Origin: a virus
Lineage: Duplodnaviria; Caudoviricetes
Reading direction: 5' to 3' (one strand)
IMG/VR virus record: IMGVR_UViG_3300033143_006241
Span: 1 to 52,390 of that record
DNA length: 52,390 bases
Each line of letters opens with the position of its first letter. Position 1 is the stretch's first letter. The translations under genes were made by a program, and so were the position numbers. Below the pieces are notes generated by a model that did no database searches, was not told where the DNA came from, and saw nothing but the letters and a program-made list of their open reading frames with translations. This document shows, in pieces, positions 1-52,390 of this stretch.

Positions 1-2
1 AA

Positions 3-173
3 AGTGAAGTATATGAAAAACAGGTAGGAATTTGTCCTATATGTAATAAACAATTTGATTTAGAAGAAATGGAAGCTGATCATATAATACCTTGGCATGA
101 TGGTGGTAAAACCATTATTGATAATTGTCAAATGTTGTGCAAGCATGATAATAGAACTAAATCGGGGAAATAA
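3..173 (+). CDS. C-terminal fragment of an HNH nuclease domain protein (5' truncated by the window)
   Basis: My frame-3 translation is SEVYEKQVGICPICNKQFDLEEMEADHIIPWHDGGKTIIDNCQMLCKHDNRTKSGK*, with CxxC, DHIIPW..GG.T..N.Q.LC and N motifs. It resembles the HNH tail of DUF262/GmrSD-type proteins. Not in the ORF track. Confidence 0.8.
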   Translation, partial: SEVYEKQVGICPICNKQFDLEEMEADHIIPWHDGGKTIIDNCQMLCKHDNRTKSGK

Positions 174-208
174 AAATATGAATTACTAAAATAAAGGAAA
201 TAACAATC

Positions 209-1012
209 ATGGGAAATACCACACAACCTACTATACTCGATAATAATACATGTGTATACTGTGGCACAAAACTGGACAGTAAAACAAAAACAAAAGAACA
301 TGTAATAGCAAGAAAATTCATTCCAAAAGGAAAACTCAATAACCAATGGAATTTAATAGCTAATGCTTGTATAGGATGTAATGAGTGTAAGGGTATATTA
401 GAGGACGACATCTCAGCAATTACAATGCAATATAAAAGTAAAGATTCAAGTTTGACTAAGGAAGCACAGAGAAAAGGTAAAGGCAGTACCAACAAACTGA
501 CAGGAAAAAAAGTTTTAGATAGTTTAGGAACAAGTACATCCGATTATGATATTGCTAGGATACCTTATGATATTATCGGAACAGCACAATGTAAAGTCTG
601 GCGTGTTTATAAATTAGCAAAAGCACATATAATAGCATTCTATTATTTAACAACATATAATAAAAAAATAAATAGTGGTAATATTTTAACTGATCCTTTT
701 TATTATATAATAGTTTCTAACAGGTTAAACTGGGGAAACAGTTTGAATACAATATTTGCATCAATAGTATATGATTGGAATATTATATTTAATAAAGACA
801 CAGCAAAAGGTTATTTTAAAACTACTATCAAAAAACAACCTAATATAAATTGCCACTCATGGGCACTTGAATGGAATAAAAATTTTCGCATTATCGGTTT
901 TTTTGGAAAACCAGAAAAACAATTAATAGGTATTTTTAAAAAAACATATACTAACAATCTCTATTCTAAAGGTAAAATATTAGATAAAAATGATGATATT
1001 ATGTTTACCTAA
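209..1012 (+). CDS. HNH endonuclease-like protein
   Basis: CVYCG...TKEHVI...NACIGCN..KG motif at the N-terminus; AAGGA RBS upstream. Confidence 0.7.
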   Translation: MGNTTQPTILDNNTCVYCGTKLDSKTKTKEHVIARKFIPKGKLNNQWNLIANACIGCNECKGILEDDISAITMQYKSKDSSLTKEAQRKGKGSTNKLTGKKVLDSLGTSTSDYDIARIPYDIIGTAQCKVWRVYKLAKAHIIAFYYLTTYNKKINSGNILTDPFYYIIVSNRLNWGNSLNTIFASIVYDWNIIFNKDTAKGYFKTTIKKQPNINCHSWALEWNKNFRIIGFFGKPEKQLIGIFKKTYTNNLYSKGKILDKNDDIMFT

Positions 1013-1061
1013 AACCGTATGTTTGTATTATAGAATAAATTATCGCCGCAAGGTATTCTTA

Positions 1062-1352
1062 ATGAATAAAAATCAAATTACAGAATTACAAAAGAAATTT
1101 AAAAATGGCCCTGTGCATATCTTCAATCCTGTGCCTACGAATGAAGAAGAGGCCCGTGCTCATGGAAATGCTTTGGCCGCATCTGGCAATTATCCCGTTG
1201 GAACAAGCGAATGTTTCAATGTAGGAATATCGGGGGGTTGCAGCCCAAAATGTTTCGTATACCTTAAAGGAGAGTGTACCGAACCACAAGAAATGATTGG
1301 TCGACTTGACACAGAAGCCTTAAAACAACAACATCAAGCATTATATGGTTAG
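1062..1352 (+). CDS. hypothetical protein with a Cys cluster
   Basis: ORF 990..1352; ATG 1062 avoids overlap with the upstream gene. Contains CFNVGISGGCSPKCFVYLKGEC and is followed by a terminator. Confidence 0.6.
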   Translation: MNKNQITELQKKFKNGPVHIFNPVPTNEEEARAHGNALAASGNYPVGTSECFNVGISGGCSPKCFVYLKGECTEPQEMIGRLDTEALKQQHQALYG

Positions 1353-1383
1353 TCTTGAAAACCCTGTTTAATACTTTATTTAT

Positions 1384-1420
1384 AAAAAAGTTATCGCCAC
1401 CTCGTGTGGCGATATTTTTT
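1384..1420. terminator. intrinsic terminator, probably bidirectional
   Basis: Stem TATCGCCAC / GTGGCGATA (1392-1414) with a 5-nt loop, A6 before and T6 after. Confidence 0.8.
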
Positions 1421-1425
1421 ATTGG

Positions 1426-1450
1426 GCACAAAGAATCCTATTCTTTGTGC
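1426..1450. repeat. perfect 11-bp inverted repeat
   Basis: GCACAAAGAAT-CCT-ATTCTTTGTGC. Confidence 0.85.
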
Positions 1451-1616
1451 AAAACTATTTGTATTAATGTTGTTATTAGTATTATATACATATAAATTTT
1501 TTTTACTTATATTATTTTTTTTGCATTTCAACGCGCGCGCACCCACAGAAAAACCAAACTCAAAAAAGTAGCTTACAGGATCGGGCTTCTTTTTAACCTC
1601 TGGATTTTTTGAATAT

Positions 1617-1633
1617 ATGGTATGGGACTTGCA
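1617..1633 (+). promoter_or_regulatory. sigma-54-type -24/-12 promoter
   Basis: ATGGTATGGGACTTGCA (GG-N10-GC). It overlaps the ORF-track start at 1622, which implies a start at 1646 or later. Confidence 0.55.
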
Positions 1634-1645
1634 TCTATTTTAGAT

Positions 1646-2275
1646 ATGAAAAACTTTAAAACATGTAATTCAGTTTTTATAGGAACTCAGAAATTCAACT
1701 TTGATCAATATGGAATCATCAACACTGATTTTGGATACATCCAACGGCTTGATAACTCAATCAAAGTTATTAACACTACTAAGATTGACATGCCCGTCAA
1801 CTGTCCCTGTGGTAAATGTAATATCATTACAAAAAAAATAGATCCATGGGATACAATTTATAATATACCAGCCAAGGTATACGGAGATGTTATTAGATTT
1901 AAAAAGGCGGGCTGGAAAAATATAAGAATAATAACATGTAATGAAACAAAAACTCAACTACCTATAATAAGAATGTCTCTAACTATATTTAAAAAACATT
2001 TTAATATTAAAAAATATATTTTACCATTCTATTATAACAAATACAAATCAAACATAACAACACTATCACATTCACACAAACATTTTGAGTTTATTTTACA
2101 CGAAGAGAGGGCAGACACACCAGCCATGAACTGTTGTGTATTCGACGACAACGTAGACAACAAAGCAATATATATAACAATGGCAATGATAAGCGCCCAA
2201 CTTGATGGTAAAAAAGTATGGTATGCTTTTGACAAAAAGGAGGGTTTAAAATTTGTTTCTTTTAAAGTTTCCTAA
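1646..2275 (+). CDS. hypothetical protein
   Basis: ORF 1622..2275 with the start moved downstream of the predicted promoter; contains CPCGKC; no family recognised. Confidence 0.55.
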   Translation: MKNFKTCNSVFIGTQKFNFDQYGIINTDFGYIQRLDNSIKVINTTKIDMPVNCPCGKCNIITKKIDPWDTIYNIPAKVYGDVIRFKKAGWKNIRIITCNETKTQLPIIRMSLTIFKKHFNIKKYILPFYYNKYKSNITTLSHSHKHFEFILHEERADTPAMNCCVFDDNVDNKAIYITMAMISAQLDGKKVWYAFDKKEGLKFVSFKVS

Positions 2276-2304
2276 TCTATTTATTACCAACTAAGTTTCT
2301 GTTC

Positions 2305-2535
2305 TTATTTATCATCACCACTATTAATGTCTATATTTATACCTGTATTACTTATAAATTCAAGCAGTTCTGTAGGAACTGCATCATCAGTCTTCCAATA
2401 AAAACTTAAATTAGCTCGCAAATCGCCTTCACATTTTACTCCCATATTCATACGGTTATATGTAGACTGATCGTATTGTTCTTTACTGAACTCTAAGTAT
2501 TCAACCTTAACAAAAGGAATATTGATTGTTTGCAT
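2305..2535 (-). CDS. hypothetical protein
   Basis: 76-aa ORF with a GGAG RBS upstream. Confidence 0.6.
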   Translation of the reverse strand: MQTINIPFVKVEYLEFSKEQYDQSTYNRMNMGVKCEGDLRANLSFYWKTDDAVPTELLEFISNTGINIDINSGDDK

Positions 2536-2601
2536 TACAACGCTCCACTTTAATTATTTACAACAAAACTAAATACGTATCTAATCTATCAACAGCAGAT
2601 T

Positions 2602-2631
2602 AAAAAACAAGGGCTGCCTAAGCAGCCCCTT
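2602..2631 (-). terminator. intrinsic terminator downstream of the Clp ATPase gene
   Basis: Minus strand reads GGGCTGC-TTAG-GCAGCCC followed by TTGTTTTTT. Confidence 0.85.
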
Positions 2632-2653
2632 ACCCACGTCCCTTACCATTACT

Positions 2654-4582
2654 TTAGTTACAACACTTTGTACAGGTATCACACCTATTCGCAACAACCT
2701 TTTCCGAAACAAAATTAGTTATAGTATTACAATGTTTATAGATAACTTTTTTGTTCTTAACTCTTGTACTAATTACAGTATCTTTTTCAATACCGTGTTT
2801 AATAATGTAATCAGCCAAAGAATCGGACACAACATTTTCTACAGTCCGTTTTATTTCCCGAGCACCATAGGTTTCAGAATAACCTTTCTTTAGTATAAGT
2901 CTTTTTACAGCTTGAGAAAAGTTTATAAAAATATGCTTATCTTCTAAATAATTATTTAACTTATCTAGTTCAAGTTCAACAATTTTAGAACAGGATTTTT
3001 TATCCATATCATTAAAATATACAGTACCTGTCAATCTATTTAAAAACTCCGGTTTAAACATATCTTTTATAGCTTTTTTTATTACTATATTTTTTCGTTT
3101 ACTTGTTATTTTATTTACATCACCAAATCCAATTGTTTTTCCTATACCTTGAACTTCTGTAGCCCCTATATTTGAAGTCATAAGAATTAGTGTATCTTTA
3201 AAGGATACAACTTCACCATGATTATCTGTTAACCTTCCTTCATCCATTATCTGAAGCATTAATTGATGAACTTTTTCACTTGCTTTTTCTACTTCATCAA
3301 ACAATACTACCGAAAAAGGATTTTCAAGAATAGCATTTGTAAGTATACCACCCTCGTCGCTGCGAACATAACCATTTGGGCTTCCTATAAGCTTCGAATA
3401 CTCATGATCAGCAGAATACTCAGAACAATCTATTCTAATAAAGCCACCTTCGGCCTCTTTCTTAAACAATTCATCTGCCAAAACTTTAGCTAGTAATGTT
3501 TTACCTACACCTGTTTTACCAGCGAGCAAGAAAGATCCTATTGGACATACTGGATCTTTAATTCCTATTTTAGATCTCTTTAAAGCTCTTATTATATCAT
3601 TAGTGGCACCCTGTTGCCCTATTACTAATTTATTAAGTTCACCTTCTAAATCTAACAATTTATCAGACGAAATATCCTTTAATGTCTTATATTCTGTTTT
3701 CTGCACTACTCTTTTACTTGAAGAGGATGCTATATTTGTTTTTTTATTTAATTTTTTATAGTTAGCCCCAGGATTAACGGCTACGCATAGTTCATAAAGC
3801 TCGTCAACCACTTGTTGTGGGGTAAATTTTGTCAATAATCCAAACCTGTCTATAAGACCAAATACAGATTCAATATCTTTTATAAACGATGTTATTATAA
3901 AAGATTTATAAGAGGGCTCATCTTCATAATTTCCCATCAAGACTACTTCTTTGAGATTATCTACTTCGAATTTTCTAATAATCACATACATAATAAGTCT
4001 ATCCCACCACTTCTTTACATAAACATGCTTTGTTTTTTTAACAGCTTCTATTGTTTTTAGTATGTGATCATCTAATGTTTGTCCATTTGATTTTTCAGAT
4101 TCATGACCCTCTACTGCTGCGTTTTCTGAACCAACAATCTCGTTAACAGTTTTATCATCAAATACAGCATCCTCCATTGGGCTATCTTTTGTGTTCCAAG
4201 ATGGGTTTTCAACAAACGGATACCCATCAACCTCACCGCTGTCATCTACTCTAATAAGACCAAACGGGTTTACAATTAAACCGTCTGGATTTAATAAAGG
4301 ATTAATTTTATATAATTTTATTAAAAGCCCTTCTCTGAATACATCAAAATTAGAAACAAGATCTTTGTTAGAATTAATAAAATATAAAAGTTGTCCTATA
4401 TTAATAACATAAATAGATAATATATAATCTTCATACCTTCTTTTTGGGATCAAACCTCTTTCTTTTGAAAACATCGAAAGCTCTGATTCGATATCTTCTT
4501 TGTTATCCATTTTTAAAATCCTAACCGACATGCCTATTTTATCAAAAGGAACCTGTATTACTTCATACTTTTTATTATCCAT
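2654..4582 (-). CDS. Clp/Hsp100-family ATPase with only the second (D2) AAA+ module and an unrecognised N-terminal region
   Basis: GSFLLAGKTGVGKT (Walker A), RIDCSEY, LFDEVEKA (Walker B), GRLTD, ILMTSNIG, FKPEFLNRL, YGAREIKR. Confidence 0.9.
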   Translation of the reverse strand: MDNKKYEVIQVPFDKIGMSVRILKMDNKEDIESELSMFSKERGLIPKRRYEDYILSIYVINIGQLLYFINSNKDLVSNFDVFREGLLIKLYKINPLLNPDGLIVNPFGLIRVDDSGEVDGYPFVENPSWNTKDSPMEDAVFDDKTVNEIVGSENAAVEGHESEKSNGQTLDDHILKTIEAVKKTKHVYVKKWWDRLIMYVIIRKFEVDNLKEVVLMGNYEDEPSYKSFIITSFIKDIESVFGLIDRFGLLTKFTPQQVVDELYELCVAVNPGANYKKLNKKTNIASSSSKRVVQKTEYKTLKDISSDKLLDLEGELNKLVIGQQGATNDIIRALKRSKIGIKDPVCPIGSFLLAGKTGVGKTLLAKVLADELFKKEAEGGFIRIDCSEYSADHEYSKLIGSPNGYVRSDEGGILTNAILENPFSVVLFDEVEKASEKVHQLMLQIMDEGRLTDNHGEVVSFKDTLILMTSNIGATEVQGIGKTIGFGDVNKITSKRKNIVIKKAIKDMFKPEFLNRLTGTVYFNDMDKKSCSKIVELELDKLNNYLEDKHIFINFSQAVKRLILKKGYSETYGAREIKRTVENVVSDSLADYIIKHGIEKDTVISTRVKNKKVIYKHCNTITNFVSEKVVANRCDTCTKCCN

Positions 4583-4598
4583 GTTGTTTTAAATTCTC

Positions 4599-5504
4599 CT
4601 ATTCTTTAAAAGTAGTTGAAGTTAAACCGGATCTTACTATTAAACCTGCCTCACTTGCCGTTAATTCATCAATAGACTTTTGTTTTCCTATAATTTGTTC
4701 AATATAATCTTCTATAGCAACTCCTTTCATCTTAGCAAGATTAAGTATAACAAGTTTTTGTGTGTTTTTAGGACTAGCCGTTGTACCACCAAGATCACCA
4801 TAATCAAAACCGTGATCAACCACAGAATTATCTTCTGATTCCGTTTGTGTAACAGGTTCCTCTTGAGTTTGTTCTTCTTTCTTCTCAACAGTTTCTGTTT
4901 TAGGAACAACATCTATTTTCTTTTTTGATGCTGCCAACCTTTTTTTAAGTTCTATTATTTTACTATTTTTTTCAGCAGCATTTGGTTTACTAACCTTTTG
5001 TTCTGCTTGTTTTGGTGGACTTTGTTTACCTGAATCCTGTGAAACAGGCTTGCTTGTATTCGTTTGTTTATTATCGATATCAGAAACTCTAACATACTCT
5101 CCTGTAATTGGATCTTTAGTAACATCCATTTCTTTATTTCCAATACAAAGCTGCTTTGAACAAGCCTTCAAGCTATCCATGACAGCGTTTCCATACGCAT
5201 CTCCAAGATTAACTGGTTTTCCTTTGTTAATACCGCTAGTATACTTGTGTATTGGCGCAGAACCAAAGGCCTCTTTTTTTATAACATTATCACCAACTGT
5301 AGCTGATAATTCTAATAACAAAAGAACAGTATCATCATTAATTACTTTATGTGAAATTACACGTGTATTCCACAAACAACCAAACACTTCATTTAGACGA
5401 CTACGTATTGCAGATGCAGGGACATAAGGATACTTTTGTTTTGGTAATATTCTTATTTCTATTTCTTTTTCTAAAGCTTTAACTAAATCTTCATTCTGTG
5501 CCAT
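4599..5504 (-). CDS. Rad52/Rad22-family ssDNA annealing protein
   Basis: YVPASAIRSRLNEVFG..W and A..DSLKA...L.IG motifs; low-complexity linker; AGGAGA RBS. Confidence 0.75.
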   Translation of the reverse strand: MAQNEDLVKALEKEIEIRILPKQKYPYVPASAIRSRLNEVFGCLWNTRVISHKVINDDTVLLLLELSATVGDNVIKKEAFGSAPIHKYTSGINKGKPVNLGDAYGNAVMDSLKACSKQLCIGNKEMDVTKDPITGEYVRVSDIDNKQTNTSKPVSQDSGKQSPPKQAEQKVSKPNAAEKNSKIIELKKRLAASKKKIDVVPKTETVEKKEEQTQEEPVTQTESEDNSVVDHGFDYGDLGGTTASPKNTQKLVILNLAKMKGVAIEDYIEQIIGKQKSIDELTASEAGLIVRSGLTSTTFKE

Positions 5505-5537
5505 CTTGAATCTCCTATGTTTTTTACTATGAATTAA

Positions 5538-5554
5538 TGCAATATGTGTGCCAA
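5538..5554 (-). promoter_or_regulatory. sigma-54-type promoter upstream of the Rad52-like gene
   Basis: TTGGCACACATATTGCA. Confidence 0.85.
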
Positions 5555-5559
5555 ACTGT

Positions 5560-5886
5560 TGGTGGAGGCGGCGAGAATCGAACTCGCGTCTTAAGTACCA
5601 AATTAAAAACCATTATACAGCAATTTGCTATAATTTGCTATCTATAAAACTAATACTAAATACCTTAACATATAATGCAGTTGTTAGGTTTCTGTTCCAA
5701 GGTGCCTAACCGCCCGTGTAGCTATATATTAGCTACAAGTGCTACTTTGTCTGCCTTTATAGCAGAGTTTACGTAGCCGTACATATTAGTGTTAATTATT
5801 TTTTTGATACGTTTTTAAGTAGTCAAGTATCATCTACTTGCTGTGATTATTCAAATTGTTTACCTAATCGAACCCTGATCGCCCCC
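5560..5886 (-). ncRNA. ssrA: tmRNA (327 nt)
   Basis: 5' GGGGGCGATCAGGGTTCGAT and 3' GACGCGAGTTCGATTCTCGCCGCCTCCACCA. The 7-bp acceptor stem has G3:U. pk1 is formed by AAGTAG/CTACTT and TGATAC/GTATCA. A tag ORF lies at 5793-5722. Confidence 0.95.
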
Positions 5887-5909
5887 ATATTTTATTTAAT
5901 ATATACTCA

Positions 5910-5926
5910 TGCAAATTCTATGCCAA
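5910..5926 (-). promoter_or_regulatory. sigma-54-type promoter upstream of tmRNA
   Basis: TTGGCATAGAATTTGCA, overlapping the UDG stop codon. Confidence 0.8.
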
Positions 5927-6445
5927 AGATAACTCATACGCTTTTTTAATACAATCAAAAAATTTCTGTTTTGGTGCATAATTTCTCAAATAGTAAGAAG
6001 GATGGCAAATAGGCATAACCATCATACCATTTAAAATTTTATGAATATTTCCTTCTTCTTTTGTAATAGATTTGAGTGTTGGTATAAAAACTTTTGAAGC
6101 AACCCTACCTAACAAACAAATAACTTTAGGTTTTACCTCAATAATTTCACGCACTAAATAGGGTAAACATGTTTCAATTTCTAAATCTTTTGGATCTCTA
6201 TTTTTCAGGGGTCTGCATTTTACTATATTTGAAATATAAATATTATCCCGTGTAATATCTATGCAGTTTAAAGCCTCATCTATAAGATCCCCGCTTCTAC
6301 CAACAAAGGGTATCCCTTGTTTATCTTCTTCCCTGCCGGGGGCTTCCCCTACGAACATTAATCTAGCATGGTTATTTCCTTTACCATTTACTATATTAGT
6401 TCTAGTTTTATATAATTCACACGCCTTACAATTTTCTATTAACAT
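5918..6445 (-). CDS. uracil-DNA glycosylase, family 4
   Basis: CxxC Fe-S ligands, FVGEAPG.EEDKQG.PFVGRSG, NIVKCRP..NRDP, HPS. Confidence 0.95.
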   Translation of the reverse strand: MLIENCKACELYKTRTNIVNGKGNNHARLMFVGEAPGREEDKQGIPFVGRSGDLIDEALNCIDITRDNIYISNIVKCRPLKNRDPKDLEIETCLPYLVREIIEVKPKVICLLGRVASKVFIPTLKSITKEEGNIHKILNGMMVMPICHPSYYLRNYAPKQKFFDCIKKAYELSLA

Positions 6446-6482
6446 AAAAAACCATTCCTATTCTACTTTTGATAAGTATTAA

Positions 6483-6499
6483 TGCAATTCTTGTGCCAA
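6483..6499 (-). promoter_or_regulatory. sigma-54-type promoter upstream of UDG
   Basis: TTGGCACAAGAATTGCA. Confidence 0.85.
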
Positions 6500-6503
6500 C
6501 ACA

Positions 6504-6719
6504 CTATAATCTAGTCATTTTGATAGGCTCAGAAATCACTACTCCAGGAGTAGGGGGACATGTAGGTAACCATTTACCACCAATATTTATACTTCCAGTC
6601 TTTCCAAATTTATCTGGATAACAAAATAAAACGGAACACTTATTACATTTATATATTCCTGGCATTTCTGGAGAAACAATAGAATATGAATTATTACCAC
6701 ATATAGGACATTTAAACAT
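6504..6719 (-). CDS. small zinc-ribbon protein
   Basis: CPICG...CNKC; AGGAG RBS. Confidence 0.65.
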   Translation of the reverse strand: MFKCPICGNNSYSIVSPEMPGIYKCNKCSVLFCYPDKFGKTGSINIGGKWLPTCPPTPGVVISEPIKMTRL

Positions 6720-6732
6720 AATTAACTCCTAA

Positions 6733-6945
6733 TTATTCATCTTCTTTTATCACTTTAACATTAGCGCTTTGAATACCATACTCACTTTCGACAACCTCGT
6801 ATTCAACCAACTGCCCAGGATAAACTACTTTATACCCATCCCCTTCAATTGCAGAATAATGTACAAATACATCCTTTCCATCAGATCCTGTAATAAAACC
6901 ATGACCTTTTTTACCATTAAACCATTTAACTCTTCCTGTAGCCAT
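6733..6945 (-). CDS. cold-shock domain protein
   Basis: [16 protein letters not shown] (RNP1) and DVFVHYSAI (RNP2); GGAGG RBS supports ATG 6945. Confidence 0.95.
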
Positions 6946-7011
6946 CTTAAATCCCTCCAAATCGTAAAATTTATAGCTATAACACTACTATACTATAAAA
7001 AGCTCAGACAG

Positions 7012-7362
7012 TTAATCTACGCCAGCTGTTGAAGAGATATTACCTAAAACCCCTGTAAGAGGATGGCTATCATCACGAGGTGTTTCTTGTAACATTCTTT
7101 TGGTTTCTTCTTTTATTATAAACTTCTTTTTTTCACTACCTTTAAGAAAATACCAATCAGGTCTTTTATATTTTTTAATATTATTACCTTTGTTTATTTC
7201 TTTGTCTAGTTTCTTGTGATCAGGGGTAAAATATTCACACCTGCGTTTTTTTCTAGCTTTTAATTTTATTTTACTAACATTACATATAGATAAAACGTCA
7301 TCATAATTACTACACCAAATACATTTTATACTTTTATTTTTATAGTCAATTATTGGTTCCAT
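7012..7362 (-). CDS. hypothetical protein, Cys-containing and basic
   Basis: 116-aa ORF tiled in the operon; CxxC...C...C. Confidence 0.6.
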   Translation of the reverse strand: MEPIIDYKNKSIKCIWCSNYDDVLSICNVSKIKLKARKKRRCEYFTPDHKKLDKEINKGNNIKKYKRPDWYFLKGSEKKKFIIKEETKRMLQETPRDDSHPLTGVLGNISSTAGVD

Positions 7363-7363
7363 T

Positions 7364-7723
7364 TTAAATTCCTATCCTTTCAAGAATTTTGAAAAAAACA
7401 TCAATATCCAAAATGACGATACCATCTTCGTGATTACGTTTACAAAATAAAAGCCAGTCTGTTCCTTTCGCCTTGTTTTTCTTAACTTGTCTTATCCAGG
7501 CAGGTACAGACATATTTTCACATCTTTTACACTCTATACTATAAGGAAACCTATATTTCGCATCCGCCAAAAGCCTTATGTCCGTACCCGCCTGGCCCAT
7601 CTCCCTACTGGCAATACACTCATCCTTGCCCCAAGGAAGACCTAACAGCTTAGATATTCTCTTCGCTATATCATTTTGGAATTTTTTACCTTTGTTTTTG
7701 GCAGATCGTGGTTTAATTGTCAT
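7364..7723 (-). CDS. PD-(D/E)XK nuclease, probable Holliday junction resolvase
   Basis: SAKNKGKKFQ, GTDI and IECKR motifs, as in phage Hjc-like resolvases. Confidence 0.75.
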   Translation of the reverse strand: MTIKPRSAKNKGKKFQNDIAKRISKLLGLPWGKDECIASREMGQAGTDIRLLADAKYRFPYSIECKRCENMSVPAWIRQVKKNKAKGTDWLLFCKRNHEDGIVILDIDVFFKILERIGI

Positions 7724-8150
7724 CTTTTTCTACACCATCATCATCAATATAGATGTTATCCGCCCAATCAGCACCGTAACGTTCTATGATTTCTTTAAAA
7801 TCTTCAAGATCGTGTAGAAGTATTTTACAAACAGGATTACCCTCTTTGTCCTCATCAATAAAGAGGTGGTGTAGTTCGTGGTCCAATAAAGCTTTTCTTT
7901 GTTCTTCAACCATTATATCCCAAGCATCTTCATAAATAGAAATAATAAAATCAATATCAGTTAAATAATTAAACTTGGGAGAAACAACCTCAGACGTTCC
8001 AAGAACAACTTTGCCTCCACGCTTTCTAAGCTTATCATAGAACAGACACTTGATTTTAACATTACGTAAATTCAAATAATACTCGTTTATTAATTCATGC
8101 ATTAATGTGTAAACTTCTTCGCCACATTCTCTAAAGATTACTTTGGTCAT
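7713..8150 (-). CDS. putative phage metallopeptidase
   Basis: ALLDHELHH (HExxH) and HDLEDF..II.RYG. Confidence 0.8.
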   Translation of the reverse strand: MTKVIFRECGEEVYTLMHELINEYYLNLRNVKIKCLFYDKLRKRGGKVVLGTSEVVSPKFNYLTDIDFIISIYEDAWDIMVEEQRKALLDHELHHLFIDEDKEGNPVCKILLHDLEDFKEIIERYGADWADNIYIDDDGVEKDDN

Positions 8151-8472
8151 CAGCAGTAGCCTCCTTTTCTAAAATCTTAAAATACATTGATACTACATCT
8201 TCAAAACCATTCAAAGGCGGAAACACTTTAATAACATTATTTAAAGATAAGGTTTCATTTGTTATTTTTTGAATCATCGGAAACCCATAGGGAATAACAT
8301 AAAATCCAAATTTAGTATCTTCACCTTCTTTAACTTCTCTTGGTACAATAAGAGCTGCATCACGTATTAACTCGTCTGCAGTACTAACTTTACCTACAAC
8401 CAATTCCCCAGTCACCAATTTACATATAGACACATCCTGATTTTCCGCACCATTAGCAAATGTACAATTCAT
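8131..8472 (-). CDS. hypothetical protein, possibly Sm-like fold
   Basis: KLVTGELVVG N-terminal pattern; GGAGG RBS. Confidence 0.55.
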   Translation of the reverse strand: MNCTFANGAENQDVSICKLVTGELVVGKVSTADELIRDAALIVPREVKEGEDTKFGFYVIPYGFPMIQKITNETLSLNNVIKVFPPLNGFEDVVSMYFKILEKEATADDQSNL

Positions 8473-8486
8473 AATTCTTTCCTCCG

Positions 8487-8702
8487 TTATAATTTAATTG
8501 AAATAATTCCTTTTAAACCTTTATTTAAATTTATAGTTGTTTCTTTTGGTAACATTTCGTGTCCGCATTTAGGACACAACTTAACCGTAAAAGGAGCATC
8601 ATATGCACGTTCAACAGTCTTGTCTTTATTTCCACATCTTTTACAACAGTATCTCCAAAGTTTAAGATTTAATGTTTTTTGTTTTTTGTTATGTTGTTTC
8701 AT
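8487..8702 (-). CDS. FmdB-like zinc-ribbon protein
   Basis: Y.CKRCG...CPKCG. Confidence 0.6.
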   Translation of the reverse strand: MKQHNKKQKTLNLKLWRYCCKRCGNKDKTVERAYDAPFTVKLCPKCGHEMLPKETTINLNKGLKGIISIKL

Positions 8703-8715
8703 TGTTTTACTCCAT

Positions 8716-9177
8716 TTATTTACCTGTCGATCCTAATTTTCCAGCGCCGCGTTCTGTTACATCTATTTCATCAATCTCTACTGGAATAAAGTGTATAACA
8801 GGTCTAAATATAATTTGAACATATTTACCAGGCAGTTCTAAATCAGGCCCATTAATATCATATTTTAACATCGCTGCTATAATAGTTCCGATGTAAGAAA
8901 AATCTATTATCCCAATATTATTAGCTAACATGTGACCTGTTTTTGATAAACTACTTCTTGCAACAAGATCTACATAATATCCTTTCGGTGGTCTAACAAT
9001 AACACCAGAATCATATAAAGAAACTTCCCCAAAGGAGCCTTTTCTTATTATTTTTAATTTTTTAATTAATGTAATATCATAACCACTGTCTGTATCATAG
9101 GCTAATGATGGTAATACAGCACCCTCAAGTAATTTACATTCAAACTTTTGATCCAAACCATATTTAAACTCTTCCAT
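8716..9177 (-). CDS. dut: dUTPase (trimeric type)
   Basis: DSGYD, RSS, GIIDFSYIG, ERG.G..GSTG motifs. Confidence 0.92.
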   Translation of the reverse strand: MEEFKYGLDQKFECKLLEGAVLPSLAYDTDSGYDITLIKKLKIIRKGSFGEVSLYDSGVIVRPPKGYYVDLVARSSLSKTGHMLANNIGIIDFSYIGTIIAAMLKYDINGPDLELPGKYVQIIFRPVIHFIPVEIDEIDVTERGAGKLGSTGK

Positions 9178-9197
9178 TTAAATCTCCATTTCTAAAT

Positions 9198-12100
9198 TTA
9201 TTTATTCCAATAACTATTTATACTAGATTCTGCTATCATATGAACATCTGTAAAAAAAGAATCCCAAGCATCTATAATAGATTTACTAAGGGTTTTTGCC
9301 ATATCTTGTGATTGATCTTTTTTTGTTTCTACTACAATTTCATCATGAACATTAAGAACTATATTAGCGTCATACCCATCTTTTATTATATTATTACTTA
9401 AATTAATAATTGATTGTTTAAGTACATCAGCATTGCTATTCGAAACCTTGAATCCATTTGCTATATACATATGGGGTTCATCGCCACTAACAAAATCATA
9501 CGTATCTTCTATACCAATATAATCTATTGACTTAACTACATCATAGAATTCAGATTCAGGCATTGTAATGTATGCATTTAATCCAAGCCCAAATCCGTCT
9601 ATAAAACTACCTGCATTGGTTACAAAATCATTTACAATAGACAACTGGTAATCCCCATTAACGCCTTTTTCTTTAAACGACATAACACCAACAGATAATA
9701 AAAGTTGTTGTATAGTAAAAGCTACAGTATCATTAGAACATAAAATAAATAAATCCTGTTTATCCTCACTAACCCTAGATCTACATCCTAAAAATCCAGA
9801 AACGAAAGCTTCCCTAATTTCTACAGGAGAATTTAAAATTGTTTCCATGTATCCTATTTTTCCTGTTTTATTATATAACATATAATACAATAATCTTTTT
9901 ACATTCTCATTGAAATTTATAAAAATTTTTGATCCTTTATTTACAAATTTTATAGAGCTATTCTTACTAAGATTACCAAAGGATCTAAAGTATTTAGCAC
10001 AAGCATCAACCAAAGTTTTAGTTATTACTTTATTTTTTATATAAAATAATTTTTGTCTGCTTTCAAAGTAACCACTGTCGTATAAACAACCAAGTATAAA
10101 ACCTAATTCTTTAGTTATATAACTATTTTTAGTTATTACTTTAAACCTACCTATGGCTTCACCTATACTAACAGGAAACCCTTCATGTTTACCAGTATAC
10201 ATTCTTACCGACTTACCTAATGTTTCTCCAAGAGCGCACATAGGATTAGAATCATACCTACCATTTTTAACCACTATTGGGTGATTAAAAGTTCCAGTTA
10301 AAGTAAAACCCATATCAGTAGTTAATTTATATACTTTTTGTTTACCTGAATATTTACCTACAGCTACTATGCTTCCATCTTTTCCACAAGAAAGAATGCG
10401 TTGTTTACCAACATTATCGCCAATAAATCCTGCTCCAAAAACATTAGTGTTAGCAACCAGACAGCCCTGGATGGGGCTGTTTTTTCCACAACGTTTTATA
10501 TGATTCAGTATATTTTTTCTTTCATCGCTGTTAACTTCTGACCCAGGAAAATTGTAATACCGCCTTCTTCCAGAAACGGTAACACTATACCCTTTGTTGA
10601 TAGCCATTTCTGCAGCCCCATCTAAGTAACTTTTTACTCTAGGATAAGCTCTAAAATAATCATTAATAAACTCTTCGGCTTTATCTTCAGAAATATCCAA
10701 ACGCTCAGCCAGCCCATACTTTGACATGCCGTAGCAATTATGTATAATAAACCCATTAGCTAAAAATAACTCTCTATTCTCAACAGATATATCATAAACA
10801 GCTTTAATACCTTTACTTTTTATTGAAACTATTGGAAGCGTAATTATATTATTATCATAAATAAATTTAAAAAAATCATCATATTTACTAAAATTTTTTA
10901 AATGTGTGTTATTAACATGATTTAATTTTATATCATTAGACAATAAATATTTAATAGTTTTACAAGGCTTAATGCTTTTCAATCTATTATTTTGGTTATT
11001 AATATTATAAAAAGGCATAATACCACTTATTGAACTAAAACATCTGTTATTTTTATAATTTGTAACAAATCCTATTTGTTTCATAAACAACTGTCTAGAA
11101 TTATCAGATACTATACTCAAATCATAAAACTTTTTTCCTGGATACCTTTTATCATAATGATATGTTATAGAGCTGATTATATTCATATTTAACAGTAATA
11201 ATTGTAAATCCTTTACTAATATATAAGATGTACTAGCATATCTTATCCTAACACCATTCTGGTTATTTGCAATAGAACCGTCTCCTTCCCAAGCCCATCT
11301 AATAAAGGACGTTTGTATATTTTTGGGACTCCTTTTTATACAATCTGGTATATGTATAGTAAGTGTTTTATTATTTCCTAGATTAAATAAACTTTTTACC
11401 CATCCAGATAACAAAACCGAAGTAATACTATATGTAATAGTTTTATCTTTTTTTTCTTTATATACACCTAAACGATCACCGAATAATTTATATAGAAGGG
11501 TATGTGTTTGTTTTAACATTTCTGGTTCTTTTTCTGATAAAGAAGCTCCAATACTTTCTGGATATTCTCTATTTTTTCTCGTAAAAGTGCTACCTTCAGC
11601 AACGAACAGCCCCAAAAAAGCTGCCCAATCTTCATCTAAAATTTTTGGCAAGTCAAGATGTTTATAATTACTATTTTTCTTAACAGAAAATTTATCAAAT
11701 TTATACATCTCGTTCGCAAACAAGTTAGACCCTGCTTTAAGACAAGCTTGATCTACATCTATATTTACATCTTTAAGCGCCTTATCTACATAATTACCAT
11801 CAATGTTTATTACTTTAATTGGGTGATCTTCTGTAACTTCTAAAGTATAGCCATACTTTGTTTTAATTTCGAATACTTCTTTTTTTCCTTTATATTGTTT
11901 ATCTATTATTCTATCTTTACCCATATCATGTGCAATAACATCATTAATACTAGAATTTTTTATTTCCTTTATTCCTTTATTTGTAAAAATTGTTGAATGA
12001 TTACAGATACATAAGCCGAAATTAAGACTCTTCGTATGAAGTCTATAATTTTTCTTATTAGGATCGTCATCTGGAAGTTTTTTATCAGTAACAACTTCTT

Positions 12101-13343
12101 CTTCTGTTAAACCATACACATCACAAGCAGTAACTGTATGTAAATCTTTTCCTTGCCTATATGCTTCAATAAATATAGGATCTTTAGATAAACAAGCCAA
12201 TATACGAAGTTCTGCCTGTGACATATCACTAGTAACCATATCATATCCAGGTTTAGCTATAAAACAAGATCTAAAAGAAGTCTGTCCTGGCATTTGTTGT
12301 AAATTGGGATTACTACAACTAAGTCTACCAGTACGTACCATTTGTCTATATGATGGGTGAAGTCTTCCTGTTATTGGATTTATTTTTTTAAGTATGGTTT
12401 CTCCAAAACTACTTAAAAGTTTTTCTAGCTGCCTATATTGAAGCAGCATTGGTATTGCTTCATGTGCCTTTTTAACTTTAGTTAAAGATCCAACAGCGGT
12501 ATCCTCCAACTGTAAACCAAGATTTCTTAAACAAGAAAGAACTTGAGCATTGCTAGCTAAATTTATAGCAGGAACACCAAACAAACCTTGTTGATTTATT
12601 CCTCTCGCTAACATTGGTAAAATATCGCTAGTAAGTTGCTTTAATTTTGTTTCAGAATCCTCTATTAATGCTTTCCACCCATCTTTGTCTAACAAAACAC
12701 CAGCCAATTCCATATCAGCCATACACGGTGCAAATTCAAACTCTAGTTTACATACCCTATTTAACCCTTGACTTGATATTGTTGGAGTTTGTGCTTTAAC
12801 TATACCAAACAAACACATAGCGTCGTGTGCAGCATACTGTATTTGTCTGTTTGTTAACTCTTTGTTTCCAATACCACAAAATCCTTTTGCTACATCTTTT
12901 TCAATTTGATAATTTAAATATTTATAAACTAAGTATTTTAAATTAGCTGGAGAATTAAGCCCCAAAGTAATACATCTCTCTGCTATCATTGTATCATATA
13001 TTCTTTTCGTTTTTATACCATAATTAGATTTAAGCATCTTATAATCAAACACAACGTTCTGGAATATATGTAAAAATCTATCATCTTCTAAAATAACTTT
13101 AAACAGTTCGCCTGGTATATAGCGAAAATCATATACAAAGACTCTACCGTTTGGTAAGGCTAACTGTAATAAAACAATTTTATCTTCAAATGGATTTAAT
13201 CCGGTGGTCTCTGTATCAATACCAATAGCATTAAACTTATCAAAGTATTCAAAAGTTTTAAATGCTTCTTCTGTTGTTTTTATGTATTTATAATCTAATT
13301 TAAACGGTAAATTATAAAAAGTTGTATCAGTAGAATCAAACAT
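9198..13343 (-). CDS. polA: family A DNA polymerase with 3'-5' exonuclease and two inteins (spliced product ~614 aa)
   Basis: DTETTG (ExoI), YAAHD (ExoIII), TGRLSCSNPNLQQ, DMSQAELR (motif A), KSLNFGL|CYG (motif B, split by an intein), NSPIQG|SNAD, VHDEI (motif C). Confidence 0.95.
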   Translation of the reverse strand: MFDSTDTTFYNLPFKLDYKYIKTTEEAFKTFEYFDKFNAIGIDTETTGLNPFEDKIVLLQLALPNGRVFVYDFRYIPGELFKVILEDDRFLHIFQNVVFDYKMLKSNYGIKTKRIYDTMIAERCITLGLNSPANLKYLVYKYLNYQIEKDVAKGFCGIGNKELTNRQIQYAAHDAMCLFGIVKAQTPTISSQGLNRVCKLEFEFAPCMADMELAGVLLDKDGWKALIEDSETKLKQLTSDILPMLARGINQQGLFGVPAINLASNAQVLSCLRNLGLQLEDTAVGSLTKVKKAHEAIPMLLQYRQLEKLLSSFGETILKKINPITGRLHPSYRQMVRTGRLSCSNPNLQQMPGQTSFRSCFIAKPGYDMVTSDMSQAELRILACLSKDPIFIEAYRQGKDLHTVTACDVYGLTEEEVVTDKKLPDDDPNKKNYRLHTKSLNFGLCICNHSTIFTNKGIKEIKNSSINDVIAHDMGKDRIIDKQYKGKKEVFEIKTKYGYTLEVTEDHPIKVINIDGNYVDKALKDVNIDVDQACLKAGSNLFANEMYKFDKFSVKKNSNYKHLDLPKILDEDWAAFLGLFVAEGSTFTRKNREYPESIGASLSEKEPEMLKQTHTLLYKLFGDRLGVYKEKKDKTITYSITSVLLSGWVKSLFNLGNNKTLTIHIPDCIKRSPKNIQTSFIRWAWEGDGSIANNQNGVRIRYASTSYILVKDLQLLLLNMNIISSITYHYDKRYPGKKFYDLSIVSDNSRQLFMKQIGFVTNYKNNRCFSSISGIMPFYNINNQNNRLKSIKPCKTIKYLLSNDIKLNHVNNTHLKNFSKYDDFFKFIYDNNIITLPIVSIKSKGIKAVYDISVENRELFLANGFIIHNCYGMSKYGLAERLDISEDKAEEFINDYFRAYPRVKSYLDGAAEMAINKGYSVTVSGRRRYYNFPGSEVNSDERKNILNHIKRCGKNSPIQGCLVANTNVFGAGFIGDNVGKQRILSCGKDGSIVAVGKYSGKQKVYKLTTDMGFTLTGTFNHPIVVKNGRYDSNPMCALGETLGKSVRMYTGKHEGFPVSIGEAIGRFKVITKNSYITKELGFILGCLYDSGYFESRQKLFYIKNKVITKTLVDACAKYFRSFGNLSKNSSIKFVNKGSKIFINFNENVKRLLYYMLYNKTGKIGYMETILNSPVEIREAFVSGFLGCRSRVSEDKQDLFILCSNDTVAFTIQQLLLSVGVMSFKEKGVNGDYQLSIVNDFVTNAGSFIDGFGLGLNAYITMPESEFYDVVKSIDYIGIEDTYDFVSGDEPHMYIANGFKVSNSNADVLKQSIINLSNNIIKDGYDANIVLNVHDEIVVETKKDQSQDMAKTLSKSIIDAWDSFFTDVHMIAESSINSYWNK
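9438..10463 (-). mobile_element. intein 2 in PolA (342 aa) with a degenerate LAGLIDADG domain
   Basis: Starts CLVANTNV, block B T.NHP, ends TYDF...YIANGFKVSN with Ser at +1; splicing restores NSPIQGSNAD. Confidence 0.88.
10737..12011 (-). mobile_element. intein 1 in PolA motif B with LAGLIDADG endonuclease (425 aa)
   Basis: Starts CICNHSTIFT, ends VYDISV...FLANGFIIHN with Cys at +1; contains FLGLFVAEGS and FIRWAWEGDGS. Confidence 0.93.
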
Positions 13344-13362
13344 GTGTTTCCTTTAATTTTAG

Positions 13363-14388
13363 TTATTTTAAATAGGTTGTTGCTTTAAATATATCGTTTA
13401 CAAATACACCCTTTGTAGGATCATCGATATTTGATGAAAGAACATCTATGATATAAGATATTCTTGTTGCCTCTTTATAGTTTGTTTTTCCTACTCGTAG
13501 AAGTACAGCACCAAAATAATTTATTAAACCCTTTCTCGCTAAATCACAATCAACATATGAGTATTTATTTATAATATTAAAAGAATCCTTACTATCTCTA
13601 GCCATAATTGCTTTAAATAAATGCTTGATATCATATTGTTGTACTATCTCAGTACCTAATAGTTCTGCAGCTTCTTTAATATCTTTTATATCTGCCAGTA
13701 AAATTTTTTGTAAATTTACTACTAACTTTCTTGCGCTCCCGTCAGCTAGTTCAATTAAAGCTCTTACTATATCTTCGTTTAAATCTTGACCTTCTATAGC
13801 TAGAACATCTTTTACTATCCCATTTAATTCTTCTTCAGTTAATTTTTCAAAATGAAAATCGTAACACCTTTCTAATAATGTTGGTATTAAATTTTCCATA
13901 CTTGTTGTACAAAAAATAATATAAATATTCTCGGGCGTATCTTCTAGTGCTTTCAGTATAGCATTTTGTCCTTGTTTTGATAGAGCGTGGCATTCATCTA
14001 AGACATAAACTTTATTGTTAAGATACATTGGAGATAACTTAAAAGTTTCAATCAATGATCTAATGTTATCTACTCCTGTTTTATCTGCTACATTAATCTC
14101 TTTGTAGTCGGGTGATGAGCCTGAAAAAACAGATCTACAAGCATCGCAAACCCCACAAGGTGATAAGGATACACCCTTCTCACAATTCAACCCTGCTGCT
14201 ATTATTCTAGCTAAAGTTGTTTTACCTACACCTCTTTGTCCATAAAACATTAATATGTGCGGTAACATTCTATTATCCATACTATTTATTAAAAACTTTT
14301 TTATAGAAGTATGACCAACAACATACTCAATATCTCTTGGCCTATAAACATTTTTGTACTCTCCGATAGACGCGTATTTCATAATCAT
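13363..14388 (-). CDS. dnaX: DNA polymerase III gamma/tau-like clamp loader subunit
   Basis: YRP..I..VVG, GQRGVGKTTLAR, C...PCGVCDAC, LDECH.LS....NA.LK.LED. Confidence 0.92.
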   Translation of the reverse strand: MIMKYASIGEYKNVYRPRDIEYVVGHTSIKKFLINSMDNRMLPHILMFYGQRGVGKTTLARIIAAGLNCEKGVSLSPCGVCDACRSVFSGSSPDYKEINVADKTGVDNIRSLIETFKLSPMYLNNKVYVLDECHALSKQGQNAILKALEDTPENIYIIFCTTSMENLIPTLLERCYDFHFEKLTEEELNGIVKDVLAIEGQDLNEDIVRALIELADGSARKLVVNLQKILLADIKDIKEAAELLGTEIVQQYDIKHLFKAIMARDSKDSFNIINKYSYVDCDLARKGLINYFGAVLLRVGKTNYKEATRISYIIDVLSSNIDDPTKGVFVNDIFKATTYLK

Positions 14389-14419
14389 AAGATAAATCCT
14401 CTACTTTCTACTTTACATA

Positions 14420-14436
14420 TGCAAAAACTATACCAT
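14420..14436 (-). promoter_or_regulatory. sigma-54-type promoter upstream of dnaX
   Basis: ATGGTATAGTTTTTGCA. Confidence 0.7.
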
Positions 14437-14930
14437 TATTTATAAAATTTATATCTAATAGTCATTTCTTCACTTAAAATTTTGTATAATCTATAAATAA
14501 CACCATTACCGCCAGCAACAGGTAAAATTGTTGCTACATCTTTAACCTCTTCAAACGCATCAACTGGACAAAATGGGTAAGATACAAGCCTAATACATGG
14601 CAAATCTAACAAGTCGTCACCTACATAAATACATTCGTCAGGTGTAATACTTCTTTCCATTAATATTTTTTTTAATATTTTCTTTTTATCAACAGAACAA
14701 TAAAACTTAAACCCTTTTTGTTTAAACACATTACGATTTATATATTCCTCACTAGATATAATAACTACATTAAAAAATTCACGAAGTTTAGATAAAGCCA
14801 TAAAATCCTTATCTAAAAAGTCTTTAGATACAATACTACCTGTACGGTCATATGTTCCCCTACCACTAGTAAATATCCCATCCACATTTGAAACTATTAA
14901 TTTTATATTTGAATATTTTGTTTTATCCAT
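14436..14930 (-). CDS. KdsC/YrbI-like HAD protein with a degenerate motif I
   Basis: LIVSNVDGIFT.G, YVGDDLLD, P.DA..EV, GG.G. Confidence 0.8.
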   Translation of the reverse strand: MDKTKYSNIKLIVSNVDGIFTSGRGTYDRTGSIVSKDFLDKDFMALSKLREFFNVVIISSEEYINRNVFKQKGFKFYCSVDKKKILKKILMERSITPDECIYVGDDLLDLPCIRLVSYPFCPVDAFEEVKDVATILPVAGGNGVIYRLYKILSEEMTIRYKFYK

Positions 14931-15268
14931 TAGGTTTTTAAACCCTTCAAAATAGAATAATTAAGCAAAGAGCAGGTTTTAAGATTGGTTAAAATATCTT
15001 CATCCTCAATCTTGCAATAATATCCCCAGGCATTGACTACAGATTCTGTTACTTCATATTCTTTTATTGTTTTTTTATTTTTAAGCCACATATAACACAT
15101 AAATTTGCCATCTTCTGTATCAAAAAAAACGGTTATAATTTTTAATTGTTTGTTATCATTTATAAATTCTTTGACATTTTTTGCATCTATGACAGAAGAT
15201 TTAACTAAATCATCAGCAAATTCATTTAAATCATTATATAAAACTAGATTCATGTTTTGACCTCCCAC
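14930..15268 (-). CDS. hypothetical protein
   Basis: 112-aa ORF; the true start may be the internal ATG (MNLVLY) after GGAGG. Confidence 0.6.
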   Translation of the reverse strand: MGGQNMNLVLYNDLNEFADDLVKSSVIDAKNVKEFINDNKQLKIITVFFDTEDGKFMCYMWLKNKKTIKEYEVTESVVNAWGYYCKIEDEDILTNLKTCSLLNYSILKGLKT

Positions 15269-15274
15269 TCAGAA

Positions 15275-15655
15275 TTAAACTTGCCAACGTGCTTTAGTTC
15301 CACGTATATCGTAATGAACAAAACTTCTATATAAACCTAAACCACCTTGTTTCATTTTACCTGTTCTTATCAGTCCCTCTATTATTGTATGTAAACATGT
15401 TGGATAAATTCTTCTGGTTCTTATATCCGCAGCTTTTGCGTACAAATGTTGGCTATTTTTTGACCCGCCAATTTTTTTGTTATAATCTTCTGTACGATAG
15501 CCGCTGTTCACGTATACAGGCACATTAACGAAGTCTCTAAGAACTTGTAAGTTTTCAACTAATTCTTTTATATTTTCCATATATTCTTCTGGAACCCAAA
15601 CACCGTTTTTACATGCAAAATCTTTTAATTGAAAATTTTTTGTTAACCTATTCAT
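15275..15655 (-). CDS. peptidase M15A (possible endolysin)
   Basis: SGYR...N..IGG...SQH....AADI and FVHYDIRG. Confidence 0.9.
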   Translation of the reverse strand: MNRLTKNFQLKDFACKNGVWVPEEYMENIKELVENLQVLRDFVNVPVYVNSGYRTEDYNKKIGGSKNSQHLYAKAADIRTRRIYPTCLHTIIEGLIRTGKMKQGGLGLYRSFVHYDIRGTKARWQV

Positions 15656-15682
15656 AATTATTCCTTTGATACTTTTTTATAG

Positions 15683-15880
15683 TTATTTTTCTTTTATAGG
15701 TTTTACGCCAGCTTTTAGTAGGTTTCTGTATACCCCGTGTGTCAAATATTTAGCACATCCGGCCATATTACTTGTAGGGTGTTTTAACCATACAGCGTGC
15801 CCTATGAATGGGTTTTTATATGTTTTTAATATCCAACCCTCTTCAATTAATTTTTGTGCTTCTTGCGTGTTTATTTTCAT
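15683..15880 (-). CDS. hypothetical protein
   Basis: The ORF-track GTG at 15928 lies inside a sigma-54 box, so ATG 15880 (MKINTQ) is preferred. Confidence 0.55.
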   Translation of the reverse strand: MKINTQEAQKLIEEGWILKTYKNPFIGHAVWLKHPTSNMAGCAKYLTHGVYRNLLKAGVKPIKEK

Positions 15881-15911
15881 TAGTTCTTCTCGATAATCTG
15901 CAAGTATTCTA

Positions 15912-15928
15912 TGCAATAACCATGCCAC
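15912..15928 (-). promoter_or_regulatory. sigma-54-type promoter
   Basis: GTGGCATGGTTATTGCA. Confidence 0.75.
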
Positions 15929-15941
15929 ATAAAAATAATTT

Positions 15942-16229
15942 TTATCTAAATTTTACAAAACTTTTGGCATAAAAAGAAGGTTCTATAGTAATAGACCACG
16001 TACTAACATTTCCACACTGATCTTCTACACCAATGCGATATACATTATCCCAAGGATTTTCTATTTTTTTAACATGTTTGTACCAATCACGTTTAACAAG
16101 TGCTTTAGCTGCTTGTTTTGGTGAATCTACTTCAAAAATTGTTTTACTTTTTTGTTTGTTTATTACAAACCAACATGTGTATTTCATATCAAACATCCTC
16201 AACAAAATTTCTTTTAAACCAATATACAC
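15942..16229 (-). CDS. hypothetical protein
   Basis: 95-aa ORF; start uncertain, possibly an internal ATG. Confidence 0.5.
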   Translation of the reverse strand: MYIGLKEILLRMFDMKYTCWFVINKQKSKTIFEVDSPKQAAKALVKRDWYKHVKKIENPWDNVYRIGVEDQCGNVSTWSITIEPSFYAKSFVKFR

Positions 16230-16240
16230 CTATCACAGTA

Positions 16241-16257
16241 CGCAATATTTATGCCAA
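16241..16257 (-). promoter_or_regulatory. sigma-54-type promoter
   Basis: TTGGCATAAATATTGCG, overlapping the stop codon of the RmlD-like gene. Confidence 0.7.
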
Positions 16258-17055
16258 ATGAAATTTTTTCATTTCTTCGATTTGTTGTTTTAATTCTGGT
16301 ATAACTATTTTAATATCATTACGTGAAGAAGATAAAGTTCTATCACATTTTATTTCTGTCTCATACAGAATTACTTTGATATTTAAATTATATATATAAG
16401 ATATTAGATTAACCAATTCACGTTTATTTACACTGGTAGGAGAAAATATATGTTTTATACCTTTCCAATACATTTTGTTTTCTACCACATACTCACAAAC
16501 TTTAGCAAACTGTAAACAAGTAATACCATTCCAAAAATGATTAGTATATCCTTTAACTTCCTTATTTTTATTAGATTTTATCCATTCTACTAAAGACCTT
16601 GCTTGTTTAATTTCTTCACCTATAATTGAAGTTCTTATAACAGTAGCATTTTCTGGTTCACCCAAAGATTTAGTAACTCCATAAATATCAGTAGCATCAT
16701 GTTTACAATGTTCGTTGTAATTACCTTGTAACCCCGTCCAAACACAATCAGTAGAAATTTGAAGCAAATTACAACTAATTTTCTCACACGCATTAGCTAA
16801 TATATAAGGAAAAACAGAATTAACTTTTATAAATTCTAATTTATTTATATTTTTTCTTTGTTTTATAATACCCATACAGTTTATTATAACATCATCAGTA
16901 CTTAAATTTAAAAAATCTAAATCCTCTGCTTCTGCTATCTTAGAAGCATCTAGTTCTATTCTAGATAAACCAATTACATTATAGTTTTTAGATTTGAGAT
17001 ATATATATACATATCTACCTAACATTCCTGTATAACCTAACACAAAAATTTTCAT
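16249..17055 (-). CDS. RmlD-like NDP-4-keto-6-deoxysugar reductase
   Basis: GYTGMLG, ISTDCV, YGVTKSLGE, RTSIIG. Confidence 0.88.
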   Translation of the reverse strand: MKIFVLGYTGMLGRYVYIYLKSKNYNVIGLSRIELDASKIAEAEDLDFLNLSTDDVIINCMGIIKQRKNINKLEFIKVNSVFPYILANACEKISCNLLQISTDCVWTGLQGNYNEHCKHDATDIYGVTKSLGEPENATVIRTSIIGEEIKQARSLVEWIKSNKNKEVKGYTNHFWNGITCLQFAKVCEYVVENKMYWKGIKHIFSPTSVNKRELVNLISYIYNLNIKVILYETEIKCDRTLSSSRNDIKIVIPELKQQIEEMKKFHLA

Positions 17056-18053
17056 TTCTTTAAAAACCCACCCTTCATTAATAAATTATAAAGATACTTT
17101 TTATCTTTTATTTTATCCGCCGAAGAAAATTCTTTAAAAGAAACTTTCTTTAGAGAACTAATATTGGAGTAATCTCTGCCAATACTTAATTCTGGTAATA
17201 TAGTATAATAATCATCATTAAATATATAAGACCTGCAAGATTCATGCTCCGATATTAAAATTTCATGTAATTTTTCGCCTTCTCTTGTACCAATTTCTTC
17301 TATACTTGTATTTTCATTACCATAAAATTCAATTAAAACTTTAGCTAAATCAGAAATATAAAATGTAGGCATATGCATTACGAACGTTTCTCCACCAATG
17401 CTACTTTCAGTAGCTTGAAACAATAAAGATATAGCTTCGGATAAAGTTAAAAAAAACCTAGTCATTCTATTATCAGTAATTGTTATTTTGTTTGATTTTT
17501 TTATTTGTTCAATAAAAAAAGGAACTACGCTACCATTAGATCCTAAAACGTTTCCACCTCTAATACAAACGAAAGCAGTTTTATCTGTTAAGGTATTTGC
17601 TTGTATTATTAATTTTTCGCCCACAGCTTTTGTCATACCATATAAACTATTTGGGGCTACTGCTTTATCAGATGATACATCGATAACTTTTTTAACACCG
17701 TGTTTAATAGCTGCATTTATAATATTTATTGTACCATCTATATTTGTTTTTATAGATTCTTGTGGTTGATTCTCACAAACAGGCACATGTTTCAATGCCG
17801 CCAAATGGAAAACACAGTCTATGCCCCTACTAAACAGCCTATCTACGGCGTTAGCATCTCTAACATCACCAATGACATACTCAATACGCTTGTCATTAAA
17901 CTTTCTTTGCATGTTTACTTGAGCAAGCTCTCCACGTGAAAATATAATTATTTTTTTTGGTTGCTTATTAAGTAGTTGTTTTGTTAATTCTTGGCCCCAT
18001 GATCCAGTACCGCCTGTACAAAGTATTACAGAATTTTTAAATAAATCATTCAT
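17052..18053 (-). CDS. UDP-GlcNAc 4,6-dehydratase (FnlA/PseB/CapD family)
   Basis: TGGTGSWG, HLAALKHVP, SSDKAV, YGMTK, GNVLGSNGSV, GEKLHE. Confidence 0.92.
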   Translation of the reverse strand: MNDLFKNSVILCTGGTGSWGQELTKQLLNKQPKKIIIFSRGELAQVNMQRKFNDKRIEYVIGDVRDANAVDRLFSRGIDCVFHLAALKHVPVCENQPQESIKTNIDGTINIINAAIKHGVKKVIDVSSDKAVAPNSLYGMTKAVGEKLIIQANTLTDKTAFVCIRGGNVLGSNGSVVPFFIEQIKKSNKITITDNRMTRFFLTLSEAISLLFQATESSIGGETFVMHMPTFYISDLAKVLIEFYGNENTSIEEIGTREGEKLHEILISEHESCRSYIFNDDYYTILPELSIGRDYSNISSLKKVSFKEFSSADKIKDKKYLYNLLMKGGFLKK

Positions 18054-18104
18054 GTTTTTATATTTCCTATTTTATCTTTATAATATTCTTTCCAATAATT
18101 TCGG

Positions 18105-19088
18105 TTATGGCCGGTTTTTTCCTTGTAATATATTCATCCAACTATCTGTCATCTCATACATTATTTTCTCAAAAGTGTATATAGGTTTCCAACCAAGAAT
18201 TTTTCTAATTTTTGTTGAATCCCCCTTTAAATATGGTAATTCCTCTGGACGCAAGTATTTTGGATTTTGAATAACATAATCTTTATAGTTTAAACCCAAA
18301 TATTTAAATACAATATCGCACATTTCTCTAACAGAGTGTGTTTCCATTGTACTGACAACAAAATCATCTGGATTTTTATAATTTATTATTGCGTACATTG
18401 CCCTGACATAATCCTTAGAATGACCCCAATCTCTATAAGAATCTATGTTTCCTAATTCAAGTTTATCAAGCATGCCTAATTTAATCAGACAAGCGCCATT
18501 AACAACCTTACTTGTTACAAAGTTACTTCCCCTTCTCGGCGATTCGTGATTAAATAATATACCATTGCAAGCATGCAGATTATATGCCCTTCTGTAATGT
18601 CTTACAATATTGTACCCAAATACTTTTGCACATCCATAAGGAGAAACAGGATTCATAATTGTAGTTTCTCTTTGAAAATTATCCTTTTCAACACTCAACC
18701 CAAACATCTCAGAAGAACTTGCTTGATAAAATTTCGAAGTAGGGCATAGTCTTTTAAAAGCTTCTAGTAAATTAATCACACCAACCGCATTTGTTTGTAC
18801 TGTAAATTGCGGTATATCAAAACTTATTCTAACCTGACTTTGTGCCGCTAAATTATACACCTCGTCAGGCCTGACCTCAGTTAGTATTTTTTCTAACGAT
18901 GTTTGATCCAATAAATCACCGTAATACGTATGTAAATCATTTTTTATAGCTTCTACACGATATTGCTGGTTCTCTACAACCGAATGCCTTCTAATAATAC
19001 CATATACCTCATAACCTAAATTTAATAAATATTCAGCCAGATAACTTCCATCTTGTCCTGTTATTCCTGTAATTAACGCTTTTTTCAT
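18105..19088 (-). CDS. gmd: GDP-mannose 4,6-dehydratase
   Basis: ITGITGQDGSYLAE, YNLAAQS, QASSSEMFG, FNHESPRRG, RDWGH. Confidence 0.95.
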   Translation of the reverse strand: MKKALITGITGQDGSYLAEYLLNLGYEVYGIIRRHSVVENQQYRVEAIKNDLHTYYGDLLDQTSLEKILTEVRPDEVYNLAAQSQVRISFDIPQFTVQTNAVGVINLLEAFKRLCPTSKFYQASSSEMFGLSVEKDNFQRETTIMNPVSPYGCAKVFGYNIVRHYRRAYNLHACNGILFNHESPRRGSNFVTSKVVNGACLIKLGMLDKLELGNIDSYRDWGHSKDYVRAMYAIINYKNPDDFVVSTMETHSVREMCDIVFKYLGLNYKDYVIQNPKYLRPEELPYLKGDSTKIRKILGWKPIYTFEKIMYEMTDSWMNILQGKNRP

Positions 19089-19100
19089 AAGACATCTCCA

Positions 19101-19238
19101 TTATTTTTTAATATTTGGCATTTTTTCAACATCAGGATACTTGGATAAGTCATAGAATTGTATAATTACCACTATAACCATTTACATCAAACGCTTTGTC
19201 CATAAGAATAACCCCTCTCGCAGCATCTTCTGTGTCAT
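19101..19238 (-). pseudogene. frameshifted C-terminal remnant, possibly of a DegT-type sugar aminotransferase
   Basis: Across frameshifts it reads MT(x)EDAARGVILMD...SGNY...YDLSKYPDVEKMPNIKK*; family recognised from memory only. Confidence 0.4.
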
Positions 19239-19344
19239 ATAATTTATATCTCTCATAGGATAGTAACTCACCTCCATAAGGAGGATTAAGAAACTAAACT
19301 TTTTTTATATTTTTTCCTTTTCAATATCTTATTTTTCATGATCA

Positions 19345-20331
19345 TTATATATTGTTTCCAATCTTTCTAATCCAATAAGCCAGTAAATTTTTTAATGTTG
19401 TTGTAATATCAATAACAGGTTTCCATCCAGTCAGGTTTTTTAATTCTGTCGAATCTCCTCTCTGTATCTGTATGTCTATATCTCTCCAAAACTTAGGATT
19501 AATTCTCTGCTCAACCTCTGATAAATCAAACCCAGCCAATTTTATAAGTGTATCTGTAAAAAACTGCATTTTATGTATGTCTTCACCACAAACATTAAAT
19601 ATATTACCATTAGATTTATCATTTATCATCAACAAATAATACGCATTTACACAATCTCGTACATCTATTACAATTCTTTTGGTACCGAGATTACCAATAT
19701 CTAAAATTTTTTCTTTTAAACCTAGTTTCATTTTAGCTATTTGAAAAGCATCAGATGATATTGAAAATATTTTACCTCTTCTCGGCCCCGTATGCGAAAA
19801 TGCTCTCGTAATATATCCTTTTATGAAACCATTGTTCATTCTTTCTTGCATATATAAATCAATACTAGCTTTTGTTACAGCATACGGGTTACTCGGAAAT
19901 AATTTATTAGTTATTCGCAATATTCCGTCATCTTTACAACTATCTCCATAAACTTCAGACGTAGAACAAAACATAAATTTAGTATCTGTTTTTTCTATGG
20001 CTGTTATAAGATTTAAAGACGCCATTACATTGTCTTCAAAAGTCATTATGGGATCTTTAAAACTTGTTGGCGGATGTGATTGAGCTGCTAGATGAAATAT
20101 ACCATCAAATTTTTCTTTATCTATTAACTTTTTTACCCCATAATAATGCTTCAAATCTAAATAATGAAAAATTATTTTTTCATGTTCATTAGGCATTAAT
20201 ATATCTAGTAAATCAATCTCTCTGCCATTTGACGCTCTAACAACAGCATGTATTTCGTGTTTTTTGTTCAACAAAAGACTAGCTAAATGAGGTCCAGCAA
20301 AACCAGTTATACCAGTAATTAGATATTTCAT
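19345..20331 (-). CDS. GMD-like SDR, possibly GDP-4-keto-6-deoxymannose reductase (Rmd)
   Basis: ITGITGFAG.HL, FHLAAQS, STSEVYG, PYAVTK, RAFSHTGPRR. Confidence 0.8.
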   Translation of the reverse strand: MKYLITGITGFAGPHLASLLLNKKHEIHAVVRASNGREIDLLDILMPNEHEKIIFHYLDLKHYYGVKKLIDKEKFDGIFHLAAQSHPPTSFKDPIMTFEDNVMASLNLITAIEKTDTKFMFCSTSEVYGDSCKDDGILRITNKLFPSNPYAVTKASIDLYMQERMNNGFIKGYITRAFSHTGPRRGKIFSISSDAFQIAKMKLGLKEKILDIGNLGTKRIVIDVRDCVNAYYLLMINDKSNGNIFNVCGEDIHKMQFFTDTLIKLAGFDLSEVEQRINPKFWRDIDIQIQRGDSTELKNLTGWKPVIDITTTLKNLLAYWIRKIGNNI

Positions 20332-20378
20332 ATTATTATGTATCTCCTTTATATTTTATAATACCTATAACCTTATTT

Positions 20379-21098
20379 TTAAAGAAAAAAATATTCTATA
20401 TTATCATAAATATATGTATTATAATACCGTTTAAATGATATAGTATTAATTTCTGGTTTTGTTTTATCTTGTTTAATAGCTGACGATAAAGAATTTGCAC
20501 CAGAGTTGAAAAAAATACTTTTAACACAGCTGTTTATTAAATCACAATATTCGTAAATATTATTTATAAATATTGGATCATTCTTTGTTTTTTTAATATT
20601 TTTGATGTTAAAACTATTTGTATTTATATTATTGAAATTTATTAAATAATAATCGTCAGGCAATATATTATTTAATATGTTTATAACATCATCAATAACA
20701 TTTTTATATTCATCTATTAATGTTATTGATGTCAAATCTACAATTGTATAATTTTTATATTTTTCTATATATTTAAAATCATAATATATCCTTGGATACT
20801 TATTTACTGACTCTTTAAAATATATTGTTTCAAAACACTGAACAATACTATCATTATCATTTTTTCTTCCCGAATTTGAAATATGTATATTACCAGCATT
20901 GGGGGCTTTATCAGAAAACCCTTTAAAATATGGATTATGTTTCCATACTAAATCAAATATTTCATTATTTCTAAAAATATTTTTTGATTGGGAACTTAAA
21001 TAAAAATCCATATTATTTTTATAACATAGTTCTGGCAACGTACTAAAAGCTAAACTATCCCCCAATCCTCCCCACTTTAATAACAATACCATTTCCAT
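20379..21098 (-). CDS. GT9-like glycosyltransferase
   Basis: GGLGD....STLP, W..NPY, NSG....A. Confidence 0.6.
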   Translation of the reverse strand: MEMVLLLKWGGLGDSLAFSTLPELCYKNNMDFYLSSQSKNIFRNNEIFDLVWKHNPYFKGFSDKAPNAGNIHISNSGRKNDNDSIVQCFETIYFKESVNKYPRIYYDFKYIEKYKNYTIVDLTSITLIDEYKNVIDDVINILNNILPDDYYLINFNNINTNSFNIKNIKKTKNDPIFINNIYEYCDLINSCVKSIFFNSGANSLSSAIKQDKTKPEINTISFKRYYNTYIYDNIEYFFL

Positions 21099-21109
21099 GT
21101 GATAACCTT

Positions 21110-21326
21110 CATAATACTTATTTTATCTTCCCAATATTTAAAAGATAATTTATCTATATTCCACTCAATATTATTATATGTTATATATTCTTTTTCAAGA
21201 AATTTTTCAATTATTTCTTCCCAATTATTAACAAAATATACAGATAAATCTGTATAATGCTGCTTTTTCTATAAAAATAGTATTCATATATAAATATCCC
21301 TATATTTTATAGGTATCCATACCATT
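21110..21326 (-). pseudogene. remnant of an exostosin-like glycosyltransferase C-terminus
   Basis: NGMDTYKI*GYLYMNTI (TAG where Trp is expected), then a frameshift, then DLSVYFVNNWEEI.EKFLEKEY...WNIDKLSFKYWEDKI. Confidence 0.55.
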
Positions 21327-21348
21327 TTTTCATTTTGTACAAAATCTA

Positions 21349-22251
21349 TCATGATAAATACTTACTTAAATTTTTTGAATGAATATGTAAATTATTAATA
21401 AATACCTTATTATCATCATAATAAAAATAAGGAATCTTCAAACCATCTACGAACTCAAATTTTACATCACAGGTGGAATTGTTAATAAATTCTTGACCTA
21501 CATAATGATCAGAGGGTTTTACTCTGGGTCCTTCTGTTCTTGAACCGCCCACATACTGTCCATAACTGGCAGGATCAAATATTGACTTAAAATAATTATA
21601 ATTATAAGAATATTTACCGTATGGTAAAATAGGAAAATAATTTAAATAATCTTTACCAAACTCTTTTGAATACAAATATAATAATACCATTTCATTAATC
21701 ATTGTTTTTATATTATATTTCTTTATTAAACTCTGTAATTTTTCAGATTCATACAACTCTATAAAAAAGTTATTCATATGTTTTAGTGATTTATAATTTT
21801 TTATATAAAAATACCCTGTTATACATTTATCTTGCCCACAAGGAGTTATAGCCATGTTTTTAAATATTTCTTCATATTTTTTTTCATAATCATTTACATT
21901 ATGGTACAATAAAATATCATTTTCAATATGTATTACATCTTCTATATCATACTCTTTCATTAGCCACTCGATATAATAAAATCGAGCTGCTGCGACTGAC
22001 CAAAAATTGTTTTTACCAAAAAATGAATAAAATTTATTTAATTTATTTAATTTAACATTTGATATATTTACTATATTAACATTGTATCTTTCCATGAAAT
22101 TACTATCCACATTTGCATCTGTTAATAAATATAAATTACAATCATTAAATTTTCTTGTTTGATTTATACAATCATCTATATATGATGGTAATCTCGGTAT
22201 ACAGTATAAATCTTTATCATCGCAGTTTATATGAACTAAAACAATATTCAT
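21349..22251 (-). CDS. putative glycosyltransferase-like protein
   Basis: HIENDILLY, FDPASYGQY.GG, NLHIHSK; located within the glyco cluster. Confidence 0.55.
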   Translation of the reverse strand: MNIVLVHINCDDKDLYCIPRLPSYIDDCINQTRKFNDCNLYLLTDANVDSNFMERYNVNIVNISNVKLNKLNKFYSFFGKNNFWSVAAARFYYIEWLMKEYDIEDVIHIENDILLYHNVNDYEKKYEEIFKNMAITPCGQDKCITGYFYIKNYKSLKHMNNFFIELYESEKLQSLIKKYNIKTMINEMVLLYLYSKEFGKDYLNYFPILPYGKYSYNYNYFKSIFDPASYGQYVGGSRTEGPRVKPSDHYVGQEFINNSTCDVKFEFVDGLKIPYFYYDDNKVFINNLHIHSKNLSKYLS

Positions 22252-22265
22252 CTCTTAATATTTCT

Positions 22266-22736
22266 TTATTTTATCACACCAAACACATCATAACGTTCAT
22301 AGGGTCTTCCTAATTTCTTAGATACCATTCTCATTAACTCTAGTTCAGCTACTCTATTAATATCATCAAAAATCATTGGTACATCAATATTGAAACTTTC
22401 TAAGTTGTGAAAAAACCCAATCCTACCTATATCACCTGTTGGACCATCAACAAGAATTAAATCATATTCTTTTTCTTCTAATGATCTCATAATAGAATCA
22501 ATATCATACCACCTATAATTTTCATATTCTTTAATTTGAGAGTATATATAATTATTGTGATATCTATTTACAAAATTCATATTATGTTCTACTGATATAA
22601 CATCCCAATTCTTCAATAAATATTTTGTTCCATCACCACTACCAAATTCTAATATTATTTTTCTTTTTTCTAAATATCCTTGAATATATTTATATACACT
22701 TTCATCTATAGACCACTCATCTGTTTTTTTATACAT
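22266..22736 (-). CDS. class I SAM-dependent methyltransferase
   Basis: ILEFGSG, SVEH, LILVDGP, FDD..R. Confidence 0.75.
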   Translation of the reverse strand: MYKKTDEWSIDESVYKYIQGYLEKRKIILEFGSGDGTKYLLKNWDVISVEHNMNFVNRYHNNYIYSQIKEYENYRWYDIDSIMRSLEEKEYDLILVDGPTGDIGRIGFFHNLESFNIDVPMIFDDINRVAELELMRMVSKKLGRPYERYDVFGVIK

Positions 22737-23455
22737 TTATTTATCCTATTTAATACACAACTACCAGCCACACCGTGATCATCATCAATTGGACAAAGTA
22801 ACTCTTTTTTTGGTATCATCATAATATGTTCATATTTTTGATTATAATGTGGTAATTCGAATGGGTGAGGTTTAAAACTTCTTAACTCCCTATCCCAAAA
22901 TTTATATGCAAACCTTTTATTATAAATACAATTCACACCTATAAAATATCGGTACTTGTATGTTTTTGTTACTAAATTCTGATTATCATTATTCATCAAA
23001 ACTACTTTACAATTATCATCCTCGTATATTGGTGTTATTTGTTTATAACTTTCATTTTCTAATTTATTGAATGTAGCCTTTATTAAATCTACATCATATT
23101 TCTTAGCCATTTTTAGAATTTTTTCTATATAATTTATATTTTGACAGATTAACACATGATCTTCCTCAAAATGTAAAATATAATCTGAATTTGATTGATT
23201 TAATTTATCTATATAAATGTTATTAAAATATCCACCATTAAATGTTAAAGAATATGTTTTAAAATTATCATCCACAATTTTTATAAGTTCCTCTTTGAGT
23301 TCTACATTAGCTATATTTACATATAAACCTGAATTGAGAATTTTTTCACTTTCAATAACCATTTTGAAGAATTTTATTCTATCTCTTATTGTTCTTTCTT
23401 GTCCATTATAGCCAATTGTTGGACTTATTTTTATATTACCTATTATATCTAACAT
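22706..23455 (-). CDS. hypothetical protein, GT-A-like
   Basis: YILHFEEDH acidic motif; cluster context. Confidence 0.5.
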   Translation of the reverse strand: MLDIIGNIKISPTIGYNGQERTIRDRIKFFKMVIESEKILNSGLYVNIANVELKEELIKIVDDNFKTYSLTFNGGYFNNIYIDKLNQSNSDYILHFEEDHVLICQNINYIEKILKMAKKYDVDLIKATFNKLENESYKQITPIYEDDNCKVVLMNNDNQNLVTKTYKYRYFIGVNCIYNKRFAYKFWDRELRSFKPHPFELPHYNQKYEHIMMIPKKELLCPIDDDHGVAGSCVLNRINKCIKKQMSGL

Positions 23456-23458
23456 TCT

Positions 23459-24289
23459 TTACTCTAGTTCATTCAAATTTATCATTATTGTTTTTTGTAA
23501 ATTTTCATAATTAAAATACTCATCATATATATTTATAACACTTTTCATCATTTCTATCCTTCTTTGTTCTGGAACTGAGACTAGTATTTGTGGTATTTTT
23601 TCCACATCTTTTTCTTTTATTATAACAGAGAACGATGACCAATCAATTGCGTTTTCTAATGGTAATTTATATCCATCTGAGATTATCACTGGAATAGTAC
23701 CACTTGCCATTGATTCCCAAAGTCTTATCGAACTTACACCTGTTCCTCTTGGACACAAAGAAAATATTGATTCAGTTAACATTTTTTTGTAAATATGTAC
23801 AAATCTAACATTATTAAAAAACATAGAGGACACACAATGCTTAGGAAACATTTTTATTAAAGTTTCTCTTACTTTATGAGTAGGTGCGCCTTGAAAGGAA
23901 AACAATTTTGTTTTTTTATGATAATTCACTCTTTCTCCAACATTTATTATAGTGTGCGGTATTGAGATATGATTATTATTTTCAGATGCATGAACACTAA
24001 AAAATAAATTACCATAAGTTTCTATATTATCTATATAATAATTTATAGAATGTGTAATAAATATTAAATTTTTATTTCTTTTTTCTGTATGTAAATCTAC
24101 TTGTTCTTGAAAATATTTCATGCCACTATCACCAAAATTTGTCATAATACAAGCATTACTTAAATTTATAAATGTAAACTTATCTGATATATTTTCTTTA
24201 TTATTAAGCATTTTCTCCTTCATAATTTTCTCTAATGGTGCAGGATAAACACAATCAACGTATAATGGGTTTGTTTTTAAATATTTCAT
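23459..24289 (-). CDS. exostosin (GT47) family glycosyltransferase
   Basis: FSLCPRG.G.SS.RLWESM..GTIPVIISD...LP....DW. Confidence 0.85.
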   Translation of the reverse strand: MKYLKTNPLYVDCVYPAPLEKIMKEKMLNNKENISDKFTFINLSNACIMTNFGDSGMKYFQEQVDLHTEKRNKNLIFITHSINYYIDNIETYGNLFFSVHASENNNHISIPHTIINVGERVNYHKKTKLFSFQGAPTHKVRETLIKMFPKHCVSSMFFNNVRFVHIYKKMLTESIFSLCPRGTGVSSIRLWESMASGTIPVIISDGYKLPLENAIDWSSFSVIIKEKDVEKIPQILVSVPEQRRIEMMKSVINIYDEYFNYENLQKTIMINLNELE

Positions 24290-24291
24290 TT

Positions 24292-24738
24292 TTATATATA
24301 TTTTATTATGTAATCACTACATATACCATAACAACCTTCCAATTCTGCTTCAGTATATTCTACTTGTTCTGGCAACACAGCAATTGATAACTTAGTTAAT
24401 CGTCTGCCTGGGTATGTCCATAATTTATTAGTATTTGTTAATGTCACATCATCTTCTTGATGCCAAAAATATTTTATATCATATTCAATATTATTAAAAT
24501 ATACTAAAGCATCTATATTTTTACAATGTATCCACAATTTATTTATTCTGTCTCTAATCCATCTAAAATTAATACCATGTTGTGGTTCATCATGCCCCAA
24601 ATATATTATTCCATCTACTAACCATATATCAACCTCTACATCATAACCATCTTTAATAGCTAAATCTATATAATTTGGTTCATTTTCATATGATTCTATT
24701 CTTCCATTTATATTTCCTCTGTGAGATATTAATATCAT
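24292..24738 (-). CDS. GDPD/PLC-like phosphodiesterase fold protein
   Basis: ISHRGN, EN, DVEVDIW, LGHD, WIHCKN, GICSD. Confidence 0.75.
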   Translation of the reverse strand: MILISHRGNINGRIESYENEPNYIDLAIKDGYDVEVDIWLVDGIIYLGHDEPQHGINFRWIRDRINKLWIHCKNIDALVYFNNIEYDIKYFWHQEDDVTLTNTNKLWTYPGRRLTKLSIAVLPEQVEYTEAELEGCYGICSDYIIKYI

Positions 24739-24851
24739 TTTAAGTATTTATCATTTTTTGAACTTAATGTTTTAACTATACAAGTAATAACATCATTTAG
24801 ACATTTAAAATATGAATCTTCATAGTAACCTAAATTACTTTTTTTTCTTTT

Positions 24852-26219
24852 CTATTTTTCTCTTTGTAAAAAACTATTTAAATCTTCCGGGGTCCCCAAA
24901 CCCCACATTTTATCCACATCAAAAGTCTTAAATTTTTTACCATCTGCTATAGCTTCATTATAAATAGGCGCTATATAAAACTCACCATTTACTCTAATGT
25001 TTTTATTAATCATTTGTTTAGCATATTTTACATAATCTGAACCTGTTGACCAATAGTAAATACCAACTGTAGCTATATCAGATATTACCTTTTTTTCTGC
25101 GATTTCACTAACATTAAACTCTTCGTCAATCTTAGCATATGACCATTTAGGATGGGTACTTCTAAATGTTAAAATGCCACCATCTATGTTTCCAGCAGTC
25201 ATAGTGTACATAAACTCTACACTACTCCAATGTATATACTGATCAGAATTGGCTATAAGTAGCGGTTTATTGTTATTTATATAATCTTTTGCCAAAAGTG
25301 TTGTACACGCAGCACCCTCAGTCACACCTTCTACAGTAATTATTTTACATTTAGGTGTAATTATATTCAAAAAATATTTAAGATTATACTTATCATAATG
25401 CTTTTTCTGAACTATATAAATGTAATTACCTTCTATATTGAGATTCTCAACAACCACCTGTATCATTGGTTTTCCATTAACATCAATAAGTGGTTTAGGA
25501 AAAGTATACCCAACTTTAGTAAACCGACTTCCAGAGCCTGCCGCAGGTATTAATATGTTCATTACATCGCTCCTCCATTTAATAACGCTTTTAAATTCCT
25601 TATTAATTATTGTTATACGATCAAAAATTCTTTTTTCAGTAGTTTCTTGTGGGTTTTTAACCATAAGTAGATGAGCACCAGATTCAACAGCAGCAGTTAT
25701 ACCAACATGAGAGTCCTCAATAACAAGTGTTTCTTTTGGAGATGTGTGTTCTTCTGCCATTATTTTAATATACATTTCTGGATGTGGTTTTGGATGCACA
25801 ACATCTTCATTAGAAACATACCCATCAACATATTCTATTAAACCTAGTACTATTAAATACAACTTAGTAGTTTGTAAAATAGCATTAGATCCAACATAAA
25901 TCTTAAAACCAGTGTCCTTTAATTTTTGAAACAATCTACACAAGCGATCATTCTTTTCAGTTTGTCTTATATATTTAACAGTAAATGCTTGTTTGTTATT
26001 CCAAATCTTATCATAATAAACTTCTGGCAATCCTCTGTCCTCATTCAGCTTCGCAAGCTTCTTCCTTGTTGGTAATCCATCAAATTTTCTAAGATGATCA
26101 TCCTTAGAAATAACATATTTTTCATTCACTTCCCGTAACGCATCGTTTAAAGCCATAAAATGTATTTCTTTAGACTCTACCAATACACCATCTAAATCAA
26201 ACACTATTAATTTAATCAT
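24852..26219 (-). CDS. HAD phosphatase fused to a sugar-phosphate nucleotidyltransferase-like domain
   Basis: N-domain FDLDGVL, KPHP, IEDS..G; C-domain IPAAGSGSRF...PKPLI, EKK.IS, GLGTPEDL. Confidence 0.88.
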   Translation of the reverse strand: MIKLIVFDLDGVLVESKEIHFMALNDALREVNEKYVISKDDHLRKFDGLPTRKKLAKLNEDRGLPEVYYDKIWNNKQAFTVKYIRQTEKNDRLCRLFQKLKDTGFKIYVGSNAILQTTKLYLIVLGLIEYVDGYVSNEDVVHPKPHPEMYIKIMAEEHTSPKETLVIEDSHVGITAAVESGAHLLMVKNPQETTEKRIFDRITIINKEFKSVIKWRSDVMNILIPAAGSGSRFTKVGYTFPKPLIDVNGKPMIQVVVENLNIEGNYIYIVQKKHYDKYNLKYFLNIITPKCKIITVEGVTEGAACTTLLAKDYINNNKPLLIANSDQYIHWSSVEFMYTMTAGNIDGGILTFRSTHPKWSYAKIDEEFNVSEIAEKKVISDIATVGIYYWSTGSDYVKYAKQMINKNIRVNGEFYIAPIYNEAIADGKKFKTFDVDKMWGLGTPEDLNSFLQREK

Positions 26220-26225
26220 ATTTTT

Positions 26226-26897
26226 TTATTTTATCTTTTTTAAGATATTTATATCTTTTTTACTTGAATAATCAAATATTTTGTCTTTCTGTTTCATCAA
26301 TTTTACTATAGATTTTTCATTAATTTTAAAATCATAATGATTTCTAACTTGTTTAGACCATTTAACATCTTCTCCTTGCCCCCACATTAAATTTTCATCA
26401 AGTGGGAATCTTTCCATAACATATTTTTTTGCAACCCAATATGCTCCAGAAAAATACATATATTTAGTCAAATGTGTTATATCATATGGTAATATTAAAC
26501 CCCTGCTATTAAGTACTGATGAATCATGTAACCATAATGTCCAATCTCTATATCTAGTATTATCCGCATTTAATATTTGATTCATACATAAATCCCAATC
26601 ATTTCCATATTTTAAAAATTCTCTATACCAATCATCTAAAAAATAAACATAATCATGCAAATAAACAATATTTTCATATTTTGCATTAGTTGTAATTATA
26701 TTTTTTTTCTTAGTAATCCACATTTTTTTAATAGTTTCATCAAAAGGTTTAACGATAGTTTTTTCTCTTTTAATATTAGTATTTCCAATAATTATTATTT
26801 CATAATTTGGGATTTTTTGGTTCTCAATCGAATCAATTATCTTATTTATATTTATCTCATTATTGCCACCACTAATTATTCCAAATGTAAAATCCAT
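26226..26897 (-). CDS. GT2-like glycosyltransferase
   Basis: IIDSI..Q....YEIII, YLHDY, GED..WS. Confidence 0.7.
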   Translation of the reverse strand: MDFTFGIISGGNNEININKIIDSIENQKIPNYEIIIIGNTNIKREKTIVKPFDETIKKMWITKKKNIITTNAKYENIVYLHDYVYFLDDWYREFLKYGNDWDLCMNQILNADNTRYRDWTLWLHDSSVLNSRGLILPYDITHLTKYMYFSGAYWVAKKYVMERFPLDENLMWGQGEDVKWSKQVRNHYDFKINEKSIVKLMKQKDKIFDYSSKKDINILKKIK

Positions 26898-26906
26898 ATA
26901 TTTATT

Positions 26907-27048
26907 TTAAACCTTTTTTAATTTATTTTCCTCAATAGTATAATCTAAACGAGGCATTGCTTGATGTTTTTTCAAACTATCAAATAGTACTAATCCAAAA
27001 TTCAAATACCTTTTATCTGATAGTGTTACTAAATACTTTATACTTCAT
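26907..27048 (-). pseudogene. short remnant of a glycosyltransferase N-terminus
   Basis: ATG AAG TAT A AAG TAT (a duplication causing a frameshift), then YLVTLSDKRYLNFGLVLFDSLKKH and an early stop. Confidence 0.4.
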
Positions 27049-27052
27049 TCCT

Positions 27053-27820
27053 TTATTTTTCTATCCATGTCAATATCAAATTATTATTATGTGTTTTTGG
27101 TTTTTCTTCATTTATTAATATATTTTTATTTATTATATTTATTAATTCATTATTGTTATAAGATTCAATATTAAAGATATCACTTATAAAATTAGCCGTA
27201 ATATACCCATTTCTACTATTATTAATAATTTTTTTAATATAAATATCCTGTATTTTTTTATTACATTCAGTAAAAGCATAATTAGATATTAATAAATCAT
27301 ATTCAACTGTTTCATTTAACTTAGAAATATCCTTATAAATAACATTTTTGATGTTGTTTAAGTTTAAATATTTTTTAGATAAATCTAAAGATTCTTTTAA
27401 ATCAATTAATAAATATGAATTAAAACTAAAATATTTGGAAAAAATTAAACATTGGCCTCCATACCCACCACCTATTTCAACTATATTTTTATTATTAAAA
27501 CCTCCAAATATATTAATAATATCAGATAAAACTTTAACATATCTTAAAGTACTAGGCGATACTTCCCCTATATCTTTAAATACATTTTTTCTAGGATTTC
27601 CAAAAACGTCATTATCTTTAAATTTTTGAAAACCTTGTATCAACTGTTTATTATCATTTTTTATAATTTTTAAATATTCTATTGCTTGATTCTTTGTTGT
27701 GTGTTCTAATATTTCATTGTAATCTGATAATTGTTTAAAATTTTTAAAAATATCATTATCGTTTAATGCTTTTTCGATAATATTTTTGTATTTATGTGTA
27801 TCGCTTATACTACTTCTCAT
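27053..27820 (-). CDS. putative sugar O-methyltransferase
   Basis: LRY, IVEIGGGYGG, IDL, ISNYAFTEC. Confidence 0.8.
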   Translation of the reverse strand: MRSSISDTHKYKNIIEKALNDNDIFKNFKQLSDYNEILEHTTKNQAIEYLKIIKNDNKQLIQGFQKFKDNDVFGNPRKNVFKDIGEVSPSTLRYVKVLSDIINIFGGFNNKNIVEIGGGYGGQCLIFSKYFSFNSYLLIDLKESLDLSKKYLNLNNIKNVIYKDISKLNETVEYDLLISNYAFTECNKKIQDIYIKKIINNSRNGYITANFISDIFNIESYNNNELINIINKNILINEEKPKTHNNNLILTWIEK

Positions 27821-28614
27821 TTTTCAAATCTCATTTTTATTTCTTGGTGACATGATATGTTTTCTATACCATCAAAATTATTTAAATTTATTATATATCC
27901 TTCCAAAAACTTATCATTCAATTCATTGGCAGTTATATTACCATAAACATTAAGATTATTTATTTGAACAATATTACACGGGTTGTTCACTATAATAGAC
28001 TTATTATAGCATATCATTTTTGATAAGTTTAAACTATGCGTAGCCATCAACCCTTCAAATGAATTAGGGTTCTTATAATTTAGTTCCTTAACTAAAGGTA
28101 ATATTTCTTTTGTTCTAAACATATGTCCATCAACTGACATAGGATACCCGTAATCTCCTTGTTCTCCTCTCCAATAAAATATATTATCCTCTAAAAAAAC
28201 TGGATATTTTGTTATCTTTAATCTCATTGGATAGCAATAGGTTAAATTAGGATGTAATCTCAAACTTCTACACAATATTTCGTTGTCATTTTTAAATAAA
28301 TTCATTTGATTATCATAAAAATCAAAATCATTTTTAAACACATTATCATCAACAAAAAATAAAATAAATTCTGTCAACCTGCTATCAATTAAATTAATTA
28401 AATCCAATTTAAACTTATTTTCTTTTACAAAAACAATATTAGTATACCCCATATCAAATAATTTATCATACCCTTTTTTAAAATTAGTATTTGAATATGT
28501 ATACAATACATTTATAATATAATTATTAAAGTTTTTAACATACTTATTAAAACTTCTAATAAATAATTCCAATTGCATGGGTCTATCTTTACTAAATACT
28601 ATAATATTTATCAT
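27817..28614 (-). CDS. GT-A fold glycosyltransferase-like protein
   Basis: FSKDRPMQL, FFVDD, YPMSVDGH, NPN.FE. Confidence 0.65.
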   Translation of the reverse strand: MINIIVFSKDRPMQLELFIRSFNKYVKNFNNYIINVLYTYSNTNFKKGYDKLFDMGYTNIVFVKENKFKLDLINLIDSRLTEFILFFVDDNVFKNDFDFYDNQMNLFKNDNEILCRSLRLHPNLTYCYPMRLKITKYPVFLEDNIFYWRGEQGDYGYPMSVDGHMFRTKEILPLVKELNYKNPNSFEGLMATHSLNLSKMICYNKSIIVNNPCNIVQINNLNVYGNITANELNDKFLEGYIINLNNFDGIENISCHQEIKMRFEK

Positions 28615-29540
28615 TCTACCCCATTCTCATACATCTTTATTGTCCTTGCTATCCCCTCATCTAAATCTATTCTAGGTTTCCATCCCAATTTTTTTATTTT
28701 AGATACATCTAATAATTTTTTTGGGGTACCGTTTGGTTTTGATGTATCCCATATAATTTTACCTTTAAAATTATAATTTTTCGCAATCTTTTCAGCCAAA
28801 CCCTTTATTGTCAAGTCCTTACCTGTTCCTATATTTAACGGTATATCACCATTATAATTTAACATAAGAAATAATAATGCATTAGCTAAGTCATTTACAT
28901 GTAAAAATTCTCTATAAGATGTTCCATCTCCCCACAATACGACATCTGTTTTATTTTGTTTAGCCTCTGAAAACTTTCTGATCATTGCTGCAAATACGTG
29001 TGATTTTTCTAAATCATAATTATCTTTTTTTGAACCATATAAATTAGTGGGCATAACAGATATAAAATTACAACCATATTGATCTCTATAACTTTCAATC
29101 ATTTTTAATCCAGATATTTTAGCAATAGCATATGGTTCATTTGTTTTTTCTAATTCACCTGTTAATAAATATTCTTCTTTAATAGGTTGCGGACACAATT
29201 TTGGATAAATACATGAAGAACCAAGAAAAAGTAATTTTTTAACGTCAAACTCTTTAGAAAAATGTATAGTATTATTCTGAATCATCATATTTTTGTATAA
29301 AAAATCGGCCCTACGTGTATTATTATCATGTATTCCACCCACTAAAGCAGCACACATAAAAACATATTCCGGTCTTTCTTTATAAAAAAATATTTTTGTT
29401 TCTTTTTGATTAATTAAATCTAATTCACTACTTATACGTGTAATTATATTATTGTATCCCTTTTTTTCTAAAAGTTCCAAAACATGTGAACCTACCAAAC
29501 CTCTATGTCCTGCTATATATATTTTTGATTTTTTATTCAT
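28611..29540 (-). CDS. fcl: GDP-L-fucose synthase
   Basis: AGHRGLVGS, AALVGGI, LGSSCIYP, YAIAK, MPTNLYG, WGDG...REFLHV, GTP.KLLD. Confidence 0.95.
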   Translation of the reverse strand: MNKKSKIYIAGHRGLVGSHVLELLEKKGYNNIITRISSELDLINQKETKIFFYKERPEYVFMCAALVGGIHDNNTRRADFLYKNMMIQNNTIHFSKEFDVKKLLFLGSSCIYPKLCPQPIKEEYLLTGELEKTNEPYAIAKISGLKMIESYRDQYGCNFISVMPTNLYGSKKDNYDLEKSHVFAAMIRKFSEAKQNKTDVVLWGDGTSYREFLHVNDLANALLFLMLNYNGDIPLNIGTGKDLTIKGLAEKIAKNYNFKGKIIWDTSKPNGTPKKLLDVSKIKKLGWKPRIDLDEGIARTIKMYENGVE

Positions 29541-29551
29541 AATTTTAGTTT

Positions 29552-30298
29552 TTATATTTCTTCTATTTCATTATAAACGGGTCTATTTCTAATAATTTCT
29601 GTAACTTCCAACTGTTCTTTTATATTTATTTTCATATCATTTATAGGATTTAAATCGTTATAAACATATAATACTTCATCTATAAATTTGTGGTGCTTAT
29701 TTCCACACATTTCTAACAACGGATACATATAAGCCACATCGTTCGCAACCTTATAATATTCACCACTCTCATCTCTCAAATCTATATCATTAATTTTATA
29801 CCATAGCTTATTTTTAAACGTTCTCAAATGACTAGCATACCAATTTCCACTTTTTCTATACTTTTTTGTATCCAAAATAGGCTGACAACATTTACTATAA
29901 GATTTGCTAAGTAGAACAAACTGACCATAAGTCATATATATGTTTTCATCTTGATAAACATTATTCAAACAGGATAATACCCTGTTATTATATAAAAAAT
30001 CATCACCATCCACGGTAACTATAATATCTTCTTTGTTGTGAGAAAATAATTTCATACTTTTAATTATATTTGCTAATGGTGAACCTATACGATAATGATT
30101 TTTATGCATGGTAAAAACATTTTTGTAGCTACTATAAATATTATTTATAATATTATATGTATTATCCGTAGAACAATCATCAACCACTACTAAATCGTAA
30201 TTTTTATAACTTTGATTTAATATAGATTTTAAACATTTTTCAATATATTTTTCAGCATTATACACAGGAACCACTACTATAAATTTATTATCTATCAT
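29552..30298 (-). CDS. GT2 family glycosyltransferase
   Basis: VVPVYNAEKYI..C..S...Q, VDDCSTD, DGDD; ATG 30298 (MIDNKF) preferred over GTG 30343. Confidence 0.88.
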   Translation of the reverse strand: MIDNKFIVVVPVYNAEKYIEKCLKSILNQSYKNYDLVVVDDCSTDNTYNIINNIYSSYKNVFTMHKNHYRIGSPLANIIKSMKLFSHNKEDIIVTVDGDDFLYNNRVLSCLNNVYQDENIYMTYGQFVLLSKSYSKCCQPILDTKKYRKSGNWYASHLRTFKNKLWYKINDIDLRDESGEYYKVANDVAYMYPLLEMCGNKHHKFIDEVLYVYNDLNPINDMKINIKEQLEVTEIIRNRPVYNEIEEI

Positions 30299-30311
30299 AA
30301 TAACACCTTGC

Positions 30312-30578
30312 TTAATCATATTTTTGAAAAATTGGGTAACCACCTTACCAATGATACCCTATGGATATACTATCAAAACTGTTTATGCCTAGTTGGCTAC
30401 TAAAAGCATATCCAATATCTTCACTATCATATTGATATACTAAACTATTAGGTATAATAAAAGTAACAATACCATTCCCCAATCAGGATTCATTCTCCTA
30501 AAAGAATAAAGAATCATATATCCCCACCCACGACATAGCACTGCCACCCCAATAAAAATACATACGTTTTGGTATCAT
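30312..30578 (-). pseudogene. internally deleted and frameshifted GT32-like gene, a paralog of 31693..32532
   Basis: MIPKRMYFYWGGSAMSW, frameshift, YMILYSFRRMNPDW, then after ~100 nt SIGYHW* and YPIFQKYD. These match both ends of the intact paralog (IPKILHMYW..SPMS...NPDW; VHWY...SKQY). Confidence 0.65.
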
Positions 30579-30633
30579 CTTATATTTTTCCTGTCAGTAT
30601 ATTCACTACTATATCTGACACATTTTTAACTAA

Positions 30634-31650
30634 TTAATCCGAAGGAACTGCCCACTTACTATTTTTTTTAATTATTATATTAAATGCTTCAATAATATTA
30701 GCATATTTCGTGCCAGATAACATATTTGAACCGCATTCGATTGTTTCTTGCCTTTCTGTGGTTTCTCTAATAGTAATGATAGGCACATTAAAAATACAAC
30801 ATTCTTCTTGACAAGTACCTGAATCCGATATCACACACTTAGAGGTTTTTTCTAATTTAACAAAATCAAAAAAACCAAAAGGCTCAGAAAGTATTACATT
30901 TTTATCCATCACTATGCCAAATTTATCAAATTTGTTTTTAGTCCTAGGATGCAAAGAAAATATAATTTTAAATTGTTTAGATATCTTGTTTATAGCTTTT
31001 GTTATATTAGATAATGGTTCATACATATCTACATTTTCAGTTCTATGCGCAGTTACTAAAACAAAGTTATCTTCTTTTACATTTAACTTGTTTAGTATGT
31101 TACTATTGTTTATACTAGATTCATAATAATCTAAAATTTCGTGTATAGGGTTTCCTATTTTAAAAATATAATTTTTATGAAAACCTTCAACCAATAAATT
31201 TTGTTTACTATTTTCTGTATAGGGTAAATTATATTCTGACACGTTATCTATAATTTTTCTATTTGTTTCTTCTGGCAATCTATCATCGTAGCATCTATTA
31301 CCGGCTTCCATATGATATACAGGTATTTTATATTTCTCAGCAACTATAGATAGTAACCCAGAGTTAGTATCTCCCAAAATTAATACTTTATCAGGTTTTT
31401 CCTTTAAGATTATTTTTTCAAATTTTAGTATAGCTGTACTAAAAAATTCACCAAAAGAATATCCGGTATTATCAAAATAATAGTCTGGTTCTCTTATAGA
31501 TAATTCATCAAAAAATTTACCACTCAAATTATAGTCATAGTTCTGATTAGTATAAACAAAAACATGATCCATTAATTTATCAAGTTTTTTAATTATAATA
31601 GACAACCTAATAAGTTCAGGTCTAGTACCAGTAATAGTAAGTATTTTCAT
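30634..31650 (-). CDS. wecB: non-hydrolysing UDP-N-acetylhexosamine 2-epimerase (WecB/FnlC type) with an apparent premature stop
   Basis: GTRPELIRLS, LGDTNS, HMEAGNRC.D..LPEE.NR, HR.ENVD, SDSG..QEE, TER.E; the frame stays open past TAA to 30580. Confidence 0.9.
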   Translation of the reverse strand: MKILTITGTRPELIRLSIIIKKLDKLMDHVFVYTNQNYDYNLSGKFFDELSIREPDYYFDNTGYSFGEFFSTAILKFEKIILKEKPDKVLILGDTNSGLLSIVAEKYKIPVYHMEAGNRCYDDRLPEETNRKIIDNVSEYNLPYTENSKQNLLVEGFHKNYIFKIGNPIHEILDYYESSINNSNILNKLNVKEDNFVLVTAHRTENVDMYEPLSNITKAINKISKQFKIIFSLHPRTKNKFDKFGIVMDKNVILSEPFGFFDFVKLEKTSKCVISDSGTCQEECCIFNVPIITIRETTERQETIECGSNMLSGTKYANIIEAFNIIIKKNSKWAVPSD

Positions 31651-31692
31651 TATTTTTTAACTATCTCTTCTACCAGTGTTTTAATACGTTTA

Positions 31693-32532
31693 TTAAATAC
31701 ATCCCTCATTTTTAAGAATAGTAGTCATACTACAGTTTCTACTAAAACCATCACCATTAATATATTGCTTACTAAGCTCTTTTCCATTATACCAATGAAC
31801 ACAGATAACATTATTATTATTAATGCAACTCAAATCATTATCCAAATATAATTTATTAAAAGTAGGGGCTGGTGGATGAATAATATATGGATAATAAGTT
31901 TCAAATCTAGTCCCAATAACAGTTTTGAATCTGTCTGTTAAAGAGCCTAATGTAGGATACCCACTATGAAGCATAGTACCACCAAAAACTTCATGGCTAT
32001 AAGGCGATTTAACTTTTTTAGTTAAATCAATTAAGTCTTTAGCATACAGATCATGCTTAGTATGAACCATAATACCAATACTATGTCCTCCGTAAGTACC
32101 TCTAATAAATGAAGCAATAGCAGTTACTTCATCGATAGGTGTATCTCCATAATACTCTACATTACGAAAGTGATCCATAGGTTTTAGCCATATAACATCA
32201 AAATCTGACCACACACCACCGTGATCATACAATAAGTGGTATCTTAGTATATCTGATCTTAGAATGTCGTGTAGAGCTACGTCTATATTATAGTCATTCA
32301 GATCAATCTCTATTATATTTACATAACTTGATTGTTCTACTAAATAAAAATAATTTTTACCTATATAATTAGGTATATACATACTAGGTCCAGTATAAGG
32401 TTGTTTTGGAACATAAATGTTAATCACCCAATCGGGATTATATTTATGAAATGTGGTTATAGTAAATGTCTGTAACTGTGACATTGGGCTTTTATCCCAA
32501 TACATATGTAATATCTTTGGTATTTTGTCCAT
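31693..32532 (-). CDS. GT32 (DxD) glycosyltransferase
   Basis: IPKILH.YW, SDILR...LY..GGVWSDFD. Confidence 0.85.
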   Translation of the reverse strand: MDKIPKILHMYWDKSPMSQLQTFTITTFHKYNPDWVINIYVPKQPYTGPSMYIPNYIGKNYFYLVEQSSYVNIIEIDLNDYNIDVALHDILRSDILRYHLLYDHGGVWSDFDVIWLKPMDHFRNVEYYGDTPIDEVTAIASFIRGTYGGHSIGIMVHTKHDLYAKDLIDLTKKVKSPYSHEVFGGTMLHSGYPTLGSLTDRFKTVIGTRFETYYPYIIHPPAPTFNKLYLDNDLSCINNNNVICVHWYNGKELSKQYINGDGFSRNCSMTTILKNEGCI

Positions 32533-33101
32533 TACAGTGCTAACTCCTTCACTATCCCATCAAGGTCATATGTTCTTTGTTCTTCTACACACTCATAAAA
32601 ACCTTTTTCATCTATTTCATTTAGCTTAGCTTTTAGATATTTTTCTACCCGCGCAAACAATTTTTGCGAACTGTCTACCATGTGTTTAGCCCTGTTATTC
32701 TTAGCAAAATCCACTCTTTTTATAGTCTCTATCGATAATCTATCTATCATTTCCCCGATACTATAAACAATGTCATCGCTTATTAAAGTAGCAGGCTCTA
32801 TTACATCTTTAATAAACTTAATTTTGGAAATAAATTTATTTATTTTTGCTTTTGAAGAAACTCTATATTCCCCTACACTTCGAGCTACCCACTCCATCTC
32901 TGAAACCAATTTATGATCCTCTGGGTTTTCTTTGCGAGCTTGAATCACCAGCATATTAGCTTTATAACATCTAAAATTAGCATCAGAAAGTATTTCTACA
33001 AACTCCATAATACTATCAACCTCATCATCAGAAAAGTGTTTAGAAAAAATATTATAAATATGTTTATAAAAATCTGTAAAATCCATATCTTTTAATATCA
33101 T
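32532..33101 (-). CDS. helical hypothetical protein, DUF4254-like
   Basis: R...K..IN and SIGEMIDRLSI..IK. Confidence 0.5.
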   Translation of the reverse strand: MILKDMDFTDFYKHIYNIFSKHFSDDEVDSIMEFVEILSDANFRCYKANMLVIQARKENPEDHKLVSEMEWVARSVGEYRVSSKAKINKFISKIKFIKDVIEPATLISDDIVYSIGEMIDRLSIETIKRVDFAKNNRAKHMVDSSQKLFARVEKYLKAKLNEIDEKGFYECVEEQRTYDLDGIVKELAL

Positions 33102-33132
33102 GTTTAGCTCCTAATTACTTATAAAAATTTAT

Positions 33133-33759
33133 TTAAATAAACTTACATGTATATAAGTCATGTACTAACAAACTTTTAATTTTGTGTTTTTTACAACAAT
33201 TATAAAATAAGTTTTCAAGTAAAAGTCTACCATATAAAGATAACCAATTAGCTTCAGTCTTTATACTTGAAACTATACTTATACTAGGACCACAACTAAT
33301 CCACACATCAATTAGTTTTTTATTACCAATAAACACACAAGTATCATATTGTACTCCTGTCTGATGATTTCCACCTATATGATCATATTTATCCACAACA
33401 TCAATATATTGTTCCGCAGTATTCAAAAGAATAACTCTACTGCTTGACTTTATAAAATAATCATATTCCCCCTTTTTTTCAGATAAAATATAATTTAAAC
33501 CTGTTTCAACTTTTACTTTTTCACCAACATATTTATGTGGAACGTTTTCAGAATATAACACTTTATCAAAATAGTCAATATATTTGGAATCTTGTATTGT
33601 ATCATCAATACTATAAATTGTATAAAATTTTAAATTGGAATTATTTTTCTTACACAATTCTACATTTGCTATAACATCGATGCATGCTCCTCTAGAATTA
33701 ATAATCGTACTTTTATCTTTACAAGAAGTATGCCCAGTAACTATTAAAGGAATAATCAT
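33133..33759 (-). CDS. hypothetical protein
   Basis: 208-aa ORF tiled in the cluster. Confidence 0.6.
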   Translation of the reverse strand: MIIPLIVTGHTSCKDKSTIINSRGACIDVIANVELCKKNNSNLKFYTIYSIDDTIQDSKYIDYFDKVLYSENVPHKYVGEKVKVETGLNYILSEKKGEYDYFIKSSSRVILLNTAEQYIDVVDKYDHIGGNHQTGVQYDTCVFIGNKKLIDVWISCGPSISIVSSIKTEANWLSLYGRLLLENLFYNCCKKHKIKSLLVHDLYTCKFI

Positions 33760-33775
33760 TTCTAATTCATAGTCC

Positions 33776-34528
33776 TTATTGATGAATATGCCTTGTTTCT
33801 ATATTCTCTCTTAATATAAATTCTTTTATTCTCAATTGTGTATCATTCCATACCAAATTAGGATAAGTTTTATCAAAAAAATCAACAGTACAACAAGTAC
33901 CATTTACTCTGCCAACATGTTTCGTTCTAGACAACGCTGGTAATATACTTTTGCATGAATACTCCTTAAAAAAAGCTTCAACTGCCCAATCCCAACCATA
34001 AGCATTTGCATATTTACGAGCAAGCACATCATTATACCAACATTTACTATAACATATTTCCCAATTTTCCTTAAATACACACCACCCTAATCCATGAAAT
34101 GTAGGTGCAGTTACTAACCCACTAAAATCATCACCAGCACTACCCCAATTAAAAAGCCCGTAACACATATAAAATAATGGATTATCTTTAAAAGTCTCGT
34201 AATACCAGTTTGCCAAATCAATAGTGTCAGGTGCTAATAAAAAATCATCTTCCAAATGTACATTAAAATCTGATCCAAGGTTAAACGCATAGCTAAGTAC
34301 ATTGTACATATTATCACGAGCACCAGAATGAGAACGTACCCCAGAAGAATTAGATTTATGTAAAATTATTAAGGGTATAGAACACGTTTCAAGTATATGT
34401 ATACATTCAGTACAATTCTCAGCACTACAAATTATTTTATAATCAGATAAATCCTGGCTTTCTAAAGAATCAAGAAATTGTTTTAAATAATTTGGTCTAT
34501 AACCTACAGGAAAAGTAATAGTTTTCAT
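33776..34528 (-). CDS. GT-A fold glycosyltransferase
   Basis: RPNYLKQ.L.SL, HLEDD, GWDW, P..SR..H.G..G. Confidence 0.75.
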   Translation of the reverse strand: MKTITFPVGYRPNYLKQFLDSLESQDLSDYKIICSAENCTECIHILETCSIPLIILHKSNSSGVRSHSGARDNMYNVLSYAFNLGSDFNVHLEDDFLLAPDTIDLANWYYETFKDNPLFYMCYGLFNWGSAGDDFSGLVTAPTFHGLGWCVFKENWEICYSKCWYNDVLARKYANAYGWDWAVEAFFKEYSCKSILPALSRTKHVGRVNGTCCTVDFFDKTYPNLVWNDTQLRIKEFILRENIETRHIHQ

Positions 34529-34652
34529 TTTATTATACCATTTATTCTATCTGTTATTTTTTTCAAATCTTCATCAAAAATATTTATCAAACATTTCTTT
34601 TGACATACCTTTTTTCTTGATATAATCAAGAGCTATAGACGAAGATTTAATT

Positions 34653-34994
34653 TTAAGTGTTGCCTTCACGTGCTTTATACCAACATACACCAGTTATTAA
34701 TCCACTGTTTTCAATCATAAAACTCAACCTTTCATCACACAAACAATCAGTTATGGTAGCAATTATAGACAAAGTACTAATACCTATATTGTCGTAATTG
34801 AGAATAAGATCTCCATTATTATCGCGTGCAAAATGAGAAGTTATACCTAATTTTTGCATATCTTTTTCTGCACCAAATAATTTATCTCTATCTAATGTCA
34901 GATAAAACCTGTTGATATCGTCATAATAAATTGGTTCTGACAACTCAATCATTTTATTAATTGTATCTAATACTTCTTGTTTTCTTTTTTCCAT
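34653..34994 (-). CDS. hypothetical protein
   Basis: 113-aa ORF with a GGGG RBS. Confidence 0.6.
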   Translation of the reverse strand: MEKRKQEVLDTINKMIELSEPIYYDDINRFYLTLDRDKLFGAEKDMQKLGITSHFARDNNGDLILNYDNIGISTLSIIATITDCLCDERLSFMIENSGLITGVCWYKAREGNT

Positions 34995-35004
34995 TTTACA
35001 CCCC

Positions 35005-35820
35005 TTAATGATAATTTTTAATTATTAAATGTTGATTCCCGCTATCCCCGCTTATCCTACCAGAATGAATTTTAAACATATATTTTTTGAAATAAGAATC
35101 TACAATATACTCCCTGTAAAGTTCTCTTATTAGTTCGCTGTCGCCTATAATCATAAGACATTTATTTTTAGTGGTTTTAAATAAATCAGCCAATCTTTCT
35201 TGATGTTCTCTACCAAACTGACAGTAACCATAATTCTTAAATACAGTGTCATATGGAGGATCTAAAAAAACAAAATTATTTTCATCATTATATTCATTAA
35301 AAATATCCTCAAAAGAAGCCAATCTTATCTCAGTTTGCTTTAATAATTCAACATAACCGGGATTTTTTATTAATTCGAAGTTTGCACCCTTATAACGACC
35401 CCATGGTATATTAAATTTACCGCTCTTATTATAACGTAACATACCCCTAAAAGCTGTTTTACGTAAGTAGTAAAACCTAACAGCCTCGTCCACTAATGTT
35501 TCAATACACATCTCATCTCTTACAAAATAATAAGTAGGCTCGTCTACTTTTAACTTAGAAACCTTTTCATATATTTCAAGAACCTTATCTTCTTTAATTT
35601 GTTGATAAAAATTTATTAACTCTTTATGTACATCAGCAACAATATTTTTCTTAAAATTTAAATCAAAAAAAACGGAGCCGCCACCAATAAAAGGTTCTAT
35701 ATATGTACTAAAACTAGCAGGATAATGGTGACAAAAGCGATCTATTTCTCTACTTTTGCCACCACTCCATTTAATTAATGGTTTTAACTTTAAATTAACT
35801 TGCATATTGTGTTCTAACAA
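35005..35820 (-). CDS. Dam-like (D12) N6-adenine DNA methyltransferase
   Basis: KWSGGK, YIEPFIGGGS, R.N..G.FN.P.G, FLDPPY. Confidence 0.93.
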   Translation of the reverse strand: MLEHNMQVNLKLKPLIKWSGGKSREIDRFCHHYPASFSTYIEPFIGGGSVFFDLNFKKNIVADVHKELINFYQQIKEDKVLEIYEKVSKLKVDEPTYYFVRDEMCIETLVDEAVRFYYLRKTAFRGMLRYNKSGKFNIPWGRYKGANFELIKNPGYVELLKQTEIRLASFEDIFNEYNDENNFVFLDPPYDTVFKNYGYCQFGREHQERLADLFKTTKNKCLMIIGDSELIRELYREYIVDSYFKKYMFKIHSGRISGDSGNQHLIIKNYH

Positions 35821-36598
35821 TTGTATTATCTTCTTCTAATATACTAGTATACGAATCTATCAATTCTTTACCTAAAGTTTCATGAAAAGATTCCCATTCA
35901 TCTTTAGTTACATCCAAACCAAAGAGTTTGAAAAAATCAATATACCCAAAAATATACTGCTGTTTAATTGACTTAAAATCGGGGTTTAAACGTATTATGT
36001 CATCCGCATGGGGATATCTTAAAGATACTAAACTAACATGTCCTTTTCCTTCATAAAACTTTTTTAAAGTAATGCTAAGAAGATCTAATTTTTCTACAAT
36101 CTTAGCTGTTTTTTCAGTGTCTAAATTAAAATTATACTTAAGCTCACTAATAAAACAAACATTATTTTGACGTACTGCAACATCCAATTGAATATTTCTA
36201 TCTAAAAACTTTTTTATTAGTGGACCAACCTCATTAGAAATATCTTCACATTTAGATGTAATATATTTTCTAACACCAGCCTCTACAGCACTACCAAATC
36301 TAATAAGTATAGTTTGTTTTGGAAAATCAGAAAGTTCAGGAAACAATAACTCATTTAAAGAACCTTGTTCTTTCTTAGATTTACTAATTATTTTTTTCAT
36401 TTTCTTTTCAGATTTTATTTTATTATGTACTTCGTCTATAATACATTGTTTTAGACCTTCAAACGACTGTCTTGTGCTGCTTGTATGAACAGCTTCAATC
36501 ATAGCGTTATCTGAAGACTGTTCAGTTATTAACCTATACCCACCAACCATTCTAGAACTTAGACCTTTCAACCTTACAAACTCATTTACAAAACCCAT
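35795..36598 (-). CDS. putative type II restriction endonuclease (PD-(D/E)XK)
   Basis: I.FG...E, QLD, SELKYNFNLDTEK; overlaps the methyltransferase gene. Confidence 0.55.
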   Translation of the reverse strand: MGFVNEFVRLKGLSSRMVGGYRLITEQSSDNAMIEAVHTSSTRQSFEGLKQCIIDEVHNKIKSEKKMKKIISKSKKEQGSLNELLFPELSDFPKQTILIRFGSAVEAGVRKYITSKCEDISNEVGPLIKKFLDRNIQLDVAVRQNNVCFISELKYNFNLDTEKTAKIVEKLDLLSITLKKFYEGKGHVSLVSLRYPHADDIIRLNPDFKSIKQQYIFGYIDFFKLFGLDVTKDEWESFHETLGKELIDSYTSILEEDNTIVRTQYAS

Positions 36599-36643
36599 AA
36601 CAAAAATCTCCTTTTATTTCTTATTTTTTATGACTATATTATA

Positions 36644-36660
36644 TGCAGTTTTTGTGCCAA
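36644..36660 (-). promoter_or_regulatory. sigma-54-type promoter upstream of the putative R-M pair
   Basis: TTGGCACAAAAACTGCA. Confidence 0.75.
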
Positions 36661-36693
36661 ATTTTGAAAATTATTCACCCTATGCCTTAAATG

Positions 36694-37110
36694 TTAAAAT
36701 TTATTTAATATAATGTTTTTCAGAACACCACCGTCTACACTACCTTGTGGGAATGATTTCATTGTTATTCCAACAGCCTCAAATTTATTTTTAAGCCTAC
36801 TAAAATCAATATTGTTTTTAATCCAAATTACTAAAGTGTCTTCAGGAACTTGTGTTGGCAAAAATTCCCTTACTATGTCTAAAAATTCTGAAGTTACCCC
36901 AGCCATTTCATCTAATCCTATAACTAAAACCTCATTTTCCAATTTTTCTAATCGCCTTAATATTCTTACAGATTCCATCTCAGAAATATTTTTAGTTTTA
37001 CCTCTTTGAAATTCTCCTAAAATGATTCTCAAATTACCTAAACGAATAGTATCTTTGTTTTTTATTGCTTCCTTAATACATTCTCTTATTTTTATTTCTA
37101 TATTATTCAT
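36694..37110 (-). CDS. GatB/YqeY domain protein
   Basis: KEAIKNKD..RL..LR.ILGE, FLP.Q, G..MK......DG. Confidence 0.8.
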   Translation of the reverse strand: MNNIEIKIRECIKEAIKNKDTIRLGNLRIILGEFQRGKTKNISEMESVRILRRLEKLENEVLVIGLDEMAGVTSEFLDIVREFLPTQVPEDTLVIWIKNNIDFSRLKNKFEAVGITMKSFPQGSVDGGVLKNIILNKF

Positions 37111-37113
37111 ATA

Positions 37114-37353
37114 CTAATTTCCTTTTAATTCATAAGGGGTAGTTACACCAATACCCCAATAATCTAAAAAATATCTTTTTAATTCATCTATTGTTTTATA
37201 ATCTTTTAAAAGTTTCTCTACAATATGTTTAATTTCTTTACGCTTATCACAAACAACATCTAATAATGCAAGTGTTTCATTGGTAGCGTCTGCTACTTTA
37301 AGCTCGTTTTTAAGATGGTATCTATCAAAAACCCCTATTATATATCTTTTCAT
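37114..37353 (-). CDS. hypothetical protein
   Basis: 79-aa ORF tiled between its neighbours. Confidence 0.55.
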   Translation of the reverse strand: MKRYIIGVFDRYHLKNELKVADATNETLALLDVVCDKRKEIKHIVEKLLKDYKTIDELKRYFLDYWGIGVTTPYELKGN

Positions 37354-39543
37354 TTACTTATCCCTAATTATTTTATTTAACGTATCAACATAAAGCTTAC
37401 CTATAACTTGATAACTAAAATTCTCTGTTACGTGTTTTTGAGCAAATAAACCAGTCTCATCAGCTTCTTTTCTATACTCATACACATGCCTCATTACTTC
37501 AGCAGCCTGTTTAACATTTGCTTGAGCCCAGCATTGGTCTGAAATATACCACGGCGTATTAACCATTCCAGATACAGGAGTTAAAATATAATCAATTAAA
37601 TAACTATTACCTTTATTTAAAAATTGATTTACTCCACCATACCCTGTTACTATAGATGGGTTTCCAACCGCCGATGCTTCAGCAATAGGCAACCCGAAGC
37701 CTTCAGCCCGGTTTAAACTAACAAAACAATTACCTAATTTATGTAACTCTAACATTTCTCTACCAGACAACATATCTAATATCAAATATACTCTAGCATA
37801 ATCTTTGCTCTTTGGCATTATCATACTTTCTTTTATTTTTTTAATTGTTTGTACAACAATATTCTGTTCTTGTTTTGAATAACCGTGTCTATGAACTTTA
37901 AGAACTAACGACACCTTATCTTCGTTACTAAAAGCATGCCAATATGCTTTAAGAAGAGAAACAGGATCTTTCTTCTCGGAAAATTGAAACACAGAATAAA
38001 AAATGTAATCATCTTTTTGTGGACCATCCATAACAAACTTATCAACACCGCTAAACTGCGTAGTGTCTATAACATGAGGAACACAATATATAGGAACAGT
38101 CACCCCACTATTACGGAACACTTCCACATTCCATTCACAAGGAACAAGTATAGCATCCATACAATTACAATAACCTATCCAATCGTGGTGTATCTTATCC
38201 GTCTCCCACACAGTGTATCCTACATTTATTTTTCCTTCTTCTCTATACATAGGGTAATGTTCAGGAGTTAAATGAATCAAGTTGATGTCATAATTTATTT
38301 TTTTATTTATATATTTTGATAAATAATTTCCAAGCTCTCCAAGATCAGGACGTTGTTGTTCAAAACTAACAGGTAACAGTGTAAGATCTGCCCCCTGTTC
38401 TATTAAAGCTTTTATATAGTGTCTTGCACAAGAGCCATAACCAGAATTACCACACCATACGGGAAAACCATTTCTTCTTACATATAACGTGTGATTTGGT
38501 ACAGTAACACAATAAACTTTACCAACGTAGTTAACAATTTTTTCAAAACTTTTATTATTTTTACTCCCATTTTTACTACAACAATTACGTTTAAATCTTA
38601 TTCTAATCTCCCAATGATCAGCTTTCGCTGCATACTGTCTATCATATATTTTTACAATATCACCTTTAGAATGTCTTTTGATGTATGATCCACTATATCC
38701 TACTTTTAACAATAACTCCATAAAATCGTTTCTTAGTTTTATTGAGGAAGTATAGTAAGAAGACCCCCCTTTATCATATTCCTCACCAGAAGTACGATTA
38801 TCATGACCGTCTCCTAACATTAACGCTTCAAATAAAATATTTAATTGTTTTTTAGAACAGTTATTTAATATATATCTAGGAATATATTTATCATAACAAT
38901 AACCAAACTTTTCTTTTAAATACACTGCTAATAGTTTATCATTAACAATAACCCTACCATCTTTTCTTATATTTATTTTACCTACTGTAACGAAATCCAA
39001 AGCTTTTGCCATTTTATTTAAATTACTACCATATTGGCGAATTTGAACAATATAGTCATGACGTTTTGTTATAGTTGAAGACCCTTCACTCAAATAATAA
39101 CCTAAAAATTCTAACCACTGCTCTGTTTTTATTTTTCTTCCACATACTTCAATATAGTCTACCCCGGATTTATCCCAAATACCATCTTTTTTAAAATATC
39201 TACATAAACCAAAACACTCTTCTGCTTTCTCAAACCCCCACCCATCAGTTTTATCTTTTTTTCTATGCCAATATTTATTTTGTACATACATACTATGATC
39301 AGGTGTAACTAACAAATCTATACAACTATACTGACTATAAAATTTATACATATCCCCATCCCAATCTTTCTCTATAATATTATCTGGACGATGATATTCT
39401 ATAATATGATTTTCGTTTAATGTACATACTTTATCTTCAAAGTTAACGTTTTCAAATAATTTCCACCCAGAATCTGTTAATAATTCAGTTACTTCATCAT
39501 AACAACCATCTAAAATACTACCCCAATATTTTACTTTTAACAT
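37354..39543 (-). CDS. GT4 glycosyltransferase containing an intein (spliced product ~376 aa)
   Basis: Spliced N-terminus DG|SGYG..AR; YTVWET, VPC.WN, EKK....LLKAY, R.EGFGLP..EA. Confidence 0.9.
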   Translation of the reverse strand: MLKVKYWGSILDGCYDEVTELLTDSGWKLFENVNFEDKVCTLNENHIIEYHRPDNIIEKDWDGDMYKFYSQYSCIDLLVTPDHSMYVQNKYWHRKKDKTDGWGFEKAEECFGLCRYFKKDGIWDKSGVDYIEVCGRKIKTEQWLEFLGYYLSEGSSTITKRHDYIVQIRQYGSNLNKMAKALDFVTVGKINIRKDGRVIVNDKLLAVYLKEKFGYCYDKYIPRYILNNCSKKQLNILFEALMLGDGHDNRTSGEEYDKGGSSYYTSSIKLRNDFMELLLKVGYSGSYIKRHSKGDIVKIYDRQYAAKADHWEIRIRFKRNCCSKNGSKNNKSFEKIVNYVGKVYCVTVPNHTLYVRRNGFPVWCGNSGYGSCARHYIKALIEQGADLTLLPVSFEQQRPDLGELGNYLSKYINKKINYDINLIHLTPEHYPMYREEGKINVGYTVWETDKIHHDWIGYCNCMDAILVPCEWNVEVFRNSGVTVPIYCVPHVIDTTQFSGVDKFVMDGPQKDDYIFYSVFQFSEKKDPVSLLKAYWHAFSNEDKVSLVLKVHRHGYSKQEQNIVVQTIKKIKESMIMPKSKDYARVYLILDMLSGREMLELHKLGNCFVSLNRAEGFGLPIAEASAVGNPSIVTGYGGVNQFLNKGNSYLIDYILTPVSGMVNTPWYISDQCWAQANVKQAAEVMRHVYEYRKEADETGLFAQKHVTENFSYQVIGKLYVDTLNKIIRDK
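38446..39504 (-). mobile_element. intein with LAGLIDADG endonuclease (353 aa)
   Basis: Starts CYDEVTELLT..GW, block B VTPDH, FLGYYLSEGS, LFEALMLGDG, ends VYCVTVPNHTLYVRRNG..VWCGN with Ser at +1. Confidence 0.93.
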
Positions 39544-39554
39544 GATTAAATCCT

Positions 39555-39878
39555 TTATAAACTACTTTTTATACTTGTTGGTAAACATATTATAATAATA
39601 ACCCATAATATATTAGTTATACACCAAACAGTCCAAGCAGGTATATAATAAAATATTTTTAATATAGAAACAATCGTTGGAGCGTTCTCAAACCAATTAC
39701 CTAACTTTGTATAAGTAACATCACTATAAAAATGACCATAACGAGTTCCAAAAAAATCTACATAAGGTGTATCATATTTTAAATAAGACAAGTGCCCGTC
39801 ATGAAAAATATCTGTTGGTTGCCAATCATTTAAATATTTTTTTATAATTGTTAATATTTTTAGTATGTTATAATACAT
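39555..39878 (-). CDS. hypothetical protein with a hydrophobic C-terminus
   Basis: 107-aa ORF with a possible transmembrane segment. Confidence 0.5.
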   Translation of the reverse strand: MYYNILKILTIIKKYLNDWQPTDIFHDGHLSYLKYDTPYVDFFGTRYGHFYSDVTYTKLGNWFENAPTIVSILKIFYYIPAWTVWCITNILWVIIIICLPTSIKSSL

Positions 39879-39882
39879 TTAT

Positions 39883-40101
39883 TCACTCCTCAAGCATATT
39901 TATTCCACATACTTTGACCTGATCCCACAATAAAATATAACCTCTTTCTTCTAAATAATGACAATAACCATAAGAACAACCGTCGTCATCTTCCCCATAT
40001 TCCCAATACGGACATAATTTTATTTTATACTTGCCGTCTTTGAATCCAAGAGGTGTATAACAATAATCACCGTGAGGTATTTCTGTAAATTTTTTCTTCA
40101 T
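39883..40101 (-). CDS. small Cys-rich hypothetical protein
   Basis: IP.G.YCY...CPYW...YC.YL...LWDQVK.CGIN. Confidence 0.65.
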   Translation of the reverse strand: MKKKFTEIPHGDYCYTPLGFKDGKYKIKLCPYWEYGEDDDGCSYGYCHYLEERGYILLWDQVKVCGINMLEE

Positions 40102-40104
40102 TTT

Positions 40105-41334
40105 TTAAATACTTACTGATTTAAATATATTTTTATTATCAATTACTGGCTGCGTATTAAGCATATTTGCTGCTTCATTAAATAAGTTTACCCACTTAGG
40201 TACAATACTATGTTCCCATGTAAAATTATTCATAATATATTTATAAGCAGCTTCAGCTTTTTCTTTAGCTTCTTCTGGGTTATCCACTATATGCTTCATT
40301 GTCCTAACAAGGCTACCGATATCAACGAGCGGCCTAAGAACATCGTTATCATTTGGCAAAATAGTATACAGGTTCTCACTTGTTCCAGAATCAACTAAGT
40401 ATGCTATATCTTCATTCATTAATTCTGGTCTTACTGTATTATTTGGTTGAATAACAGGTGTTTTAGTTGCCATTCCCTCCATCCATGCCAAACCGGTACC
40501 TTCACCCAGGTCAGTGCTTACGGCACAGTCACAGGAATTATACAAAAGATTGACAACTGGCACAGGATATCCTTGATTTGGGCCAAAATTTTGAGGAAAT
40601 ATAACATCTGTTTTGAGACTTAACTCTAAACCATTACACACTTCATCGAGATTCCAGCCTTGATCCTTTTGAGCCATGTGGCAATATGCTAATATATTTG
40701 GATTAGTTTTTTTAACCTCTTTATATGCTCTAATAAATCTTGGGATATCCTTTCTTTGTTGATTCCTATTTAAATTCATAAAAATAAATTTATCTGCTTG
40801 CGGGCCAAAATATTTTTTTCTAAATTCTACAGCTTCTTGATCTTGTCTTGGGTAGAAATCATTGTGATTAACTCCATGATAAATAATTCTAATATTTTTT
40901 TCAAGTTTGTCATTACCAAGGGCTTTTAAAGTAGCATCCTTAGCAAACTGCGTATAAGCTACTGGAATATCAACAGAAGTTACAGCTTTTGCCCAAGAAG
41001 GTTTGATAATAGAGTCACACGGGTAATAACAAATGCTAACAAATTTCTTACCAGCAGCTTTTAGTTGTGGTATATACTCTTCCATGAACTTCTTCCTTCC
41101 ATAAGGATCACGCTCTGAATTTAAACCAGCAGGGTATATATTAAACATTTTAGTATACGGAATTTTAGGATCGCCCCAAAAATTAATCCCAAAAATATCA
41201 ATGTCATACTTACCTGTATTATACAAACCAGTAAAAATGTTAGCAGCCACTGTTGAAAAACCGGTTGCTACGGTGGGGCTGTCGCAATAAGCCAAAATTT
41301 TTAATTTCTTTTGTTGTGTTGATTGATTAAACAT
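40105..41334 (-). CDS. GT4 glycosyltransferase
   Basis: DSP...TGF, IYHGV, NRNQ.RK, YN..D...T..GEG.GL...E.MA. Confidence 0.88.
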   Translation of the reverse strand: MFNQSTQQKKLKILAYCDSPTVATGFSTVAANIFTGLYNTGKYDIDIFGINFWGDPKIPYTKMFNIYPAGLNSERDPYGRKKFMEEYIPQLKAAGKKFVSICYYPCDSIIKPSWAKAVTSVDIPVAYTQFAKDATLKALGNDKLEKNIRIIYHGVNHNDFYPRQDQEAVEFRKKYFGPQADKFIFMNLNRNQQRKDIPRFIRAYKEVKKTNPNILAYCHMAQKDQGWNLDEVCNGLELSLKTDVIFPQNFGPNQGYPVPVVNLLYNSCDCAVSTDLGEGTGLAWMEGMATKTPVIQPNNTVRPELMNEDIAYLVDSGTSENLYTILPNDNDVLRPLVDIGSLVRTMKHIVDNPEEAKEKAEAAYKYIMNNFTWEHSIVPKWVNLFNEAANMLNTQPVIDNKNIFKSVSI

Positions 41335-41359
41335 AAAATTTTCCCCTTATCCTATATAA

Positions 41360-42182
41360 TTATTTACACTTTAAATCATTATATCTACAACCTTCTTGTT
41401 GATGAACCCATTCGTGGCATTTCTTACATAATGTTATACAACTGTCAGGGTCATTTGCCTGCATTTTATTTTGCGCATACGGAGTAATATGATGAACATG
41501 TAATTGCGCTGTTTCTGTTGTTGCTCCACATCTCAAACAAGCGTAGTCATCTCTTTCTAAAACAATCTGACGAAGTAATGGGACAACCTCGCGGGAGGTT
41601 GCTTTTTTAAAACCTTTTGGCCACAATTTCTGGTTATAAATTGGACAAGCCTGTTTGCAATTTTCCGAACAATAAAAACGATATTCTGAATTATTTTTAC
41701 ATTTTCCGTTTAATGCTTTAATACGGCTTTTAACTGCCTGATTTGTTGGTATATACTCTTTTCCACAATAAGCACATAATACTATCAATTCTCCATTTGA
41801 TCCTTTTTTTTACTTTTTCAGCAAACGAAATTTTAGCAACATAATTATTATAAACAGCTTGAGAATATAAATATTTTTTAGAACGTATTGCAATTTCTTT
41901 TTTGTGTGTTTTAACATATTGTTGTGATATTTTTATGTTTCTTTCTCTATTAGCATAATATCTTATTTTATTTTTTATTTTTATTTCTTCTTTTTTATTT
42001 TGATAATTTATTTTTACTTGTTTTTTTAATTTCTTTTTATTATTTTTATAATATAACCTATTATTAATAGCACTACATTTTTTACAGCACGCATGCTTAC
42101 CGTCTTTTCTGGACTTATCATTATAAAATTCAGAAATAGGTTTTTTTATTTTACACTTATTACAAACTTTATATTTAACCAC
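41360..42182 (-). pseudogene. HNH endonuclease split by a frameshift in an A8 run
   Basis: Upstream ORF has CNKC..K...EF...CKKC. Downstream ORF has ERD.Y.C..CG, HVHHI, LC..CH..H. Removing one A at 41804-41811 joins them as EKVKKGSNGELIVLCAYCG. Confidence 0.75.
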
Positions 42183-42199
42183 AATATATCCTAAATATT

Positions 42200-43336
42200 T
42201 TATTTCTTCTTCCTACGAACATCCAAAATTGCTGACGTATAGCTTACATTTGATATAGCCCGTGCCTCTTCTTTAGTAATCACGCCGCTTTTAATTAACA
42301 TATCAAGTTTTTTATTTACAACATTGACACATTTAATCAAATCATCTGCCCCTATAATATTATACAAAGCAGAAGGATCGTAACTTACTCTTGGCGTTTG
42401 TCTTATAGAAATATTAAAATCTTCAGTAGGTGCCTTATTATTTTTAGTAGCTCTTATCTTACCAACCAAAATAGATCTAATATTTTTTTGTTTAAGTTCT
42501 AAAATTTTACTCAATTTACGTATTTTATCATACGAATCGGCCAAAGTATTCTCATCGTCAAACATTTGGTGATCTGGTACGCTATCTTTTATTTCTTTAA
42601 TAGCAGGACACACATCTACGTATTCACACCATGGACAAAATTTATTAAGTTCTGGTACTAAATCTCCCTTCTTTGCTTCTAAAATTAATTTATAATTAGT
42701 TTTAAGTAATTGAATAAAAGAATATCTTTGTTCTTCAGTTCTTTTGTTATGTTTTGGAAAAAATCTTAAATAATCAAGACACACTGAATAATTAGTATAA
42801 CCAGGGAAAAGTTTTCTAGCTGCAGCATCGTACAAAGAAAGTTGCACATCTGTTTCGACCTCATCATCAGTAAGAACGCTCTTTGATGTTTTATAATCTA
42901 TAACACATAAGGAATCAGCGTTAAATTCAACTACTTTATCCATTGCACCAATAAGAGGAACACCGGCTATCTCAACAGTAAAGCGATCCTCTAATGATAT
43001 AATTTTATGACTAAATTCAAACCTATCTAATTTAGTTAAAAGCAAATTAAAACCATCGTATATAAGAGCCTCATCTCCCAAATTTAAACGAGAACACTCT
43101 TCTATATACTTACTTGTTATTAATTCTGTATCATCTTTAGTAAATGACTTTAAGTTACTTTTTATCACCATTTGTCCTGCATACTCTAATGCGTAATGAA
43201 CTGATGATCCAACAGCAAAATAGTCTTTTGGTGGTTCTACAGGCTTAGGAGCTAACTTATGGTAAACACATCCATATTTATATTTACACTGTAACCATGT
43301 TTTTAATCTTGACGCTGATAGAGCTTTTACTTTCAT
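42200..43336 (-). CDS. RecB/Cas4-like PD-(D/E)XK exonuclease
   Basis: SASRL.....C, G..VH..LE, GAMD, IDYKTS, QL.LY, CPWCEY...CP. Confidence 0.88.
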   Translation of the reverse strand: MKVKALSASRLKTWLQCKYKYGCVYHKLAPKPVEPPKDYFAVGSSVHYALEYAGQMVIKSNLKSFTKDDTELITSKYIEECSRLNLGDEALIYDGFNLLLTKLDRFEFSHKIISLEDRFTVEIAGVPLIGAMDKVVEFNADSLCVIDYKTSKSVLTDDEVETDVQLSLYDAAARKLFPGYTNYSVCLDYLRFFPKHNKRTEEQRYSFIQLLKTNYKLILEAKKGDLVPELNKFCPWCEYVDVCPAIKEIKDSVPDHQMFDDENTLADSYDKIRKLSKILELKQKNIRSILVGKIRATKNNKAPTEDFNISIRQTPRVSYDPSALYNIIGADDLIKCVNVVNKKLDMLIKSGVITKEEARAISNVSYTSAILDVRRKKK

Positions 43337-43350
43337 ATAGTGTTCTCCAT

Positions 43351-44169
43351 TTACTTTGAGTTTAATAATCCCTGTAAAATATTCTTATCTTCAACTGAAA
43401 AGGAAGATGCATCAGGAAATTTTATTTCAATATTTACTACAAGATGACCAGCACCACCACGACCATCAGGAATGCCACCACCCTGTATAAGAATATTTTC
43501 CCCAGGCCTTACCCCTGGTTTTATGTGAATTATATGTTCTATTGTTTTTTTACTTCCTAACCCACTACCGTTACATTTATCACATTTCTCTTTTACTACT
43601 TTTCCAGAACCACCACAAGAGCTGCATGTCATCATTATATTTGAATTTGGACCACGTTGTACTACTCTCATTCCAGAACCACCACAAGCCTCACATGTTC
43701 TAAATTCTTTAACACCAGTGCCATTACAAGCATTACACGGTTCGTCATAATTAAATTTTATATTTTTTTCACAACCAAAAGTAACTTCATATAAGTTTAA
43801 TGTAACAGTTATATTTATCACCTTGGTACGAGCCTGCTCGTAACCGCGTGAACCTTGTTGTCTTCCAAAATTCATATTAAAATGAGAAAACATATCTTTA
43901 AAAGGATCTCCACTAAATCCACCAGAACCACCAAACCCATTAAACCCACTACTGTTAGGATCTGCTCCCATATCATACATCTGTCTTTTTTTCTCGTCAC
44001 TTAAAACAGAATAAGCACTGTTCACTTTTTTAAAGCGCTCTTCAGCCTTTGCATCACCCTGATTTCTGTCTGGGTGGTACTTTAATGCTTGCTTTCTAAA
44101 GGCGCTTTTTATATCTTCTTGAGATGCGGCCTTATCTACACCTAATGTTTCATAATAACTTTGTGACAT
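43351..44169 (-). CDS. dnaJ: DnaJ chaperone
   Basis: J domain with HPD, G/F region, four CxxCxGxG repeats; GGAG RBS supports ATG 44169. Confidence 0.93.
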   Translation of the reverse strand: MSQSYYETLGVDKAASQEDIKSAFRKQALKYHPDRNQGDAKAEERFKKVNSAYSVLSDEKKRQMYDMGADPNSSGFNGFGGSGGFSGDPFKDMFSHFNMNFGRQQGSRGYEQARTKVINITVTLNLYEVTFGCEKNIKFNYDEPCNACNGTGVKEFRTCEACGGSGMRVVQRGPNSNIMMTCSSCGGSGKVVKEKCDKCNGSGLGSKKTIEHIIHIKPGVRPGENILIQGGGIPDGRGGAGHLVVNIEIKFPDASSFSVEDKNILQGLLNSK

Positions 44170-44209
44170 ACTTATCTCCAATCGTCAATCTTCAATCTAT
44201 AATAAACTA

Positions 44210-44226
44210 TGCAATATACATACCAA
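44210..44226 (-). promoter_or_regulatory. sigma-54-type promoter upstream of dnaJ
   Basis: TTGGTATGTATATTGCA. Confidence 0.75.
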
Positions 44227-44228
44227 AA

Positions 44229-44606
44229 TTAAACAGAAAATTCAAGCACTGATCCTTTTACATATAAGGTTTTCTTAGAATCTGATAAAGATATTGATAT
44301 TATAGCAAACACTTGGTTATCTTTCAAAGCTGGATATTTGCTGTTAGCAAAGAGTGCTTCAACTAAATCAACAGAAGACAAATGTCTAGCACCTTCTTTA
44401 TCAAAAACTACTTTAAACTCGTCAGTATCTTCATTTTTTTCTGCTTCTTCAAAAAAATCTGGATACATTTCTGAAAATTTACCAGAAAATGGCACAGAAA
44501 ACCAACAATTCTCAGTAATTGTCTTAAGATTATACATATGAGATGGTAAAAGAACTAAACCAGGCATACCTTTAAATACTTTATTATCTTCTGTGCTATT
44601 TGTCAT
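44229..44606 (-). CDS. hypothetical protein
   Basis: 125-aa ORF with an AGGAG RBS. Confidence 0.65.
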   Translation of the reverse strand: MTNSTEDNKVFKGMPGLVLLPSHMYNLKTITENCWFSVPFSGKFSEMYPDFFEEAEKNEDTDEFKVVFDKEGARHLSSVDLVEALFANSKYPALKDNQVFAIISISLSDSKKTLYVKGSVLEFSV

Positions 44607-44618
44607 TTTCTTTTCTCC

Positions 44619-44948
44619 TTATACTAAATCTACATTATTAACATTTATATCGGTCCAATATGCCTTAAACATTTCTCCACATGAAGAACACGCTTTATCA
44701 TAAGAACTAATTCTCAAATCACCTTCCATTTTGACCAAAGTATCTTCTGGAATTTCTGCAATTATCTCAGCCAGATCAGACCAAGTTATGAAATTATAAA
44801 ATTTATGTTTCAATTCACCATCCCTAGTAGTAAATGGTATTGCAATTTTTCCCTTAGTATAAGGACTTCCATTTTTAGTGTAATTTAAAGTACTTTCTAC
44901 AATTTTTCCTACCATTGTTACCAAAAGGTAACCATCTTGTTCAGACAT
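44619..44948 (-). CDS. ssb: single-stranded DNA-binding protein (OB fold, no acidic tail)
   Basis: T.NG, W..LAE, V..EG.L...SY; CxxC insertion. Confidence 0.75.
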   Translation of the reverse strand: MSEQDGYLLVTMVGKIVESTLNYTKNGSPYTKGKIAIPFTTRDGELKHKFYNFITWSDLAEIIAEIPEDTLVKMEGDLRISSYDKACSSCGEMFKAYWTDINVNNVDLV

Positions 44949-44990
44949 AATCTTATTCTCCGTTTTATATGTATTTTAACTGTGAAAGAA

Positions 44991-45007
44991 TGCAACATCT
45001 ATGCCAA
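44991..45007 (-). promoter_or_regulatory. sigma-54-type promoter upstream of ssb
   Basis: TTGGCATAGATGTTGCA, overlapping the primase stop codon. Confidence 0.8.
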
Positions 45008-46015
45008 CATCGTATGTTCTGTTCTATATTTACCTAATATTTTATCTATTTCTTTTTTTGTTAAATCTGCAGGATCTCTATCATATTCTGATATAACGGG
45101 AACAAGGGGTAATGTTAAATTATATTTATTATTTGTTATTATTGTTCCTTGTATCCCAGCAGAATCAGAATCAAAAAATAAAACTATCTTTTTTAAAGTA
45201 CTTATAAGCAATCTAATTTGATGTGGTACTAACAACGAGCCCATACAAGCAACAACATTATCATAACCATATTCATGCAATCTCCATACCGATTTAAAGC
45301 CTTCAACAATAATAATATAATCAGACTTAGTATTTTTTGCTACATTTAAATTATATAATATATCTCCTGCAGTAATATTACCTATAAGTAAATATTTTCT
45401 TTGTTTTAATTTATTTGATATATCTCTTCCAGAATAGCCAGATAAAGCTCCATTATAATCATATATAGGAATTAATGCACGATTTATACCAAAGTCATCA
45501 GTATAGGCCTCTGATACATTAAAAAAATTTAAAATTTCCTTATTAAATGGACCTCCACCTAAAGGGGGAAAACTTAAAAAATAATCACAAGGTCTAGTAT
45601 CTAATTTAATTGATGTAATATTATAGTTATCTTGTGTGGCGTGTTTTAAATAATTTAAAAACAAAGCATCCTTTTTAGAATTATCATCAAGATCACCATC
45701 TAAAAAAGTTGGCTTATCAACAGCAAATTCAGTACAAAATTTGTTTAAAGCTTCTCCAAACGAACATTTAAATATCACTTTAATCAAATCAAAAAAAGAT
45801 GACCCATATATCTCATTACATTTATTCGAAAAACATCTCCAAATTAAAGTGTTCTTATATAAACAAAAAGAATCTTTACGATCTCCGCCATGAACCGCAC
45901 ACGGAGCACGTACAGAAGAGGAATCACTGGTCATATTTGAAAAACCTAACCAACTCAAAACTCTCTCATATCCTATACCACCAACAATAAGGGATAAACT
46001 GCAATAATTTACCAT
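44999..46015 (-). CDS. dnaG: DnaG-type primase
   Basis: C..H...SF...W.CF...C zinc finger, IPI....G....SGR, IIVEG, FDSD.AG (TOPRIM). Confidence 0.88.
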   Translation of the reverse strand: MVNYCSLSLIVGGIGYERVLSWLGFSNMTSDSSSVRAPCAVHGGDRKDSFCLYKNTLIWRCFSNKCNEIYGSSFFDLIKVIFKCSFGEALNKFCTEFAVDKPTFLDGDLDDNSKKDALFLNYLKHATQDNYNITSIKLDTRPCDYFLSFPPLGGGPFNKEILNFFNVSEAYTDDFGINRALIPIYDYNGALSGYSGRDISNKLKQRKYLLIGNITAGDILYNLNVAKNTKSDYIIIVEGFKSVWRLHEYGYDNVVACMGSLLVPHQIRLLISTLKKIVLFFDSDSAGIQGTIITNNKYNLTLPLVPVISEYDRDPADLTKKEIDKILGKYRTEHTMLA

Positions 46016-47508
46016 GAATCAGCAATCTCCGCAACTTTGCTTTTATCTTTTTTAGGTTTTATATCATTGATAAGTTCATCTTTTATTTCTTCATATTCCT
46101 CTTCTGTTGCCTCATATTCTTTATAGTCTATAAGTTGTGCTTCAGCTTCCTGAATATTTAAAATAGATTTTCTAAAATGAACCCCAATACCTTCAAACGG
46201 TGTTTCACCGCCCCTACGTGAATGTTTAATAAAAAATTTATACAAACCGCCTTGAAAACCTAATTTTTCTATTTCTTCTTTTTTCTTTTCTTCAAGTACT
46301 ATAACAGTATCAGCATACCTTGCAATTCTATCACTATCTGCAATATCACCACTACGACCACGCTGAACAGCCGCCAAAATAGGTATGTTCAATATACCGG
46401 ACAAATCTTTTAGAGCAATTGTTGTATTTCCTAACAATTGATATTCTTTTACTGTAGAAAAATCTTCTTGAGAACCTGATTTTATATAATCAAAAATAGC
46501 AAGACCTATTCCATATTTGCTATGATACTTTTTTATAAGAGATATAACTGTTTCTATTTTAAAACCTGGTAAATATTTATGAAAATATTTTCCTTTAGTC
46601 TTTAACAGTTTAGAAGCCATCACTAGTAACTCTTTCTCTGCATCGGTTAAATTTCCGCGTTTAATTCTTTTTTCTGGTATCTTTGTAAGCCTAGACAAAA
46701 TACGAGAATAATTTTGCTCTGTAGACATCTCCGTGTCGATATAAAGAATTGGAATACCTAACTTAAAAGCGACATGTAGTGCTATACACATTGACATACA
46801 CGACTTCCCACCTTTTTTAAATGCTGCTATAACATTAAGTGTCCCATTAACTAAGCCATCCAATCTATCATCTAATATAGGAAAACCTGTTGATAATCCT
46901 ATCATGTCTACTTTATTATTTAATACTTTTTCTACATATGAACCCATATTTGAGAATATATCTTCTGGATCATCGCTTACACTATCGTTTTGCATTAAAT
47001 TCAAAAGACCAAATTCTACATCATTTATTACATCTAAAGATTTCACATCATGATTTGTTAAAACACCCTCTAAATCATTGGTCTTTTTATCTAAATAAGA
47101 CATTAACTTATTCTTTTTACTTATATTAAGAAGTTTTTTAATATATAAATCTATATTTGTAAAATCAAACGAAGAAGATATTTCATATAAAGAATCTACT
47201 TGAAGATTAATATTTGCTATAGTTCCAACACCATTTTCTTCACAAGCTTTTACAATACTGTTTTTCTTATTGATAGTAAAATAATTTAATACTTCGTTGA
47301 TTAATGTCAGCTTATCTACAGAAGGAACTTCGTACTTATACACATTACAACAAGCCCTGAATAACAACTTATTAAATGGAATTACAAAGTCATCATCCGT
47401 AACAAAGGATAATACATTCAAAAAATCGTTGTAAGATTTTATAACATTTGCCAATACGAGACGTTCAACCGTCATATCAGTTGAAATCTTTCTATTACCT
47501 TGCTTCAA
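46009..47508 (-). CDS. dnaB: DnaB-like replicative helicase
   Basis: GLSTGF..LD....G, GKS, DTEM, FDYI, A.Q..R, IAD; TTG start with an AGGAG RBS. Confidence 0.9.
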   Translation of the reverse strand: MKQGNRKISTDMTVERLVLANVIKSYNDFLNVLSFVTDDDFVIPFNKLLFRACCNVYKYEVPSVDKLTLINEVLNYFTINKKNSIVKACEENGVGTIANINLQVDSLYEISSSFDFTNIDLYIKKLLNISKKNKLMSYLDKKTNDLEGVLTNHDVKSLDVINDVEFGLLNLMQNDSVSDDPEDIFSNMGSYVEKVLNNKVDMIGLSTGFPILDDRLDGLVNGTLNVIAAFKKGGKSCMSMCIALHVAFKLGIPILYIDTEMSTEQNYSRILSRLTKIPEKRIKRGNLTDAEKELLVMASKLLKTKGKYFHKYLPGFKIETVISLIKKYHSKYGIGLAIFDYIKSGSQEDFSTVKEYQLLGNTTIALKDLSGILNIPILAAVQRGRSGDIADSDRIARYADTVIVLEEKKKEEIEKLGFQGGLYKFFIKHSRRGGETPFEGIGVHFRKSILNIQEAEAQLIDYKEYEATEEEYEEIKDELINDIKPKKDKSKVAEIADSW

Positions 47509-47965
47509 AGTGGTGCTCCTGGTCTCTTCTTGATAACTCTTTTTTTAATCCATTACAATAAACTTCAATATATTTATCTATATTATCTAACAACATAAGT
47601 TCTGTTGAAATAACTTGAAACTGTTCACTTTTCTTTTCCAACTCAGGAGAAGCACCAATAGCTAAAAACCTTCTTTCAGCCTTGGTTCCTTTATTTAACC
47701 CAGTAGAAGCAATAAATGTAGCAATACCTATTTCTATATCACGATCCAAAATAGCCTTTCTAATTCTTAATTTATTTATTTCTAATATCACATATATGAG
47801 GTATTGTGACAACGCCACTATAAACTTTGTAATATCACTATCATCAATAGTATCTAACTCATTAACATTAAATGATAAAGCTTTATCTATAATACTTTGG
47901 CTAGGTTTTATTTTTCCCATACCTACTCTATCTAACGTATTATTTATTATACTATCTGTTTCCAT
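47495..47965 (-). CDS. hypothetical helical protein
   Basis: 156-aa ORF between the ligase and helicase genes. Confidence 0.6.
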   Translation of the reverse strand: METDSIINNTLDRVGMGKIKPSQSIIDKALSFNVNELDTIDDSDITKFIVALSQYLIYVILEINKLRIRKAILDRDIEIGIATFIASTGLNKGTKAERRFLAIGASPELEKKSEQFQVISTELMLLDNIDKYIEVYCNGLKKELSRRDQEHHFEAR

Positions 47966-49204
47966 TTAGTCACCATCTTTATCTTTTCTTAAACTACAAA
48001 ATCTTGGAAACCTTAAGCTTCCATCTTTTGTTACACTGTCTGCTTCAACTTCAATTACTACACCTAACATTTTTTCTTTGTTTTCCCAAAATTCTTTTTT
48101 TTGTTTATCTGACATTTTACCAGGTCCCACATTAACTATTATACCATTGAAATTAACAACAAATGAACCAAGAGAATTTTCATTTTTTCCTGTTCCTTCA
48201 ATACAATCTACAACAGTTAAATCATAAGTTTCTGTAGGTTTCATTTTTAACCACGTTCTTCTTTTTTCATAACAAGACAAAAATTCTTTCAAAACAATAC
48301 CCTCATACCCCATATCTAAACAATAACTATAAAAATGTAAAACATCTTCTTCATTATCCATCATCGTATGCGGAATTAATTTTATCCAATCTGAATTAAA
48401 AGAAGATAGAATATCCAATAACCTACTATATCTTTTAAATACTGGATCACTACTACTATCAACAGATTCCCATTCTGTAAGATAAATTGAATCCATTATA
48501 TTGTATTTTAAACCAGAACGATCTTGATTATATTTTCTACTTATTTTCATAGAATCGTTCCAATCACTACCCATTAACTCCCCATCAAACACCAAATTAG
48601 TTTTTCCACAATAATCATTAAGAACATTTGATATCTCTGGAAAATACAACTCTCTACCGTTTCTAGAAAATAAACGATAATTGTCTCTTTGAGGAATTGC
48701 TATACATCGTAATCCGTCAAGCTTTGGAGAAACCAAATATCTCCCCCTTGGTATATCATTTATAAGAGTGCATAATTGAACATCGAACTCTGGGATAAGT
48801 TTTGGAATAGCCTTGTTTATTGTTTTAGCGGCCATTCCAATTCTTAAATCCTTTTTTAAAACGAGAAGACAAAGTTCAGCAATATCTTTACGTAATTCAG
48901 ATAAGATATCAACTAATTCATCTAAATCAGAGTTAGAACATCCTATTTTATCTATTTGACATTCTAAAAATAATATAAACCTATCTATATCTAGTCTAAA
49001 ACCTGATCCAACCATCTTATTTTGTTTTAATTTTTTTAAGGAAGCACTACCTATATTAAAAACCTTATAAGGATCATAAGTAACATTTAAAATATACTTG
49101 ATAGACTGTAATGTCGGTTCTTTTACATTTTTTAAAATATTAATCTTTTTGTTTGTAGATCTTGTACTTGAAACCTCATTTAAAATATTTAAAATATTAT
49201 CCAT
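47966..49204 (-). CDS. ATP-dependent DNA ligase
   Basis: PKLDGLR (motif I), FDGE, EG.VLK, W.K.KP, SLRFPRF...R.DK; GGAG RBS supports ATG 49204. Confidence 0.93.
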   Translation of the reverse strand: MDNILNILNEVSSTRSTNKKINILKNVKEPTLQSIKYILNVTYDPYKVFNIGSASLKKLKQNKMVGSGFRLDIDRFILFLECQIDKIGCSNSDLDELVDILSELRKDIAELCLLVLKKDLRIGMAAKTINKAIPKLIPEFDVQLCTLINDIPRGRYLVSPKLDGLRCIAIPQRDNYRLFSRNGRELYFPEISNVLNDYCGKTNLVFDGELMGSDWNDSMKISRKYNQDRSGLKYNIMDSIYLTEWESVDSSSDPVFKRYSRLLDILSSFNSDWIKLIPHTMMDNEEDVLHFYSYCLDMGYEGIVLKEFLSCYEKRRTWLKMKPTETYDLTVVDCIEGTGKNENSLGSFVVNFNGIIVNVGPGKMSDKQKKEFWENKEKMLGVVIEVEADSVTKDGSLRFPRFCSLRKDKDGD

Positions 49205-49274
49205 GTTTATTTCTCCAATTTGGAACGAATAACAAGAATTGAATAAGCTACACACCGTAATTTGACTTTAACCA

Positions 49275-49291
49275 TGCAATAACTATGCCAA
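49275..49291 (-). promoter_or_regulatory. sigma-54-type promoter upstream of the ligase-helicase-primase genes
   Basis: TTGGCATAGTTATTGCA. Confidence 0.85.
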
Positions 49292-49295
49292 AATA

Positions 49296-49523
49296 TTACA
49301 CTGCTTTATCTAATTCTAAATCTTCTTTGTTCTTTACTTTGTTACCAGTACATAAAAACTCATAAACCTCTTCACCGTCTGGCATTACAATTTTTACATA
49401 TTTTGATATCATACCAGTCTGTTTACACTGAAAAGATAAATCACAAAACTTTTCTTCCCCAAGGATTGTCCCGTCTTTAAGAGGTATAAAACTGGGACAA
49501 GATTTAACTAAAATTAATGACAT
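49296..49523 (-). CDS. hypothetical protein
   Basis: 75-aa ORF with an AAGGAG RBS. Confidence 0.6.
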   Translation of the reverse strand: MSLILVKSCPSFIPLKDGTILGEEKFCDLSFQCKQTGMISKYVKIVMPDGEEVYEFLCTGNKVKNKEDLELDKAV

Positions 49524-49854
49524 TATATATTTTCTCCTTCACATATTTTGATGTTAAACTTTTCTCTTCATCATAAAAAAATATAACTAAAGTATAATTA
49601 TTTTTAGAAGCATAAAATATTTTTGTTCTATCTCTTGTTTTTTGTTTATTAAATCCAATCATATCTCCGTGATAATGCTTAACAAATCTCACATGTTGTT
49701 CTCCATGACACTCTATCAAAACATTTAACTCTTTAACAAAAAAATCATAAAAATATTTATTATTTTCTACATTAACATAGAACTGTTTTTCTATTCTAAA
49801 ATATGGAAAACTTTCTTTCAAACATTCAAACATTTTATCTTCGAAGTTACTCAC
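49504..49854 (-). CDS. Vsr/DUF559-like endonuclease
   Basis: S.FE, YDF......LIE.HG.QH, RD..K. Confidence 0.75.
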   Translation of the reverse strand: MSNFEDKMFECLKESFPYFRIEKQFYVNVENNKYFYDFFVKELNVLIECHGEQHVRFVKHYHGDMIGFNKQKTRDRTKIFYASKNNYTLVIFFYDEEKSLTSKYVKEKIYNVINFS

Positions 49855-50974
49855 TTGTTATCTCACCAGTTTCTTCATTAATTACTTCTTTTTCACCATA
49901 TACAGGATTTAAATACTCTTCTACAATTTGGCCATAGTTATGTTCATGTATTCCAAACAACATCAATACTTTATTTAATAATTCATTAAGAATCTTCCTG
50001 TCTTCAACTAAAAGCGTATGAAGTTTATTCTCTCCTTGTGCCATGGATTTTCCATCATAAGAATACCATGCACCATTTAATTCTAATATCCCTATATCTG
50101 TCGCTATCCCTATTAAATCCCTAACTATATCAAAACCTTTCCCAAAAATTAAATGGGTATTAAAAATAGACATTGGTCTAGCAAGTCTGTTTTTTGTTAT
50201 AGTAACTTTAACTTTCTGTCCTATAAGGTTTCCTTGACTATCTATTATTTGATTACTTTTAGCCTGAGAACCAAACAATTTAATTTTACATGATGGAAAA
50301 AATTCTACTGCTTTTCCACATGTTGTTTTTAAAACAGGACCTGTATGTGAACGTTGACTTGCTGCAATATCAACCCTCTGCTGATTTATTAAAACAAGTG
50401 TGGTACCAGTAGCTCTTAACAACGAGTTTATCTTTTGTAAAAATCTTCCAACAAGTGTAGCTTTTGCACCTATTTTTGAATTATCAGATAATGATTTAGA
50501 ATCTTCAATTTCTGGCAATAAAGTAGCTAAACTATCTATTACCGCGATAGAAATTATATCAGATTTAATTAATGACTCACAGCCTTCTAGCAAAACTTCT
50601 CCAATAGAATGTCTTTGATAAATTAATTTTTCTGGATCAATATGCATTCCTTGAAACAAAGATTCTTCCATCGCAGTCTCTGCATCACAAAATAAAGGTA
50701 AACCGGCCTCTTGCTGTACGTATCTAAGCGCACTCGTAGCCAAAGTAGTCTTACCAGACGAATAATTACCAGATATTTCATACATTCTTCCAGATGCAAG
50801 CCCGCCTATACCAGTAGCTATATCTACAGCTAAACTTCCAGTATGTCTAACTTTATAAGAAAGATCAAAGTCTTTAAGTCTTCCTGCTACAGGTATTCCA
50901 ATCTTTTTATTTAAAGCACTTATAATAGCATCTATATCTTGAACATTATTACTAACTATTTTTTTCTTTGCCAT
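49847..50974 (-). CDS. recA: RecA recombinase
   Basis: TGSL..D.A.GIGG...GR..EI.G..SSGKTT, DAE, IDS, INQ.R, G.A..F, KN. Confidence 0.93.
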   Translation of the reverse strand: MAKKKIVSNNVQDIDAIISALNKKIGIPVAGRLKDFDLSYKVRHTGSLAVDIATGIGGLASGRMYEISGNYSSGKTTLATSALRYVQQEAGLPLFCDAETAMEESLFQGMHIDPEKLIYQRHSIGEVLLEGCESLIKSDIISIAVIDSLATLLPEIEDSKSLSDNSKIGAKATLVGRFLQKINSLLRATGTTLVLINQQRVDIAASQRSHTGPVLKTTCGKAVEFFPSCKIKLFGSQAKSNQIIDSQGNLIGQKVKVTITKNRLARPMSIFNTHLIFGKGFDIVRDLIGIATDIGILELNGAWYSYDGKSMAQGENKLHTLLVEDRKILNELLNKVLMLFGIHEHNYGQIVEEYLNPVYGEKEVINEETGEITSE

Positions 50975-51497
50975 GGGCATCTCCTAACATATTTATCAAA
51001 TCTAATTTAATTTTCTCTACATCTAAAGATTCATGTGTAAAATTTTCATATTCTCTGTTTAATAAGTCCCAGTCCTTTTGTGTATAACCTGTCCTTTCTC
51101 TTATCCCTTTACCATCTAATTTGGCACATTTTTCTATTACCCAATAATTTTTTTCAGCCGCGAAAATTTTTAATGAGTCAACTCTATAATATTTTTCAAA
51201 TAAATCAAGATTATTAAATACAGTATCGACAACATATTTACATTGTGATATTGCTAACTTATCTTTTGGATTATTATCCTGTGACATTTGTTTAATAAAC
51301 GTTTTAGCAAATGCAAATTCAACTTTCCACAATATTGATTCATAAGGTATATCATAAACTATTCTTGCCAAACTAAAAAAGTACTTCGTTAATTCCACAC
51401 AGTCTTTAGGTAGCTTATCAATATCATAAAGTTTATATACATAATAGCTATGTTTTTCTAAAAAATCAATACACATTTTTTCATTTAAAAATAGCAT
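50952..51497 (-). CDS. hypothetical protein
   Basis: 181-aa ORF tiled between dnaN and recA. Confidence 0.6.
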   Translation of the reverse strand: MLFLNEKMCIDFLEKHSYYVYKLYDIDKLPKDCVELTKYFFSLARIVYDIPYESILWKVEFAFAKTFIKQMSQDNNPKDKLAISQCKYVVDTVFNNLDLFEKYYRVDSLKIFAAEKNYWVIEKCAKLDGKGIRERTGYTQKDWDLLNREYENFTHESLDVEKIKLDLINMLGDAHGKEKNS

Positions 51498-51499
51498 AG

Positions 51500-52390
51500 C
51501 TAAACCTTTAATAAAGCTAAAAATGCTAATTTATTATTTTCCTCATTGCTAATTTTTATAGCATTTTCTCCAAATTGTAAAACAACATCTTTACTTTTGA
51601 AAAAAGAACAAAGGCTATATAAAAAAAGCACATTCATAAAAGCCACAACAGGTTTGCTATCATTTATTGTATTATTAATTTTACAAGAAGTATTAAACCC
51701 TGTAGAAGATACCAATAATGTATTGTTTGCTAGTTTAATTTCTATTTTATTATCTTGTTCTTCTTTACCTGCGATACTTGCTCCACGGAGAATATTTGTA
51801 AAATCATTATAATCTACAGATATAGTCGATCCTGAAAAATCAAACAACCCACGCAACGAAGGAAACTCTACATTTAATTTTGAAGAATAAATGACAACAT
51901 TACCAAAATCGCATACAAAATAAGTAGAAGAATAACAAACATCTGCATTTTTATTTAATACAGAGGCTATATTAGATATAGCTCTTGCTGTATGGGATGG
52001 AACTACAACAGAATAATTAGATTCTTGATCACAGACAGTGTCGTATATACAACACCTTACACCATCTGTACCAGCCAAACGAAGTATTTTATCTTTAGTT
52101 TCTATAAGAACTCCTGTAATTTGAGATGAATATTTTTCAGAATTAACAGAACCTGTAGCAACAAAACTCATCCCATCTTTCATTGTCTCTGGTGTTACTG
52201 TTGCTATCTTATTGAAATTTTTAGCTCTTATCTTAGCTGTAGTTTTATCCAGATATTCCAAAGATACTTTGTTCTCAATATTATTTTTAGTATCATTAAT
52301 TATTTCTAAAGTTGTATCTTTTATCAACAAAGAACAAATACCTTCTTTTTCAAAACCTTTAAGGTAGTTTACATATTCTATCAGTTTTTT
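51500..52390 (-). CDS. dnaN: DNA polymerase III beta sliding clamp-like protein (5' truncated)
   Basis: TGVL....LRLAGTDGVR, VVVP, S.....FP, F.N..FL; the frame is open to the window end. Confidence 0.8.
   Translation of the reverse strand, partial: KKLIEYVNYLKGFEKEGICSLLIKDTTLEIINDTKNNIENKVSLEYLDKTTAKIRAKNFNKIATVTPETMKDGMSFVATGSVNSEKYSSQITGVLIETKDKILRLAGTDGVRCCIYDTVCDQESNYSVVVPSHTARAISNIASVLNKNADVCYSSTYFVCDFGNVVIYSSKLNVEFPSLRGLFDFSGSTISVDYNDFTNILRGASIAGKEEQDNKIEIKLANNTLLVSSTGFNTSCKINNTINDSKPVVAFMNVLFLYSLCSFFKSKDVVLQFGENAIKISNEENNKLAFLALLKV

Follow-up and report, generated by a model that had tools for sequence, protein, structure and literature searches.

Sigma-54-like -24/-12 boxes at gene boundaries in the replication module of a large uncultured phage

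Eleven copies of the box TTGGCAY-N5-TTGCAT stand at gene boundaries among the replication, repair and chaperone genes of a phage, and they are probably real -24/-12 promoters that are read by the host sigma-54 RNA polymerase and cut the replication module into about eleven units. Host RNA polymerase with sigma-54 (RpoN) would dock on the box and start transcription ~12 nt past the GC, which supposes that the host has sigma-54. The window, by which we mean the whole 52,390-nucleotide stretch analyzed (IMG/VR record IMGVR_UViG_3300033143_006241), comes from a large uncultured phage, called a jumbo phage, and makes up ~21% of its genome. The coding fraction is 94.5%, leaving 2,891 non-coding bases.

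Sequence, spacing and position of the boxes

The original prediction had listed eleven boxes, and all eleven are present where it placed them, its minus-strand coordinates being those of the 5′ (higher-number) end. As it had estimated, fewer than one chance match is expected: the pattern TGGYAY-N6-TGC had 14 matches in the window, whereas 100 shuffles that preserved dinucleotides averaged 0.74 (sd 0.89) and never gave more than 4. The three extra matches (25690, 30701 and 45477) are inside genes and lack TTGCAT. Each of the 11 strong sites lies at a gene boundary and faces the next gene, as had been described; ten are on the minus strand and one is on the plus strand, in the sole plus-strand gene block. 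Scores from a weight matrix built from these sites, which is circular for the 11 themselves and independent for G001, a contig of a related phage, were two-peaked. The boxes scored 19.8–28.4 bits, and the 5 other matches of at least 10 bits (11.0–17.7) were all intragenic.

The spacing is fixed. When TGGYAY-Nx-TTGCRT was searched in the window, G001 and G027 (a second contig of the relative), N5 gave 10, 5 and 6 matches, respectively (21 in all), whereas N2–N4 and N6–N9 gave 0–1 each. The GG and GC were invariant in 17 of 17 sites from the window and G001. Spacers in the sigma-70 family are 16–18 bp long, unlike the 11-bp centre-to-centre distance of the box, which fits sigma-54. Through TTGC, the phage box equals TTGGCATNNNNNTTGCT, a published search consensus for sigma-54 in Clostridiales (PMC6615313). 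Agreement with the bacterial sigma-54 consensus spans ~13 positions with exact spacing. Predicted starts give seven protein genes leaders of 21–60 nt with a Shine-Dalgarno site. Sequence evidence supports the -24/-12 geometry and consensus originally claimed, and the boxes sit where promoters sit and are kept in a relative.

Predicted transcription units

The boxes, numbered by position and all on the minus strand except box 1, would divide the module as follows. Box 11 (TTGGCATAGTTATTGCAT, 49274..49291, 28.4 bits) would head a ligase-DnaB-primase unit, made up of an ATP-dependent ligase gene that probably starts at 49204 and the DnaB/primase block; its orthologue is degenerate (TGTGGTGTAATTTTTGCATA at G001 24398, 15.5 bits). 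Box 10 (TTGGCATAGATGTTGCAT, 44990..45007, 26.6 bits) precedes ssb (44619-44948), a putative unit with a predicted 32-nt leader containing a Shine-Dalgarno site, and has an orthologue at G001 20464-20483 around which the spacer DNA has diverged. A dnaJ-nuclease unit would start at box 9 (TTGGTATGTATATTGCAT, 44209..44226, 23.2 bits), ahead of dnaJ (43351-44169, or to 44181); the orthologous site in G001 has no box. Box 8 (TTGGCACAAAAACTGCAT, 36643..36660, 24.4 bits) would lead a methylase block, with a predicted leader of 35 nt and a Shine-Dalgarno site, and also scores as a sigma-70-like site (TTGGCA-16-TATAGT). It precedes what had been called an R-M pair, of which only the Dam-type methylase (35005-35820) was supported, the restriction half (35795-36598) having no Pfam or PHROGs family match.

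Two small-gene units would begin at box 7 (TTGGCATAAATATTGCGT, 16240..16257, 25.3 bits), which sits at the sugar island's low-coordinate edge and is followed by a short ORF (15942-16229), and at box 6 (GTGGCATGGTTATTGCAT, 15911..15928, 26.7 bits), which is followed by another short ORF, probably starting at 15880, and then by genes for an M15 peptidase and a HAD-like protein. Box 5 (ATGGTATAGTTTTTGCAT, 14419..14436, 19.8 bits) precedes the dnaX-like clamp loader gene (13363-14388), behind which the PolA block extends to ~6500, a candidate dnaX-PolA-dUTPase unit, and its orthologue lies at G001 63-82, which equals G027 15552.

The uracil-DNA glycosylase gene (5918-6445) would form a unit behind box 4 (TTGGCACAAGAATTGCAT, 6482..6499, 24.7 bits), with a predicted 27-nt leader and a Shine-Dalgarno site; no strict box was found at the orthologous site in G027. 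Box 3 (TTGGCATAGAATTTGCAT, 5909..5926, 26.9 bits) precedes the tmRNA gene (5560..5886, minus strand), where the predicted start at ~5899 is 13 nt ahead of the mature 5′ end, and its orthologue at G027 6902 stands ahead of a tmRNA-like GGGGGTGAAC. The tmRNA gene was identified by Rfam (RF00023, 86.1 bits, E 4.6e-32), and ARAGORN made no tmRNA call. Box 2 (TTGGCACACATATTGCAT, 5537..5554, 26.1 bits; orthologue at G027 6308) would lead a Clp block consisting of gene 4599-5504 followed by a Clp-type ATPase gene, with a predicted start at ~5527 and a 23-nt leader with a Shine-Dalgarno site. Box 1 (ATGGTATGGGACTTGCAT, 1617..1634, plus strand, 21.5 bits; orthologue TGGCACAAAAATTGCAT at G027 1547) would serve a single plus-strand gene, 1646 (or 1622)-2275, whose predicted start is nearly leaderless. 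The gene labels tmRNA, uracil-DNA glycosylase, dnaX-like clamp loader, DnaJ, SSB and ligase were borne out, while the gene described as Rad52-like, whether 4599-5504 or 1622-2275, matched none of the Pfam or PHROGs families.

Conservation, recurrence and searches for cognate factors

The related phage represented by G001 and G027 has ~70% protein identity to the window, and G001 makes up ~54% of its genome. A strict box is kept at 5 of the 11 orthologous positions and a degenerate one at 1 more, as islands in diverged spacers. That no more than these are shared with the relative counts against the preferred explanation. Unrelated viral contigs also carry the box in same-strand arrays (18 boxes in G007, 20 in G022, 17 in G011, 12 in G008 and 11 in G010), as do 10.8-kb phi29-like phages within their terminal repeats. 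Because the only genes that G007, G008, G011 and G022 have in common with the window are Clp, DnaJ, dUTPase and sugar enzymes, a universal host reader would be the simplest common factor.

The suggestion that the phage might encode its own sigma-54 found no support in the window, G001 or 20 other box-bearing viral contigs; Sigma54_DBD did not exceed the cut-off in any of these 20, 9 of which are at least 90% complete. Sigma-54 protein matches occurred in 16 of 50,697 phage records, mostly unannotated or fragmentary, and most of these 16 look like host DNA. The closest relatives of the sugar genes are on metagenome-bin contigs labelled CPR bacteria, DPANN archaea, WOR-3 and Spirochaetes, and of these bins, both CPR ones and the DPANN one lacked a Sigma54_DBD match.

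Closed complexes formed with sigma-54 normally depend on an ATP-driven activator. The earlier statement that the window has no enhancer-binding protein (bEBP) held, as its sole PF00158 match is a Clp-type single-AAA+ ATPase of the ClpB-D2 type (2654..4582, minus strand). This protein was rejected as a canonical bEBP because it lacks GAFTGA and Clp domains score far higher (AAA_2 170.5 bits and ClpB_D2-small 68 bits versus Sigma54_activat 28.8 bits). When ORFs from the window and from G001, G007, G008, G011 and G022 were searched, none encoded a GAFTGA protein, and PF00158 matched Clp-type ATPases only, plus the clamp loader very weakly. In addition, the 150 nt upstream of the 17 sites had no common motif beyond AT-rich words, and the window had no repeated palindrome. 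Since the phage DNA searched yielded neither an activator nor an enhancer, the promoters would presumably be fired by a host activator without a phage-specific site or by an unrecognised phage factor. The enhancer-independent activator and the bypass sigma-54 that had been proposed are conjectural, and use of the boxes as a middle-phase switch is likewise speculative.

Alternative readers and known systems

It is unlikely that the reader is instead a phage RNA polymerase, or a phage specificity factor from an unseen part of the genome, for which the boxes would be promoters that only look like sigma-54 sites. The genome fractions given above do leave much unseen, and a 5,563-aa protein of G001 contains NADLDGDEINVH, an RNA-polymerase-like DxDGD motif, at ~residue 1694. 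Its DxDGD..H is conserved in 10 homologues, so that an RNA polymerase could be encoded by the phage itself, and a DFDGD..H signature is invariant or nearly so in 11 aligned homologues. Leaving coiled coils aside, the one PDB profile that this giant protein matched was the active-site stretch of RNA polymerase III RPC1 (E 0.62), and P23-45 is described as having a virion RNA polymerase fused to the tape-measure protein and its own promoter motifs (PMC10770324). This motif and the -10-like hexamer described below both complicate a pure sigma-54 reading. However, the polymerase reading rests on one short motif, the protein model had a mean pLDDT of 62 and 0 fold matches at E <= 0.001, and searches of G000 and G001 turned up neither sigma-70 r2/r4 nor sigma-54 domains. 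A lineage-specific reader would leave the arrays in unrelated phages unexplained, among them the 10.8-kb phi29-like genomes, in which Pfam found no polymerase except PolB. The extended, exactly spaced match to the bacterial consensus also speaks against this reading.

Less probable still is that the boxes mark activator-dependent promoters of the sigma-70 family, at which the host primary-sigma holoenzyme uses a downstream -10-like hexamer and the bipartite box binds a phage or host activator that replaces the -35 contact. T4 MotA and PhoB-type boxes are activator sites that stand in for this contact. A -10-like hexamer (A2, T6, at least 4/6) starts 3–6 nt past TTGCAT at 10 of the 17 sites, compared with 4.6 ± 1.8 in shuffled sequence (P = 0.006), and other offset windows give 2–6. 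Moreover, TTGGCA is TTGACA with one mismatch, two boxes pass a sigma-70 scan with spacers of 16–17 nt, and the halves TGGCAT and TTGCAT resemble an 11-bp direct repeat. The hexamer is nevertheless missing at 7 of the 17 sites, its position varies over four offsets with 15–16-nt spacers at the centre, and AT-rich DNA at -7 to -1 may also be needed for sigma-54 promoter melting. Sigma-70-like sites were not enriched overall (111 versus 95.9 ± 10.5; 125 versus 107.2 ± 11.6). The invariance of GG/GC and the fact that the second letter never swaps between the halves indicate an asymmetric reader rather than a tandem dimer.

Least probable of all, host sigma-54 polymerase would bind without initiating, its closed complexes acting as roadblocks or insulators between units or as an enzyme sponge: the holoenzyme can form stable inactive complexes (PMC4591121) and the activator and enhancer searches (GAFTGA ORFs; 150 nt upstream of 17 sites) were empty, but the boxes are single rather than arrayed in the window, all face the downstream gene and lie 21–60 nt from ribosome-binding sites and 25 nt ahead of the tmRNA, which is the layout of working promoters, whereas a decoy requires neither orientation nor gene-proximal position.

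As host sigma-54 promoters, the boxes resemble bacterial RpoN promoters in that one helical turn separates GG from GC, the flanks are TTGGCAY and TTGC, and units begin just downstream, but no enhancer-binding protein or upstream activator sequence was seen near those in the window. The bacterial promoters glnAp2, pspA and nifH are enhancer-dependent. Bacterial RpoN promoters serve metabolic and stress operons, whereas the phage boxes, with predicted sigma-54 dependence, precede replication genes and tmRNA. T4 middle (MotA/AsiA) and late (gp55/gp33/clamp) transcription relies on sigma-70 appropriation or a phage sigma. The window would resemble T4 in placing a whole functional module behind a special promoter type that is silent until a dedicated activator acts; unlike in T4, the promoter type would be one that the host itself uses, the sigma-54 class, and the DNA searched yielded no phage factor.

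A Shine-Dalgarno word was found at 40 of the 70 window genes (57%), compared with 10% at random places, and such use does not fit Bacteroidota. This sets the window apart from the Bacteroidota and Planctomycetota system for which sigma-54 control of GroEL/ES, GrpE, DnaJ, DnaK and COG0542 Clp is predicted (PMC12316311), although the dnaJ gene and the Clp-type ATPase block of the window each follow a box.

Pseudomonas phage YuA is reported to depend on sigma-70 and sigma-54 (10.1101/2023.10.13.562163, citing Ceyssens et al. 2008), and in its record, NC_010116, three promoter fragments carry the note 'high activity, -24/-12 consensus'. As with the boxes here, promoters belonging to the phage itself have been placed in the sigma-54 class, and those of YuA were active in a promoter trap (NC_010116 notes; 10.1101/2023.10.13.562163). 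The YuA genome is 58.7 kb long and its three fragments are all in the structural-gene half, whereas the phage described here is far larger and the 11 textbook boxes of the window fall within its replication module. The strict box was not enriched in YuA (20 one-mismatch matches in the first 50 kb versus 29 expected). In the phage described here, replication, repair and chaperone genes would lie behind a rare, sigma-54-type bacterial promoter; for phage promoters of this class YuA, as described in these sources, is a published precedent.

Enrichment and placement of the boxes

The pattern TGGYAY-N6-TGC occurred 14 times in the window versus 0.74 matches expected, and the maximum in 100 shuffles was 4, confirming its enrichment over shuffled sequence. 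The eleven boxes of the original prediction, which run from 1617(+) to 49291(-) and are numbered here in that order, were all among the 14 matches; the remaining three were intragenic and lacked TTGCAT. Alignment of the eleven boxes gave the consensus T-TGG-C/T-A-Y-R-N4-T-TGCAT. When the six boxes of G001, a contig of a related phage, were included, the GG and GC dinucleotides were invariant and 10 bp apart in all 17 sites. The spacer was exclusively N5, with 21 matches in the window, G001 and G027 (a second contig of the same relative) versus 0–1 at each of seven other spacings.

Although 94.5% of the window is coding, all 11 strong sites (19.8–28.4 bits by a weight matrix built from these boxes) were located at gene boundaries and all were oriented toward the next gene, as had been claimed; the five weaker matches (11.0–17.7 bits) were all intragenic. 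The top sub-threshold site, TTTGGTATAAATCGTGCATT at 45474–45493(-) inside the primase gene (17.7 bits), is possibly an internal or decayed box. Assuming that transcription starts 12 nt past the GC, seven protein genes have predicted leaders of 21–60 nt with a Shine-Dalgarno sequence, the tmRNA has one of 13 nt, and gene 1646–2275 would be practically leaderless. The boxes at 5522–5554, 6467–6499 and 44975–45007 form a repeat family, being alike for a further ~15 nt downstream (TTGCATTAATnC.TA..AAAA).

According to the IMG/VR record, the 52,390-bp window represents ~21% of the genome. Its GC content is ~29%, and the minus strand carries nearly all genes. Pfam searches identified a replication and repair set comprising a family-A polymerase with a LAGLIDADG intein, a clamp loader, a DnaN-like clamp, DnaB, primase, SSB, RecA, an ATP-dependent ligase, a PD-(D/E)XK nuclease, Dam methylase, dUTPase and UDG, together with DnaJ, a single-AAA+ Clp-type ATPase and a phage metallopeptidase; one tmRNA (5560–5886, minus strand) was identified with Rfam. 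Pfam also delineated an 18-kb island of nucleotide-sugar and glycosyltransferase genes at 16249–34528 (~16–34 kb). This island has a GC content of 24–27% and contained no box despite several gaps of 110–290 bp; it seems to rely on other promoters, and G001 has a different 9-kb segment in its place. Predicted terminators were of little use, because their excess in positions 1–17000 (12 versus 5.2 ± 2.5 expected) was not repeated in 34000–52390 (5 versus 4.9 expected). The gene at 209–1012(+) belongs to an HNH endonuclease family, with 40–44% identity to numerous metagenome proteins as well as named bacterial HNH endonucleases, and is likely a mobile gene bordering the divergent region. As a probe for relatives it was of no use because this family is widespread.

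The box in a related phage and in unrelated phages

A DnaB search returned G001, a 114-kb viral contig with ~72% identity in this protein and synteny with the window at 14.4–15.3 kb and 34.7–52.3 kb. G027, a 22.7-kb contig found by chance in the pattern scan, is the counterpart to window 1.6–14.4 kb, and its genes were 98–100% identical to those of G001 across the shared 7 kb. Together they contain 10 distinct strict boxes (six in G001 and six in G027, two being common to both). Window boxes 1, 2, 3 (tmRNA), 5 (dnaX) and 10 (ssb) had orthologous boxes in this relative, and in pairwise alignments the box was conspicuous amid diverged spacer DNA. The partner of box 11 (ligase) was degenerate, no orthologous box was found for boxes 4, 8 and 9, and a clear counterpart of boxes 6 and 7 was absent from G001 and G027. 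Five of the six G001 boxes lie inside the first 28 kb, and the sixth is situated at 71.2 kb among large genes; no box was detected within the giant genes of this contig. Further relatives were scarce: the DnaB query yielded G001 alone, the metagenome scan gave only two fragments, both short, and two distant loci, and neither the genome scan nor a Clp-ATPase query produced matches. Taken together, the boxes are real: their occurrence is non-random, they are conserved, and their placement resembles that of promoters.

Two repeated elements were observed in the relative. The dnaX box with at least 60 nt of leader was present twice in G027 (5606 and 15552), identical over the ~95 nt compared, and the second copy stands before the Clp-type ATPase gene, which suggests the duplication of a promoter cassette. 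In addition, a ~170-nt leader element, which includes hairpin-like segments and possibly an upstream ORF of five codons, was repeated directly 5′ of genes, with full copies at G001 ~114219, 84785, 83891 and 14700 and further copies at G001 27791 and 20009 (3′ part only) and G027 ~7856. It was not found in the window.

Scanning IMG/VR with a single 20-nt version of the box returned at least 120 loci. Among the matches listed, at least 48 loci had two or more matrix hits and at least 21 had three or more, versus one hit when all 1.08 Mb of these loci were shuffled. Whole contigs carried 18 (G007, all inside the first 16 kb, 210–16217), 20 (G022, region 8289–25771), 17 (G011) and 11 (G010) boxes on the same strand, and the complete 361-kb genome G008, which had no cultured relatives by blastn, carried 12, of which 11 were inside 13 kb (137841–151053). 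G007, G008, G011 and G022 have only Clp, DnaJ, dUTPase and sugar enzymes in common with the window; they are without Shine-Dalgarno sites and resemble Bacteroidota phages. In these four and G010, all contigs of jumbo phages, each small gene has one box, followed by ATAG and then a conserved AATTAAAATT..ATG start region that lacks a Shine-Dalgarno site. A solitary box of G008 at 339846(+) lies ~20 nt 5′ of an apparent tRNA gene, in parallel to the window's box before the tmRNA. The same box was also found in six loci of ~10.8–11.5 kb (L136, L107, L160, L182, L189 and L210), each with two or three inward-facing boxes per inverted terminal repeat; L136 is a phi29-like podophage with PolB, gp16 ATPase, connector and phi29-type capsid protein.

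Candidate readers of the boxes

Sigma-54 promoters have TGGCAC-N5-TTGC-like elements with transcription starting ~12 nt past the GC, and their centre-to-centre distance of 11 bp is incompatible with sigma-70-family factors. Use of such promoters requires an AAA+ enhancer-binding protein with a GAFTGA loop, usually plus upstream activator sites. The window's box matches TTGGCATNNNNNTTGCT, the search consensus given for Clostridiales sigma-54 (PMC6615313). We consider it probable that the boxes are sigma-54-class promoters read by the host sigma-54 enzyme, which is the best explanation of the data; the host polymerase would start ~12 nt past the GC. The finding of the same box in such different phages makes host sigma-54 the simplest common reader.

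The original prediction had also allowed for a self-encoded sigma-54, which was not found: profile searches with PF04552, PF04963, PF04542 and PF04545 gave no matches in the window or G001, where neither a sigma-54 domain nor sigma-70 region 2 or 4 was found. No sigma-54 DNA-binding domain scored above cut-off in any of the 20 box-array contigs listed (nine at least 90% complete), and only 16 of 50,697 phage records had sigma-54 protein matches, most of which, in unannotated or fragmentary records, look like host DNA. The accompanying statement that the window contains no enhancer-binding protein held, as a GAFTGA protein was absent from the window and G001, and, apart from a weak match to the clamp loader, PF00158 matched the Clp-type ATPase alone. 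The Clp-type ATPase (2654–4582, minus strand) was rejected as an enhancer-binding protein: its translation lacks GAFTGA, and it scored far higher as ClpB D2 than as PF00158 (AAA_2 170.5 bits versus Sigma54_activat 28.8 bits). Pfam and PHROGs searches found no regulator among ~50 window proteins, and the regions upstream of the boxes contained no common word or repeated palindrome that could represent an enhancer. The activator required by sigma-54 promoters was thus not found within the phage DNA searched and may be supplied by the host.

Phage YuA was the only precedent found; full-text literature searches returned no description of a phage-wide set of sigma-54 promoters. YuA is described as dependent on sigma-70 and sigma-54 (10.1101/2023.10.13.562163), and its record annotates three promoter-trap fragments with high activity and a −24/−12 consensus. 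Unlike the window, YuA showed no enrichment of the strict box. For Bacteroidota and Planctomycetota, an enrichment of predicted sigma-54 sites upstream of chaperone and Clp genes is reported (PMC12316311), a pattern resembled by the window, where dnaJ and the Clp block are each preceded by a box.

That the boxes are read by phage-encoded machinery is unlikely. A metal-binding DxDxD loop in a double-psi beta-barrel is the hallmark of two-barrel RNA polymerases, and the 5,563-aa giant protein of G001 (89369–106060, minus strand; L101 9–16700) carries NADLDGDEINVH, a DxDGD motif, at ~residue 1694. A homologue search returned 18 proteins including the query, and DFDGD..H, the signature of such polymerases, was invariant or nearly so in 11 aligned sequences, the G001 protein and ten homologues, several of which are giant too (2,529–5,537 aa). 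By analogy with P23-45, in which a two-barrel RNA polymerase is fused to the tape-measure protein (PMC10770324), the G001 protein may likewise combine a virion RNA polymerase with a tape-measure-like protein. However, its profile matched RNA polymerase III RPC1 in the PDB weakly (E-value 0.62), and its predicted model (pLDDT 62.4) had no fold matches at E ≤ 0.001. Pfam and PHROGs searches of the G001 giant proteins detected only lectin-like domains, and PDB sequence and protein atlas searches gave no matches. A phage RNA polymerase is therefore best described as a possibility.

It is quite unlikely that the host sigma-54 polymerase serves as a private channel of this phage and the unrelated box-array phages without a canonical enhancer-binding protein. 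Opening of the closed complex would then fall to a phage factor that has so far escaped recognition. A candidate would be the Clp-type AAA+ unfoldase, which is also present in several other box-rich jumbo phages; alternatively, a small protein might remove the inhibitory part of sigma-54. A readily melted TA-rich stretch right after the box would assist opening. If true, it would constitute a new take-over strategy of phages and the first activator-bypass of sigma-54 seen in nature.

A sigma-70-type promoter combined with an activator box is very unlikely. Sigma-70-family promoters have a −10 hexamer (TAnnnT) 16–18 bp after the −35 hexamer, and a −10-like hexamer started 3–6 nt past TTGCAT in 10 of the 17 sites (spacers 15–18; P = 0.006 versus shuffles), compared with 2–6 of 17 at control offsets; with four extra G027 sites the count, made by eye, was 11/21. 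However, the hexamer was missing in seven of the 17 sites and its position floated, it could also simply reflect DNA at −7 to −1 that melts easily, and this reading gives no account of the invariant TTGCAT within its "spacer". That the boxes are silent docking sites we regard as highly improbable.

Host indications and meaning

A Shine-Dalgarno word precedes 40 of 70 window genes versus 10% at random places, which argues against a Bacteroidota host. The window represents a lineage that has Shine-Dalgarno sites together with a TTGGCAT-type box, and is therefore probably not a Bacteroidota phage. No close cultured phage was found; the top DnaB matches were cultured Firmicutes phages at ~33% identity, a faint hint of Firmicutes affinity. 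A RecA look-up in the protein atlas returned viral clusters alone. A sugar-gene scan led to contigs from metagenome bins labelled CPR, DPANN, WOR-3 and Spirochaetes, among which only WOR-3 and Spirochaetes had sigma-54. These bins had no box clusters, and the genes downstream of their few boxes were not chaperones.

Sigma-54 promoters are the only bacterial class that stays shut until opened by an ATP-driven activator, and to our knowledge this class is not used in textbook phage transcription schemes. Cloned boxes are open to assay in laboratory strains using the sigma-54 tools already available. If a large phage runs its whole replication module on this class and unrelated phages do likewise, the missing activator is a concrete search target, and host sigma-54 would be a generally used but overlooked point of access for the control of phage genes.
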